Shown here: one piece after another, positions 1 through 38,941 of the stretch
Numbering within the stretch: the stretch's first letter is position 1
How the letters are laid out: every line of letters begins with the position of its first letter
Source: Nocardioides sp.
GTDB taxonomy: Bacteria > Actinomycetota > Actinomycetes > Propionibacteriales > Nocardioidaceae
Direction of reading: 5' to 3'
Assembly (NCBI GenBank): GCA_041581495.1
Contig: JBFIDC010000001.1
Coordinates: 1 to 38,941 of the forward strand
DNA: 38,941 bases
The notes under the pieces: model-generated
What the model was told of the DNA's origin: nothing
Database searches by the model: none
Seen by the model: only the letters and a program-made list of their open reading frames with translations
Program-made: the position numbers and the translations under genes

Positions 1-620
1 CCCATCTCGGTCACCAGGTCGCGCTGCAGATCGGCGTAGTGCACAAGCACGACGTTGCGCTCCTCGCGTCGCTGCCAGCCCGTCGAGAGGTGGTGCAACA
101 CGTGGGCGACGTGTGTGTTGACGTGGCAGTTCCCGGCGGGGAGGGTCAGCGACTCGGCGAAGTCTGCCGGTGAGGCGTGGGCGGCCAGTCGACGCTCGAC
201 TTCAGCCTGCGGCACCGCATCCAGCAGCGCCTTGGAGTGTGCGTCTGGGTCGAGGTTGGCCATGTGGGGAGCCATCGACAAGAACACGTCACGGGGATCG
301 CGCCCGACCACCACGTAGGTCACTCGATCATCGAGTGGGAGGCCGTCGAGCGGCACATGGGTCTTGATGAAGCGACGATGCTGCTGCGCCGCGAGTTGGT
401 CGAAGATCTCGGCCGCGGGGGGCAACTCGAACTCCAGCCAGGGAGAGATCACGCTCATCGGGCTCGGGAAGTCGGGGCCGTCGAAGACGAGCAGGCCCAC
501 CAGCATCTGAGTCCAGGTGGTGCCCGACTTGGAGGGCGTGGAGATCACGATGTCGCCGTCGCGGTGCTCGAACTCGCGCCAGCGCCGTGAATCGCCGGCG
601 ATCGAAAGGTAGTCGCGCAT
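1..620 (-). CDS. Sulfotransferase (Sulfotransfer_1 family), 3' end runs off the window edge
   Basis: Not in the ORF track. Manual reverse-strand translation from ATG at 620 gives MRDYLSIAGDSRRWREFEHRDGDIVISTPSKSGTTWTQM...RRFIKTH...RDPRDVFLS, which contains the 5'-PSB (KSGTTW) and 3'-PB (RDPRD..S) PAPS-binding motifs. GGAAGGA RBS lies just upstream; an in-frame upstream ATG near 695 is also possible. Confidence 0.85.
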   Translation of the reverse strand, partial: MRDYLSIAGDSRRWREFEHRDGDIVISTPSKSGTTWTQMLVGLLVFDGPDFPSPMSVISPWLEFELPPAAEIFDQLAAQQHRRFIKTHVPLDGLPLDDRVTYVVVGRDPRDVFLSMAPHMANLDPDAHSKALLDAVPQAEVERRLAAHASPADFAESLTLPAGNCHVNTHVAHVLHHLSTGWQRREERNVVLVHYADLQRDLVTEM

Positions 621-677
621 GTGTCCTTCCTGGCGCCCGTCAGAGTCGGTGTGGGTATCGGTGCCGGTCACTGTCTG

Positions 678-722
678 TGTCGCACTACGGGACATCATCG
701 GGCACTCCTGGTTCCCTACCGT
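678..722 (+). promoter_or_regulatory. Activator box TGTCGCA-CTA-CGGGACA (678-694), 22 nt, -10 TACCGT (717-722)
   Basis: Read directly. The ATG at 730 lies 7 nt after the -10, consistent with a leaderless mRNA. Confidence 0.75.
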
Positions 723-729
723 CAGTGCC

Positions 730-1512
730 ATGCAGTCTCGAACGGCTCTTGTCACCGGTGGCGCACAGGGATTGGGTCTCGCGATCGGGGGCCGGCTGGT
801 CAGTGATGGCTTCGATGTCGTCCTAGCCGACGTCGATGGGGAGGCCGTGCTCGAGGCCGCGGATCTCATCGGAGCGACCGGGGTGCGGATGGACGTGACC
901 GACGATGCGGCGGTGGCATCGGTCTTCGCCGAATTGCCAGACGGCCAACTGGACGTGCTGGTCAACAACGCGGGGATCATCAGTCGACAACCAGCATCAG
1001 AGTTCGACTCCGTGCAGTGGGATCGGGAGATGGCAGTCAACCTGGGCGGCGCGATGCGCTGCAGCCGGGCCGCCTTTGAAATGCTGACGGCTTCAGCGAA
1101 TCCTTCGGTTCTCAATCTAGCCTCCGTCGGCTCCACCTTCGGGCTGCCTCAGCGTCTGGGCTACAGCACGACCAAGGCCGGGGTGCTTGGGCTGACCCGC
1201 ACCCTCGCCGCAGAGTGGGGCCCTCATGGCATCAGGGTCAATGCAATCGCTCCGGGGTATGTCGAAACGCAAATGATGCGCTCAGGCTTCGCCACGGGAG
1301 CGCTCGACGAGAGCCGACTGCTCGACCGGACGCCCTTGGGTCGCTTCGGGACCGCTGATGAGATCGCTGCGGCGGCGTCGTTCCTTGCCTCTGCCGATGC
1401 ATCATTTGTCACTGGCATCGTCTTGAAGGTCGATGGCGGGATCACCATCGACGGCAGCTTTCATGCCCGCCCGCATCCGGCGGGATCCCTGTCTCGGACT
1501 GACCCGATCTGA
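730..1512 (+). CDS. Short-chain dehydrogenase/reductase (SDR)
   Basis: [12 protein letters not shown] and YSTTK motifs. Start moved from 619 to the ATG at 730. Confidence 0.9.
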   Translation: MQSRTALVTGGAQGLGLAIGGRLVSDGFDVVLADVDGEAVLEAADLIGATGVRMDVTDDAAVASVFAELPDGQLDVLVNNAGIISRQPASEFDSVQWDREMAVNLGGAMRCSRAAFEMLTASANPSVLNLASVGSTFGLPQRLGYSTTKAGVLGLTRTLAAEWGPHGIRVNAIAPGYVETQMMRSGFATGALDESRLLDRTPLGRFGTADEIAAAASFLASADASFVTGIVLKVDGGITIDGSFHARPHPAGSLSRTDPI

Positions 1513-1544
1513 CACAGGAGCGGGGCTGCCTTCCGACTTAGGTT
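1500..1544 (+). promoter_or_regulatory. Activator box TGACCCG-ATC-TGACACA (1500-1516), 22 nt, -10 TAGGTT (1539-1544)
   Basis: Read directly. It overlaps the SDR stop codon, and an extra half-site TGTCTCG sits at 1490-1496. Confidence 0.7.
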
Positions 1545-1592
1545 CGCGACCATCAGCGGCGGTCCGCGCCGTGGTCAACCGGGAGGTTCCCC

Positions 1593-2456
1593 ATGAAGGT
1601 GGGCATCTACGTCTTCGCAACTGATCTCGACATGGACCCTGGTCCCTTGGCGAAGGAGATAGAGGACCGGGGCTTCGCCAGCATGTTCTTCCCCGAGCAC
1701 AGCCACATCCCGGTCTCTCGAGAAACGGACTATCCCGATTCTTACGGCGGTGGAGTACTACCGGACTTCTACAAGCGGACCTATGACCCGTTCATCTCCT
1801 GCAGCTTTGCCGCAGCGGCGACTACGAGCCTCCAGGTAGGCACCGGGATCGCCCTGCTCGCGCTGCGCGACGCGGTCCACACCGCCAAGATGGCTGCTTC
1901 GATCGACCGCCTCAGCGGAGGCCGCTTTGCGCTCGGTGTTGGGTTCGGCTGGAACCAGGATGAGTTTGAGACACACGGTGTGGAGTGGAAGACGCGGCAC
2001 CGCAAGGTCCGAGAGCAGGTCGAGTTGATGCGGGTGATGTGGACCGAGGACATCGCCTCCTACGACGGGGATCTCCTCCACCTCCAGCCAAGTTGGTGTT
2101 GGCCCAAGCCCGTGCAGAAGCCGGGACCGCCGGTCTACCTGGGTGGCTCTGGTCCGGTCACGATGAAGCACGCCGCCCAATGGGCCGATGTGTGGTACCC
2201 GACGCCACCCATGCAAGACCCGTTCCTGGAGGAGTCGATCCCGCGATTCAAGCAAATGCTGGTCGAGGCCGGCCGCGATCCCGAGTCGGTGCCCGTCGGG
2301 TGCGCACCCGGGGTCTGTGATGCCGCGGGCCTTGAGGCCTACGCCCGCAACGGGGTGTCCCACGTCAACATCGCGCTGGTCGAAGACACCCCAGACCTGA
2401 TGCTGAAGCGACTCGACGAGATGGCCGCGATGCGCGTCGCAGTTTTGGGTGCCTGA
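1593..2456 (+). CDS. LLM-class, probably F420-dependent oxidoreductase (Rv2161c-like)
   Basis: EHSHIP, YDPF, GTGI and LGVGFGWNQDEF motifs; GGGAGG RBS. Confidence 0.85.
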   Translation: MKVGIYVFATDLDMDPGPLAKEIEDRGFASMFFPEHSHIPVSRETDYPDSYGGGVLPDFYKRTYDPFISCSFAAAATTSLQVGTGIALLALRDAVHTAKMAASIDRLSGGRFALGVGFGWNQDEFETHGVEWKTRHRKVREQVELMRVMWTEDIASYDGDLLHLQPSWCWPKPVQKPGPPVYLGGSGPVTMKHAAQWADVWYPTPPMQDPFLEESIPRFKQMLVEAGRDPESVPVGCAPGVCDAAGLEAYARNGVSHVNIALVEDTPDLMLKRLDEMAAMRVAVLGA

Positions 2457-2514
2457 CGGTGACGGGTTGTCGTGACCGAATCGTGTCTTTTGCTTCCTCC
2501 GTCTCAGTGACCCA

Positions 2515-2559
2515 TGTCTCAAAGCGACACAGCCTCAAGGGGGTTCTCATTCCTAGGTT
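2515..2559 (+). promoter_or_regulatory. Activator box TGTCTCA-AAG-CGACACA (2515-2531), 22 nt, -10 TAGGTT (2554-2559)
   Basis: Read directly, upstream of the ABC operon. Extra half-site CGTCTCA at 2500-2506. Confidence 0.7.
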
Positions 2560-2606
2560 TTCGAGCACACCCACAGAACCGATGAGAGCCGAAGGGGGCC
2601 GAGTCC

Positions 2607-3677
2607 ATGACGATGATCGCTGAAACCCCGACCGACCGCTCGGTCGCATTGGGCCGTCGGCCGCTAAGGCTCCCGGGCCAGGGAATCATTCTGGCCAACC
2701 TTGCGCTGGTCCTGATCGGGTTGCTCGTCCTCGACGTACACCTCTTCAGCAGAGCCAGCCTGTCGACTCTGACCCCGACTATCGGCGTGATGATCCTGAT
2801 GGCCCTCGGCCAAGCGTTCATCATCGGCACCGGCGGCATCGACCTGAGCATCCCGTCAACGACCACGCTGGTCGGTGCGATCGTGCTCAAGGAGGCGGGC
2901 GGCGACAACAGCGCCGTGCTCGGCTCGATCGTGCTCGCCTTGCTGGTCTGTCTCGGCATCGGGCTGGCCAACGGTCTGCTGGTGGAGGTCACGCGTCTCG
3001 ACGCGCTGGTGGTGACCCTGGCTACCGGGCAACTGATTGCCGGAATCACCCGCATCTATCGGGGGCCGGTGCTGTCGATCTCAACGGTGCCCTCCGACCT
3101 CTCCGACTTCGCGCGCAGTTCGGTCGGGCACGTCAGCATCATCCTCATCTTGGCCGTGGCGGTCGCGACTCTGATAGCGCTCTGGATGCGCTTCCACACC
3201 TCGGGACGTCGACTCGCGGCCAGCAGCGTGGCTCGACCAGCCGCCGAGAACAGCGGCCTCTCCGCCGCCCGTCAGCGCATCACCGCCTGGATGGTCGGCA
3301 CTCTCATCGTCGGTGTCGGAGCCGTCCTGCTCGCTGGACGCATCTCCACTCCCGACCTCAGTTTGGGTCAGCCGTACCTGCTGACTCCGATCGTCGCCGT
3401 GGTCCTCGGGGGTGCCGCCCTTTCGGGTGGCCGCGTCCGTCCCGCTGCGACCGTGTTCGGCGCGGTCTTCCTCGTCGTGCTCGAGCACATCCTTCGGGTG
3501 CGCGGCTACTCCTCCGGAGTATCGCTCGCCTTCCAGGGCCTCGTCCTCGGGGTCGGGCTCACCCTCGTCGTCGTCTCGAAGCACCTCCGCTGGTCGGTGG
3601 TCTCCGCGCGACGTGGTGGCAACGCCAGTGACCGGTCCACCTCGGACCCGGTCGTGAACCAAGAGAACCAGGAGTAA
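2607..3677 (+). CDS. Sugar (CUT2/RbsC-type) ABC transporter permease
   Basis: Hydrophobic helices; GGIDLS, vTLAT and AVVLGGAALSGG motifs. Confidence 0.9.
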   Translation: MTMIAETPTDRSVALGRRPLRLPGQGIILANLALVLIGLLVLDVHLFSRASLSTLTPTIGVMILMALGQAFIIGTGGIDLSIPSTTTLVGAIVLKEAGGDNSAVLGSIVLALLVCLGIGLANGLLVEVTRLDALVVTLATGQLIAGITRIYRGPVLSISTVPSDLSDFARSSVGHVSIILILAVAVATLIALWMRFHTSGRRLAASSVARPAAENSGLSAARQRITAWMVGTLIVGVGAVLLAGRISTPDLSLGQPYLLTPIVAVVLGGAALSGGRVRPAATVFGAVFLVVLEHILRVRGYSSGVSLAFQGLVLGVGLTLVVVSKHLRWSVVSARRGGNASDRSTSDPVVNQENQE

Positions 3678-3681
3678 AGCA

Positions 3682-4974
3682 ATGGGCAACCTCATGCGCC
3701 GTCAAGGCGGCCTACGACGCGGGAGGAGGTCCGCGCTCGCGGTCGGCTTCACCGCCCTCTTGTTGGGGATCACCGCTTGCGGGTCCGACGACACCACCGG
3801 AAGCGGTGGTGGCGGTGGCGACAACGCCTCCGGCGACAGCATCGTCGACCTCAGCACGATCACCGACGACCAGGCTCAAGAGATGACCGACCGGGCCTTC
3901 GGGACCACCGATGTCAGCCTGGACAGTCTGGATAGCACCGTTCAGGAAGCGCTGCGTCGCGCGTCGATCGAGTTGGACGCCGCGCAGCAGGACAAGGCCT
4001 TCGAGTGCTGGCAGAACACCACCTGCACGATCGGTGATGGCGACATCACGCTCGGCATTGCCGATGGCTTCGGTGGCAACCTCTGGCGCAAGACGGCCAA
4101 GATGGAGATCATCCTGCAGGCGCTGACCTACCCGAGCATCGGCAAGATCATCTTCACCGACGCCAACGCCGACTTGCCGACGTTCCTCTCCAACGTGCGC
4201 AGCCTGTCTTCACAGGGAGCCACCGCGATCGTCAGCTACAACGACTTCGGTGCCGCGGCACTGCCGGCCTTCAAGGCCGCACAGGCGGCGGGCGCGAAGA
4301 TCTCGACGTACGTCGGTCCCACGCCCGATGCACCTGCTGACTCGCTGTCCAACCAGATCACTGGCGACGTGTGTTCGATGGGTGAAGAGATGGGCAAGGT
4401 GGCCACCGACGACCTCGGTCTGACCGGCGACCTGGCAATCCTGAACGGCACTCCCGGCAACCCGCAGGGTGCTGCTTGGAACAAGTGCCTGATCGACACT
4501 CTCCCGGCCGGCACTCAGGTCGCTCAGTCGGTCGACACCGACTGGACCTTGGCCGGCGCATTTGACGCTGGCTCGGCGCTGGTCAGCTCCGGCAAGGACT
4601 TCGGTGCGGTCTTCTATGACTACGCCGACCCGATCCCGCAGGTGGTTGAGGCCTACAGCAAGGGTGGCAAGCAGATCCCTGCCATCGTCACCTGGACCTC
4701 AAACAACGGTATGGCCAAGGTTTGGGAAGAACGACTCGGCACTCCCGATGAGTTCGCGCTTTTCCACACCAACGCTCTGACCTGGGAGAGCCGGGCCTCA
4801 GTCACCGCAGTCATGAGTGAACTGGCAGGCAACACCGTCGAGCCCGTCGTGATCGTGCCCCGCCCCTTCGTCCAGGCAGAGAAGGGCTACTACCTGTCCG
4901 ACCGCCCCGACGACTACCCGGGTCCCAGTGCGCTCATCCCCGATGAGCTCATGACCCGCATGCTCGCCGGCTGA
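3682..4974 (+). CDS. ABC substrate-binding lipoprotein (sugar-binding-like)
   Basis: Basic N-region, hydrophobic stretch and lipobox ITAC, then a Gly/Ser linker. Lies between the permease and the ATPase. Confidence 0.85.
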   Translation: MGNLMRRQGGLRRGRRSALAVGFTALLLGITACGSDDTTGSGGGGGDNASGDSIVDLSTITDDQAQEMTDRAFGTTDVSLDSLDSTVQEALRRASIELDAAQQDKAFECWQNTTCTIGDGDITLGIADGFGGNLWRKTAKMEIILQALTYPSIGKIIFTDANADLPTFLSNVRSLSSQGATAIVSYNDFGAAALPAFKAAQAAGAKISTYVGPTPDAPADSLSNQITGDVCSMGEEMGKVATDDLGLTGDLAILNGTPGNPQGAAWNKCLIDTLPAGTQVAQSVDTDWTLAGAFDAGSALVSSGKDFGAVFYDYADPIPQVVEAYSKGGKQIPAIVTWTSNNGMAKVWEERLGTPDEFALFHTNALTWESRASVTAVMSELAGNTVEPVVIVPRPFVQAEKGYYLSDRPDDYPGPSALIPDELMTRMLAG

Positions 4975-4988
4975 CCGGACGACCACTC

Positions 4989-5028
4989 CCGGTCGGGGGT
5001 GGGGGCAGACGTCCTCACCCCCGACCGG
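4989..5028 (+). terminator. 18-bp GC stem-loop between the binding-protein gene and the ATPase gene
   Basis: CCGGTCGGGGGTGGGGGC-AGAC-GTCCTCACCCCCGACCGG, with two G-U pairs and no U-tract. Confidence 0.65.
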
Positions 5029-5065
5029 CCCCAATTCACTGCTAGCCAGCCTGATGTGACGAGAG

Positions 5066-7663
5066 GTGCCGACCGTGGCCGACCACACCCCCACAGCCGT
5101 GCGCGACCGCGAGACGGTCGGACCCAGCGGCTCCCTGCTCCTCTCGGCGTCCGGTCTCTCCAAGCGGTATGGCGCCGTTCAGGCCCTCGATGATGTGAGT
5201 CTGGACCTGGCCCCTGGCGAGATCCACGCCTTGGTCGGTGAGAACGGATCCGGCAAGTCCACCTTGGTCGGCATCGTCAGCGGAACCGTTGTCAAAGACC
5301 AGGGCCGCCTCACCATCGGCGGCGACATCGTGTCCGCGGCGCGCCCCGCCGTTTCTCAAGGGCATGGCGCCATCACCGTGTTTCAAGACGGGTCGCTCAT
5401 CGATGACCTCACAGTGGCGCAGAACCTCTTCCTCGGGACTGACGGGGTCCATCGACCGAAGTTCTCCAAGATCGCCCACTGGGCAGAGGAGCTGCTCGGT
5501 GCCTACGGCTTCGACATCGACACGACCCTCAAGGCTTCAGCGCTCCCTCCCGGAGATCGCCAACTGGTCGAGATCGTCCGAGCGGTCGCGGCCGAACCCA
5601 GCGTCCTGATCCTCGATGAAGCCACGTCCGCTCTGGACTCCGAGGGCGTGGACATCGTGCTCGAACTCATGCGGCGCGTCGCAGCCAAAGGCAGCGCCGT
5701 TCTCTTCGTCACCCATCGACTCTCCGAAGTGATGCGGGTCGCGCATCGCGTCACGGTCCTTCGCGACGGCCAGTTTCAAGGCACCCACGACGCTGCGCAG
5801 ACCACCCCGCACAAACTCGTCGAACTCATGGCCGGCACCCGGGTCGACCTCGAATTCCCCGAGCGTGGGGACGACGACGGTCAAGCGGTGTTGACCGCCA
5901 GCGGCCTGCACGGCTACGGCTTCGGTCCCGTCGACGCCGAGCTTCGCGGCGGGCAGATCGTGGGCATCGCGGGCGCCGATGGCAACGGTCAGTTGCCCTT
6001 CCTCAAGGGGCTCGCCGGGATCGGTGACAACGGTGGCGCGGTCGAGGTCGGCGGCAAGCGGCTGAAGTCCTATGGCGCCGCGGTCGACGCAGGCGTCGTC
6101 TATCTGAGTTCGGACCGCAAGACTGAGTCTTTGTTCGGCGGACTGACCGTGGGCGACAACATCGGCCTTGGAGTTCTCGACACGCTCTCCATCGGCGGGC
6201 TGATGCGCGTCGGTCGCGAGAAGGCATTCGTCGGTCAGGCCATCGACCAATACGGAATCCGGGTCAACCACCCCGGCCAGTTGCCGACGGAACTCTCCGG
6301 TGGCAACCAGCAGAAGGTGGCGCTGGCGAGAGTGCTGGCGATGAAGCCCAAGATCGTGCTCATCGACGAGCCAACGCAGGGCGTCGACGTGCGGTCCCGC
6401 CTAGATATCTACCGCTTCCTGCGTGCCATCGCCGACAGCGGCAGTGCCGTGGTGGTCGTCAGCTCCGATGCCTCGGAGCTCGCCGGGCTGTGCGACCGCA
6501 TCCTGGTGATGAGCCGCGGCACGGTCACCGCTGAGCTCGTGGGAGCCTCGGCCACCGAGGAGTCGATCGTCGGCGCGTTCGCCGTCGAACACGAACTCGC
6601 CGGTGGAACTGAAGCCCACAGTGCCGAGACAGCAACGGACAGCACTGCGGCCCCGCGCCGGGCGCGCCGCCAGTCCTGGCTTCGTCGCTCGGTCTCGGCT
6701 GACGGCATCCGGCTCGCAGCCCTGGTCGGACTGATGGTGCTTCTGGCGCTGTTCGCTCAATCCAAGAACGACACCTTCCTCACCCAGCCCAGCCTCTATA
6801 ACGTCGCGCTGCTCGCGCTGCCGCTGATCGCGGTGGCGTCGGCCCAATACTTCGTGCTCCTCGTCGGAGGTATCGATGTCTCCGTCGGCGCGGTCATGAC
6901 CTTGTCGCTAATCCTGATGTCCGAGTGGGCCGGGACCGGTGGTGCTGCCAAGGTGCTACTAATCGGCCTACTCGTCTCGCTGCTGCTCGGCGTCACCGTC
7001 GGCGGTGTGAACGCACTGCTGGTGGAGAAGGTCGGCATCTCGCCGGTGATCGCGACGATCGCGACGCTCGGAGTCGTCTCCGGCATCGGCTACATCATGC
7101 GGCCGACCGCGGACGGCCTGATCTCCGCCTCGTTGGCCGAGCAGTTGATGTTCCGCAAGGTTGGCCCGATTCCGATTGCGTTGATCGTCCTGGTGGCCCT
7201 GCTGGTGGTGGCGGATGCCTGGTTCCGGCGCACCGGCTCCGGCCTGCGGCTGCGCGCCGTGGGACTCAACGGGCTGTACGCCACCCGCTTGGGCATTCCC
7301 GCGGCCCGGCTGCGCACCCTCTGCTATGTGCTGTGCGCATCGATCGCTGGTCTCGCGGGTGTCATCCTGGCTGCGCAGGTAGGCATCGGTGACCCGAATG
7401 CCGGCAACTCGTTCACTCTGCTCGCCATCGCCGCACCAGTCCTCGGTGGTGCCGCCCTCTCCGGTGGGCACGGCTCGTTAGTGGGTGCTGCGATCGGCGC
7501 CGGCATCTTGGTGCTCAGTCAAAGTCTCGTCGCCGTCTTGGCCTTGGACAACGGTGCCAGCTTCGTCTTCGCCGGCGTCCTCACCCTCTTTGCCCTGCTC
7601 AGTTCGGGTGAGAGTCTCGCGCGGCTGCGTCGCCTCATGGGCCAGCGGTTCGCGCGTTCCTGA
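5066..7663 (+). CDS. Fused sugar ABC double-domain ATPase (RbsA-like) plus C-terminal permease
   Basis: GENGSGKST, LILDEATS, LSGGNQQK and LIDEPTQGVD, followed by an RbsC-like membrane domain (GGIDVS, APVLGGAALSGG). Confidence 0.9.
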   Translation: MPTVADHTPTAVRDRETVGPSGSLLLSASGLSKRYGAVQALDDVSLDLAPGEIHALVGENGSGKSTLVGIVSGTVVKDQGRLTIGGDIVSAARPAVSQGHGAITVFQDGSLIDDLTVAQNLFLGTDGVHRPKFSKIAHWAEELLGAYGFDIDTTLKASALPPGDRQLVEIVRAVAAEPSVLILDEATSALDSEGVDIVLELMRRVAAKGSAVLFVTHRLSEVMRVAHRVTVLRDGQFQGTHDAAQTTPHKLVELMAGTRVDLEFPERGDDDGQAVLTASGLHGYGFGPVDAELRGGQIVGIAGADGNGQLPFLKGLAGIGDNGGAVEVGGKRLKSYGAAVDAGVVYLSSDRKTESLFGGLTVGDNIGLGVLDTLSIGGLMRVGREKAFVGQAIDQYGIRVNHPGQLPTELSGGNQQKVALARVLAMKPKIVLIDEPTQGVDVRSRLDIYRFLRAIADSGSAVVVVSSDASELAGLCDRILVMSRGTVTAELVGASATEESIVGAFAVEHELAGGTEAHSAETATDSTAAPRRARRQSWLRRSVSADGIRLAALVGLMVLLALFAQSKNDTFLTQPSLYNVALLALPLIAVASAQYFVLLVGGIDVSVGAVMTLSLILMSEWAGTGGAAKVLLIGLLVSLLLGVTVGGVNALLVEKVGISPVIATIATLGVVSGIGYIMRPTADGLISASLAEQLMFRKVGPIPIALIVLVALLVVADAWFRRTGSGLRLRAVGLNGLYATRLGIPAARLRTLCYVLCASIAGLAGVILAAQVGIGDPNAGNSFTLLAIAAPVLGGAALSGGHGSLVGAAIGAGILVLSQSLVAVLALDNGASFVFAGVLTLFALLSSGESLARLRRLMGQRFARS

Positions 7664-7692
7664 TCCCATCCGACGCACGGAAGAAGGACCCC

Positions 7693-8451
7693 ATGGGCAA
7701 ACTCACCGCACGCATGGCCGTGATCACCGGCGCCGCCTCGGGTATCGGACTGGCCTCCGCCCGACGCTTCGCTGCCGAGGGCGCCACGGTGGTGCTCTGG
7801 GACCGCGACGCCGAATCGCTCGCGCTCGCGGTGAAGACTGTGGAGGCCGACGGCGGCTCGGCGTTCGGCGTCGAAGCGGACGTCTCTGATCTGGCGTCGG
7901 TCCAGGCCGCGGCCGGGCGCACGCTTGACCTGGTCGGCAACGTGACGGTGCTGATGAACAACGCGGGCGTGCTCGATGACTACGCCCCGATCCTGGAGAC
8001 CGACGAGGACCTCTGGGGCAGGATCATCGGCATCAATCTGACCGGTGTCTATCGGGTGACCAAGGCCCTGCTGCCCTCGATGCTCGAGGCGGGAGGCGGC
8101 ACCATCGTCAACACCTGCTCTATCGCGGGCCTGGTCGCCGGTGGTGGCGGCACTGCCTACACCGCCTCCAAACACGGCGTCCTGGGCCTGACTCGCCAAC
8201 TCGCCTTCGACTACGGCCAGCAGGGCATCCGGGTCAACTGCATCTGCCCGGGCGCCGTCGAGACCGGGATGACCAAGGCCCTCTTTGAAGCCGGCGACGC
8301 CGACGTCATGGACTCGGTCAACAGCGTCCCCGCGGGCCGCTTCGCCCAACCCGACGAACTCGCCAACCTCGCCCTCTTCCTTGCCAGCGAGGACTCCTCC
8401 TTCTCCCACGGCGCACACTTTGTCGCCGACGGAGGCTGGACGATCCGCTAG
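7693..8451 (+). CDS. SDR oxidoreductase (secondary alcohol/ketone dehydrogenase-like)
   Basis: TGAASGIG, NNAG and YTASK motifs; GAAGGA RBS. Confidence 0.9.
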   Translation: MGKLTARMAVITGAASGIGLASARRFAAEGATVVLWDRDAESLALAVKTVEADGGSAFGVEADVSDLASVQAAAGRTLDLVGNVTVLMNNAGVLDDYAPILETDEDLWGRIIGINLTGVYRVTKALLPSMLEAGGGTIVNTCSIAGLVAGGGGTAYTASKHGVLGLTRQLAFDYGQQGIRVNCICPGAVETGMTKALFEAGDADVMDSVNSVPAGRFAQPDELANLALFLASEDSSFSHGAHFVADGGWTIR

Positions 8452-8457
8452 ACCCGC

Positions 8458-8526
8458 GTGGTCGAGACGCCTGCGGACTTGTCAGCAAGCCTCAAGCGCA
8501 GGCACATCACGATAGATCTCGACCAC
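8458..8526. repeat. Nested inverted repeat at the convergent SDR / DUF222 junction
   Basis: GTGGTCGAGA (8458-8467) pairs with TCTCGACCAC (8517-8526); inner pairs are GCCTGCG/CGCAGGC and CTTG/CAAG. Confidence 0.5.
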
Positions 8527-9792
8527 CAGTGGCCTCGGCAACTCACTTGTCGGTGCGCCGATTGGGACGCGCCGGGTGCCGGTGTGGTCGACCAGGTAGT
8601 AGCCGTCGTGGGCATCGCGCCAGACATAGATGCCCGGAAAGGGTTGCCTGACGTCCATCGGACCGTGGGTCTTGATCCGGTGGTGCCGGGTGCTCATCGG
8701 CCCGTAGTTGCCCACCCCGCTGACACCGCCCTGCTCATGGGGAACGGTGTGGTCGACCTGCATGGTGCGAGACAGGCTCGAGGAGAAGGGGTAGGTGTCG
8801 GCCGGCGTCATCAGACGCACGGCCTGTCTATGTCGATCGGGGATCTCATAGGCATCGACCGGCGCCTGACCCTCGAGATCGAGGACCGGGGTGATCTTGA
8901 ACTTCGCCTGCGGCCCCAGCACGCTGCGCACCCACGCCTCGGTCACCGGACCGTGGCCCTCGAGGCGCATCACTTCGTGGGTGCCAGCGTAGGTGTGGAC
9001 GTAGAGGTGCACGGGCGGCAGCAGGTCGTGGATCGGGGTGTCGTCGGGCTTGCCGGGGTTGCCCAGCAGGAGCAGCGCGGCATGGACCCGGCGGGCGTCT
9101 TGATCCAGGTCGGGCAGCACGTCGCGCAGGTGGCGCTCCTTGGCATCGACAGCCGCGGCGATCTGGTCGATGGTCGCGACGTCGGCGCGGATGAGGTAGC
9201 TGGCCATCCCGTTGGCCTCCTCGCGGCACTTCTTGGCGAACCTCGCCTGAGCGGCCTGCTCCTCCCTGGCGCGAGCGGCAGCGGGCGCGGCTTGGGCGAC
9301 CTTGGCCTCCACCAGTGCCTCGAACCGCGACCATGGGATCCGACCATCGGCCGACTCGGCCACGGCCGCATCGACGAACATCGCCTCGTCCTTGGACAGG
9401 TTGCGGGTCTTGGCGACGACGTGGCGGGCGTAGGAGAGTCGGACCTCGCCGGCCTCGATCCGGCCCCGAAGGCTGGGGTGGCGGTGGTGCAGGTCCAGCG
9501 CGTCGGCCATCAGCGCCGCGGCGGCGTATACCGATCGCCCGATCCGCGCCCCCAACTCCGCGGCGGCGAACTCGGTCACCTCGGGCGTGCCCTCGCCGCC
9601 ATACATCCGCGACTTCTCACGCCCCGGCTTGCCCACCTCATCGGCACGAAGCCGCGCCGGGTGGTGGATCACCGCCCACTGGTAGGCGATCCGCAGCAGG
9701 TCGTTCTCGCGTTCGCGGATCTCTTCAGCGCGCTGACCGGCGAGGGCGAGGAGGTCACCCTCGCCCATCTCTGCCAGCGCCGTGGTGGTCAT
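8482..9792 (-). CDS. DUF222 / 13E12-repeat-family protein with C-terminal HNH-like domain
   Basis: GGEGTPEVTEFAAAELGA..DALDLHHRHP N-terminal signature and VDHTVP..GNYGPM..HHRIKTHG HNH-like segment. Confidence 0.85.
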   Translation of the reverse strand: MTTTALAEMGEGDLLALAGQRAEEIRERENDLLRIAYQWAVIHHPARLRADEVGKPGREKSRMYGGEGTPEVTEFAAAELGARIGRSVYAAAALMADALDLHHRHPSLRGRIEAGEVRLSYARHVVAKTRNLSKDEAMFVDAAVAESADGRIPWSRFEALVEAKVAQAAPAAARAREEQAAQARFAKKCREEANGMASYLIRADVATIDQIAAAVDAKERHLRDVLPDLDQDARRVHAALLLLGNPGKPDDTPIHDLLPPVHLYVHTYAGTHEVMRLEGHGPVTEAWVRSVLGPQAKFKITPVLDLEGQAPVDAYEIPDRHRQAVRLMTPADTYPFSSSLSRTMQVDHTVPHEQGGVSGVGNYGPMSTRHHRIKTHGPMDVRQPFPGIYVWRDAHDGYYLVDHTGTRRVPIGAPTSELPRPLVVEIYRDVPALEAC

Positions 9793-9798
9793 GAATCA

Positions 9799-9821
9799 AG
9801 CCAACACGAGCCCACCGACAA
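9799..9821 (-). promoter_or_regulatory. RecA-NDp / PafBC-like promoter of the DUF222 gene
   Basis: Minus strand reads TTGTCGGTGGGCTCGTG-TTGGCT-TGATTC-ATG. This matches TGTCGG-N10-TANNNT with one mismatch, and the ATG is 6 nt downstream. Confidence 0.6.
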
Positions 9822-9854
9822 GACGGTCCCAGGTCGGGGGTTCTGTCTCAGCAT

Positions 9855-9870
9855 TCGAACACTTGATCGA
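9855..9870. promoter_or_regulatory. LexA (SOS) box-like site
   Basis: TCGAAC-ACTT-GATCGA, one mismatch to the actinobacterial consensus TCGAAC-N4-GTTCGA. Confidence 0.6.
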
Positions 9871-9938
9871 AAATAGTCCTGATGGGACTTGGCCCTGACG
9901 TAGTCGGAGCTGTCGTGGGGGTGGGGGAACGGCGTGGT

Positions 9939-10304
9939 TCAATCCAGTGGAGCGTCAACCCAGCCGACCAACCGGCTACCAATTCCCAGGGGCTCTTCTC
10001 GATGGTGACCGGGCAGCGGAGGCGGTAGGTCGGAGTGCTGGTGGGAGTCGCAACTGACGTAAGTGAACGTCGGCCACCATTTCTTCGGCCGGGCTTTCTC
10101 AGCGAACCCGCAGACGTTGCACACCAGTTCGACCCAAACTAGCTTCTTGCCGATGCGGTTGGCGCGGGACTGAACCAGCCAGGGCGGCGGGCTGTTCTCG
10201 ATCTCATCCAACTGGGCTTCGGTGAGCTTCGTAGGCAGGCCGTGCCGGCTGGCCATCTCCACGGGGATGTTCAAGCGTTGGGCAGCCTCGCGTCGGGTGA
10301 ACAT
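9939..10304 (-). CDS. Hypothetical protein, HTH-like N-terminus plus CxxC...CxxH putative Zn site
   Basis: MFTRREAAQRLNIP.. start, CNVC and CDSH. The ATG at 10304 is preferred over the TTG at 10313. Confidence 0.65.
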   Translation of the reverse strand: MFTRREAAQRLNIPVEMASRHGLPTKLTEAQLDEIENSPPPWLVQSRANRIGKKLVWVELVCNVCGFAEKARPKKWWPTFTYVSCDSHQHSDLPPPLPGHHREEPLGIGSRLVGWVDAPLD

Positions 10305-10632
10305 CGCGCTCAACGATAGTCAGTGCGGGCTAGAGGACATCCTTCTGAGTTGCCACCCGTACACAGGTCTGGGGACCGCGGCTGACGAACGAATGCAGAG
10401 TTCGACCTCGTGCAAAGGCGCTGCACCCGTCGCGGGAATGCGACGCACACGCGGTGGAATGGGCGCCTGGTGCGTCGACGGACGTACCGAACGCCGCGTC
10501 CCGGCCTCATCGCAGGCGGGCGGTCGGAGCGAGGAGCGTCGATAGGTACGTCGGTCGGCGCCCATGCCGCCCCACTGAGTCAATCTGGCCGGAAGGACGC
10601 GGACCCGCCCCAGTACCTCCAGCAGGCGAAGC

Positions 10633-11055
10633 TCAGTCGGAAGTCAAAGCGGGAGCGGCGCTTGAGACTGCTGGCTCGTGATGCTGGTGGGTGATCACGT
10701 CAGCCATCGTCGGTGCCTTCACTGCAGCGGCCTTCTCCTGACGCTCCTGCTCGCGATCGACCGCGCGGGAGTTGCGGGTGGCTTTGGCGACCCACATCCG
10801 GCCGGCGGACTCCGACATGTGGCACAGGCCCGGGATCTGGGGGTATTGCTGGCACAGGGTGGGGCCGGTGCGGGTCGAGGAGGTGGGAGGCTCGATAGGA
10901 GCGGAGCGCGAGCCAGAGAGGCCGACGGCTGCAAACAGCCGCCGGCTCTCGGCACCGCAGGTCGCACAAGACACCGACTCAGGCGGGGGGCTGGGGGTCC
11001 AGTGCTCCGCGCGGGTCTGACAGTCGCGGCATTGGTAGTCCACAAGGATCGACAT
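10633..11055 (-). CDS. FmdB-family zinc-ribbon protein
   Basis: DYQCRDC...CATCG..SRRLF pattern; starts 11 nt after the lactonase stop. Confidence 0.8.
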   Translation of the reverse strand: MSILVDYQCRDCQTRAEHWTPSPPPESVSCATCGAESRRLFAAVGLSGSRSAPIEPPTSSTRTGPTLCQQYPQIPGLCHMSESAGRMWVAKATRNSRAVDREQERQEKAAAVKAPTMADVITHQHHEPAVSSAAPALTSD

Positions 11056-11066
11056 GACGAATCAGT

Positions 11067-11855
11067 TCACTCGTAGCAGTACGGCGCGTGCTGGTTTTCG
11101 GCCCAGTCGTCAGGGTCGTGGGTGATCCACACAGTGGCCTCCTCGGCTTCGGCGATCCGTTTGATCCGGCGCAGCGAATCCAAGGCGACGCGGGTGTCCC
11201 AGTCGATCGGGAAGTGGTACTCCAACTCGAGTGCGGAGCGCAGGTGCACGGCGTCACCGGTGAGCAGGAACGTACGCGAGGCCAGTCGAACCTTCAGGCT
11301 CAGCTCGCCCGGGGTGTGACCGGGCATCGAGAGCAGCACAAGGCTGCCGTCGCCGAAGAGGTCGAGGTCGCAGCCGGGCACCTCGCGCCAGTCGTAGCCC
11401 TTGGTCCGCTCCAATTGGTCGGGCATGTAGCAGAACGCTCCGATAGGAGCCGGGAAGCGTGCGAACGCCATCTCGCCGCCACCGATGTAGTGCTTGGCCT
11501 CTGGGAAGAGGTGAACGCCGCCTGCGTGGTCGAAGTGGAAGTGCGAGGTGATCACGTGGGTCACGTCAGAGGTCTTGTAGCCCAGAGCCTCGACCTGCTT
11601 GTCGACCGCCTGGTCCGGGGTGCCGCCGATGCCGAGACCGTCGGCCAACTCCTGGCCATACATCCCGACCGGGTCGGTGATCGCCTCCGGCGCGATGCCG
11701 GTGTCAAAGAGCACGAGGCCTCGCGGATGCTCGATCAGGAACGACGGCATTGGGATGGTGACCATCCCCGAGAGGCCATACATCAGGCTGTTGGAGTCGA
11801 CGGTGAGTGTCGGGCAGTCCAACGCCCACATCTTGCGTGCAAATCCCAGGGACAT
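11067..11855 (-). CDS. Metallo-beta-lactamase-fold lactonase (AHL-lactonase family)
   Basis: LFDTG, SHFHFDHAGG (HxHxDH), PGHTPG, TGDA and C-terminal THD motifs. Confidence 0.9.
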   Translation of the reverse strand: MSLGFARKMWALDCPTLTVDSNSLMYGLSGMVTIPMPSFLIEHPRGLVLFDTGIAPEAITDPVGMYGQELADGLGIGGTPDQAVDKQVEALGYKTSDVTHVITSHFHFDHAGGVHLFPEAKHYIGGGEMAFARFPAPIGAFCYMPDQLERTKGYDWREVPGCDLDLFGDGSLVLLSMPGHTPGELSLKVRLASRTFLLTGDAVHLRSALELEYHFPIDWDTRVALDSLRRIKRIAEAEEATVWITHDPDDWAENQHAPYCYE

Positions 11856-11888
11856 CGGCTAGTCCTTCCGTGCTCGGTTGAGAGCACC

Positions 11889-11990
11889 ACCGTGCTCCCG
11901 CCGAGGGGGCAAACGCCGTCCCACTTTGCGACAGGGCCGGGACACTGTCGCAAACTCGCACACTCCCGACGACTCGGCCGGGCATTGACT
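11889..11990. promoter_or_regulatory. Back-to-back activator-box promoters for the lactonase (-) and the Zn-ADH operon (+)
   Basis: Minus strand: TGTCGCA-AAG-TGGGACG (11933-11917), 22 nt, CACGGT (11894-11889). Plus strand: TGTCGCA-AAC-TCGCACA (11946-11962), 22 nt, TTGACT (11985-11990), with the ATG 6 nt later. Confidence 0.75.
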
Positions 11991-11996
11991 AGCGAT

Positions 11997-13097
11997 ATGA
12001 GCACAGGCCACAGCACCGCGGGTCAGATCGCCACGCTCGTGGGGCCCGCAACAGCCGAACTTCAGGAGTACGACGTGCCCGCCCCCGGCGCCGGTGCCGT
12101 GGTGCTCAAGATCCGCCGGGCCAATGTCTGCGGCACGGACGTCCACCAGTGGCACTACGAGTCAGCGGCGCTGCGCGACTCGGGTCTCGGCCACGAATTC
12201 GTCGGCGAGATCCTGGCCCTGGGCGACGGCGTCACCACCGACTTCGCCGGTCAACCAGTCTCGGTCGGCGATCGCGTGGTGCCGGTCTACTTCCTGACCT
12301 GTCATCGCTGCCCACCCTGCCTACGCGGGGAGTTCAACCTGTGCCAGAACGGGCTGGCCGAGTGGAAGATCAAGCCCGAGGTCTCCCCACACTTCCGCTC
12401 CGGCTTCGCCACGCACTACTACCTCTTCCCCGGCCAGTACTTCTACAAAGTGCCAGACGAGGTCGACGACGAGACCGTCGCCGGCGCCAACTGCGGTCTG
12501 GCCCAGATGCTCTTCGTCATCGACCAGGTCGGCATCGAGCCGGGCGAAACCCTGGTCATCCAAGGCGCCGGTGGCCTCGGTTTGTACGCCGCAGCGGTCG
12601 CTCACGAACGCGGCGCCCGAGTGATCGCGATCGACGGGGTCCCCGAACGCCTCGCGCTCGCCGAGGAGTTCGGTGCTTCCGAGACGATCAGCCTGGCCGA
12701 CTATCCCGAGTCGGCGGACCGGGTCGCGCGGGTCCAAGAACTCACCGGCGGGCTCGGCGCCGACATGGTGCTCGAGGTGACCGGTGTCCCGGCGAGCTTC
12801 GTTGAGGCCATCGACATCGCCCGCACCGGCGGTCGGATCGCATCGGTTGGCAACCTCAACGCCGAGGCAGAGGTGACCATGATTCCCGGCATCTTGACGC
12901 GCAAGAGCGTCCACGTGCACGGCGTCCTGCGCTACCACCCGCCCTACCTACACAAGGCCATCGCCTTCCTTGCTCGGCGGCAGCACGCCCACCCGTTCCA
13001 CGCCTTCGCCGACCGGTCCTACCCGCTAGTTGAGGTGACCGCGGCGCTCAAAGCGGGTGAGAGTCGATCGGTCGCCCGTGTCGCCATCGTTCCCTGA
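11997..13097 (+). CDS. Zinc-dependent medium-chain alcohol dehydrogenase
   Basis: VCGTDVH, GHE, CHRCPPC..C and QGAGGLG motifs. The true start is the ATG at 11997, not 11088. Confidence 0.9.
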   Translation: MSTGHSTAGQIATLVGPATAELQEYDVPAPGAGAVVLKIRRANVCGTDVHQWHYESAALRDSGLGHEFVGEILALGDGVTTDFAGQPVSVGDRVVPVYFLTCHRCPPCLRGEFNLCQNGLAEWKIKPEVSPHFRSGFATHYYLFPGQYFYKVPDEVDDETVAGANCGLAQMLFVIDQVGIEPGETLVIQGAGGLGLYAAAVAHERGARVIAIDGVPERLALAEEFGASETISLADYPESADRVARVQELTGGLGADMVLEVTGVPASFVEAIDIARTGGRIASVGNLNAEAEVTMIPGILTRKSVHVHGVLRYHPPYLHKAIAFLARRQHAHPFHAFADRSYPLVEVTAALKAGESRSVARVAIVP

Positions 13098-13139
13098 CCC
13101 ATCAACCCCTGCCCTCAAGCACGACTGAGAGGACCCACC

Positions 13140-14585
13140 GTGGACTTCCCGACCCAGCTCTTCATCGACGGAGCGTGGACTGACGCCAGTGACGGCGCCA
13201 CCTTCGATGTCATCGACCCCTCGACCGGTGAGCTCATCGCCAAGGTCGCCGACGCGACCGAGGACGACGTCCGCGCCATGATCGACGGCGCCGCGTTCGC
13301 CCAGGACCCCTGGGCGGCGATGCCCGCGGTCGAACGTGCCGCGATCCTGCGTCGGGCTGCCCGGATCTTCGAGGAGCGCATCGACGAACTGGCCCAACTG
13401 CTCAGCCGCGAGCAGGGCAAGCCGGTCGCACAGGCAATCGGGGAGTGGCAGTACGGCATCGGCTTCCTCGACTGGTTCGCCGAGGAAGCCCGCCGGGTCC
13501 ACGGCACCACCATCCCGGCCACGACCAGCGCGAAGCGGATCATCACCCTGAAGCAGCCGCTGGGCGTGACCGCCTGCATCACCCCCTGGAACTTCCCTTC
13601 GTTGCAGATCCTGCGCAAGCTCGGCGCCTGCCTGGCCGCCGGTTGCACGATGGTCCACAAGCCCGCCGAACTCACGCCGCTCTCGGCGCTCGAGATCGCC
13701 CGAGTCTTCGCTGACGCAGGACTCCCGCCGGGCGTCCTGCAGGTGGCGACCTCCGACGACGCCCCCAAGGTCAGCGGGGTCTTCATGGCCGACGCCCGGG
13801 TGCGAGCGATCTCGTTCACCGGCTCCACCGAGGTCGGCAAGATCCTGATGCGCGGCGCGGCCGACACGATGAAGCGGGTCTCTCTGGAGCTGGGCGGGCA
13901 CGCCCCGTTCATCGTGTTTGAGGACGCCGACATGGACCTGGTCCACCGCGAAGCGATGGCGGTCAAGTTGCGCAACATGGGCCAGACCTGTGTCTCGGCC
14001 AACAGGTTCTTTGTCCACGAGTCCGTGGCCGACGTGTTCAGCAAGCGACTGGCGGAGGCCTTCGCCGAGCTCACAGTTGGCAACGCACTGGAAGGCGGCA
14101 CTGATGTCGGTCCGCTGGTCGAGGAGGCCGCGCTGGTCAAGGTCGAGGCGCACGTCGCCGATGCCGTCGCCAAAGGTGCCCAGGTCCTACTCGGTGGCAA
14201 GCGCGCCGAGACCGACACCGAATCGCGCCTCTACTTCGAGCCCACCGTCATCCGCGGCGCCGACGAGACCATGCTGCTGGCTCAGGAGGAGACCTTCGGC
14301 CCCGTCGCCCCAATCTTCACGTTCACCGACGAGGACGATGTCGTCCGCCGTGCCAACGACTCCGACTACGGTCTGGCGGGCTACTTCTTCACCCGCGACC
14401 TCAACCGCGCGATCCGGGTCGCCGAGCGACTCGACTACGGCACGGTCGGTGTCAACGACGCCCAGATCTCGGCCGTCCAGGCGCCGTTCGGCGGGGTCAA
14501 GCAGTCCGGGATCGGCCGCGAAGGGGGAGCGCTGGGCATCGAGGAGTACCTCGACACCAAGTACCTCTCCCTCGGCGGACTGTGA
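13140..14585 (+). CDS. gabD: NAD(P)-dependent succinate-semialdehyde-dehydrogenase-type aldehyde dehydrogenase
   Basis: ITPWNFP, FTGSTEVG, SLELGGHAP, GQTCVSANR, EETFGP and GGVKQSGIGREG motifs. Confidence 0.85.
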   Translation: MDFPTQLFIDGAWTDASDGATFDVIDPSTGELIAKVADATEDDVRAMIDGAAFAQDPWAAMPAVERAAILRRAARIFEERIDELAQLLSREQGKPVAQAIGEWQYGIGFLDWFAEEARRVHGTTIPATTSAKRIITLKQPLGVTACITPWNFPSLQILRKLGACLAAGCTMVHKPAELTPLSALEIARVFADAGLPPGVLQVATSDDAPKVSGVFMADARVRAISFTGSTEVGKILMRGAADTMKRVSLELGGHAPFIVFEDADMDLVHREAMAVKLRNMGQTCVSANRFFVHESVADVFSKRLAEAFAELTVGNALEGGTDVGPLVEEAALVKVEAHVADAVAKGAQVLLGGKRAETDTESRLYFEPTVIRGADETMLLAQEETFGPVAPIFTFTDEDDVVRRANDSDYGLAGYFFTRDLNRAIRVAERLDYGTVGVNDAQISAVQAPFGGVKQSGIGREGGALGIEEYLDTKYLSLGGL

Positions 14586-14601
14586 TCCTCCGGGACAACT
14601 C

Positions 14602-16152
14602 ATGGCCGACTTCACATTCGCGGAGCTGACACCGACCGCTTTCCTCCGGCGCTCGGCACAGGTGTACGCCAACAGGGACGCGGTCGTCGACGGCGACCTG
14701 CGGTTCACCTACGCCGAGCTCTACGCCCGTTGTCTGGCCGGCACCGGCGTGCTGGCTGGTCTCGGTGTGCAGCCGGGCGACCGGGTTGCCGTATTGGCGA
14801 CCAACGGCCACGAGCTGTTGGAGATGCACTACGCGGTCCCGATGCGTGGTGGCGTCCTCGTGCCGTTGAACATCCGTCTCTCACCCGAGGAGTTGGGTTA
14901 CATCCTTGAGCACTCGGGTGCCTGTCTCCTGGTGCTGAGCGAGGAGTTCGCCGACATCGGCGCCCAGGTGGCGGCTGCGGTGGGGATCCCGGTCCTGCAG
15001 GCCGGCCCCGGCAGCGAGTACGAGCGACTGCTCGTGGACGCCCAGCCCGCGGAGGTCGCCTGCAAGGACGAGCGCGGACTGCTCGGCATCAACTACACCA
15101 GCGGCACCACCGGCAAGCCCAAGGGCGTGATGACCCACCACCGCGGCGCCTATCTCCAGAGCCTCTCATTGCTGGTGCACAACCAGATGGATCAGAGCAC
15201 GGCGTACCTGTGGACGGTGCCGATGTTCCATTGCAACGGCTGGTGCCTGACCTGGGGTGTGACGGCGATCGGTGGGCTGCACGTGTGCTTGCGCAAGATC
15301 GATCCCGAGCAGATCTGGGTGCTGCTGCGCGACCACGGCGTCACCCACTTCAGCGCGGCGCCGACCGTGCTCACCATGGTGGCGGGGGCGCAGGGTGCGG
15401 CCGGACCGCCGCTGGAGTCTCGGGTCAACGTGACGACAGGCGGGTCGCCACCGTCGCCGACGCTGCTGGGTCGGATGGACCGACTGGGCATGGATGTCAC
15501 CCACCTCTACGGCCTCACCGAGACGTTCGGCCCGATCGGCATCAACGAGTGGCAGCCGCAGTGGGACGACCTCGACGCGGATGCCCAGGCTGGGTTGCGG
15601 GCCCGTCAAGGCGTCGGCAATGTGATCGCAGAACCGCTCCGGGTCGTCGACGCCAAGGGTGTCGATGTACCGCGTGATGGGCAAGCAGTCGGTGAGATCG
15701 TGGCCCACGGCAACGATGTGATGCTCGGCTACTACCGCGACGATGCGGCCACCGATGCGGTGACGATCGATGGCTGGTTCCGCACCGGCGACCTGGCGGT
15801 CATGCACGACGACGGCTACCTGGAGATCAAGGACCGGGCGAAGGACATCATCATCACCGGTGGAGAGAACGTCGCTTCGGTCGAGGTGGAGCGCGTCATC
15901 GATGCTCACCCGGACGTCATTGAGTCCGCGGTCGTGGGGGCGCCGGACGAGCGGTGGGGCGAAGTCCCGATCGCATTCGTGACGGTGCGCGCCGGGGCCG
16001 AACTCACGGTGGAACAGATCGCCGATCATGTGCGCGCACACCTGGCCGGCTTCAAGGTGCCAAAGCAGATCTACTTCAGCGCGATCCCCAAGACCTCCAC
16101 CGGGAAGATCCAGAAGCAGGTGCTGCGCAAGTCTCTCCGGGACGACGAATGA
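14602..16152 (+). CDS. AMP-forming acyl-CoA synthetase
   Basis: YTSGTTGKPKG, YGLTET, FRTGD and PKTSTGK motifs. Start at the ATG at 14602. Confidence 0.9.
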   Translation: MADFTFAELTPTAFLRRSAQVYANRDAVVDGDLRFTYAELYARCLAGTGVLAGLGVQPGDRVAVLATNGHELLEMHYAVPMRGGVLVPLNIRLSPEELGYILEHSGACLLVLSEEFADIGAQVAAAVGIPVLQAGPGSEYERLLVDAQPAEVACKDERGLLGINYTSGTTGKPKGVMTHHRGAYLQSLSLLVHNQMDQSTAYLWTVPMFHCNGWCLTWGVTAIGGLHVCLRKIDPEQIWVLLRDHGVTHFSAAPTVLTMVAGAQGAAGPPLESRVNVTTGGSPPSPTLLGRMDRLGMDVTHLYGLTETFGPIGINEWQPQWDDLDADAQAGLRARQGVGNVIAEPLRVVDAKGVDVPRDGQAVGEIVAHGNDVMLGYYRDDAATDAVTIDGWFRTGDLAVMHDDGYLEIKDRAKDIIITGGENVASVEVERVIDAHPDVIESAVVGAPDERWGEVPIAFVTVRAGAELTVEQIADHVRAHLAGFKVPKQIYFSAIPKTSTGKIQKQVLRKSLRDDE

Positions 16153-17285
16153 CCGCCTCGCTCACCGGTGTCGGTGTCACCAGTTTTGGTCGACAACCCG
16201 GACCGGACTCGTTGGAGTGGCAGGTCGACGCTGCCACGCTCGCACTTGGCGACGCCGGGATCGACCCGGACGATGTCGACGCGGTCATCGCCGGATACTC
16301 CACCGTCGCCAGCCACCTGATGCCCGCCAACCTGTTCTCCGAGCGGTTCGGCCTCCGCCCGGCGACAGCGTTTGGGATGAACGTCGGCGGTGCCACCGGG
16401 TTGGCCATGCTCGCCCAGGCGGCGCGGTTGGTCTCGGTTGGTGCTGCGCGACATGTGCTGGTGGTCGCCGGAGAGGACCGCGCCAGCGGCCAGAGTCGTG
16501 AGACCTCGACCCGGGTCCTGGCCCAGGTCGGACACGCCAAATATGAGGTCCCACTAGGCGGTACCGTCCCCGCCTACTACGCACTGCTCGCGTCGCGGTA
16601 TCTCTGGACCTACGGCCTCGAGCCGGATGCGCTGGCGTCGTTCCCTGTGCAGATGCGTGCGCATGCCGCCCGCAAACTCGGTTCGCAGTTCCAAAAGCCC
16701 ATCACGGCCGAGGACGTCCTGGCCTCACGCCCGGTCGCCGAGCCGCTGCGGCTTCTCGACTGTTGCCCGGTCTCTGATGGAGGCGCCGCCTTCGTGGTCT
16801 CGGCGGCACCGACCGACACTCGTTCGCTGGCGATCGCCGGCACTGGCCAAGCACACCAGCACCAGCACCTCTCGGCCCTGGTTCCGGGAAGCTCCGGCGC
16901 CGCAGTGGCAGCGCAACGAGCATTGAGCGAAGCCGGGTTGACCTGGGATTCGGTTGACGTCTTCGGCATCTATGACAGCTTCTCGATCACCGTCGCCATG
17001 CTGTTGGAGGAGATCGGTCTCACGCCGCCCGGTCGGTCGGGGGCTTACGCCAGAGCCGGTGCATTCGAAGTCGACGGGCGATACCCGATGAACACCCACG
17101 GTGGCTTGCTTTCCTATGGCCACTGCGGCGTCGGCGGCGGCATGGCACATGTGGCCGAGGTGGCCACCCAGTTGCGGCACGAACGAGGGGCAAGCCAAGT
17201 GGCTGGTTGCGAGGTCGGCTACGTGCACGCCGATGGGGGCGTTCTCTCAGCGCATGTCGGCGTCGTCCTCAGGAGGGGGGCGTGA
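16149..17285 (+). CDS. Thiolase-superfamily protein (SCP-x/Ltp2-like, lacking the nucleophilic Cys)
   Basis: NVGGATG where CxS is expected; CCPVSDGG, IYDSF and NTHGGLLSYGH motifs. ATGA overlap with the ligase gene. Confidence 0.85.
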   Translation: MTASLTGVGVTSFGRQPGPDSLEWQVDAATLALGDAGIDPDDVDAVIAGYSTVASHLMPANLFSERFGLRPATAFGMNVGGATGLAMLAQAARLVSVGAARHVLVVAGEDRASGQSRETSTRVLAQVGHAKYEVPLGGTVPAYYALLASRYLWTYGLEPDALASFPVQMRAHAARKLGSQFQKPITAEDVLASRPVAEPLRLLDCCPVSDGGAAFVVSAAPTDTRSLAIAGTGQAHQHQHLSALVPGSSGAAVAAQRALSEAGLTWDSVDVFGIYDSFSITVAMLLEEIGLTPPGRSGAYARAGAFEVDGRYPMNTHGGLLSYGHCGVGGGMAHVAEVATQLRHERGASQVAGCEVGYVHADGGVLSAHVGVVLRRGA

Positions 17286-17665
17286 TGCGGACGCCCGAAC
17301 TCGACTGGACCCATGGAGAGTCGACGTTGCTGGTGATCACGTGCGCGCGCTGCGGAAACCACTGGTACTTGCCGCAGGTGCACTGCCCGGTCTGTGGGTC
17401 AGTGAATTCGGATGCGACGCCCGCGGCTGGCGGCGGGCTCTGTGTTGCGGTCACGCGGCTGCACGTGACCGCTGATGGCCAGGACGCTCCGGTCAGGTTG
17501 GCCCTGGTCGAACTCGACGAGGGGCCGGTCGTCATGGGTCGGGTTCATGACGCCGACCTTGCTCCGGGAGATCGGGCCCACGTCGACTTCCGTCTCGACG
17601 GGCCCAACGGTGTGCTCGTGCCCAGCTTTGCCAAGGAAATGCCCCAGAAAGGCAGCGTGTCGTGA
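17285..17665 (+). CDS. DUF35 (Zn-ribbon plus OB-fold) partner protein
   Basis: CARCG...CPVCGS and ALVELDEGP motifs; translationally coupled to the thiolase. GTG at 17282 is an alternative start. Confidence 0.85.
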   Translation: MRTPELDWTHGESTLLVITCARCGNHWYLPQVHCPVCGSVNSDATPAAGGGLCVAVTRLHVTADGQDAPVRLALVELDEGPVVMGRVHDADLAPGDRAHVDFRLDGPNGVLVPSFAKEMPQKGSVS

Positions 17666-19752
17666 ACGACCTCGATTTCTTTCATCGGCCCACGTCGGTA
17701 GCTGTCGTGGGGGCCTCGGACGATCCGGAGAAGATCGGCGGCCGTCCGCTGCGCTACATGCGTGAGTTCGGCTACGCCGGAACCGTTGTGCCGGTGAACC
17801 CCAAACGCGAAAGCGTGCAGGGAATGGCGACGGTGGCCCGCCTTGAAGACTCCCCGATCGTGCCCGACGTGGCGCTGATCGCCGTGCCGGGTCAAGCTGC
17901 TGTGGAGGCCGTCCGGGTTGCTGCCGAGATGGGCGTCAAGGGTGCCGTGGTGATGTCATCCGGCTTCGGAGAGACCCACACGGCCGATGGACTGCACATG
18001 CAAGAGGAGTTGCTCGCTCATGCCCGCAAGACCGGGATGCGGGTGGTCGGCCCGAACTCGCAGGGGCTAGCCAGCTTCCATTCCGGCGCCGTACTCGGTT
18101 TCTCGACGCTTTTCACAGAGGAACCGCCCGCCGACGGCCCCGTCGGGATCATCAGTCAGAGCGGCGCGTTGGCTTCGGTGCCCTATGGCATCCTCCGTCG
18201 CCGCGGTATCGGCGTCCGTTACGCCCACGGAACCGGCAACGACCTTGACGTCAGTGCGGCCGAGTTGGCGGCTGCTGCGGCCGAGGATCCTGACCTGCGT
18301 CTGCTGCTGCTCTACCTCGAGAACGTCAGGGATCCCGAGTCCCTGGTGGCTCTCGGCGAGGCCTCACGCCGGCGCGGCGTCCCTGTCGTCGCGCTGGTGG
18401 GAGGTCGCAGTCAGTCCGGCAGCCGGGCCGCAGCCTCGCATACCGGTGCGCTGGCAACCGAACGTCGGGTGCTGGATTCGTTCTTTGAGCGCGTCGGGAT
18501 CTGGCAGGTCCACAGCGTCAAGGAACTCGTCGCCGCCAGTGAGCTCTACCTTCAGGATTGGCAGCCCTCCGGTGACGGCCTCGCTGTGGTCAGCAACTCG
18601 GGCGCGGTCTGCGTCCTGGCGGCCGATGCGGCTGAGGATGCAGGGCTCCCCCTGGCCACGCTCTCTGACGACACAGTCACCCGGTTGAAGGCCGAGTTGC
18701 CGGCGTTCGCAGCTACCACCAATCCGGTGGACGTCACCGCCGCGTTGCTCACCGACAGCGGTCTCTTCGGACGCGTGCTTCCGATCCTTGGCCAGGACCC
18801 GAGCGTGCATGCGTGCCTGCTGGGGATCCCGGTCGCCGGACGCGGCTATGACGTGGAGCGGTTCGCCCGCGACGCGGCGGGGTTCGCCGCGAGCGGGACA
18901 CCGCTCGTGCTGGCGGTGCCGCAGCCGAACGTGGCGAAGCCCTTCGTTGACGCCGGGCTGCCCGTCTTTGAGGAGGAAGCCAGCGCGATCGCGGCGTTGT
19001 CGCAGTACCTCGCACATCGGCATCGGATGGCGCGTGCTGAGTCTCTTCCCCGGCCGGCCGTGGGCGCCCGGCCAGGACAGGCCGTTGCCGGCCTCAACGA
19101 GGCCGAGAGTCTGGCTGCGCTCGCCGACCTCGGGGTGCCAGTCGTGGCTCACGAGCTGGTGAGTGCACCTGGGGACGTGGCTGCTGCTTTTGAGCGTCTC
19201 GGAGCCCACGAGGTTGTAGTCAAGGGCAGTACTACTGAGGCCACCCACAAGTCCGAACTCGGTTTGGTGCGGCTCAGGTGCGGGTCACCGCACGAGGCTG
19301 TCGCCGCGGCAGACGAGATCGCGGCCTCGGCATCGTCACATGGCGTGCAGCTCGATGGGTTCCTGGTCGCGCCGATGGTCCGCGGCCTGCATGAATCCCT
19401 GCTCGGCGCTAGCCTCGACCCCGTTTTCGGACCCGTCATGGTCCTCGGCGCGGGAGGCGTACACGTCGAGGCAGTGCCAGACACCCAGGTGCTGTTGGCT
19501 CCCTGCACCCTCGAGGAGGTGCACGAAGCACTCGCCCGGCTACGGATGGCGCCTCTTCTCGCCGGCGTTCGCGGGAACCCTGCCTCCGACGTTGATGCGT
19601 GGGCCAAGGCTGTCGTGCGCGCCTCCGAGGCACTCGCCGACCCCGCGTGTCCAGTGGCTGGCTTCGATGCCAACCCCCTCATGCTCCTAGAAGACGGGGT
19701 CGTCGCCGTCGACGCCGTCGTCCTCCAATCGGTGGTCGAGGAGCCCGCGTAG
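17662..19752 (+). CDS. Acetate/acyl-CoA ligase (ADP-forming) family, fused CoA-binding and ATP-grasp domains
   Basis: VAVVGAS, GPNSQG, SQSGA, AASHTGALA, NPVD, HKSELG and DPVFGP motifs. Confidence 0.88.
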   Translation: MNDLDFFHRPTSVAVVGASDDPEKIGGRPLRYMREFGYAGTVVPVNPKRESVQGMATVARLEDSPIVPDVALIAVPGQAAVEAVRVAAEMGVKGAVVMSSGFGETHTADGLHMQEELLAHARKTGMRVVGPNSQGLASFHSGAVLGFSTLFTEEPPADGPVGIISQSGALASVPYGILRRRGIGVRYAHGTGNDLDVSAAELAAAAAEDPDLRLLLLYLENVRDPESLVALGEASRRRGVPVVALVGGRSQSGSRAAASHTGALATERRVLDSFFERVGIWQVHSVKELVAASELYLQDWQPSGDGLAVVSNSGAVCVLAADAAEDAGLPLATLSDDTVTRLKAELPAFAATTNPVDVTAALLTDSGLFGRVLPILGQDPSVHACLLGIPVAGRGYDVERFARDAAGFAASGTPLVLAVPQPNVAKPFVDAGLPVFEEEASAIAALSQYLAHRHRMARAESLPRPAVGARPGQAVAGLNEAESLAALADLGVPVVAHELVSAPGDVAAAFERLGAHEVVVKGSTTEATHKSELGLVRLRCGSPHEAVAAADEIAASASSHGVQLDGFLVAPMVRGLHESLLGASLDPVFGPVMVLGAGGVHVEAVPDTQVLLAPCTLEEVHEALARLRMAPLLAGVRGNPASDVDAWAKAVVRASEALADPACPVAGFDANPLMLLEDGVVAVDAVVLQSVVEEPA

Positions 19753-19794
19753 GGGCGTCACGAGGCCGGGTGAGTTCTGGCAGGGCAGTTCGTT

Positions 19795-20874
19795 CTAGGC
19801 GGACTCGACCGTGAGGATCGCGGCGGTGATGTCGTCCTCGGTCACGGGCGTTCCCAGGTTGGCGAGGTGGGGGGCGGTCATGGTGACGCGGGCGATCTCT
19901 CGGATCTCGGCGGGGGAGGGGCCGCTCATCCCGAGTTCGGTCAGAGTCACTGGGAGTCCGACGTCGCGCAAGAACCCGCGCAGTTCCTCGATCTCTGCGG
20001 CGGGTGCCCGCTCGGCCACGCGCTGCACCAGGGTTGCCCAGGCGACGTGCTCGCCATGCATTGCGGTCTTCGCGCCGCGGGCTCGCATCAGGCCACGGGT
20101 GAGCGAATGGGCGAGCGACAACCCACCGTTCTCAAAGCCCATGCCGCTGAGGAGTACGACGGCCTCGACCAACGCTTCCAGATCGTCGGTCACCTCGTTG
20201 CGGTCGCACGCGGCAAGCCCCGCAAGCGCGTGCGCACGCAGCGCCGTGTAGCAGGCGTCAGCAATCGCGACTCCGATCAGAAGCGGACGCGTGCCCAGGG
20301 TCGTCACGCCTGTGCCGGCCGCACATCCGGCCGCTTCGTAGGTCTTGGCAATGGCGTCGCCGATGCCGGCCCGCAAGAAGTGCGCGGGAGCCGTTGCGAT
20401 CAACTCGGTATCGACCACGACCGCGTGCGGGTTCGCGACCAGTTGATCGACGGAGGCCATCTGGTGCTGGTCGTCATACATTGCGACGGCCTTGCTGGTC
20501 GGGCTGTCATTGGAGGCAACCGTTGGAACTGTCACCACGGGGACTCCGAGCCGCAACGAGACCGCCTTGCCAGCGTCCAGTGCCTTGCCGCCGCCGATCC
20601 CCACGACGACTCCGACTCCGACGCTGCGCACCGACGCGGCTATCTCGTCAGCGGCAGCAGCAGTGATCTCACCGGTCAGGGTTCGGACCTCTGGCACCAG
20701 ACCCGAAGCGCAGAGGATTTCCTCGACGCGGGCGCCCAGGATCTCGCGAACGAAGGGATCGATCACAACCACGGGCCGAGTTCCATAACCTTGCACGAGA
20801 TCGCCAAGCAACTCGAGGGCCCCGGGACCTTGGACGTATCGGAGCGGGCCGGCGAAAACCCGCGTGTGGCTCAT
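19795..20874 (-). CDS. gldA: Glycerol/1,2-diol dehydrogenase family
   Basis: P.RYVQG, GIGGGKALDAGK, PTVASND, AGIGDA, GGLSLAH and HGE motifs. Start at 20874. The substrate is not established. Confidence 0.8.
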   Translation of the reverse strand: MSHTRVFAGPLRYVQGPGALELLGDLVQGYGTRPVVVIDPFVREILGARVEEILCASGLVPEVRTLTGEITAAAADEIAASVRSVGVGVVVGIGGGKALDAGKAVSLRLGVPVVTVPTVASNDSPTSKAVAMYDDQHQMASVDQLVANPHAVVVDTELIATAPAHFLRAGIGDAIAKTYEAAGCAAGTGVTTLGTRPLLIGVAIADACYTALRAHALAGLAACDRNEVTDDLEALVEAVVLLSGMGFENGGLSLAHSLTRGLMRARGAKTAMHGEHVAWATLVQRVAERAPAAEIEELRGFLRDVGLPVTLTELGMSGPSPAEIREIARVTMTAPHLANLGTPVTEDDITAAILTVESA

Positions 20875-20875
20875 G

Positions 20876-21862
20876 TCAGGTGCCGTCGACGATCGCGCGA
20901 AGCACCCGGGGTAGATCAACCCCGTACTTCGCCTCGAGGTACTCCTGCGAGCCGCACTCGAAGAACCCGTCCTCGAGCCCGACGCGAATCACGGGGCGCA
21001 GCACAGCCGCGTCAAACATCGCTTCGGTGACCAGTGTCGCGAGCCCACCGGTGGTCTTGTGGTTCTCGGCCACGACCAACCGGTCGTGTCGGCCTGCGAA
21101 GTCGAGCACGGCGTCCGTATCGAACGGCTTGATCGTGGGGACGTGCAGCACGCTCGCCTCGACACCCTGGTCGGCAGCGGCCTTGGCCGCATCGAGCGCC
21201 CGGCCCGTCATGTAGCCGGTGGCGATCACGCCGACCGACCCGTCACCCTGGCGCAGCCGGGCCGCCTTGCCGGGGATGAATTCGTACTCGGGCGGCAACT
21301 CAACGGGCACATGCCCACGCAGCAGTCGGACATAGACCGTCCCGGGGATATCGGCCACCGCACGCACGACTTGCCGAAGTTCGTGGGCGTCACAGGGATC
21401 GATGATCGTCAGATCGGCGATGCCCCGCATCATGTTGATGTCCTCAGTGGCCTGGTGCGTGGCTCCGTACCCGTTCAGCAGGCCGGGCATTCCGGCGAAG
21501 ATCTTCACGTTCGCCATCGAGTGCGCACAGGCGATGGCGACGAAGTCGTAGGCCCGTCGCGTCACGAACACCGAGTACGTCGTGCAGTAGGCGATCTTGC
21601 CGACCTTGGCCAGCCCCGCCGCGGCAGCGATCAGGTTCTGCTCGGCCATGCCGACGTTGAAGAACCGATCCGGATGCTCGTCGCGGAACGGAAGGATGTC
21701 GCTGTAGCGGCCCATGTCAGCCGTCAGCGCGACGATCTCCGAACGCTCGCGACCCATCGCCGCCAGTTCATTGCCGAAGGGCGCGAGCACCGTTTCTTTG
21801 TCGGCGATCTCGATGAGCTCACCCATGCCGCGGGTCTGGCCAAAGATGGCGGTCTCGCTCAT
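20876..21862 (-). CDS. Split transketolase, C-terminal (pyrimidine-binding) subunit
   Basis: NVGMAEQN, GATHQATED, YVRL and ENH..TGGL motifs. Start at 21862 overlaps the upstream stop. Confidence 0.88.
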   Translation of the reverse strand: MSETAIFGQTRGMGELIEIADKETVLAPFGNELAAMGRERSEIVALTADMGRYSDILPFRDEHPDRFFNVGMAEQNLIAAAAGLAKVGKIAYCTTYSVFVTRRAYDFVAIACAHSMANVKIFAGMPGLLNGYGATHQATEDINMMRGIADLTIIDPCDAHELRQVVRAVADIPGTVYVRLLRGHVPVELPPEYEFIPGKAARLRQGDGSVGVIATGYMTGRALDAAKAAADQGVEASVLHVPTIKPFDTDAVLDFAGRHDRLVVAENHKTTGGLATLVTEAMFDAAVLRPVIRVGLEDGFFECGSQEYLEAKYGVDLPRVLRAIVDGT

Positions 21863-22698
21863 CGGTTGCTCTCCAGTTCTTCCATGAAGTCGCCCCATTC
21901 GTCGTCGCTGACGCGCACGAAGTGCGCGCGCGGCCGGGCCATGATCGTGGGCACCCCGAAGCCCGGGGTGGTCCGTAGCACGATGGCCTTCGGGCGGCCG
22001 TCCTGTTCGCGAGATGCAGCCAGTGCGTCGGTGAGTTGTTGCATGTCGTTGCCATTGACCTCGCGGGTATCCCAACCGAAGGCGCGCAGCTTGTCGGCGA
22101 CCGGCTCGATGGCCACGGTGACCGGGCCGTCGGCTTGGATGCCGTTGCAGTCGACCAGGGCGACGAGGTTGTCGACGCCGAAGGTTGCACCGCTCATCAA
22201 GGCCTCCCAGGTTGAGCCCTCGTCGAGTTCCCCATCGGAGAACTCACAGAAGACCCGGGCTGGGGATCCGTCGAGCCGGAGCCCGAGCGCCATGCCGACG
22301 GCTTGACCGAGGCCTTGACCGAGTGAACCGCCCACGATGTCGATGCCGGGCGTGATATCGAAGGTGCTCATTGGCAGCCGCGAGCCGTTGAGCCCGTAGG
22401 TGGGCAGTTCGTCCTCGTCGAGGTACCCGCTGGCCGCGAGCACCGCGTACATGGCGATCGAGTAGTGGCCGGTGGAGAGCAGGAAGCGGTCTCGAGCCGC
22501 CCACGCCGGGTTCGCTGGATCGTGGCGCAGTTCGTGGAAGTAGAGGGCCGCCAACGTGTCGGCGATGCCCAGGCCTTGGGCGAGGTAGCCCTCACCCTTC
22601 CCGCGCGTCATCTCCATCATCAGCCGACGGAGTTGGTGCGCATGGTCCTTCAAGTCGGCTACGTCTGCGGTTTCTGGTGGGGCAAGAGTGGCGGGCAT
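21859..22698 (-). CDS. Split transketolase, N-terminal ThDP-binding subunit
   Basis: RDRFLLSTGH, GSLGQGL and SDGELDEGSTWEA...DCN motifs. Start at 22698. Confidence 0.88.
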   Translation of the reverse strand: MPATLAPPETADVADLKDHAHQLRRLMMEMTRGKGEGYLAQGLGIADTLAALYFHELRHDPANPAWAARDRFLLSTGHYSIAMYAVLAASGYLDEDELPTYGLNGSRLPMSTFDITPGIDIVGGSLGQGLGQAVGMALGLRLDGSPARVFCEFSDGELDEGSTWEALMSGATFGVDNLVALVDCNGIQADGPVTVAIEPVADKLRAFGWDTREVNGNDMQQLTDALAASREQDGRPKAIVLRTTPGFGVPTIMARPRAHFVRVSDDEWGDFMEELESNR

Positions 22699-22704
22699 GC
22701 TGCC

Positions 22705-22749
22705 AGCCTCACGTGCACAGGGCCGATGTCGTTGTCCCAACTTGCGACA
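22705..22749 (-). promoter_or_regulatory. Activator box TGTCGCA-AGT-TGGGACA (22749-22733), 22 nt, -10 GAGGCT (22710-22705)
   Basis: Read directly. The ATG at 22698 is 6 nt downstream with no room for an RBS. Confidence 0.75.
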
Positions 22750-22765
22750 AGGGTCGGGAGGTTGC

Positions 22766-24583
22766 CTAGAAGTACTGCTTGTCGGGGTCGATTCGATACG
22801 CCTGGAGCTTTCGATAGAGCGTTGAGCGCGAGATGCCGATGGATTGCGCTGCCGCAACCTTGTTGCCGTGATGCTGCTTAAGGGCAGTCAGGATTGCCCC
22901 GAGCTCGAGCTCTTCCATGGCCGAGAGGGTTCGTTTGCGTGAGTTGCCTTGGAGTTCGACTGGCAAGGCGTCCGGGCCGATCTCGGGACCGATGCAGGCC
23001 GAGAGCACTCCCCGGATCGTGGTGTCGAGTTGTCGCAGGTTGCCGGGCCATGGTGCGCGCATCAGGCAGCGCAGAGTTGCTGACGCGAAGTGGAGTTGAC
23101 GCTCGCCGCGGTGCTTCTCGAGCATCGCGGCAGCGGTCGGTGCGATGTCCTCGTGCCGGTCGCGCAGAGGCGGGAGGCTCACTCGGCCGACGCCGATGGT
23201 GTCGACGAGGCGTCGGAGCGAATGGCTGGGCTCGCCACCACCGGTCGTGAGAGTGGCCACGATGCGGGGGAGCCGCGGGTCGTCTTCGTCGTCAGGTTCC
23301 AGCAAGCTGGCGGTAGCCGCCGCGGCCTCGGGTGTCAGTTGCTCGATGTGCCTCAGGAGTACGGCCTCGGGACCGGACTCGAGAGCCGCCCGAAGCTTGT
23401 TGACGAAGTGAGTCGCCTCCTCCGCCCATCCTGTTGCTGACGCGTCCAGGATCAGCGTGTCCGCTTCGGGAACAGCCGCAGCAGCAAGCACCGCCTTGGC
23501 CAGGGCGAACTTCCCGACTCCAGACTCGCCTTCGACGATCATCGGGACCCCCCTTGCGGCGAGGCGGGTCGCATGCGCGATTGCCGTCACCAGGGCGGGA
23601 CTCTGACCGGGCAAGATCACCGTGGGGTGCGGCAAGGTCGCATCGGGCGCTCCGACCTGGTCATGCGTTGGTCGCCCGATCTCGAACTCCACCACCGCTC
23701 CGATGACGGTCCCGTCACGTTCGACCGGGTGGCAGTGGGCGATCCGGAAGCGGCCACCCGTGGGAAGGCCGGATTGCGCCCCGTCCCCCCGAGAACCCAT
23801 CGCAACACTGCGGACGTACTCCCACAACATGGCCCGGTCGATGCCTTCGAGCAGGTCGGTGACCTTGGGTCCGGCGATGAAGATGTCTTGACCGACGGCA
23901 GCCATGGGTGCGCGACGCGAGCCAATCGCAACGAGGTAGGCGTCGAGAAGTTGGCGTTCGCTGGTCGTGGCCTGGGCTAGCAGTCGACTCTCGACCTCTT
24001 GGGCCGTGCTGGTCATCAACGGCGTCAGGAGTGCGTTGCCGGATGTCGCCCGGCACGAGAGCGTGATGACGCCTTCGAGCCTGCGAGTCACCGGATGATG
24101 GACCGGCACGCCAACACAGGTGAAAGGCCTCAGGGCCTCGGCAAGGTGCTCGGGGCCGCTGACCTGGATGGCTGCGTTCGTCTCGATCACGCTGCCGCAG
24201 CCGTTGGTGCCGATGGATTCCTCGCTGTTGTCGAAGCCCATGTTGGCGTTGATCCGGTCAAACATTGGTGCGATCGAGCGATCCGGGGTCCACCGATGCA
24301 CCAAGGTCGCCTCGTGATCGGCAAGGAGAACACCTGCCTCCAGCCCGGCCAACTGCTCTGCCAGCCGAGACAGCACGGGGTCGGCGGCGAGTCGAAGCGC
24401 CGCACGCGCGTGGTGCTCGCCACGGAACGTCAGTGTCGGGTTGGCGAGTTGGGCGCCGCTGCGAAGCGACCGCCGCCAGGACTGCAGCACCTGTGGCCGG
24501 ACCTGCTTCTCCAGATGGCGGGGGATCACGCCGTCGGCGAGCAGGTGCTCGCGTGCGGCGTCGACCAGCTTTAACTCGCCCAC
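22766..24583 (-). CDS. GAF-AAA(degenerate)-Fis HTH transcriptional activator (AcoR-like), paralog 2
   Basis: SWRRS, E.SIGTNG, GESGVGK, PPLRDR, WPGNLRQL and GISRSTLYRKL motifs. GTG at 24583 follows GGAGG; the ORF-track start at 24904 overlaps the upstream gene. Confidence 0.9.
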   Translation of the reverse strand: MGELKLVDAAREHLLADGVIPRHLEKQVRPQVLQSWRRSLRSGAQLANPTLTFRGEHHARAALRLAADPVLSRLAEQLAGLEAGVLLADHEATLVHRWTPDRSIAPMFDRINANMGFDNSEESIGTNGCGSVIETNAAIQVSGPEHLAEALRPFTCVGVPVHHPVTRRLEGVITLSCRATSGNALLTPLMTSTAQEVESRLLAQATTSERQLLDAYLVAIGSRRAPMAAVGQDIFIAGPKVTDLLEGIDRAMLWEYVRSVAMGSRGDGAQSGLPTGGRFRIAHCHPVERDGTVIGAVVEFEIGRPTHDQVGAPDATLPHPTVILPGQSPALVTAIAHATRLAARGVPMIVEGESGVGKFALAKAVLAAAAVPEADTLILDASATGWAEEATHFVNKLRAALESGPEAVLLRHIEQLTPEAAAATASLLEPDDEDDPRLPRIVATLTTGGGEPSHSLRRLVDTIGVGRVSLPPLRDRHEDIAPTAAAMLEKHRGERQLHFASATLRCLMRAPWPGNLRQLDTTIRGVLSACIGPEIGPDALPVELQGNSRKRTLSAMEELELGAILTALKQHHGNKVAAAQSIGISRSTLYRKLQAYRIDPDKQYF

Positions 24584-24600
24584 TGGGACTGGCCTCCGAC

Positions 24601-26400
24601 TCAGAAGTACTGCTTGTCGGGGTCCAGACGGTAGGCCTGGAGTTTGCGATAGAGAGTCGAGCGCGAGATTCCGATTGATTGGGCAGCCGCCACCTTGTTG
24701 CCGTTGTGCTGTCGCAGCGCGGTGAGAATTGCCCCGAGTTCCAACTCCTCCATCGCCGAGAGGTCGCGTTTGCGGGAGTTGCCCTGGAGTTCTAGGGGCA
24801 GGGCGTCGGGACGGATCTCCGGACCGATGGCCGTGGGCAGCAGTCCTCGAACCGTGGCGTCCATCTGTCGCACGTTGCCCGGCCAGGGTGCGCGCATCAA
24901 ACAACGAAGCGTTGCCGAAGCAAAGTAGAGCTCCCGGTCACCGCGGTGCTTCTCTAGCAGCGCAATAGCCGTGGGTGCGATGTCTTCTTGTCGATCGCGC
25001 AGCGGCGGCAGCGTGATCCGGCCGACTCCGATCGTGTCAATCAGGCGGCGCAGTCCGGGGGCATCGGGCCCGCCGGTGGTCATCGTTGCCACGATCCGTG
25101 GTGTGTTGGGCAGCTCTTCGATGCCGTCGAGCATGGCGGAGGTGGCGGCCGCAGCCTCGGGCGAAAGCGCCTCGAGGTGGCGCAACACCAGCGCATCGGG
25201 CTCGAGTTCGAACTCGCGGCGCAGCAGGCTGACGAACTGGTTGGCCCCTTCGGCCCAACCGGCGGCGGCATCCACGACGGCGATCTTGTCGGCCTTGACC
25301 TGAGCCGATGCGAGCACCGCCCGCGCCAGTGCGAACTTGCCCACGCCGGACTCGCCTTCGATGAGCATCGGCACCCCCTTGGCGGCCAGCCGGGTCGCGT
25401 GGGTGAGGGCGTTGGCTAGCGCAGGGCTCTTGCCGGGCAGTGACACGGTGGCTTTGGGCAGGGTGGCGGTGCGCGGTTCCTCGCGCACTTGACGATCGAC
25501 ATCGAACTCAATGAGGGCGCCGATGACGCGGCCCTCCCGGTCGACCGGCTTGCAGCCGACGATCCGGAACCGGTCTGTGTTGAGCCCGATCTCACCCGGC
25601 GTCGTCGCGGAGCCGAGCGCCACGCCGCGGACGTACTCCCAAAGCATGGCGCGGTCGATGCCTTCGAGGAGGTCGGTCACCTTGGGGCCGGCGATGAAGA
25701 TGTCTTGGCCCACGGCTGCCACCGGAGCCCGGCGCGAGCCGATTGCCACGAGGTACTCATCGAGGAGTTGTCGCTCGTTGGTCGAGGCTTGGGCCAGCAG
25801 CCGACTCTCGACCTCTTGGGCAGTGCTTGTCATCAACGGGGTGAGCAGCGGGTTGCTGGAGGTGGCCTGACAATTCATTGTGATGACGCCTTCGAGCCGT
25901 CGCGTGATGGGGTGGTGCACGGGCACGCCGACGCAGGTGAAGGGCCGCAGAGCCTCGGCCAGGTGCTCGGGCCCTGAGATTTGGATTGCCGCCCCAGACT
26001 CGATCACGGACCCGACGCCGTTGGTCCCGATCGTTTCCTCGCTGATGCAAAAGCCCACATTGGAATTGATGCGGTCCATCAACGGGAGGATGCCCGAATC
26101 TGATACCCATCGTCGGACGACTATGGACTCGTGATCGCAGAGCAGCACGCCGGCATCCAAACCAGCCAGCCCTTCGGCTAGGCGCGAAAGGACAGGGTCC
26201 GCGGCCAGCCTGAGTGCCGCGCGAGCGTGGTGCTCGCCGCTGAAGGTCAGCGCGGGGTTTGCCAACTCAGCCCCAGACGAGACCGACCGTCGCCACGACT
26301 CCAGAACGTCGGGGCGCATGTCCTTTGCCAAGTGGGCTGGAACATCGCCGCCACTGAGCAGGTGCTCGCGGGCTTGGTCAACGACGTGCAATGCCGTCAT
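24601..26400 (-). CDS. GAF-AAA(degenerate)-Fis HTH transcriptional activator (AcoR-like), paralog 1
   Basis: Same motif set and colinear with the neighbouring gene; GGAGG RBS. Confidence 0.9.
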   Translation of the reverse strand: MTALHVVDQAREHLLSGGDVPAHLAKDMRPDVLESWRRSVSSGAELANPALTFSGEHHARAALRLAADPVLSRLAEGLAGLDAGVLLCDHESIVVRRWVSDSGILPLMDRINSNVGFCISEETIGTNGVGSVIESGAAIQISGPEHLAEALRPFTCVGVPVHHPITRRLEGVITMNCQATSSNPLLTPLMTSTAQEVESRLLAQASTNERQLLDEYLVAIGSRRAPVAAVGQDIFIAGPKVTDLLEGIDRAMLWEYVRGVALGSATTPGEIGLNTDRFRIVGCKPVDREGRVIGALIEFDVDRQVREEPRTATLPKATVSLPGKSPALANALTHATRLAAKGVPMLIEGESGVGKFALARAVLASAQVKADKIAVVDAAAGWAEGANQFVSLLRREFELEPDALVLRHLEALSPEAAAATSAMLDGIEELPNTPRIVATMTTGGPDAPGLRRLIDTIGVGRITLPPLRDRQEDIAPTAIALLEKHRGDRELYFASATLRCLMRAPWPGNVRQMDATVRGLLPTAIGPEIRPDALPLELQGNSRKRDLSAMEELELGAILTALRQHNGNKVAAAQSIGISRSTLYRKLQAYRLDPDKQYF

Positions 26401-26458
26401 GGTCTACCTCCGGTTCCCCCCGAGGAGTCACAGTTCAGGGTCCTGTGACGCGTGTTAC

Positions 26459-26505
26459 ACAGTAGCCCCTGCCTTAGAGGCACCTCACTGTGCCGATTTG
26501 GGACA
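26459..26505 (-). promoter_or_regulatory. Activator box TGTCCCA-AAT-CGGCACA (26505-26489), 24 nt, -10 TACTGT; probable autoregulatory site
   Basis: Read directly. The spacing differs by 2 nt from the other seven sites. Confidence 0.55.
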
Positions 26506-26584
26506 CATCGCCTGCGGTCCGCGCCGCCCGGGGCGGACCTCTGCCGTTGCGAGGCTGACGGTGTCTCACGCGCCGTCGCACGCT

Positions 26585-26629
26585 CGTCCCGAAATGGGAC
26601 AACTTATTGCGCCGGCTTCTCACCACGAT
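26585..26629 (+). promoter_or_regulatory. Activator box CGTCCCG-AAA-TGGGACA (26585-26601), 22 nt, -10 CACGAT (26624-26629)
   Basis: Read directly, upstream of the BVMO gene. Extra half-site TGTCTCA at 26562-26568. Confidence 0.75.
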
Positions 26630-26675
26630 GGGCGTGCCCGTCAGGGGCACCAGTCGACGAGAAGGGAGATGCGCG

Positions 26676-28316
26676 ATGAGCGACGAGGTCAAGGCGGAGG
26701 GGGGGACCACGGAGGTCGACGCCATCGTCATCGGCTCGGGGTTCGCCGGGCTCTACAGCATTCACAAGCTGAGGAACGTTGACGGTCTCACCGTCCAGGC
26801 GTTTGAGAACGCTGGCGATGTGGGAGGCACTTGGTACTGGAACCAGTACCCGGGTGCCCGATCAGACACCGAGGTCAACGCCTACTGCTACTCCTTCGAC
26901 AAGGAGCTCTTCCACGAGTGGAAGTGGTCCGAGCGGTACCCGCGTCAGGAAGAGATCTGGTCCTATCTCAAGCACGTGGCGGACCGCTACGACCTGCGAC
27001 GAAGCATTCAGTTCGATACCCAGGTCGAGACAGCCACCTGGGACGAAGCGGCGAGTCAGTGGATCGTCACCACCGATGATGGCAAGGCTTGGCGTGCCAA
27101 GTTCCTCATCGAGGCAGTCGGGTTGCTGTCTGCTACCAAGGTCCCGCACTTTGCAGGCGAGGACCGGTTCAAGGGTCAGATACACCACACCGCCCGCTGG
27201 CCTCAGGGGGATGTCGACCTGAGCGGCAAGCGGGTTGGCGTGATCGGGACCGGCTCCAGCGGCATCCAGGTGATCAGCGAGTTGGCCGACAAGGTCGGTC
27301 ACATGACCGTATTCCAACGCACCCCGCAGTGGGTCGTGCCATCCAAGCACCGACCAATCGCCCCGGGCTTGCTGGAGAAGATCGAGGCTGACTACGAGGG
27401 ATATTGGCGCGACGTTCTCTACTCGGTCACCGCTTTCGGCTTCGAAGAAAGCGACATCGCCGCCGAGGACGTCTCGTATGAGGAGCGCATCAAGCGGTTC
27501 GAGGAGCAGTACGAGGACGGCGGCGGGTTCCAATACATGTTCGCGGCGTTCAACGACGTCGCGGTTAGTCGGGTTGCCAACGCCGCCGCCACCGAGGTGA
27601 TTGCGGGCAAGATCCGCGAGACTGTCAAGGATCCGGTGACCGCCAACCTGTTGATCCCCAGCGATCTCTACGCTAAACGCCCGTTGTGCTGCGACGGCTA
27701 CTACGAGACCTTCAACCGCGACAACGTCGAGCTTGTCGATGTCCAGCACGACCCCATCGTGGAGTTCACCGAGAACGGGATCCGCACTGAAGACGGCGTG
27801 GAGCACGAACTCGACGTTGTCATTTTGGCGACGGGCTTCGACGCGGTCTCGGGCAACCAGCTCAAGATCCAACATCGCGGTCGTGGGGGTGTTTCCCTGC
27901 ACGATCACTGGGCGCACCGCCCTCGTACGCACCTCGGGTTGATGGCGCACGGGTTCCCCAACCTCTACATGATCTACGGCCCCATGGGTCCATTCACCAA
28001 TCAGCCGCCGCTGCACGAGGCTCAGGTGAACTGGGTCGCCGGCACCATCCAGCACGTCCTGAACAACGACCTGGCCTCGATCGAGGCCACCGCGGATGCC
28101 GAGGAGGCGTGGATCGCCGAGAGTGACGAGGGTGCGTCTGGCACCTTGTTCGCGGTGACCAACTCGTGGATCAACGGGTCGAACATCCCTGGAAAGCCCA
28201 TCATCAACATGTTCTACATGGGTGGGTCTGGGGCATACATGGACAAGATGGCGCACGAGGTGGAGACCGACTATCGGGAGAACTTCACCCTCGGCCACGC
28301 GCCTGTACCCGCGTGA
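26676..28316 (+). CDS. Type I Baeyer-Villiger monooxygenase (cyclohexanone monooxygenase-like)
   Basis: GSGFAG, GGTWYWNQYPGARSD, fingerprint FKGQIHHTARWP, GTGSSG, AKRPL and ATGFD motifs. ATG at 26676 follows AAGGGAG. Confidence 0.93.
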   Translation: MSDEVKAEGGTTEVDAIVIGSGFAGLYSIHKLRNVDGLTVQAFENAGDVGGTWYWNQYPGARSDTEVNAYCYSFDKELFHEWKWSERYPRQEEIWSYLKHVADRYDLRRSIQFDTQVETATWDEAASQWIVTTDDGKAWRAKFLIEAVGLLSATKVPHFAGEDRFKGQIHHTARWPQGDVDLSGKRVGVIGTGSSGIQVISELADKVGHMTVFQRTPQWVVPSKHRPIAPGLLEKIEADYEGYWRDVLYSVTAFGFEESDIAAEDVSYEERIKRFEEQYEDGGGFQYMFAAFNDVAVSRVANAAATEVIAGKIRETVKDPVTANLLIPSDLYAKRPLCCDGYYETFNRDNVELVDVQHDPIVEFTENGIRTEDGVEHELDVVILATGFDAVSGNQLKIQHRGRGGVSLHDHWAHRPRTHLGLMAHGFPNLYMIYGPMGPFTNQPPLHEAQVNWVAGTIQHVLNNDLASIEATADAEEAWIAESDEGASGTLFAVTNSWINGSNIPGKPIINMFYMGGSGAYMDKMAHEVETDYRENFTLGHAPVPA

Positions 28317-29512
28317 GCATCAACCTCGAGCACTCGCAGGAGGTCCGCGACCTTGTGACGCGGACCTCCGCGTTCGTCCGAGAGGTCGTCGTCCCACTCG
28401 AGGACGCCGCCGCCGGTGACATGGTGCAGGCTGGCGGCGACACTTTCCGGCGTGAACTTCAAGCCGACGCCAGTGCGCGTGGACTGCTCAGCCCGCACGG
28501 GCCGCTCGAGTACGGCGGCCTGGGATTGGGGATGGTCGACCGCGCGCCGGTCTTCGAGGCCGCTGGTCATTCCCTCTTTGGCCCGCTCGCGATCAATGTG
28601 GCTGCGCCCGACGAGGGGAACGTGCACCTCCTGGCGCACATTGCGACTGCCGAGCAACGAGAGGAGTTCTTGCGCCCGTTGGTCCAGGGCCGGGTTCGCT
28701 CGGCGTTCGCCATGACCGAGCCAGCCCCCGGGGCAGGTTCGGATCCGACTGCGCTTCGGACAGCGGCCCGCCGAGTGGCCGGCGGCTGGCGGGTCTCAGG
28801 TGAGAAGTGGTTCATCACCGGCGCTGATGGCGCGGGCTTCTTCATCATCATGGCACGCACTGCTGGAGAACCCGGTGAGTCGCACGGCGCCACGATGTTC
28901 TTGGCCCCAGCCGACAGCGTTGGCATCAGTGTTGGCCGGCACATCGGCACACTCGACCGCTCGATGGTCGGAGGACACTGCGAGGTACGTTTTGACGACG
29001 TCTTCGTCCCCGACGAGAGAGTGCTCGGCGAGGTCGATCGAGGCTTTGCGAACGCCCAGGTCCGCCTTGGTCCGGCTCGGATGACCCACGTGATGAGGTG
29101 GCTCGGCGCCGCTCGGCGAGGGCACGAGATCGCCTTGCGCCACGTGGCCGAGAGACAGGGTTTCGGTTCTCGCCTGGCCGACCTCGGCATGGTTCAACAA
29201 CTGGTTGCCGACAGCGAGATCGACATTGCGGCCACCCGCGCACTGCTGCTGCAAGCCTGTTGGGAACTGGACCAGGGCGAACGGGCCTCGATGTCGACCT
29301 CGATTGCCAAGACATTTGCTGCCGAGGCAATCGGTCGGATCGTGGATCGGGCCATTCAGATGTGCGGCGGGCTGGGGGTCAGCGACGATCTGCCGCTGGC
29401 CAGGCTGTCCCGCGAAGTGCGACCGTTCCGAATCTACGACGGGGCCTCCGAGGTGCACCGGTGGTCGATCGCCAAGCGCGCTGTCCATCACGCGACTGGG
29501 GCCAGGTCATGA
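28313..29512 (+). CDS. Acyl-CoA dehydrogenase, ACAD10/11 / FadE2 / LvaC-like
   Basis: APDEGN, RSAFAMTEP, RLGPARMTHVMRWLG and RIYDGASEVH motifs. GTGA overlap with the BVMO gene. Confidence 0.88.
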   Translation: MSINLEHSQEVRDLVTRTSAFVREVVVPLEDAAAGDMVQAGGDTFRRELQADASARGLLSPHGPLEYGGLGLGMVDRAPVFEAAGHSLFGPLAINVAAPDEGNVHLLAHIATAEQREEFLRPLVQGRVRSAFAMTEPAPGAGSDPTALRTAARRVAGGWRVSGEKWFITGADGAGFFIIMARTAGEPGESHGATMFLAPADSVGISVGRHIGTLDRSMVGGHCEVRFDDVFVPDERVLGEVDRGFANAQVRLGPARMTHVMRWLGAARRGHEIALRHVAERQGFGSRLADLGMVQQLVADSEIDIAATRALLLQACWELDQGERASMSTSIAKTFAAEAIGRIVDRAIQMCGGLGVSDDLPLARLSREVRPFRIYDGASEVHRWSIAKRAVHHATGARS

Positions 29513-30528
29513 CAGACCTCACCCAGATCGACCTCGACCGACTCTCGCGGCACCTGGCCGATGCCGGTGAGCCAGTCTCCGGGCCACTGCGCGCTTCAGT
29601 GCTGGTGGGTGGGCGCTCCAACCTGACCTACCGGCTTGAGGACGACCAATCCGCCTGGGCGATGCGTCGTCCCCCGCGCAGCGGTGTCATCGAATCGGCC
29701 CACGACGTCATCCGCGAATACCGCATAGTCGAGGCCTTGCAGGGTCTCGAGGTCCCGGTGGCCCGAACGGTGGCCTGCGATCCCGAGGGTGTCGTGCTGG
29801 GTGCCCCATGCGCGGTGGTTGCCTTCGTGCCCGGTTTCACCGCACGTGGCCAAGACGATATCGCTGACTGGGACGACGCGAGCTTTGACGCGTGCGCCGA
29901 CGCACTGGTCGCTGCGCTCGCGGCACTGCACGCGGTGGATCCCGACGCGGTCGGCCTCGGTGACTTTGGGCGGCCGAACGGGTATGCCTCGCGCCAACTC
30001 AGACGGTGGTCGGGGCAGTGGGACGCGATGGGTGCGCAGGATGAGCGAGCCGACCAGCTACGGACTTGGTTGGCTGGCCGGGTGCCCGAACAAGCGAGGT
30101 CAACGCTCGTGCATGGCGACTACCGAGTCGACAACGTGTTGCTTGACCCTCACGACCCGGGCCGGGTCTTGGCGGTCGTCGATTGGGAGCTCTCCACGCG
30201 GGGTGACCCCGTGGCTGACGTGGCCACAATGTGCGCCTACCGGCACCCAGCCCTTGATCTCGTCTTGGGCATCGAAGCGGCTTGGACCAGCCCTCGGTGG
30301 CCCTCGCCCGAATCGCTTGCCGATCGCTATGCCCGGCACGCTGGGACCGACCTCCCGGCATTCGGTTTCTATCTTGCTCTCGCCTTCTACAAGCTCGCGG
30401 TGATCGCGCAAGGCATCGTCTTCCGGCACGGCCTCGGGGTCACGGTTGGTGAGGGATACGAGGGGGTCGGTGCCAGCGTGCCTGTGCTCCTTGAGGCAGG
30501 CCTCGCGGCGGCGGCTGCCCATGACTGA
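29509..30528 (+). CDS. APH-family phosphotransferase (ACAD10/11 kinase-domain-like)
   Basis: GGRSNLTY, RRPP, SAHDV.REY, HGDYRVDN and DWELST.GDP motifs. ATGA overlap. Confidence 0.88.
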   Translation: MTDLTQIDLDRLSRHLADAGEPVSGPLRASVLVGGRSNLTYRLEDDQSAWAMRRPPRSGVIESAHDVIREYRIVEALQGLEVPVARTVACDPEGVVLGAPCAVVAFVPGFTARGQDDIADWDDASFDACADALVAALAALHAVDPDAVGLGDFGRPNGYASRQLRRWSGQWDAMGAQDERADQLRTWLAGRVPEQARSTLVHGDYRVDNVLLDPHDPGRVLAVVDWELSTRGDPVADVATMCAYRHPALDLVLGIEAAWTSPRWPSPESLADRYARHAGTDLPAFGFYLALAFYKLAVIAQGIVFRHGLGVTVGEGYEGVGASVPVLLEAGLAAAAAHD

Positions 30529-31264
30529 GCAGCTCAGTGCCCTGGTTACGGGTGCCTCGCGGGGGATCGGGTTCGGAATCGCCGAACGGCTTGCTTCTCG
30601 CGGTTATGCGCTCACGATCGCGGCTCGCGACGCCGCTGCTTTGTCCGAGACCGCAGGCCGGCTCCGGGCAGTCGGAGCCCCCTCGGTCGTAGAGGTGCCC
30701 GGCGACCTCGCCGACCCCGACCACACCGCGGCACTGGCGCGCGCGCACGCGCAGAGATTCGGGCATCTCTCATGTCTGGTTCTCAACGCAGGTGTCGGGA
30801 CAGCCGGCGGGATCTCGGAGTTCTCACCAAGACGACTCGACAAGACGATCGCGGTGAACTTACGTGCCCCCTTTGTCCTGCTCCAGCATTGCCTGCCGCT
30901 GCTGCGGGCAGCTGCGGGGTATGACCCCAATCGGGGGGCGCGGGTGATCGCGCTCGCCTCCATCACTGGAGTGTTTGCCGAATCCGGGCTCGCGGCCTAT
31001 GGCGCGACCAAGGCCGCGCTGCTGTCTTTGGTCGAAACGTTGAACGTCGAGGAGTCCCCTCGCGGGGTGACGGCCACGGCGTTGGCGCCCGGATATGTCG
31101 AAACCGATATGACCGATTGGGTCCGCGATCAGGTGCCGGCCACGGAGATGATCCCGGTGGGTGATCTGGTCGAACTGGTCGACGCGATCATCAGCCTCAG
31201 CGCACGATCTGTTGTCTCAAGGCTTGTCATCAGCCGCGCCGGAGGCCCGGCGTACGGCGCCTAG
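30521..31264 (+). CDS. SDR oxidoreductase
   Basis: TGASRGIG, NAG and YGATK motifs. Start at 30521. Confidence 0.88.
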   Translation: MTEQLSALVTGASRGIGFGIAERLASRGYALTIAARDAAALSETAGRLRAVGAPSVVEVPGDLADPDHTAALARAHAQRFGHLSCLVLNAGVGTAGGISEFSPRRLDKTIAVNLRAPFVLLQHCLPLLRAAAGYDPNRGARVIALASITGVFAESGLAAYGATKAALLSLVETLNVEESPRGVTATALAPGYVETDMTDWVRDQVPATEMIPVGDLVELVDAIISLSARSVVSRLVISRAGGPAYGA

Positions 31265-31276
31265 AAGGAGTCCACA

Positions 31277-32014
31277 ATGAACATGCTTGAGGGTCGTGCT
31301 GCCGTCATCACGGGTGGTGCTCAGGGTCTGGGCCGAGCGATCGCCGAACGTTTCGTTGCCGAGGGAGCACGAGTAGTCATCGGGGACGTCGACCTCGCCT
31401 CGGCGGCGGCGACCGTGGCCGATCTGGGTGGCGCGAGTGTTGCGCTTGCCGTTCGTTGCGACGTCACGTCGGAGGCCGACATGGCCCTGTTGGTGGCCTC
31501 GGCCGACGAGTTCGGCGGAGTGGATGTCATGGTCAACAACGCCGGGGTGCTGCGCGACGCCACCATGCGCAAGATGACCCTCGACGACTTCCGACTGGTG
31601 CTCGACACCCATGTTCAGGGCACCTGGTTGGGCACCCGTGCGGCCGCAGCCGTCATGCGCGAGCGCGGTGTGGGCTCGATCGTCAACATGTCGTCAATCT
31701 CGGGCAAGGTGGGGAATCTTGGGCAGACCAACTATTCAGCCGCCAAGGCTGGGATCGTCGGACTGACCAAGGCCGCGGCCAAGGAAGTCGCCCACCTCGG
31801 AGTGCGTGTCAATGCGATCCAGCCCGGTCTCATCCGCACGCCGATGACCGAGGCAATGCGCGAAGACATCTGGCAGCAGCGCCTTGGCGAGATTCCGATG
31901 GGGCGCTTCGGCGAGCCCGAAGAGGTTGCGGCAGTGGCCACGTTCCTGGCCGGTGACCTGTCGTCCTACATGACCGGGTGTGTGTTGGAGGTGACTGGTG
32001 GCCGACACATGTGA
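31277..32014 (+). CDS. fabG: 3-oxoacyl-(ACP/CoA) reductase, FabG-like
   Basis: [16 protein letters not shown] and [14 protein letters not shown] motifs; AAGGAG RBS. Confidence 0.85.
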
Positions 32015-33194
32015 GGCCTATGTCTATGCCGCGGCGCGCACTCCCTTCGGTCGTTACGCCGGGGCCTTAGCGCAGATTCGTCCTGATGATCTGGCCGCCG
32101 CCGCCGTGTTGGGTGCGCTCGAGAAGGCCCCCGCACTCGACCCCGCACGCATCGGCGATGTCGTGTGGGGCTGCGCCAACCAAGCCGGTGAAGACAACCG
32201 GAACGTGGGCAGGATGGCCGTGTTGCTTGCCGGGCTGCCGGTGTCAGTCTCAGCCACCACGGTGAACCGATTGTGCGGCTCCAGCCTCGACGCGGCCATG
32301 ATGGCTTCACGCACGATCGAGACCGCCGACGCTCAGGTGGTGCTCGTCGGCGGCGTCGAGTCGATGAGCCGTGCACCCTGGGTGCTACCCAAGCCGGCAC
32401 GCGGGTATCCCGCCGGCAACGCCGAGTTGGTCTCCACCACTCTCGGCTGGCGACTGGTCAATGAGCAGATGCCGGCGCAATGGACCGTCTCGTTGGGCGA
32501 GTGTAATGAACTCCTGGCGCAAGAGCGCCGCATTGGTCGGGACCGCCAGGACGCGTTCGCCGCCCGCTCGCACGCACTGGCAGACGCCGCCTGGAAGGCC
32601 GGCTTCTATGACGAACTGGTTGTCGCTGTCCCGGGTCTCGATCTGGTTCGTGACGAGACCATCCGACCTGCGACCACATCCGAGGGGTTGTCGTCGCTGG
32701 CGCCGTCGTTTCGTTCCGATGGCACGATCACTGCGGGCAATGCGTCCCCGCTTAGCGATGGTGCATCTGCACTGATCCTGGGCTCTGAGTCGGCCGCTGA
32801 TCTGCTCGGCCTGGACCCCGTGGCTCGCATCGCCGGTCGCGGCACGAGCGCCATCGAGCCGCAGAACTTTGGGATCGCGCCCGTTGAGGCCGCGGATCGG
32901 GCCCTGTCCCGAGCTGGAATCACGTGGGCGGATGTCTCGGCTGTTGAGCTCAACGAAGCCTTTGCCGTGCAGTCACTGGCGTGCGTCGATGATTGGGGAA
33001 TCGACCCTGAGATCGTCAACACCAAGGGCGGCGCGATTGCGCTCGGGCACCCGCTGGGCGCCTCGGGCGGCAGAATCCTGGGGACGCTGACGCACCGCCT
33101 TGCTGAGTCCGGCGATCGCTGGGGCGTTGCGGCGATCTGCATCGGCGTGGGTCAAGCGCTGGCAGTGGTGGTGGAGAACGTCACCGCAAGGTGA
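31998..33194 (+). CDS. Acetyl-CoA C-acyltransferase (thiolase, PcaF/PaaJ-like)
   Basis: [19 protein letters not shown] and ICIGVGQ motifs; GGAGG 6 nt before the GTG. Confidence 0.9.
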
Positions 33195-33197
33195 GCC

Positions 33198-33815
33198 TCA
33201 AGCGATGGGCCCTCCGGTCAACGCGGGCCCGAGCCAACGCCGCACGAACGCCCGCAAATCGTCGGGGGTGCGGGGAGTCGTGGGCGGGTGCTGCAGGAAC
33301 GAGGCCATCAGGCGCATCATGACCTCGACCAACTCCTCGAAATCGTCCTCGGTGTGGACGCCGACCGAAGGCCAGTCGACGACGAGGCCACGCAGCACCT
33401 GTGCCCCCAACTCGAAGGCGACCGACGAGGTCATCCCGCGGCCGAAGAGGGTCTCCTCGCCGGCTTCGAGGAGGATCCCGATGCGTGGCTCGCGGGGGAG
33501 TTCTTCCATGGCGTAGATCATCGATTCCACCACCGCGTCCAGGGGTGTCCTGGCGCCGGCGAGGTGGGTCCGCGACCGCTCGAGGAAGTCGGCAGCGCCA
33601 GTGGCGGCGACGGCGTTGAGGAGTTCGGCCAGGTTGGGGAAGTAGCGGTAGACGGTCTGCCGGGTGACGCCCACCTCTTCGGCGACGTTCGACAGAGTCG
33701 TCCTGCGGACGCCCATCCGCTCGATGCACCGGGTCGTGGCGGTGATGATGCGTTGCCGGGCCTGTTCCTCGGTGCGGGGCGGGTCCCCTCCCCAGCCGTG
33801 ATGGCCCACGCTCAT
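33198..33815 (-). CDS. TetR/AcrR-family regulator
   Basis: TTLSNVAEEVGVTRQTVYRYFP HTH. Start at 33815 overlaps the upstream stop. Confidence 0.9.
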   Translation of the reverse strand: MSVGHHGWGGDPPRTEEQARQRIITATTRCIERMGVRRTTLSNVAEEVGVTRQTVYRYFPNLAELLNAVAATGAADFLERSRTHLAGARTPLDAVVESMIYAMEELPREPRIGILLEAGEETLFGRGMTSSVAFELGAQVLRGLVVDWPSVGVHTEDDFEELVEVMMRLMASFLQHPPTTPRTPDDLRAFVRRWLGPALTGGPIA

Positions 33816-34990
33816 ATCGCGACCCGGGCCTCGGGCCGATCCGTGTCTCGGATCCGGCGACGGTCCTTGAACAGGATCACGAGCACGCCTGTGGCCCCCA
33901 GGAAGCACAAGGTGACATAGAGCCCGCTGCCGATCGGCGTACCAGCGTCGGTGATCCCGCGCTCCGCGTCGAGGAACTCGGACAGGGAGGCCAGCCAGAG
34001 GCCCGCGTGAACGACCAGATAGGCGATCGGGAAGATCGCCACGAACCGGCTCATCGGGATCGCCCCCTGCGCTGGTTCGCTGCGGGCTTCGCGGAGCAGG
34101 AGCCACCCGCCGACGAGCCACACAAGTCCGAGTTCGACACCGAGGATCCAGGCCTGCGCGGTCACATTGGGTGAGTCGCCGCCGAACAGGCTCGACGGGA
34201 CTCCGGCGACGAGCATGCCCAGGGGGGTCAGGACGCCCGCGGCGATGCTGCGGCCGGTGATGGCCATGCCAGATAGCTGGCCCTCGGATCGGCCCGGGCC
34301 GACCCAGCGGACGACCAGGTAGGTCAAGAACCCGATCGAGACCGACGCGAACATCACCATGCTGGTCATCGGCACCGACGCCAGCATCGGGTGGTTGACC
34401 TGTTCGTTGTCCTGGTTCCAGGCCCACCACTTCAGTTGGGGGCCGAGGTGGTCGAAGATCTCGTAGAAGACCTGAGCCACGAACGCCACGCAGACCGCGC
34501 CGATGAACGGTCCGCGACGAGCGAACACGCCGATGGTGCGGACGATCTCGTAGGCCAAGGCGCTGATCGCGGGATAGAAGGCGACGATGTAGAGCGGCAA
34601 CCGGTCGTCCATGAACTGCACGGTGAACTGGTTGTGCGCGAAGATGAATCCGTAGATCTCATCCAACCCGAACCACTCAGGGAAATAGAGCGGCGGCTCG
34701 GTGACGGCCAGATAGGCCAGCGAGGCGAACCACAGCGCCAGGTTGGTCGGGTCGCCCTCGCCGCGGAAGCGCCGGATCGCGTGCACCAACGCGAACACGG
34801 CGCCGCTGATGATCAGCAGTTCCAGAATCGGCATGGTCCAGCTGGCGAGGTCGGCCGGGTTGTGGAACGAGACGACCGGGTTCACGTCATGGCAGTCGAA
34901 CCCCAGATCGCGGGTGACGGCCTCGGCCTCGGGACCGCAGGTGCCTGCCATGCGGTCAATGAGTACGACCGCGGTCCGGCCAAGCGACAT
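33812..34990 (-). CDS. Multi-pass membrane protein of unknown function
   Basis: Roughly 8-9 hydrophobic segments; AGGAG RBS; coupled to the TetR gene. Confidence 0.8.
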   Translation of the reverse strand: MSLGRTAVVLIDRMAGTCGPEAEAVTRDLGFDCHDVNPVVSFHNPADLASWTMPILELLIISGAVFALVHAIRRFRGEGDPTNLALWFASLAYLAVTEPPLYFPEWFGLDEIYGFIFAHNQFTVQFMDDRLPLYIVAFYPAISALAYEIVRTIGVFARRGPFIGAVCVAFVAQVFYEIFDHLGPQLKWWAWNQDNEQVNHPMLASVPMTSMVMFASVSIGFLTYLVVRWVGPGRSEGQLSGMAITGRSIAAGVLTPLGMLVAGVPSSLFGGDSPNVTAQAWILGVELGLVWLVGGWLLLREARSEPAQGAIPMSRFVAIFPIAYLVVHAGLWLASLSEFLDAERGITDAGTPIGSGLYVTLCFLGATGVLVILFKDRRRIRDTDRPEARVAI

Positions 34991-35041
34991 CGTTGCTCCT
35001 CTGGACCTGCCCCTGGGGCCGGTGTCTCGTGGGGCCTGCGG

Positions 35042-35097
35042 TCATACATTCATTCAATAGTTGTATGAACGTATGGAGGTCTCCTCGTGGGTGTCAA
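35042..35097 (-). promoter_or_regulatory. Sigma70-type promoter (TTGACA-18-TACGTT) with overlapping inverted-repeat operator
   Basis: -35 at 35097-35092 and -10 at 35073-35068. TCATACA-N13-TGTATGA at 35042-35068 lies in an AT-rich patch. Confidence 0.7.
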
Positions 35098-35314
35098 CCA
35101 TCCAGCGGGAGCGATGAGCGCCAGCGCGACCGGGCAGGTATGCTGATGAGTGTTCTGAGCCCGCTCGACGCGAGGTGACCCGGAGCCGCCGTCTCGGCCC
35201 GGCCTCCCTCCGCAGAGGCGTTCGCACTGGCCTGCCCGACTTGCCTGCCTAGGGCGGCACGAACACGCATCACCCACCACGCCCATCGTGGTGAGCGCTC
35301 CAAAGGAGGAGTCT

Positions 35315-37465
35315 GTGGCCCGACAAGGCCAGCGTCGTTCCGGGGGAAACCGGACGTCCCAGCGCACTCGACGTGCGCGCGACCTCGACAACGAGGGGAT
35401 CATCCCGGTCTTGGCGCGCGCAGTGCGCGAGGTCGAGAACGGTGTCGCCCGCGGTGATGTTCGTCGTTCACTGCGCACGAAGTTCCAGGTCGTGGCGTTG
35501 TTGGTGCGCGAGGAGCGCGCGCGGGTCAAGGCCGACGAGTCCGCCTCGGAGTCTCACAAGGCCGAGCAACTGAAACGACTCGACGGAGTCGCCACGATCC
35601 TGGCCAAGACCGCCGCGCGGGACCCCTCCCTGCTTTCGCTGCTCGCCGAGGACGCCGACATCTCCGAGGCGGCCAAGGACCTCATCCGCGAGATGCTCAC
35701 CGCCGCCGGCGCGGAGGTTCCCGAGGAGGCCGAGCCCGAGGTGGTCGAGGATGCGGCCGCGTCGGTCGCCGCCAAACGTGTCGTGCCGTTGTCGGTGAAG
35801 CAACGTCAACTCGCCAACCCGTTCCTCGCTCCCGACTTCTCCGCCGCGCCCGCCCGCTCGGCCGAACCCCGTCGTCTTGCGACCTGGGAGCTGATCGGTC
35901 CACTGCTCAGCTCCTTCGAGCGGGCCTCATCTGGGGCAGTCAGTTGCATGACCTTGCCCGAGGCCGGTTCCCTCAACGCCCCCGGCGAGCACAAGCTCAT
36001 GCCGCACCAGGCGCAGGTGGTCGCGGCCGCCGCCAACGGTCACCGCACGTTCCTGCTCGCCGACGAGCCCGGACTGGGCAAGACCGCGCAGGCGCTCCTG
36101 GCCGCCCAGGCCGCCAACGCCTTCCCGCTCCTGGTTGTGGTCCCCAACGTGGTCAAGGCCAACTGGGCTCGCGAGGCAGGGCTCTGGACGCCGCATCGCG
36201 CCGTCACGGTCATCCACGGTGACGGCCAGGAGATCGACGCCTTCGCCGACATCGTCGTCGTCAACTACGAGATCCTGGACCGCCACGTCGGCTGGCTCGG
36301 TGACCTCGGGTTCCGCGGGATGGCCGTCGATGAGGCGCACTTCATCAAGAACAAGTCCTCCCAGCGGTCCCAGAACGTGTTGGCGCTCTCGGAGCGACTC
36401 CGGACCCGGACCGCCCGGCCTCTGCTCATGGCGTTGACCGGTACCCCCTTGATCAACGACATCGAGGACTTCCGCGCGATCTGGCAGTTCCTGGGCTGGA
36501 TCGATGACAAGAAGCCGCTGGGTGACCTGATGGTGGCGCTCGAGGAGTCCGGCCTCACCCCCGCCGACCCGGCCTTCTATGGCGCCGCGCGCCAGGCCGT
36601 CATCGAGATGGGCATCGTTCGTCGCCGCAAGATCGACGTCGCCAAGGACATCCCGGCCCGCCGCGTGGCCGACCTCCCGGTCGAACTCGAGGATGCCGCC
36701 GGTCGTTCGATCCGCGAGGCTGAGCGCGAGCTCGCCCGCCGCCTGGTCTTGCGCTACCAACGCGCGCTCGAGACCCGCACGTCCGGCCCGAGTGTGACCG
36801 GCGACGACGGCATCGACCACGAACTCGTGCGCCGGGTGGCGACGTGGGAACGCGACGACACCACCACCTCGAAGTCCGAAGAGAACGTGTTCTCGATGAT
36901 GCGCCGCATCGGTCAGGCCAAGGCGGGGCTCGCCGCCGACTACGCCGCCCAGTTGGCGCGCAATGTCGGCAAGGTCGTCTTCTTCGCCAAGCACGTCGAC
37001 GTCATGGACACCGCCGAGGAGACCTTCGAGCAGCGTGGACTGCGCTACTCCACGATCCGCGGGAACCAGAGCCGCACCGCCCGCGAGGCGAGCATCGAGG
37101 CGTTCCAGAACGACCCGGATGTGCAGGTGATCGTCTGCTCGCTCACGGCCGCCGGTGTCGGGGTCAACCTCCAGGTCGCCTCCAACGTGGTGCTGGCCGA
37201 GCTGTCCTGGACCGACGCGGAGCAGACGCAGGCCATCGACCGGGTCCACCGGATCGGTCAGGCCGAGCCGGTCACCGCGTGGCGGATCATCGCCTCGCAG
37301 ACCCTGGACACCAAGATCGCGGAGTTGATCGACAGCAAGGCCGGTCTGGCCGCTCGTGCCCTCGACGGCTCGGACGAAGAGATCTCCTCGTCGGTCGACG
37401 TCCAACTCGAGGCACTGGTGGCACTGCTGACCGAGGCGCTCACCGAACTGAACTCCGGAGTCTGA
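35315..37465 (+). CDS. SNF2-type (DEAH-box) helicase
   Basis: LADEPGLGKT, DEAH, LTGTP, AGVGVNL and QAIDRVHRIGQ motifs. GTG at 35315 follows AAGGAGGAG. Confidence 0.92.
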   Translation: MARQGQRRSGGNRTSQRTRRARDLDNEGIIPVLARAVREVENGVARGDVRRSLRTKFQVVALLVREERARVKADESASESHKAEQLKRLDGVATILAKTAARDPSLLSLLAEDADISEAAKDLIREMLTAAGAEVPEEAEPEVVEDAAASVAAKRVVPLSVKQRQLANPFLAPDFSAAPARSAEPRRLATWELIGPLLSSFERASSGAVSCMTLPEAGSLNAPGEHKLMPHQAQVVAAAANGHRTFLLADEPGLGKTAQALLAAQAANAFPLLVVVPNVVKANWAREAGLWTPHRAVTVIHGDGQEIDAFADIVVVNYEILDRHVGWLGDLGFRGMAVDEAHFIKNKSSQRSQNVLALSERLRTRTARPLLMALTGTPLINDIEDFRAIWQFLGWIDDKKPLGDLMVALEESGLTPADPAFYGAARQAVIEMGIVRRRKIDVAKDIPARRVADLPVELEDAAGRSIREAERELARRLVLRYQRALETRTSGPSVTGDDGIDHELVRRVATWERDDTTTSKSEENVFSMMRRIGQAKAGLAADYAAQLARNVGKVVFFAKHVDVMDTAEETFEQRGLRYSTIRGNQSRTAREASIEAFQNDPDVQVIVCSLTAAGVGVNLQVASNVVLAELSWTDAEQTQAIDRVHRIGQAEPVTAWRIIASQTLDTKIAELIDSKAGLAARALDGSDEEISSSVDVQLEALVALLTEALTELNSGV

Positions 37466-37660
37466 GCCCACGCAGGGTCAGAAGCGGACTAGGCCGGTCG
37501 CTGCGAGAGCGTCATTGTTGCCCGCGTCACCGTGACCGCGCGATGCCTCGCGCGTTGATTGGGTATCGGGTTGACGCGCGTGCCGTTTCGACGGGACCAC
37601 TCAGCCTGAGTCCACGGGGAGAAGCAGAGGTGGACGAACCACGGTTTGGAGGGGATTGCG

Positions 37661-38476
37661 ATGCGAAAAGCATGGCGAAGCGCGCGAAGTCATCGTGCCG
37701 GGCGGCATCTGTTGCGCTTCCGTCCCCTCGCGCCCATCGTCGCGGTCATCCTGGTTCTGGCGAGTGCCACCGCCACCGCCGAGGCGCCGACTCCCGACGT
37801 GCTCTACGGCAAACTCAAGGCTCAGGACGTCCGCCTGTCCATCCCGGGCACCGAGGACCCCAAGGGTGTGGCGATCTGGTTCCACGGGCAGACCGGCGGC
37901 GTCGACAACCGGATGGATGATCCCTGGCTCCAGGGGTTGGTCCGTGACGGTTGGATCGTGGCGTCCTCCGACTTCCACACCCACGCCTGGGGCAACGCGA
38001 AGTCGACCGAAGACACCGCGCTCTTGATCGAGTGGGCCGAGGAACAGACGGGGCAACCGGTCCGCCTGTTCGTTTCAGGGTCGATGGGAGCGACCGTCTC
38101 GCTCAACGCCATGACCCACGGAGTGAAGGCTCCGCCGTGCTGGTACGGCGTGAAGTCCGCCGTCGACCCGACCAAGATGGACCTGGTGCCTGGCGCCAAG
38201 AGGTTCATCCGCGAGGCCTACAAGGGCGAACCGGTCCCCGCCGACCGCAACCCGGCCCTGAACGCCGACAAGTTCCCGTCCGACACCGACTATCGCTTCG
38301 TGGCGTCCCGAGAAGACCCGATCGTGCGGTTCCAGGAGAACACCGGGTTGCTCTATGACAACCTCGCCGCCCGTGGAGCGGATGTCTCGCTGCTGGAGGT
38401 CATCGGCGCACACGATGACGCCTCCCACTTCAACGTTGCCGACCTGGTCAGGTTCGCCCGCACCTGTGCCGGTTGA
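37661..38476 (+). CDS. Secreted alpha/beta-hydrolase-fold protein
   Basis: Signal-peptide-like N-terminus ending ATA, FHG, SGSMG nucleophile elbow, EDPIV and a C-terminal His; GGAGG RBS. Confidence 0.75.
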   Translation: MRKAWRSARSHRAGRHLLRFRPLAPIVAVILVLASATATAEAPTPDVLYGKLKAQDVRLSIPGTEDPKGVAIWFHGQTGGVDNRMDDPWLQGLVRDGWIVASSDFHTHAWGNAKSTEDTALLIEWAEEQTGQPVRLFVSGSMGATVSLNAMTHGVKAPPCWYGVKSAVDPTKMDLVPGAKRFIREAYKGEPVPADRNPALNADKFPSDTDYRFVASREDPIVRFQENTGLLYDNLAARGADVSLLEVIGAHDDASHFNVADLVRFARTCAG

Positions 38477-38498
38477 GCATCCGCCGTGCGGTGTTCGC

Positions 38499-38909
38499 TC
38501 AGCCCAGCAGAGACGCTGAGCACAAGATCCGTTCGACGCTGACCCTGATCGCCACCCGCGCGGGGTTCACTCGCGGCTGCCGGTAGCGGGCGGCGTACCG
38601 CTCCACGGCACGAGCAACGTCGAGGGGATCCTCGGTGACGAGGCCGGTGCCCTCGATGGTGGCCCAGCGCGCACCGTCGACCTGGCAGATCGCCACCGGT
38701 CCTCGGGTGCGGAGGTGACCCGCCTTGGCCGAGGAACCGTTGGTGATGATCCAGGCGCACCGCTGCTCGAGGTCCAGGGGTGCTCCGACAGGGACCACGT
38801 GTGGCCGGCCGTCGGCGCGCAGCGTGGTCAGCGTGCACAGGTGCCGCTCGGCCCAGAACGAGGCCAGGGGCTCGGGAAGTGCCTCCCAGCCCGGACGCCA
38901 CGAGGTCAT
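38499..38909 (-). CDS. PPOX-class (pyridoxamine 5'-phosphate oxidase-like), probably F420-binding protein
   Basis: LTTLRADGRPHVVPV, S.KA..L, WATIEG and NP.RVAI motifs. Confidence 0.85.
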   Translation of the reverse strand: MTSWRPGWEALPEPLASFWAERHLCTLTTLRADGRPHVVPVGAPLDLEQRCAWIITNGSSAKAGHLRTRGPVAICQVDGARWATIEGTGLVTEDPLDVARAVERYAARYRQPRVNPARVAIRVSVERILCSASLLG

Positions 38910-38941
38910 CGGTTCATATCCATCGGGAGAACCAGATGCGG

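Follow-up and report, generated by a model that had tools for sequence, protein, structure and literature searches.

Several NtrC-like regulators are known to act at sigma70-type promoters. E. coli DhaR and TyrR and R. capsulatus HupR are described as atypical sigma70-dependent EBPs that have lost GAFTGA, and no fixed -43 rule for them appears in the available part of that paper (PMC3162934). VpsR, at Vibrio cholerae PvpsL, also lacks GAFTGA and the Walker B DE; its footprint covers -31 to -52 of a sigma70 promoter, where class II activation has been proposed (Hsieh 2018; PMC6158489). AcoR of B. subtilis and B. thuringiensis, a Fis-HTH protein with a GAF-type sensor and a small carbonyl inducer, still has its GAFTGA loop and works at a -24/-12 sigma54 promoter (PMC4428206). 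Actinobacteria are reported to be without the sigma54 system (PMC3162934). NtrC-like regulators are nevertheless found in this phylum, where those of alkane monooxygenase clusters have been left at "sequence analysis only", the grade given by a 2022 review to the prmABCD Fis-family regulator (PMC8784404). Such genes are often annotated as "sigma-54-dependent". In Rhodococcus BCP1, a palindrome over the prmA -35 has already been linked to the adjacent Fis-family gene (Cappelletti 2015; PMC4428276); the available part of this report makes a comparison with E. coli Fis at one promoter and contains no spacing rule, binding test or mechanism. A literature search that left most subscription journals uncovered returned no binding or spacing study of this regulator family.

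The stretch analysed here (the window) is 38,941 nucleotides of a Nocardioides sp. contig. The first-pass annotation had claimed eight palindromic boxes, seven of them separated by 22 nt from a -10 hexamer and the eighth by 24 nt from TACTGT. All eight boxes, the seven 22-nt spacers and the 24-nt spacer were found again in the sequence (Table 1), the minus-strand coordinates of that annotation being 5' ends. The 17-bp consensus is YGTCNCA-N3-TGNGACR. We estimate a probability of about three in four that the two local regulators use this palindrome, at its fixed 22 nt, as their operator and would function from there, at about -43, in the manner of class II activators.

Table 1. Boxes, -10 hexamers and genes of the window
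Feature	Position	Strand	Remarks
Box 1, TGTCGCA-CTA-CGGGACA	678-694	+	Upstream of SDR1
-10 TACCGT	717-722	+	22 nt past box 1; SDR1 ATG (730) 7 nt on, leaderless
SDR1, short-chain dehydrogenase	730-1512	+	TGA stop within box 2
Box 2	1500-1516	+	Additional half-site TGTCTCG at 1490-1496
-10 TAGGTT	1539-1544	+	For F420-dependent LLM oxidoreductase (1593-2456, TIGR03619)
Box 3	2515-2531 (within 2500-2531)	+	Partly conserved upstream half-sites CGTCTCA-G-TGACCCA (2500-2514)
-10 TAGGTT	2554-2559	+	For sugar-type ABC importer and SDR2 operon (2607-8451)
Box 4	11917-11933	-	-10 CACGGT at 11889-11894; metallo-lactonase (11067-11855) and Zn-ribbon gene
Box 5	11946-11962	+	Back to back with box 4; -10 TTGACT at 11985-11990
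Box 5 genes	to 19752	+	Zn-ADH (leaderless ATG 11997), then ALDH, AMP-ligase, thiolase/OB-fold, CoA ligase
Box 6	22733-22749	-	-10 GAGGCT at 22705-22710
Box 6 genes	to 19795	-	Split transketolase (TK; leaderless ATG 22698) and glycerol-dehydrogenase-family gene
Regulator A (P0002, 605 aa)	22766-24583	-	GAF-PAS-degenerate AAA-Fis HTH
Regulator B (P0001, 599 aa)	24601-26400	-	73-74% identical to A
CRP-like site TGTAA-N6-TCACA	26444-26459	-	Over likely regB -10/start
Box 8	26489-26505	-	Off-register; TACTGT at 26459-26464, spacer 24
Box 7	26585-26601 (within 26562-26601)	+	Upstream half-sites TGTCTCA (26562), CGTCGCA (26574)
-10 CACGAT	26624-26629	+	For cyclohexanone-monooxygenase-like BVMO (ATG 26676 to 28316)
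ACAD/APH/SDR/thiolase genes	to 33194		Downstream of BVMO
TetR gene	33198-34430		

A hexamer was accepted when it exhibited T at -7 together with either T at -12 or A at -11, a rule fitted to the window hexamers themselves; its background rate at the window promoters is 12 of 378 offsets. The occurrence of 7/7 hexamers at one offset has a P-value of ~2e-9 after correction for 55 offsets, which is an overstatement because the rule was fitted to these same hexamers, and P-values are further overstated because the genomes are kin. Among 20,000 random draws of seven sites, none showed a common offset. The eight sites of the window are also the eight best matrix matches genome-wide, a circular result, given a matrix built from the window and its orthologs; the rest of the genome (2.98 Mb) contains only nine weaker matches with a score of at least 13. 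The spacing exceeds chance, and the boxes are local.

As an out-of-sample set, we collected 72 further boxes from 11 orthologous genomes. The pattern nAnnnT is found at offset 22 in 59 of these 72 boxes (5 at the next-best offset), and at least two of T/A/T in 69 (9 at the next best). Overall, 76 of 79 boxes exhibit the spacer of 22. Mean pairwise identity is 0.86-0.99 for the box and 0.62-0.83 for the hexamer, while the spacer itself stays at background level (0.37-0.44). The boxes gather at the regulator locus in every genome. In seven orthologs, the same box 1 has a further leaderless SDR gene on its other side, divergently oriented and missing from the window, and bidirectional boxes preserve the phase on both sides. 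A single box apparently serving two divergent leaderless genes in these seven orthologs is a new observation.

Start codons allow the box to be placed relative to transcription. Leaderless ATG or GTG codons occur 6-7 nt past the hexamer for SDR1 (10/10 genomes), TK (12/12) and ADH (9/12), which places the box at -51 to -35 with its centre at -43/-44. Genome-wide, TAnnnT precedes ATG 116 and 77 times at 6-7 nt, trailing off to 26 and 15 times at 8-9 nt, against 1-5 times at other distances; the hexamers match this strong leaderless signal, in agreement with the housekeeping-type -10 proposed before. By sequence the target promoters are of sigma70 type, whether for a group 1 or a group 2 sigma. 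The genome has a second RpoD-type sigma gene, probably that of the principal sigma, which is truncated at the end of a contig.

The prmA promoters provide a further placement, set through promoters matching the published BCP1 elements and start site. The published -35/-10 pair was sought in 301 genomes, with mostly chance matches; of six recurring matches that we picked, four are prmA promoters and two are not. The Rhodococcus-type prmA box, CGTCTCA-CAT-TGAGACA, lies at -51 to -35 (centre -43) with a spacer of 21, compared with 22 here, where seven promoters and two paralogous regulators are involved. The homolog search (E-value at most 1e-25) retrieved the regulators adjacent to the four prmA genes; their helix type and box agree with those found here. 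Regulators A and B of the window share with the actinobacterial PrmR/MimR-like Fis regulators both full-length homology and operator position. The prmABCD Fis-family regulator of Rhodococcus BCP1, and presumably MSMEG_1970 of M. smegmatis, belong to the same protein family, with the same box at -51 to -35 of the matched prmA promoters. The available part of the M. smegmatis start-site table lists no primary start site for MSMEG_1970 or 1971 (Martini 2019; PMC6448022). Leaderless starts and prmA promoters together support the earlier placement of the box near -43, abutting -35. The box has the properties of a class II site such as that of CRP (-41.5) or VpsR, that is, a centre between about -41 and -44, abutment on or overlap with -35, and a fixed phase. 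The class II proposal of the first-pass annotation holds as to position; we infer the mode of activation from that position.

Looking for a TTGACA-like -35 at 16-18 nt in the window promoters, we obtained 4/6 at best (TK) and at most 2 elsewhere. Four of the seven promoter classes exhibit a conserved non-consensus -10; at box 5, position -11 is T, not A, in 11 of 12 genomes. Both features appear as expected of activator-dependent promoters, the missing -35 being weak evidence, since it is normal for leaderless promoters of this genome. Because the box ends at -35, it overlaps the polymerase footprint, and the same regulators might repress by masking the -35 position until an inducer frees the promoter. 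The full TAnnnT -10s of the SDR1, LLM and ABC promoters could indeed work unaided, and a repressor role has been described for NtrX, likewise an atypical EBP (PMC6158489). We nevertheless regard repression as improbable: a one-base-exact phase such as that found here is rare for repressor sites, and the phase kept on both sides of bidirectional boxes and the conserved weak -10s of four promoter classes also speak against it. Furthermore MimR, which we take to be MSMEG_1970 and a member of the same regulator family, is said to have been described by Furuya in 2011 as a positive regulator.

The whole genome exhibits only two Fis-HTH matches, both in this cluster and corresponding to the tandem regulators A and B (the GTG start of A was set by comparison with B). 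Both possess an AAA fold, a C-terminal Fis HTH, a retained Walker A and an identical recognition helix, ISRSTLYRKL. Aligned to an NtrC-family structure, the GAFTGA loop reads GWAEGA with a deletion, and Walker B (hhhhDE) reads VLRH in both, RH replacing DE; none of the family regulators inspected has a GAFTGA-like loop or a Walker B DE. They accordingly resemble the atypical sigma70-dependent EBPs in keeping the fold while losing GAFTGA, and share with the classical sigma54 EBPs (NtrC, AcoR) the AAA domain, Fis HTH and Walker A, but not GAFTGA, Walker B or sigma54 with -24/-12 elements. A loose scan for the latter gave four matches, all intragenic, consistent with the earlier statement that these promoters lack them. 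Sigma54_DBD (PF04552) had no match in the genome itself (92% complete) or in 5/5 relatives tested.

In its predicted fold the regulator resembles DhaR(N) combined with an NtrC-family AAA/HTH, with DhaR(N) structures among the top matches, and the GAF-PAS-AAA-HTH layout is that of DhaR. In contrast, the best NCBIfam match, DhaR (NF008485), attains 132 bits against a curated cut-off of 551, and DhaR is switched by kinase subunits (PMC3162934). VpsR shares the lost motifs and differs by its receiver domain and c-di-GMP input in place of GAF-PAS, by sites at varied distances and by another box (PMC6158489); its host, a gammaproteobacterium, also has sigma54. With VpsR, a precedent exists for the general mechanism, in which an atypical EBP works from a class II position, and we claim no new kind of regulation.

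Among 72 homologs, Walker A (GExGxGK) and the WPGN sensor II show little or no variation, which leaves room for activation by another route: an ATP-binding-dependent oligomer on the box and the accessory half-sites (present beside boxes 2, 3 and 7) would touch the alpha CTD only, or would remodel the promoter, possibly with RbpA/CarD, rather than contact sigma region 4. Fis at proP P2, for example, acts from -41 through the alpha CTD. Class II sites typically show strict phase and -35 abutment, Walker B has no acidic pair, and most TK and SDR1 boxes lack a conserved second site, so that we judge such routes unlikely.

Under the preferred class II reading, the regulators would act on housekeeping-type (sigma70-family) RNA polymerase, not as sigma54 enhancers. 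The inducer, bound by the GAF domain, would be a small alcohol or carbonyl compound, likely a cyclic ketone, alcohol or diol; the dimer on the box would occupy the -35 position and recruit or isomerise polymerase via sigma region 4, the alpha CTD or both, ATP hydrolysis being dispensable. The genes would form a cyclohexanone-type catabolic regulon comprising import, oxidation, Baeyer-Villiger ring opening, lactone hydrolysis, CoA/beta-oxidation and a transketolase branch. The binding protein of the importer has no PDB match at an E-value of 1e-8 or below.

The layout extends beyond the locus first annotated, being family-wide and including 21-nt spacers. Around distant homologs we found 77 boxes in 812 kb, against the 9 in 2.98 Mb elsewhere in the Nocardioides genome. 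A box with a hexamer at 21/22 is present in 33 of 47 distant loci, and 9 of 47 have no box at the cut-off. Hexamers peak at 22 (40/116 facing pairs) and 21 (22/116) over a background of about 6; 54 of 116 pairs lie outside both peaks, with a filter that counts both directions. The ABC-facing box of Cnuibacter and the carboxylase-facing box of RHA1 have no hexamer at 21/22. Boxes track the regulator family across several families of the class, and they change with the recognition helix: a variant, TGTYCAG-N3-CTGRACA, occurs in 5/6 loci with the helix SRTTLY, on which its pattern was trained, and in 0/38 with the usual LYR/IYR-type helix. Each of the seven variant boxes is followed by a hexamer at 21 or 22. 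The SRTTLY loci may all belong to one clade. A class-wide pattern scan of 401 genomes was too loose, with many matches near the control rate.

This co-occurrence and co-variation of helix and box support the earlier suggestion that the local Fis-HTH proteins bind the box, and the two tandem GAF-PAS-AAA-Fis regulators are the likely binders. Were the Fis-HTH genes mere neighbours, the box would belong to another protein: the TetR encoded nearby, some global regulator, or an alternative sigma factor for which the palindrome serves as the -35. We find this very hard to credit, as the boxes cluster at the regulator locus and vary as described; the ortholog stretches, which cover part of each region, contain no TetR match above thresholds.

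More broadly, we lean towards the view that actinomycetes turned a widespread AcoR/DhaR-like branch into ATPase-dead class II activators, with a 7-3-7 operator at -51 to -35, 21-22 nt before the -10, a helix that sets the operator, and one dimer firing two divergent, even leaderless, promoters. The TGTCTC/GAGACA sites of AcoR are similar to the present box, which however lies against -35 in a genome where the search for sigma54 gave no match. If true, operators and start sites could be predicted for the unstudied regulators of the prm/mim propane monooxygenase, the NBB4 copper hydrocarbon monooxygenase (hmoCAB) and cyclic-ketone clusters. Fixed operator position and helix-to-box code would make the question testable on short synthetic promoters, render regulons readable from sequence, and offer small inducible elements for biosensors in Rhodococcus, Mycolicibacterium and Nocardioides.

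The eighth box, which the first-pass annotation grouped with the others, is present but does not share their geometry: at regB the spacing is 22 in 0/12 genomes and 23 or 24 in 9/12. It adjoins a CRP-like site, at offset 27-29 in 12/12 genomes and, in 10 of them, with one mismatch to the CRP consensus. The regulators' own promoter is likely autoregulated and CRP-gated. An off-register regulator box with a CRP-like site over the likely start is also a new observation. Among the exact box matches distal to the ortholog clusters is a recurring TGTTACAGTGTGACACA (six loci with its near-variant) with no hexamer at 22, which we assign to another element. One distal box (L120) exhibits GAGGGT at 22.

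The eight 17-bp palindromic boxes reported in the first-pass annotation, the seven 22-nt spacers between box end and -10-type hexamer, and the quoted hexamers were all found on checking the window sequence. The boxes exhibit a 7-3-7 consensus, YGTCNCA-N3-TGNGACR. Seven of seven at one offset far exceeds chance (0/20,000 random draws match). The genome's top matrix matches are the window's own boxes, a circular result for a matrix trained on them; a matrix retrained on the window and orthologs found only nine, weaker, hits in the rest of the genome (2.98 Mb), one of which (C223) exhibits a -10-like hexamer at 22. The second box overlaps the SDR1 end, its right half-site including the SDR1 TGA stop codon, and several orthologs likewise exhibit its counterpart at the SDR1 3' end.

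Eleven orthologous clusters (Nocardioides, Blastococcus and other Actinomycetota) were recovered through the regulator (74-83% protein identity), and the set was enlarged with further fetched regions. Boxes face the orthologs of SDR1 (9/10 genes), LLM (9/10) and ABC (10/10), and those of lactonase, ADH, TK, BVMO and the regulator gene regB (11/11 for each); one ADH box (L107) scored under the cut-off and was included manually. In Blastococcus, SDR1 is located after BVMO, without its own box. Among the 72 ortholog boxes other than regB, 59 exhibit nAnnnT at offset 22 (next-best offset 5), and 69 at least two of T-12, A-11 and T-7 (next best 9). Three boxes deviate: an LLM box (24), a TK box (21) and the ADH box included manually. 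Identity across orthologs is 0.86-0.99 in the box, 0.62-0.83 in the hexamer and 0.37-0.44 in the spacer, the last being equal to background. Spacer length, and not spacer sequence, is thus under selection. The cluster is a real regulon, previously undescribed. No binding or spacing study of this regulator family was found in the open literature; closed journals or a supplementary figure may contain one. The available text of a 2022 review (PMC8784404) places the prm-type regulators under sequence analysis only; it mentions the acoR-like gene before hmoCAB but gives no site.

Seven orthologs possess another SDR gene, transcribed away from SDR1 and sharing its single box; on each side, nAnACT stands 22 nt from the box and the start is leaderless. 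Among the three genomes without the divergent SDR, the reverse hexamer is lost in the window and L103, and retained as CATTCT in L106. A displaced GACT near the window's sulfotransferase gene is an apparent remnant of the reverse -10. In one distant cluster (L169), a single box serves another pair, SDR and BVMO, at 22/22.

Coordinates of features in the window and in fetched regions of other genomes
Feature	Position	Strand	Remark
Sulfotransferase-domain gene	1-621	-	cut by contig end; with ribosome-binding site; in place of divergent SDR
SDR1 leaderless start codon	730		family matches start nearby
Box 2	1500-1516		
DUF222 gene	8482-9792	-	between ABC operon and lactonase
DUF5997-like gene	9939-10313	-	between ABC operon and lactonase
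ADH leaderless start codon	11997		family matches start nearby
TK leaderless start codon	22698		family matches start nearby
Regulator A	22766-24583	-	tandem with B
Regulator B	24601-26400	-	product of regB
CRP/GlxR-like TGTAA-N6-TCACA	26444-26459	-	across likely regB start
SNF2-family helicase	35288-37465	+	outside cluster; no upstream box
Strong box, other contig	L120:2073-2142		orthologous genome
Strong box, other contig	L121:2014		orthologous genome
TGTCCAA-TAG-TCGAACA, 22 nt before GACAAT	L126:9737-9781		M. chubuense NBB4 pMYCCH.01, 5' of hmoC

An ATG or GTG lies 6-7 nt past the hexamer in 10/10 SDR1, 12/12 TK (one with a 21-nt spacer) and 9/12 ADH promoters. Genome-wide (5,670 candidate starts), TAnnnT precedes ATG by 6 nt in 116 cases and by 7 nt in 77, with 26 and 15 at 8-9 nt and 1-5 at other distances; the 6-7 nt arrangement is the known actinobacterial leaderless housekeeping promoter. 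Read from leaderless codons, the hexamers thus probably mark transcription start sites, and setting +1 at the ATG places the box at -51..-35 or -52..-36. The accessible part of Cappelletti 2015 (PMC4428276) notices a palindrome over the -35 of the propane monooxygenase gene prmA, points to the adjacent Fis-family gene, and places the Rhodococcus BCP1 start at a C 7 bp past TTGTAT and 55 bp ahead of the TTG codon. Four prmA promoters of other genomes reproduce these elements (55-57 bp to the start codon), the anchor being the published BCP1 elements matched to them and not the BCP1 sequence itself. In them, 21 nt separate TTGTAT from an upstream CGTCTCA-CAT-TGAGACA, or a version differing by one base, the palindrome lying at -51..-35. 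Leaderless starts and prmA promoters both support the earlier placement of the box near -43, abutting the -35. A non-consensus -10 is kept in four promoter classes, ADH lacking A-11 and lactonase, TK and BVMO lacking T-12.

Regulators A and B, tandem paralogs of 73-74% identity with a common recognition helix, are the sole Fis-HTH matches in the genome and likely the box binders. Structural matches to the predicted model (mean pLDDT 81.8, pTM 0.44) are DhaR(N) and AAA/HTH structures of the NtrC family. Aligned to an NtrC-family protein, they retain Walker A; GAFTGA is replaced, and Walker B reads RH instead of DE. A domain search found no sigma54 DNA-binding domain in this genome (92% complete) nor in 5/5 relatives, and the sigma54 system is absent from Actinobacteria according to the available text of PMC3162934. 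We put at roughly three in four the probability that inducer-bound dimers at -43 are class II activators: a dimer would occupy the box and activate the sigma70-family polymerase, ATP hydrolysis not being needed. Atypical enhancer-binding proteins working on sigma70 promoters are already known. VpsR, in the accessible text of PMC6158489, lacks GAFTGA, has an altered Walker B, footprints at -31..-52 and is proposed to act in class II manner; GAFTGA being absent and Walker B altered in both, it is a mechanistic precedent. Activation through alpha-CTD or an oligomer is an improbable alternative to such class II contact, and it is equally doubtful that regulators bound at this position repress. The M. 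smegmatis regulator MimR, of the PrmR/MimR-like Fis kind, is reportedly a positive regulator acting without sigma54. Since two one-regulator clusters (L020, L025) retain the boxes, a single regulator protein is likely sufficient; the second may bring an additional inducer.

Our wider sample comprised 47 loci with distant homologs, most of them at 27-45% identity: 8 of the 32 plasmid hits, 4 prmA loci and 35 further regions. They contain 77 boxes over 812 kb; 38 loci have a box, and in 33 a box facing a gene is followed at 21 or 22 by a -10-like hexamer. Of 116 gene-facing box/direction pairs, 40 fall at 22 and 22 at 21, two peaks above a background of about 6; of 36 non-facing pairs, 3 are at 22 and 8 at 21; with a crude filter and related genomes, the binomial values of 1e-22 and 1e-7 are overstated. 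Boxes at 22 precede a Rhodococcus DMU1 BVMO, five promoters of R. ruber MSA14 and the Cnuibacter lactonase; a hexamer at 21/22 is missing, among others, from the box that faces the ABC genes in Cnuibacter and from the one that faces a carboxylase gene in RHA1 (23). The NBB4 box, about 350 nt upstream of the annotated hmoC start, is with its GACAAT a candidate operator/promoter of the copper hydrocarbon monooxygenase. At loci of regulators with an SRTTLY helix the usual box is mostly absent, and an unbiased palindrome search recovered TGTYCAG-N3-CTGRACA in 5/6 of them versus 0/38 usual-helix loci, with 7/7 copies having a hexamer at 21 or 22. Of the sequence evidence for the binder, this change of box with helix at constant geometry is the strongest, although it may reflect one evolutionary event; binding by a different protein we regard as very improbable. 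Overall, the data argue for a family-wide promoter rule of box plus hexamer at 21/22. In a paralog clade (L193, L196, L197), a conserved AGCGCAAGG adjoins the box on the flank facing away from the regulator, possibly a second factor's site or a sigma element.

The eighth box, facing regB and already set apart by its 24-nt spacer, is indeed off-register (0/12 genomes at 22, 4 at 23, 5 at 24); in distant clades regulator-promoter spacers are 20, 21 or 22. The CRP/GlxR-like site is kept in 12/12 genomes, and one CRP-type HTH in the genome exceeds the cut-off; regB is therefore likely under catabolite control. GTNAC-N6-GTNAC repeats, presumably GlnR/MtrA-like, immediately follow the regB box in several orthologs.

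The box-associated genes encode a metallo-lactonase, Zn-ADH, SSADH-like ALDH, CoA ligases, thiolases, SDRs, an F420 LLM oxidoreductase, a sugar-type ABC importer, a split transketolase, a glycerol-dehydrogenase-family enzyme and a CHMO-like BVMO, whose best PDB matches are cyclohexanone monooxygenases. In the light of the known chn pathways, the set reads as ring opening of a cyclic alcohol/ketone to a dicarboxylate; a hydroxylated substrate is suggested by the presence of the importer and transketolase. Much of the set (ABC, lactonase, Zn-ADH, ALDH, CoA ligase, OB/thiolase, LLM) recurs with a 32% identical regulator on a plasmid of Cnuibacter physcomitrellae (L128), of another order, which suggests that the cluster is mobile. 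Under the queries tried (the 8458 query being an opposite-strand frame), the ortholog regions gave no match to the DUF222 or the DUF5997-like gene, so this stretch may be an insertion. The L120 and L121 boxes are possibly remote regulon members or a paralog's sites. Distant from the cluster, TGTTACAGTGTGACACA then TGACGTC...CGTCACAAC occurs once per genome (L113, L114, L115, L116, L122; near-variant in L117), likely the site of a different regulator.

What the first reader, a model, noticed from the sequence alone, without database searches (positions are those of the whole stretch)
730..33194. Candidate complete, unassigned pathway for a substituted cyclic alcohol, diol or ketone
Established logic from the chn/cpn cycloalkanol pathways: alcohol dehydrogenase, BVMO, lactone hydrolase, hydroxyacid dehydrogenase, semialdehyde dehydrogenase, CoA ligase, beta-oxidation. 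Seen: a candidate for every step is here and shares the same operator. The extras are non-canonical: an MBL-fold rather than alpha/beta lactonase, a sugar-type importer, a diol dehydrogenase with split transketolase, a Cys-less thiolase/DUF35 pair, an Lva-like kinase module and an F420-type LLM. Inference: the substrate is a polar, branched alicyclic compound such as a methylcyclohexanol/diol or an oxygenated monoterpenoid. It cannot be named from sequence.
Basis: inference. Interest (0 to 1): 0.78.

Follow-up and report, generated by a model that had tools for sequence, protein, structure and literature searches.

The report
Orphan ring-opening pathway for hydroxylated cycloketones
A conserved set of genes in soil and water Actinobacteria shares one DNA control motif and likely imports a hydroxylated ring-shaped alcohol or ketone, opens the ring with oxygen, and is predicted to cut the products with an aldolase and a rebuilt transketolase-like enzyme rather than by ordinary fatty-acid breakdown; its substrate is still unnamed.

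Summary
All listed genes are present. The shared operator is real: a motif learnt only from other genomes ranks six window promoter sites top of the 3.0 Mb genome. Nine other full clusters, in at least four families, keep an invariant core: BVMO, metallo-lactonase, Zn-ADH, ALDH, ADP-forming CoA ligase, Cys-less thiolase, glycerol-dehydrogenase homologue, split transketolase, F420-type LLM, ABC importer and regulator. The BVMO forms a sister clade to cyclohexanone monooxygenases with a more polar pocket (L437Q in 118 of 118). The transketolase pair keeps the ThDP machinery but has lost five sugar-phosphate residues, and elsewhere it travels without the BVMO beside an alpha-hydroxyketone-cleaving cupin. 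Best model (inferred, about 0.4): a 3-hydroxy-type cyclic ketone gives two lactones; one product is cut by retro-aldol cleavage and the other by diol oxidation plus ThDP cleavage. I found no characterised syntenic pathway. It works like chn but is not a chn member. Cultured strains make it testable.

The parts
678..694 (.). operator palindrome before SDR1
   Evidence: rank 5 in genome
730..1512 (+). SDR1, short-chain dehydrogenase; often beside the TK-GldA genes (6 of 9 other clusters at 45% or more; 61% in BVMO-less G1053)
1500..1516 (.). weaker operator site before the LLM gene
   Evidence: rank 14
1593..2456 (+). F420-type LLM oxidoreductase (TIGR03619, over cut-off); core, 9 of 9; genome encodes CofE
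2515..2531 (.). operator before the ABC operon
   Evidence: rank 6
2607..3677 (+). ABC permease (sugar/CUT2 type); core
3682..4974 (+). solute-binding lipoprotein, ribose-binding-protein fold, at most 20% identical to listed solved structures; core
5066..7663 (+). fused double ATPase plus permease; core
7693..8451 (+). SDR2; variable (5 of 9 at 48% or more)
10633..11055 (-). small Zn-ribbon protein directly after the lactonase; 8 of 9; function unknown
11067..11855 (-). MBL-fold lactonase (AHL-lactonase/4-pyridoxolactonase relatives; HxHxDH intact); core
11917..11962 (.). two operator sites in the divergent MBL / Zn-ADH promoter
   Evidence: ranks 4 and 11
11997..13097 (+). Zn-ADH (best solved match 1vj0); core; likely omega-hydroxyacid dehydrogenase
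13140..14585 (+). GabD-like semialdehyde dehydrogenase; core
14602..16152 (+). AMP-forming acyl-CoA synthetase (PRK08162-like, under cut-off); 7 of 9
16149..17285 (+). Cys-less SCP2-type thiolase-like protein (Gly at nucleophile site, YDSF motif); likely retro-aldolase; core
17285..17665 (+). DUF35 (ChsH2-type Zn ribbon plus OB fold), partner of the aldolase-like protein
17662..19752 (+). ADP-forming acyl-CoA ligase (fused alpha-beta); core
19795..20874 (-). glycerol-dehydrogenase (GldA) family diol dehydrogenase (PRK09423 over cut-off); core
20876..21862 (-). transketolase-like C-terminal subunit; R358, H461 and D469 equivalents lost; core
21859..22698 (-). transketolase-like N-terminal subunit; H26 is Tyr, H100 is Ser; core
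22733..22749 (.). operator before the TK-GldA operon
   Evidence: rank 1
22766..24583 (-). regulator 2 (DhaR/AcoR-like, Fis HTH), 73% identical to regulator 1
24601..26400 (-). regulator 1 (DhaR/AcoR-like, Fis HTH, no GAFTGA); likely reads the palindrome
26489..26601 (.). two operator sites in the divergent regulator / BVMO promoter
   Evidence: ranks 2 and 3
26676..28316 (+). type I Baeyer-Villiger monooxygenase, sister clade of CHMO, polar pocket (Y434, Q443, H447, N500)
28313..29512 (+). ACAD10/11 (LvaC)-type acyl-CoA dehydrogenase homologue; accessory, 3 of 9
29509..30528 (+). APH-family kinase (LvaA/ACAD10-like); accessory, 4 of 9
30521..31264 (+). SDR3; accessory, 1 of 9
31277..32014 (+). 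SDR4, FabG-like; accessory, 4 of 9 at 67% or more
31998..33194 (+). thiolase with both catalytic Cys motifs, PcaF-like (under cut-off); accessory

Best explanation
The genes share one operator motif, travel together across Actinomycetes, and likely form a catabolic regulon that imports a hydroxylated cyclic alcohol or ketone, is predicted to open the ring with a polar-pocket Baeyer-Villiger monooxygenase and a metallo-lactonase, and would then cut the products by two non-thiolytic reactions. The most likely substrate type is a ring ketone with a hydroxyl at position 3 (cyclohexane-1,3-diol / 3-hydroxycyclohexanone as the simplest case, or a substituted or five-membered analogue).

Inferred steps. 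(1) The LLM, with SDRs where present, sets the ketone. (2) The BVMO inserts oxygen on either side, giving two lactones, and the MBL opens both. (3, branch A) The 3,6-dihydroxy acid goes through Zn-ADH and ALDH to a 3-hydroxy diacid, then the ADP-forming ligase to the CoA ester; the Cys-less thiolase/DUF35 cleaves it retro-aldol to acetyl-CoA and succinate semialdehyde, which the GabD-like ALDH oxidises. (4, branch B) The 5,6-dihydroxy acid has a terminal vicinal diol; GldA oxidises it to a hydroxymethyl ketone, the transketolase-like pair cleaves that to a semialdehyde plus a one-carbon aldehyde, and the ALDH finishes. (5) The accessory APH/ACAD/SDR/thiolase genes would rescue the diacid when it is activated at the other end, as a 4-hydroxyacyl-CoA.

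Shown: genes, motif, co-inheritance and active-site residues. Inferred: every reaction and the substrate.
For: Core of nine enzyme types plus importer and regulator in 9 of 9 other full clusters despite reshuffled order; this scheme uses all nine. BVMO: of seven ligand-contacting TmCHMO residues named in PMC5213842, five are kept; L428 is Tyr or Phe and L437 is Gln in 118 of 118 clade members; I441H and F494N are also 118 of 118, and canonical CHMOs keep L, I and F. TK pair: against E. coli TktA, H66, D155, N185, H261, E411, H473 and R520 are kept; H26, H100, R358, H461 and D469 are lost (H26Y and H100S in 36 of 36 clade loci; D469 in 29 of 29). Papers tie H461 to phosphate binding and H26Y/D469Y to altered use of a plain aldehyde (PMC3657141), and loss of the H100 equivalent to alkyl instead of hydroxymethyl donors (PMC11997939). 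TK-TK-GldA also occurs with no BVMO within 10 kb, with a DAD-family cupin inside the operon in 6 of 7 long non-redundant metagenome loci; DAD cleaves a hydroxymethyl ketone to acid plus formate (PMC4219425). The same cupin lies in 2 of 9 BVMO clusters. Aldolase: Gly at the nucleophile site and the Tyr of the YDxF motif match Ltp2/Sal (PMC12329534); in 4 of 9 clusters it is replaced by a distant (33-34%) protein that also lacks the Cys and has YDCF. ACAD has the Pro, Arg and Asp marks of ACAD10/11. The accessory thiolase scores best on 3-oxoadipyl-CoA thiolase models.
Against: No substrate, activity or expression data. No member of the BVMO clade, TK-like family or binding-protein family was found with a measured function. 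Two-sided oxygen insertion on 3-substituted cyclohexanones is recalled for CHMO, not tested for this clade. The aldolase-like protein has Ser where Sal needs Cys and Ltp2 has His, and a Cys-to-Ser change killed Sal, so its acid residue must differ. The Zn-ADH is only 22-23% identical to the ADH of the JS666 cluster and could act on a ring alcohol. BVMO-less loci also carry two FGGY kinases and a HAD phosphatase that this model does not explain. The same TK changes occur in a wider family (about 50% identity) found in other contexts, so the residues do not fix the substrate. I know no abundant natural source of the simplest candidate.
Confidence: 0.4

Rival explanations
1. Linear route for a branched ring polyol with a tertiary alcohol (for example a methylcyclohexanetriol or an oxygenated monoterpenoid). 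After BVMO, lactonase, ADH, ALDH and CoA ligase, the aldolase removes acetyl-CoA and leaves an internal alpha-ketol acid such as 3-hydroxylevulinate, which GldA and the TK-like pair process.
For: Uses the same core. Ltp2 cleaves a tertiary C17 alcohol. Loss of H100 suits an acetyl-type donor. The Lva-type genes suit 4-oxo/4-hydroxy acids.
Against: Of the BVMO-less TK-GldA loci tabulated, only La6 carries the aldolase and ADP-forming ligase, so TK-GldA usually works without an aldolase upstream. Sal cleaves to an aldehyde, so a tertiary alcohol is not required. DAD chemistry points to a terminal hydroxymethyl ketone.
Confidence: 0.22
2. Cyclic 1,2-diol pathway. GldA and SDR1 oxidise cis/trans 1,2-diols to the cyclic acyloin, and the TK-like pair opens the ring directly to a dialdehyde or keto-aldehyde, in parallel with the BVMO route.
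For: GldA family acts on vicinal diols. TK variants lacking the H100 equivalent make plain acyloins from aldehydes (PMC12432537), the reverse reaction. BVMO and TK are adjacent genes on one strand in Cnuibacter and G1218.
Against: A 2-hydroxy ketone gives a lactol that opens by itself (recalled), leaving the invariant lactonase, Zn-ADH, aldolase and the 4-hydroxyacyl-CoA genes without a role.
Confidence: 0.15
3. The ring holds a heteroatom: an anhydro- or deoxy-sugar ketone or a pyranone. The BVMO product collapses to a dihydroxy-acid lactone, which is also what the BVMO-less loci import.
For: Sugar-type importer. BVMO-less loci pair TK-GldA with a sugar ABC system, SMP-30 lactonase and FGGY kinases.
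Against: In a low-confidence alignment to E. coli RbsB (probability 18.7) three polar positions (R141, N190, D215; their ligand role is recalled) are W266, Y314 and T339, which suggests fewer hydroxyls than a sugar. The aldolase branch is not explained.
Confidence: 0.12
4. An ordinary chn-type cycloalkanol pathway ending in beta-oxidation, with TK, GldA, aldolase and importer as passengers.
For: BVMO is sister to CHMO; a related regulator and the same palindrome precede the canonical CHMO of G1406.
Against: The supposed passengers are in 9 of 9 clusters and the beta-oxidation genes are not. No hydratase. The pocket differs at invariant positions.
Confidence: 0.06
5. The cluster handles deoxynivalenol or its fragments.
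For: Nocardioides sp. LS1, which assimilates DON by unknown genes (PMC6406115), has TK (82%) and binding-protein (65%) orthologues 13 accession numbers apart, as the window's gene order predicts, although only 2 of 300 family genomes have the clade BVMO.
Against: One strain only. The CHMO-type pocket is compact. Two searches found no paper linking these genes to DON.
Confidence: 0.02

Closest known systems
chn cyclohexanol pathway (Polaromonas JS666 cluster; its chn identity is recalled; G1406 as actinobacterial control)
   Same: CHMO-related type I BVMO (53% to JS666), GAF/Fis-type regulator, ADH and ALDH logic; G1406 has the same palindrome
   Different: MBL instead of alpha/beta hydrolase; unrelated Zn-ADH (22-23%); polar BVMO pocket; invariant ABC importer, LLM, GldA, TK-like pair and aldolase-like pair; no core beta-oxidation
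Transketolase, including the split enzyme of Carboxydothermus (6yak/6yaj)
   Same: two-gene layout, ThDP/Mg motif, H66, H261, E411, H473, R520
   Different: H26, H100, R358, H461 and D469 lost; resembles engineered non-sugar variants; linked to GldA and a DAD-family cupin
Ltp2-ChsH2(DUF35) and Sal-Shy steroid side-chain aldolases
   Same: Gly for the nucleophilic Cys, catalytic Tyr of YDxF, adjacent DUF35
   Different: YDSF motif with His at the Tyr344/Gln352 position; stand-alone DUF35; no MaoC hydratase; non-steroid context
Lva pathway / ACAD10-11 4-hydroxyacyl-CoA module
   Same: APH kinase plus ACAD with the Pro, Arg and Asp marks; AMP-forming ligase and SDRs nearby
   Different: accessory here (3-4 of 9); no room for an LvaB-type gene between APH and SDR3 (LvaB recalled); direct identity to Lva proteins not measured
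2,4'-dihydroxyacetophenone dioxygenase (DAD)
   Same: cleaves alpha-hydroxyketones; family members sit in TK-GldA operons and in 2 of 9 BVMO clusters
   Different: not found in G000 (genome 92% complete); oxidative rather than ThDP cleavage
AHL lactonases / 4-pyridoxolactonase (MBL fold)
   Same: HxHxDH and the other metal ligands
   Different: far under NCBIfam cut-offs (135.5 against 390 for AttM); His where the AHL lactonase 9khq has Tyr; catabolic context

Membership tests
chn cycloalkanol pathway | type I BVMO related to CHMO | tested here: met
   fingerprint at residues 165-176, D64 and R335 kept; sister clade to CHMO, separating branch support 1.0 in a 33-sequence FastTree
chn cycloalkanol pathway | CHMO pocket residues (L428, L437, I441, F494) | tested here: not met
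   Y/F, Q, H and N in 118 of 118
chn cycloalkanol pathway | alpha/beta-hydrolase caprolactone hydrolase | tested here: not met
   MBL in 10 of 10 clusters; controls JS666 and G1406 have Abhydrolase_3
chn cycloalkanol pathway | ChnD-type hydroxyacid dehydrogenase orthologue | tested here: inconclusive
   a Zn-ADH is present but only 22-23% identical to the JS666 enzyme
chn cycloalkanol pathway | activity and growth on cyclohexanol/cyclohexanone | not testable with these tools
   needs assay
transketolase EC 2.2.1.1 | ThDP/Mg binding and activation residues | tested here: met
   H66, D155, N185, E411, F437 equivalents kept
transketolase EC 2.2.1.1 | sugar-phosphate residues H26, H100, R358, H461, D469 | tested here: not met
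   Y38, S111, L26, M125 and a gap; R358 alignment is less certain
apulose- or sulfo-transketolases (AptAB, SqwGH; recalled) | orthology to the characterised split enzymes | not tested
   sequences not fetched; no such NCBIfam model hit
Ltp2/Sal aldolases | Gly at nucleophile site, Tyr in YDxF, DUF35 partner | tested here: met
Ltp2/Sal aldolases | second catalytic residue (Tyr344 of Ltp2 or Cys304 of Sal) and MaoC hydratase partner | tested here: not met
   YDSF and His; no MaoC in window
ACAD10/11-LvaAC module | APH kinase next to ACAD with Pro, Arg, Asp marks | tested here: met
   best solved matches are ACAD11; marks kept, assuming a two-residue offset between 8v3u and the paper's numbering
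Lva operon | LvaB-type small gene with LvaA (recalled) | tested here: not met
   ACAD, APH and SDR3 overlap end to end; Rand 2017 not held
F420-dependent LLM, TIGR03619 | score over cut-off; host makes F420 | tested here: met
   238.6 against 166.9; CofE over cut-off in G000; only this one F420 gene was checked
AttM/AiiA AHL lactonases | score over family cut-off | tested here: not met
   135.5 against 390; 97.9 against 375
CUT2 monosaccharide-binding proteins | ribose-binding-protein fold | tested here: met
   model pLDDT 88.9; Foldseek E 3e-15, 11-20% identity; ligand not determined

The most novel reading that the evidence does not exclude
This is a previously undescribed catabolic design in which a naturally evolved, polar-pocket BVMO yields two ring-opened products and a forked lower pathway disposes of both without beta-oxidation. 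One arm uses a natural transketolase-derived ketol lyase, a ThDP counterpart of DAD, that cleaves non-phosphorylated hydroxymethyl-keto acids and is spread from Actinomycetes to Proteobacteria as its own module.
Probability: 0.3. Interest if true: 0.8.

Novelty: new variant of a known kind. Interest (0 to 1): 0.58.

Why it matters
It defines an orphan carbon-cycling pathway by its invariant core, and named isolates carry it or parts of it (full cluster read in N. marinquilinus JCM 18459, Marmoricola URHB0036 and C. physcomitrellae XA; single orthologues in Nocardioides LS1, Blastococcus PRF04-17 and Herbiconiux ginsengi). It flags two enzyme families of biocatalytic interest: a CHMO sister clade with a fixed polar pocket, and a transketolase-like family that naturally carries changes at positions chemists mutate to accept non-sugar substrates. 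Databases label these proteins 'cyclohexanone monooxygenase' and 'transketolase', which is probably misleading.

Tried and rejected
No solved relative of the binding protein by sequence; fold and Atlas searches gave only generic sugar-binding folds, and the Atlas added nothing for TKn. The SDR2 search gave no specific function. Sigma-70 promoter and terminator scans were at chance level. Sequencing-run search: no RNA holder listed; 4 DNA runs of one study, which may be the source, so not used as evidence. DAD homologue not found in G000; Cupin_7 found in 1 of 5 genomes searched. No rpoN found in G000 (92% complete). Literature: none of ten searches listed a paper describing this gene set (most subscription journals are not held). 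The Brevibacterium HCU cyclohexanone papers, Rand 2017 and Aggett 2019 were not held; I recall, unverified, that one HCU cluster uses a Zn-dependent lactonase, which would make the MBL less unusual. PMC13018869 passages did not confirm the recalled lactone rearrangement of 4-hydroxycyclohexanone; a plain 4-hydroxy/1,4-diol substrate was set aside because it leaves GldA and TK without a role. Our earlier findings held nothing relevant. Left out of the 9-cluster count: G1217 (BVMO plus SDR1 at a contig end), G304 (cluster split, only partly read), G814 (6 kb contig), and L016-L022, L025, L034, L049, L063, L066 (10 kb flanks only). No complex prediction was run.

Full report
Setting. The window is contig C1 of G000 (3.02 Mb, 92% complete). 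Its closest named BVMO relatives are from Nocardioides and Marmoricola, so the host is likely a Nocardioides-type actinobacterium.

Gene content. No enoyl-CoA hydratase was found among the 32 proteins scanned. 8482-10313 is an insertion: G181 has SDR2 directly beside the Zn-ribbon gene and G242 has other genes there.

Operator. Seven intergenic palindromes match a window-derived consensus within two mismatches; the genome holds 30 such sites, 8 of them in the window, and all 3 with 0-1 mismatch are in the window. That test is circular, so I learnt a matrix from 12 upstream regions of three other genomes. It put window sites at ranks 1-6, 11 and 14 among 164 sites scoring over 9 bits. Sites recur before the matching genes in other clusters. 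The motif is not unique to this pathway: G1406, a canonical CHMO with an alpha/beta hydrolase, has a related regulator and the same palindrome. The regulators lack GAFTGA and no rpoN was found. That the regulators bind the motif is inferred.

Distribution. The clade BVMO was in 2 of 300 other family genomes, 5 of 296 genomes in the order of G944, and 2 of 401 in the order of G302, where a third hit, G1406, is canonical. Clade TKn was in 4 of 400 other class genomes. Outside the family, 7 of 8 records with the clade BVMO showed the full cluster; G1217 showed only BVMO and SDR1 at a contig end. In nine other full clusters (G242, G181, Cnuibacter plasmid, G944, G1218, G1150, G1099, G1398, G1643), one search gives 9 of 9 for LLM, the three ABC genes, MBL, Zn-ADH, ALDH, thiolase-like, ADP ligase, GldA, both TK genes, regulator and BVMO. 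Eight were found through the BVMO and one through TKn, so those genes are partly present by construction. DUF35 was found by tblastn in 5, by Pfam in 2 more, seen as an ORF in G944, and not checked in G1150. Variable genes: Zn-ribbon 8, AMP ligase 7, SDR1 6, SDR2 5, SDR4 4, APH 4, ACAD 3, DAD cupin 2, SDR3 1, orthologous thiolase 1. Gene order is reshuffled between families, which argues for a functional link, although kin are not independent.

BVMO. Its best solved matches are cyclohexanone monooxygenases; it is 53% identical to the JS666 enzyme. In a tree of 22 of the 120 listed homologues plus 11 locus sequences, the clade is sister to canonical CHMOs. Catalytic Asp and Arg are kept. Passages of PMC5213842 name seven ligand contacts in TmCHMO. 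Five are kept; L428 is Tyr (74) or Phe (44) and L437 is Gln in all 118 full-length homologues, with I441H and F494N also invariant (2 of 120 short sequences dropped). This suggests a substrate with hydrogen-bonding groups (inference). That paper's supplement on neighbouring genes was not seen.

Transketolase-like pair. Aligned to E. coli TktA fetched from MG1655, cofactor and deprotonation residues are kept while H26, H100, R358, H461 and D469 are lost throughout the clade and kept in most canonical loci (H26 50 of 51, H100 50 of 51, D469 23 of 26; the R358 column aligned poorly). Passages of PMC3657141, PMC11997939 and PMC12432537 show that changes at these positions shift engineered enzymes towards non-phosphorylated, non-hydroxylated partners. 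It should not be filed as a pentose-phosphate transketolase; G000 has another TK-like locus on C68. Close homologues (74-77%) are named from Microvirga, Stappia, Roseovarius and Hoeflea. TK-TK-GldA occurs with no BVMO in the DNA read in La6, Variovorax, G1053 and seven long metagenome loci (two near-duplicate loci dropped). Six of those seven have a DAD-family cupin in the operon; DAD cleaves alpha-hydroxyketones (passages of PMC4219425). Four of them, and La6, carry their own ACAD/ligase/APH genes at about 33-46% identity. Several carry an SMP-30 lactonase, two FGGY kinases and a HAD phosphatase. The module therefore looks like diol oxidation followed by ketol cleavage, fed by a lactonase. 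Against this: related TK-like proteins with GldA absent occur in other contexts (G359, G569, G571, L046, L047, L067).

Aldolase-like pair. The nucleophilic Cys is Gly and the YDxF Tyr is kept, as in Ltp2 and Sal (passages of PMC12329534). Its second catalytic residue differs. In four clusters a distant YDCF protein takes its place, which suggests the pathway needs retro-aldol chemistry rather than this particular protein.

Accessory module. The ACAD's best solved matches are ACAD11, and it keeps the Pro, Arg and Asp marks (passages of PMC11342911). In G1218 and G1099 a HAD gene lies close by, echoing ACAD10's domain set. This points to a 4-hydroxyacyl-CoA side product, not to core beta-oxidation.

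Importer. The model (pLDDT 88.9, 96-sequence alignment) has the ribose-binding fold with no close solved relative. A weak alignment to RbsB hints at a less polar pocket.

Synthesis. A ring ketone with a 3-hydroxyl is the simplest substrate that employs all nine core enzymes and also explains the accessory genes: one lactone yields a beta-hydroxy acid (CoA ligase, aldolase), the other a terminal vicinal diol (GldA, TK-like cleavage), and both end at a GabD-like ALDH. This is inference, about 0.4. A linear route on a branched polyol, a cyclic 1,2-diol route and an oxacyclic substrate remain open. Together these readings, in which the ring carries extra oxygen functions and the lower pathway is not plain beta-oxidation, take about 0.9.

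Known systems and novelty. It works like chn through ring opening but fails chn membership on the hydrolase and pocket features, and it is not syntenic with the two chn-type clusters inspected. Ten literature searches (listings only, except the papers named) showed no description of this gene set, but key subscription papers were not held. Other papers seen: passages of PMC9477822 and PMC13018869, and part 1 of 2 of PMC6406115. Verdict: real, conserved and unassigned; a new variant of a known kind; interest 0.58.

Noticed in passing
window 10633-11055 (-): Small Zn-ribbon protein directly after the MBL lactonase in 8 of 9 other clusters; no function known; could be an accessory subunit or a regulator.
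   Followed up: partly
window 8482-10313 (-): DUF222 and DUF5997 genes inserted at the junction of two convergent operons; G242 has different genes there and G181 none. DUF222 has further copies on C109, C327 and C178.
   Followed up: partly
window 22766-26400 (-): Tandem regulator duplication (73% identical); one copy in Marmoricola URHB0036 and Cnuibacter, two in most Nocardioides loci read.
   Followed up: partly
L044, L045, L050-L062, G1053 (L142-L144): BVMO-less TK-TK-(DAD cupin)-GldA-SDR module, often with two tandem FGGY kinases, a HAD phosphatase, an SMP-30 lactonase and a sugar ABC or tricarboxylate importer: a second orphan pathway.
   Followed up: partly
G944, G1218, G1150, G1643: The thiolase-like gene is replaced by a distant YDCF (Sal-like motif) protein with its own DUF35.
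   Followed up: yes
G1218:C101 11526-13106 and 34837-36393: Two paralogous clade BVMOs (57% and 60%) at either end of one cluster, with a DAD cupin and a CN-hydrolase gene inside.
   Followed up: partly
P0157, P0277 (Nocardioides sp. LS1): A deoxynivalenol-assimilating isolate carries TK and binding-protein orthologues spaced as in the window; probably coincidence, but cheap to test.
   Followed up: partly
L025, L034: Many cluster genes are in pieces in these two MAG loci: assembly errors or decay; not resolved.
   Followed up: no
L046, L047, L129, L130-L132: A wider TK-like family (about 50-62% identity) shares the H26-to-Tyr change and the loss of H100; it sits with SDRs and transporters and was not assigned a function here.
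   Followed up: partly
window 1-620 (-), 33198-38909: Flanks: a sulfotransferase-domain gene, a TetR-like ORF (not scanned) with a DUF7802 membrane protein, an SNF2 helicase, a hydrolase-like ORF without family hit and a PPOX-class F420 protein; apart from an SNF2 hit in L034, none recurs beside the other clusters.
   Followed up: partly

What the first reader, a model, noticed from the sequence alone, without database searches (positions are those of the whole stretch)
22766..26400. Tandem paralogous sigma54-activator-derived regulators with identical HTH, no GAFTGA and a degenerate Walker B
Seen: two adjacent, colinear proteins of about 600 aa share GNKVAAAQSIGISRSTLYRKLQAY exactly but diverge in the GAF and linker regions. 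Walker A (GESGVGK) and WPGN.RQ are kept, the GAFTGA loop is absent, and Walker B reads LRHIEQL/LRHLEAL instead of LDE. Established: GAFTGA is the sigma54 contact, and most actinobacteria lack sigma54. Inference: these are enhancer-binding-protein descendants repurposed as promoter-proximal activators. They act either as an OR gate (two effectors, one operator) or as an obligate hetero-oligomer as in HrpR/HrpS.
Basis: partly seen in the sequence, partly recalled or inferred. Interest (0 to 1): 0.75.

Follow-up and report, generated by a model that had tools for sequence, protein, structure and literature searches.

The report
Twin sensors sharing one promoter switch
Two neighbouring copies of a gene regulator, kept side by side in several actinobacteria, have lost the parts their family uses to drive sigma-54 transcription and carry their fixed differences almost only in the sensing domain, so they likely switch on the same breakdown genes from a site next to ordinary promoters in response to two different chemicals.

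Summary
The observation mostly holds. regA (26400-24601) and regB (24583-22766) are 72% identical, lack GAFTGA, have Walker B DE replaced by RH and have lost the arginine fingers; no rpoN was found in the genome (92% complete). These losses and the shared helix-turn-helix are family-wide (Pfam MimR_N regulators), not peculiar to the pair. New here: (1) the pair is old and conserved, in 9 of 11 close loci, as two clades; (2) 9 of 10 fixed A/B differences lie in the GAF domain, and they survive gene-wide homogenisation in one locus; (3) a 17-bp palindrome occurs seven times in this catabolic cluster, and 27 of 28 orthologous sites lie exactly 22 nt before a -10-like hexamer, centring it near -43, the class II sigma-70 position; (4) relatives carry the same cluster with only A or only B, which argues against an obligate HrpR/HrpS-type hetero-oligomer. 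Best reading: ATPase-dead, promoter-proximal activators with two ligand specificities on one operator (OR-like). Ligands, expression and binding are untested. The scan had no earlier look-alike on other DNA.

The parts
24601..26400 (-). regA, 599 aa: N-terminal helices + GAF (about 61-205), PAS-like region (about 206-301, inferred), degenerate AAA+ (321-540), Fis-type HTH (550-590); A-type GAF
22766..24583 (-). regB, 605 aa, same architecture, B-type GAF; GTG start 17 nt after the regA stop
22733..22749 (-). 17-bp palindromic operator of the transketolase operon, just after the regB stop
22705..22710 (-). -10-like hexamer GAGGCT, 22 nt after the operator and 6 nt before the ATG at 22698 (leaderless start inferred)
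19795..22698 (-). predicted target operon: split transketolase (N and C parts) and glycerol-dehydrogenase-like enzyme
26585..26601 (+). operator of the monooxygenase promoter; identical in 11 of 12 loci, one base changed in the twelfth
26562..26580 (+). two extra half-sites 23 and 11 nt upstream of the monooxygenase operator, one helical turn apart
   Evidence: half-site at 11 nt in 11 of 14 rows, at 22-24 nt in 10 of 14
26624..26629 (+). -10-like hexamer CACGAT of the monooxygenase promoter, 22 nt after the operator
26676..28316 (+). Baeyer-Villiger monooxygenase of the cyclohexanone monooxygenase type, divergent from regA; first gene of a run with acyl-CoA dehydrogenase, phosphotransferase-like protein, two SDRs and a thiolase
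26489..26505 (-). operator in front of regA (autoregulation inferred); 24 nt before the hexamer TACTGT
26444..26459 (.). CRP-like palindrome TGTGA-N6-TTACA over the inferred regA start site, 27-29 nt from the operator in all 14 rows listed (CRP consensus recalled)
   Evidence: a CRP-type HTH is in the genome
678..694 (+). operator before the SDR gene (TACCGT at +22, ATG at 730); not used to train the matrix
2515..2531 (+). operator before the ABC transporter operon (TAGGTT at +22, ATG 2607); not used to train the matrix
11917..11933 (-). operator before the metallo-beta-lactamase-fold lactonase-like gene (CACGGT at +22); not used to train the matrix
11946..11962 (+). weaker operator before the Zn-alcohol dehydrogenase/ALDH/CoA-ligase run; ATG at 11997 is 34 nt downstream as for the transketolase, but the hexamer (TTGACT) does not fit nAnnnT

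Best explanation
RegA and RegB are MimR-family regulators that lack GAFTGA, the Walker B acids and the arginine fingers, and they likely bind one shared 17-bp palindrome centred near -43 and likely recruit housekeeping sigma-70-type RNA polymerase without ATP hydrolysis, each predicted to be switched on by a different small molecule through its own GAF domain. The duplication is old, gave an A-type and a derived B-type GAF, and has been kept. Either protein alone would turn on the whole regulon (transporter, SDRs, monooxygenase, lactonase-like hydrolase, ADH/ALDH/CoA ligases, transketolase/GldA), so the pair would widen the range of inducers (OR-like). The inducers are probably ketones or hydroxy-ketones of the pathway, which looks like alicyclic alcohol/ketone catabolism (inferred from gene content). 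Mixed A/B dimers may form but are not required. Shown: motifs, clades, operator, spacing, single-copy relatives. Inferred: binding, activation, sigma factor, two ligands.
For: No rpoN domain in the own genome (92% complete) or in G221 and G282 (100% complete). Catalytic motifs lost. Seven operator sites in the cluster; the six best of 15 genome-wide sites scoring 12 or more are all in this window. 27 of 28 monooxygenase/transketolase operators have nAnnnT at offset 22, at most 3 of 28 at any other offset from 8 to 39; 3 of the 4 untrained sites obey it too. ATG 34 nt downstream in 9 of 10 transketolase rows fixes the centre near -43 if the mRNA is leaderless. A and B form separate clades over 10 loci (GAF tree 100, full length 98). 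9 of 10 strict diagnostic columns lie in the GAF; 11 of 16 under a looser rule, p 5e-4 given conserved columns. B-type GAFs stay in one branch (98) after the diagnostic columns are removed, while the non-GAF tree groups one A/B pair set by locus (99); in L100 the copies are 86% identical and differ at only 3 positions in residues 120-247, yet keep the A/B residues. Window pair dN/dS 0.21/1.29 overall, 0.054/1.22 in the HTH. A-only and B-only relatives keep cluster and operators. Precedent for a class II position: VpsR (PMC6158489) and a palindrome over the -35 box of Rhodococcus BCP1 prmA (PMC4428276).
Against: No ligand, binding or expression data. That the diagnostic residues line a pocket is inferred only; the closest solved GAF is DhaR's (Z 23), which is controlled by partner proteins, not a small ligand (PMC10084136). 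Single-copy relatives show that two inputs are dispensable and do not prove that the paired copies still work alone. The loci are kin, so counts are not independent. The start sites are inferred. The +22 rule held for only 3 of 22 palindromes near distant MimR-like genes and not at the regA promoter (23-24 nt) or the ADH hexamer. The cluster is rare (3 of 401 family genomes).
Confidence: 0.52

Rival explanations
1. Preferred but facultative hetero-oligomer, as in RedR1/RedR2: A and B assemble together, and full activation needs both GAF domains engaged, giving AND-like or graded integration, perhaps on the phased half-sites of the monooxygenase promoter.
For: Co-transcribed and 72% identical, so mixed dimers are plausible; ESMFold2 gave weak support for RegA(1-302) with a RegB homologue (1-303): score 0.48, best of 3 controls 0.00; the mark was reached by 51 of 78 solved complexes and 2 of 108 mismatched pairs, but at 0.60 or under by only 5 of 78 solved and by all 4 mismatches that passed; run agreement at least 77%, partner pLDDT at least 78. 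The like DhaR dimer is solved, so the pass may reflect likeness and cannot tell homo- from heterodimer. In RedR1/RedR2 an inactive partner inhibits the active one (PMC10084136).
Against: No complementary specialisation in the AAA, lid or HTH (1 of 10 diagnostic columns outside the GAF); both types occur alone with the same operators.
Confidence: 0.2
2. DhaR-like partner sensing or activator/antagonist pair: the fixed GAF differences form a surface for a pathway enzyme or set one copy constitutive or inhibitory, instead of changing a small-ligand pocket.
For: Top fold match is the DhaR N-terminal domain; DhaR and RedR2 are controlled by protein partners (PMC10084136).
Against: Several diagnostic residues lie on the GAF strands and next to the invariant GTNG motif (positions 88, 94, 113, 119, 176), which suggests the interior (inference); either type alone runs with the cluster.
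Confidence: 0.14
3. Redundant duplicate kept for dosage; the GAF differences are neutral leftovers of an early divergence.
For: Loss of either copy is tolerated in relatives; same HTH, same operator.
Against: Differences are fixed within each clade and concentrated in the most conserved domain (about 90% within clade, 77% between), and survive homogenisation in L100.
Confidence: 0.09
4. Obligate HrpR/HrpS-type hetero-hexamer, or any sigma-54-dependent mechanism.
For: AAA+ fold of the bEBP type is kept (Z 19-21); Walker A lysine invariant in 86 of 86; 3 of 201 phylum genomes do carry a Sigma54_CBD match.
Against: Neither copy has GAFTGA, Walker B acids or arginine fingers, so neither can complement the other; no rpoN found; -24/-12 pattern at chance level, 4 matches against 2.5 expected; single-copy loci exist.
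Confidence: 0.05

Closest known systems
MimR family (Pfam PF26965 MimR_N + AAA_lid_14 + HTH_8), e.g. the Fis-type regulator divergent from prmABCD/mimABCD in Rhodococcus and Mycobacterium
   Same: PF26965 is listed for all 120 homologues including regA (name); gene divergent from a monooxygenase; a conserved palindrome over the -35 region and CRP-like sites were reported for BCP1 prmA (PMC4428276, section 16 read).
   Different: Described members are single genes; here a conserved tandem pair with two GAF types and a seven-site regulon. Rhodococcus and Mycolicibacterium plasmid relatives are only 28-33% identical. M. smegmatis MimR itself was not compared; its acetone response is recalled, not read.
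Atypical sigma-70-dependent EBPs: E. coli DhaR and TyrR, Vibrio cholerae VpsR
   Same: No GAFTGA; DhaR has the GAF-PAS-AAA-HTH layout and the best structural match (Z 23.0, rmsd 1.9, 176 residues); VpsR also has a changed Walker B, no ATPase activity and a site just upstream of -35 (PMC6158489, passages).
   Different: DhaR senses partner proteins, VpsR c-di-GMP; both single-copy and proteobacterial; NCBIfam DhaR score 132 against cut-off 551.
RedR1/RedR2 of Aromatoleum anaerobium
   Same: Two paralogous GAF-PAS EBPs controlling the promoters of one catabolic pathway with different input mechanisms (PMC10084136, abstract and passages).
   Different: Those are sigma-54-dependent, ATPase-active and differ in 17 residues; these are sigma-54-less, 72% identical, with the fixed differences inside the GAF.
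HrpR/HrpS of Pseudomonas syringae
   Same: Paralogous bEBP-derived pair from a duplication.
   Different: HrpR/S lack an N-terminal domain and form active hetero-hexamers (PMC10084136, passage); here both have sensor domains, both lack the catalytic motifs, and each occurs alone in relatives.

Membership tests
canonical sigma-54 enhancer-binding protein | GAFTGA loop | tested here: not met
   remnant plus 11-residue deletion; 0 of 120 homologues have it
canonical sigma-54 enhancer-binding protein | Walker B acidic pair and arginine fingers | tested here: not met
   LDE aligns to LRH; the R-finger region aligns without the arginines
canonical sigma-54 enhancer-binding protein | bEBP-type AAA+ fold, Walker A and Fis HTH | tested here: met
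canonical sigma-54 enhancer-binding protein | rpoN in the genome and -24/-12 target promoters | tested here: not met
   (own genome 92% complete; G221 and G282 100%); 2 weak matches in 151 family genomes
MimR family (PF26965) | MimR_N + AAA_lid_14 + HTH_8 architecture | tested here: met
   precomputed Pfam, name; the local Pfam copy lacks PF26965
MimR family (PF26965) | ketone-induced activation of an adjacent monooxygenase operon | not testable with these tools
   adjacent divergent monooxygenase is present; induction needs experiments
atypical sigma-70-dependent EBP (DhaR/TyrR/VpsR type) | binding site abutting the -35 region of a sigma-70-type promoter | tested here: met
   (sequence geometry only; start sites inferred)
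atypical sigma-70-dependent EBP (DhaR/TyrR/VpsR type) | activation of sigma-70 holoenzyme without ATP hydrolysis | not testable with these tools
   needs in vitro transcription and ATPase assays
HrpR/HrpS obligate hetero-hexamer | both paralogues always needed and co-occurring | tested here: not met
   A-only L002 and B-only G221 keep cluster and operators
RedR1/RedR2-type preferred hetero-oligomer | hetero-interaction favoured over self-interaction | tested here: inconclusive
   weak support, cannot separate homo- from heterodimer

The most novel reading that the evidence does not exclude
A two-input logic device built from dead sigma-54 activators: A-type and B-type subunits mix on one operator (and on the helically phased half-sites of the monooxygenase promoter), so that AA, BB and AB species read two different pathway metabolites and tune a sigma-70 regulon combinatorially, with selection protecting about ten GAF residues from homogenisation between the copies.
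Probability: 0.2. Interest if true: 0.72.

Novelty: new variant of a known kind. Interest (0 to 1): 0.5.

Why it matters
Actinobacteria lack sigma-54 yet carry many regulators annotated 'sigma-54-dependent', and how these work is barely described. This locus gives a concrete, testable answer: an exact operator, a fixed 22-nt spacing to the -10 hexamer and seven promoters. It is also a clean natural experiment in sensor evolution: same DNA-binding end, about ten fixed GAF substitutions, natural A-only and B-only relatives. If the two pockets read different ketones, those residues map ligand specificity for the MimR/AcoR GAF family, which is of use for biosensors.

Tried and rejected
Recent gene conversion as the cause of the identical HTH in this window: rejected, synonymous sites there are diverged (dS about 1.2). 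Independent duplications in each genome: rejected for the 10 main loci, though partial homogenisation occurs in L100. 'GAF is the divergent region' by raw identity: rejected. Further paralogues in the own genome: none by tblastn. RNA evidence: no RNA holder listed, no evidence either way. Substrate of the pathway: not identified; the binding protein had no solved relative at E 1e-5. The single cNMP-domain match in the genome is a stand-alone 124-aa protein, not CRP; a CRP-type HTH was then found at a contig end. Generalising the +22 spacing to distant MimR-like loci failed (3 of 22). Pocket mapping of the diagnostic residues could not be done, as no coordinates are returned. Ten literature searches showed no paper on this pair or cluster; the original MimR work was not held (tried a related paper); subscription journals are not covered; no supplements were read, and Figure S5 of PMC4428276 may already show a related operator.
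Full report
Observation. Two minus-strand genes lie at the stated coordinates: regA 26400..24601 (599 aa) and regB 24583..22766 (605 aa, GTG start with GGAGG upstream), 17 nt apart and 72% identical. Pfam finds HTH_8 and AAA_lid_14 in both and a partial Sigma54_activat match in regA. Against NtrC1, Walker A is kept, the GAFTGA loop is reduced with an 11-residue deletion, the Walker B acids align to RH and the arginine-finger segment has no arginines. The AlphaFold2 model (pLDDT 80, pTM 0.44) matches the DhaR N-terminal domain best (Z 23.0, rmsd 1.9, residues 28-205) and bEBP AAA+ domains next (Z 19-21). The GAF call rests on this and on precomputed Pfam for homologues; the PAS-like label for 206-301 is inferred.

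What is ordinary. All 120 listed homologues (of 550 found) carry PF26965, which the Atlas names MimR_N (run on homologue P0016). None has GAFTG or an LDE-type Walker B, 115 have the RH-type motif, 117 share SRSTLYRK and 31 the exact 24-mer. So the degenerate motifs and the shared HTH are family traits. Sigma-54 domains were not found in the own genome (92% complete), nor in G221 and G282; 2 of 151 family genomes gave weak matches and 3 of 201 phylum genomes real ones. This agrees with PMC12316311 and PMC3162934 (passages read), which report near absence of rpoN in the phylum and list DhaR, TyrR, HupR and VpsR as GAFTGA-less, sigma-54-independent descendants.

Setting. regA is divergent from a cyclohexanone-monooxygenase-type enzyme; regB is followed by a split transketolase and a glycerol-dehydrogenase-like gene. 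The wider cluster has SDRs, an F420-type LLM enzyme, an ABC transporter, a lactonase-like MBL protein, Zn-ADH, ALDH, CoA ligases, thiolases and an acyl-CoA dehydrogenase. That fits alcohol to ketone to lactone to acid to beta-oxidation (inference); the substrate is unknown. The closest named relatives are Nocardioides, Blastococcus and uncultured Actinomycetota. The cluster is rare: 3 of 401 family genomes hold a close relative.

The pair is conserved. Of 79 loci from the genome scan, 11 were close (74-83%); 9 hold the tandem pair and 2 a single gene. The metagenome scan added one new pair (L100), near-copies of known loci and truncated loci. Over the window and the 9 paired loci, A and B form separate groups (GAF tree 100, full-length 98; the AAA+lid tree misplaces one B) with mirrored subgroups; L007 was left out of the trees because it is frameshifted. 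Within-clade GAF identity is 89-90%, between clades 77%; 9 of 10 strictly diagnostic columns fall in the 145 GAF residues (77, 88, 94, 100, 103, 108, 113, 119, 176), one in the AAA core, none in the HTH. Under a looser rule it is 11 of 16, p 5e-4 given the conserved columns; the loci are kin, so this overstates. Both window genes are under purifying selection (dN 0.21, dS 1.29; HTH dN 0.054, dS 1.22). In a 45-row set, the 18 B-type GAFs lie in one branch (98, with one unclassed row) even without the diagnostic columns, nested among A-types, whereas the non-GAF tree groups the A and B copies P0020/P0021/P0031/P0033 together (99). L100 encodes P0021 and P0031: 86% identical, only 3 differences in residues 120-247, patchy third-position identity (59-90%), and the A/B residues kept. 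Homogenisation that spares the diagnostic sites is the best sign that two GAF types are selected.

The operator. Aligning intergenic regions showed a 17-bp palindrome, consensus TGTCCCA-N3-TGGGACA, before the monooxygenase, the transketolase and regA. A matrix trained on these three promoters finds seven sites in the window; four were untrained (678, 2515, 11917, 11946), each before a cluster operon, and the six best of 15 genome-wide sites are in the window. In 27 of 28 monooxygenase and transketolase sites an nAnnnT hexamer starts exactly 22 nt downstream although the spacer sequence varies; no other offset exceeds 3. Three of the four untrained sites follow the rule. The transketolase ATG lies 6 nt after the hexamer, as in leaderless actinobacterial mRNAs (established knowledge), which puts the operator at -51 to -35, centre -43, the class II activator position. 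Where other DNA is inserted after regB (L004, L196) the operator stays with the transketolase. The -24/-12 pattern is at chance level. The monooxygenase operator has extra half-sites 11 and 22-24 nt upstream (11 and 10 of 14 rows; not so at the transketolase promoter), which hints at cooperative binding on one face. At regA the spacing is 23-24 nt (hexamer seen by eye in 10 of 14 rows) and a CRP-like palindrome covers the inferred start. Against generality: similar palindromes lie near distant MimR-like genes, but only 3 of 22 show the +22 hexamer. PMC4428276 (passages and section 16) reports a palindrome over the -35 box and CRP-like sites at the Rhodococcus BCP1 prmA promoter next to such a regulator, and PMC6158489 (passages) describes VpsR as an ATPase-less class II activator; the geometry therefore has precedent.

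OR gate or hetero-oligomer. L002 (and its near-copies L098, L099) has only an A-type gene; G221 (100% complete) only a B-type gene; L007 one frameshifted B-like gene; each genome search found no second close copy, and the operators are retained. Neither paralogue supplies a catalytic motif that the other lacks. An obligate HrpR/HrpS arrangement is therefore unlikely. A complex prediction of the N-terminal halves gave weak support (0.48 against best control 0.00; regB represented by P0044, two residues different); with a solved DhaR dimer as a model it cannot tell homo- from heterodimer. RedR1/RedR2 (PMC10084136, abstract and passages) shows that such twins can prefer mixed oligomers while each can act alone, and that GAF-PAS domains can sense proteins, so those rivals stay open.

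Other papers seen: PMC8784404 and PMC8394569 (passages; AcoR-like and mimR regulators beside actinobacterial monooxygenases, mostly uncharacterised), PMC13677872 (passages, nothing relevant). The acetone response of MimR and the CRP and sigma-54 consensus motifs are recalled. Ten searches showed no description of this pair. The scan's own index had no look-alike sequence; a word search gave two different systems.

Verdict. Sigma-54-independent, promoter-proximal activation is about 0.9 likely; two ligand specificities acting OR-like about 0.52 overall. New variant of a known kind; interest 0.5.

Noticed in passing
window 8482-10313 (-): A DUF222 gene and a DUF5997-like gene sit between the SDR at 7693-8451 and the Zn-ribbon gene; in G221 (L195) the Zn-ribbon and SDR genes are adjacent, so this looks like an insertion into the cluster.
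   Followed up: partly
window 26444-26459: Conserved CRP-like palindrome over the inferred regA start site, suggesting catabolite control of the regulator operon; binding untested.
   Followed up: partly
regA residues 349-355, 407-410, 506-512: Walker A lysine is invariant in 86 of 86 aligned homologues and the replaced Walker B (R407, H408, E410) is itself conserved at 90% or more, so the dead ATPase site is still under selection, perhaps for nucleotide binding or an interface.
   Followed up: no
L081, L083, L086, L177-L179, L125, L127: Distant single-copy MimR-like genes (30-36% identity) have a related palindrome TGTCTCA-N3-TGAGACA nearby, which may be the family-wide operator.
   Followed up: partly
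L199:5010-6671 and 6445 onward: The AcoR-like regulator before hmoCAB of Mycolicibacterium chubuense NBB4 is a 29% relative and lies between mdo and the copper monooxygenase genes; its motifs were not aligned.
   Followed up: no
L007: Many frameshifts across the whole locus, probably assembly errors, so its single regulator cannot be judged intact.
   Followed up: no
L095 (G059): Weak Sigma54_DBD match (E 2.6e-4) in a 444-aa frame in a same-family genome; not examined.
   Followed up: no
L108, L110, L112, L114, L120: Rearranged versions of the same catabolic cluster with a single, more distant regulator (42-53%) and the same operator before the LLM and permease genes.
   Followed up: partly
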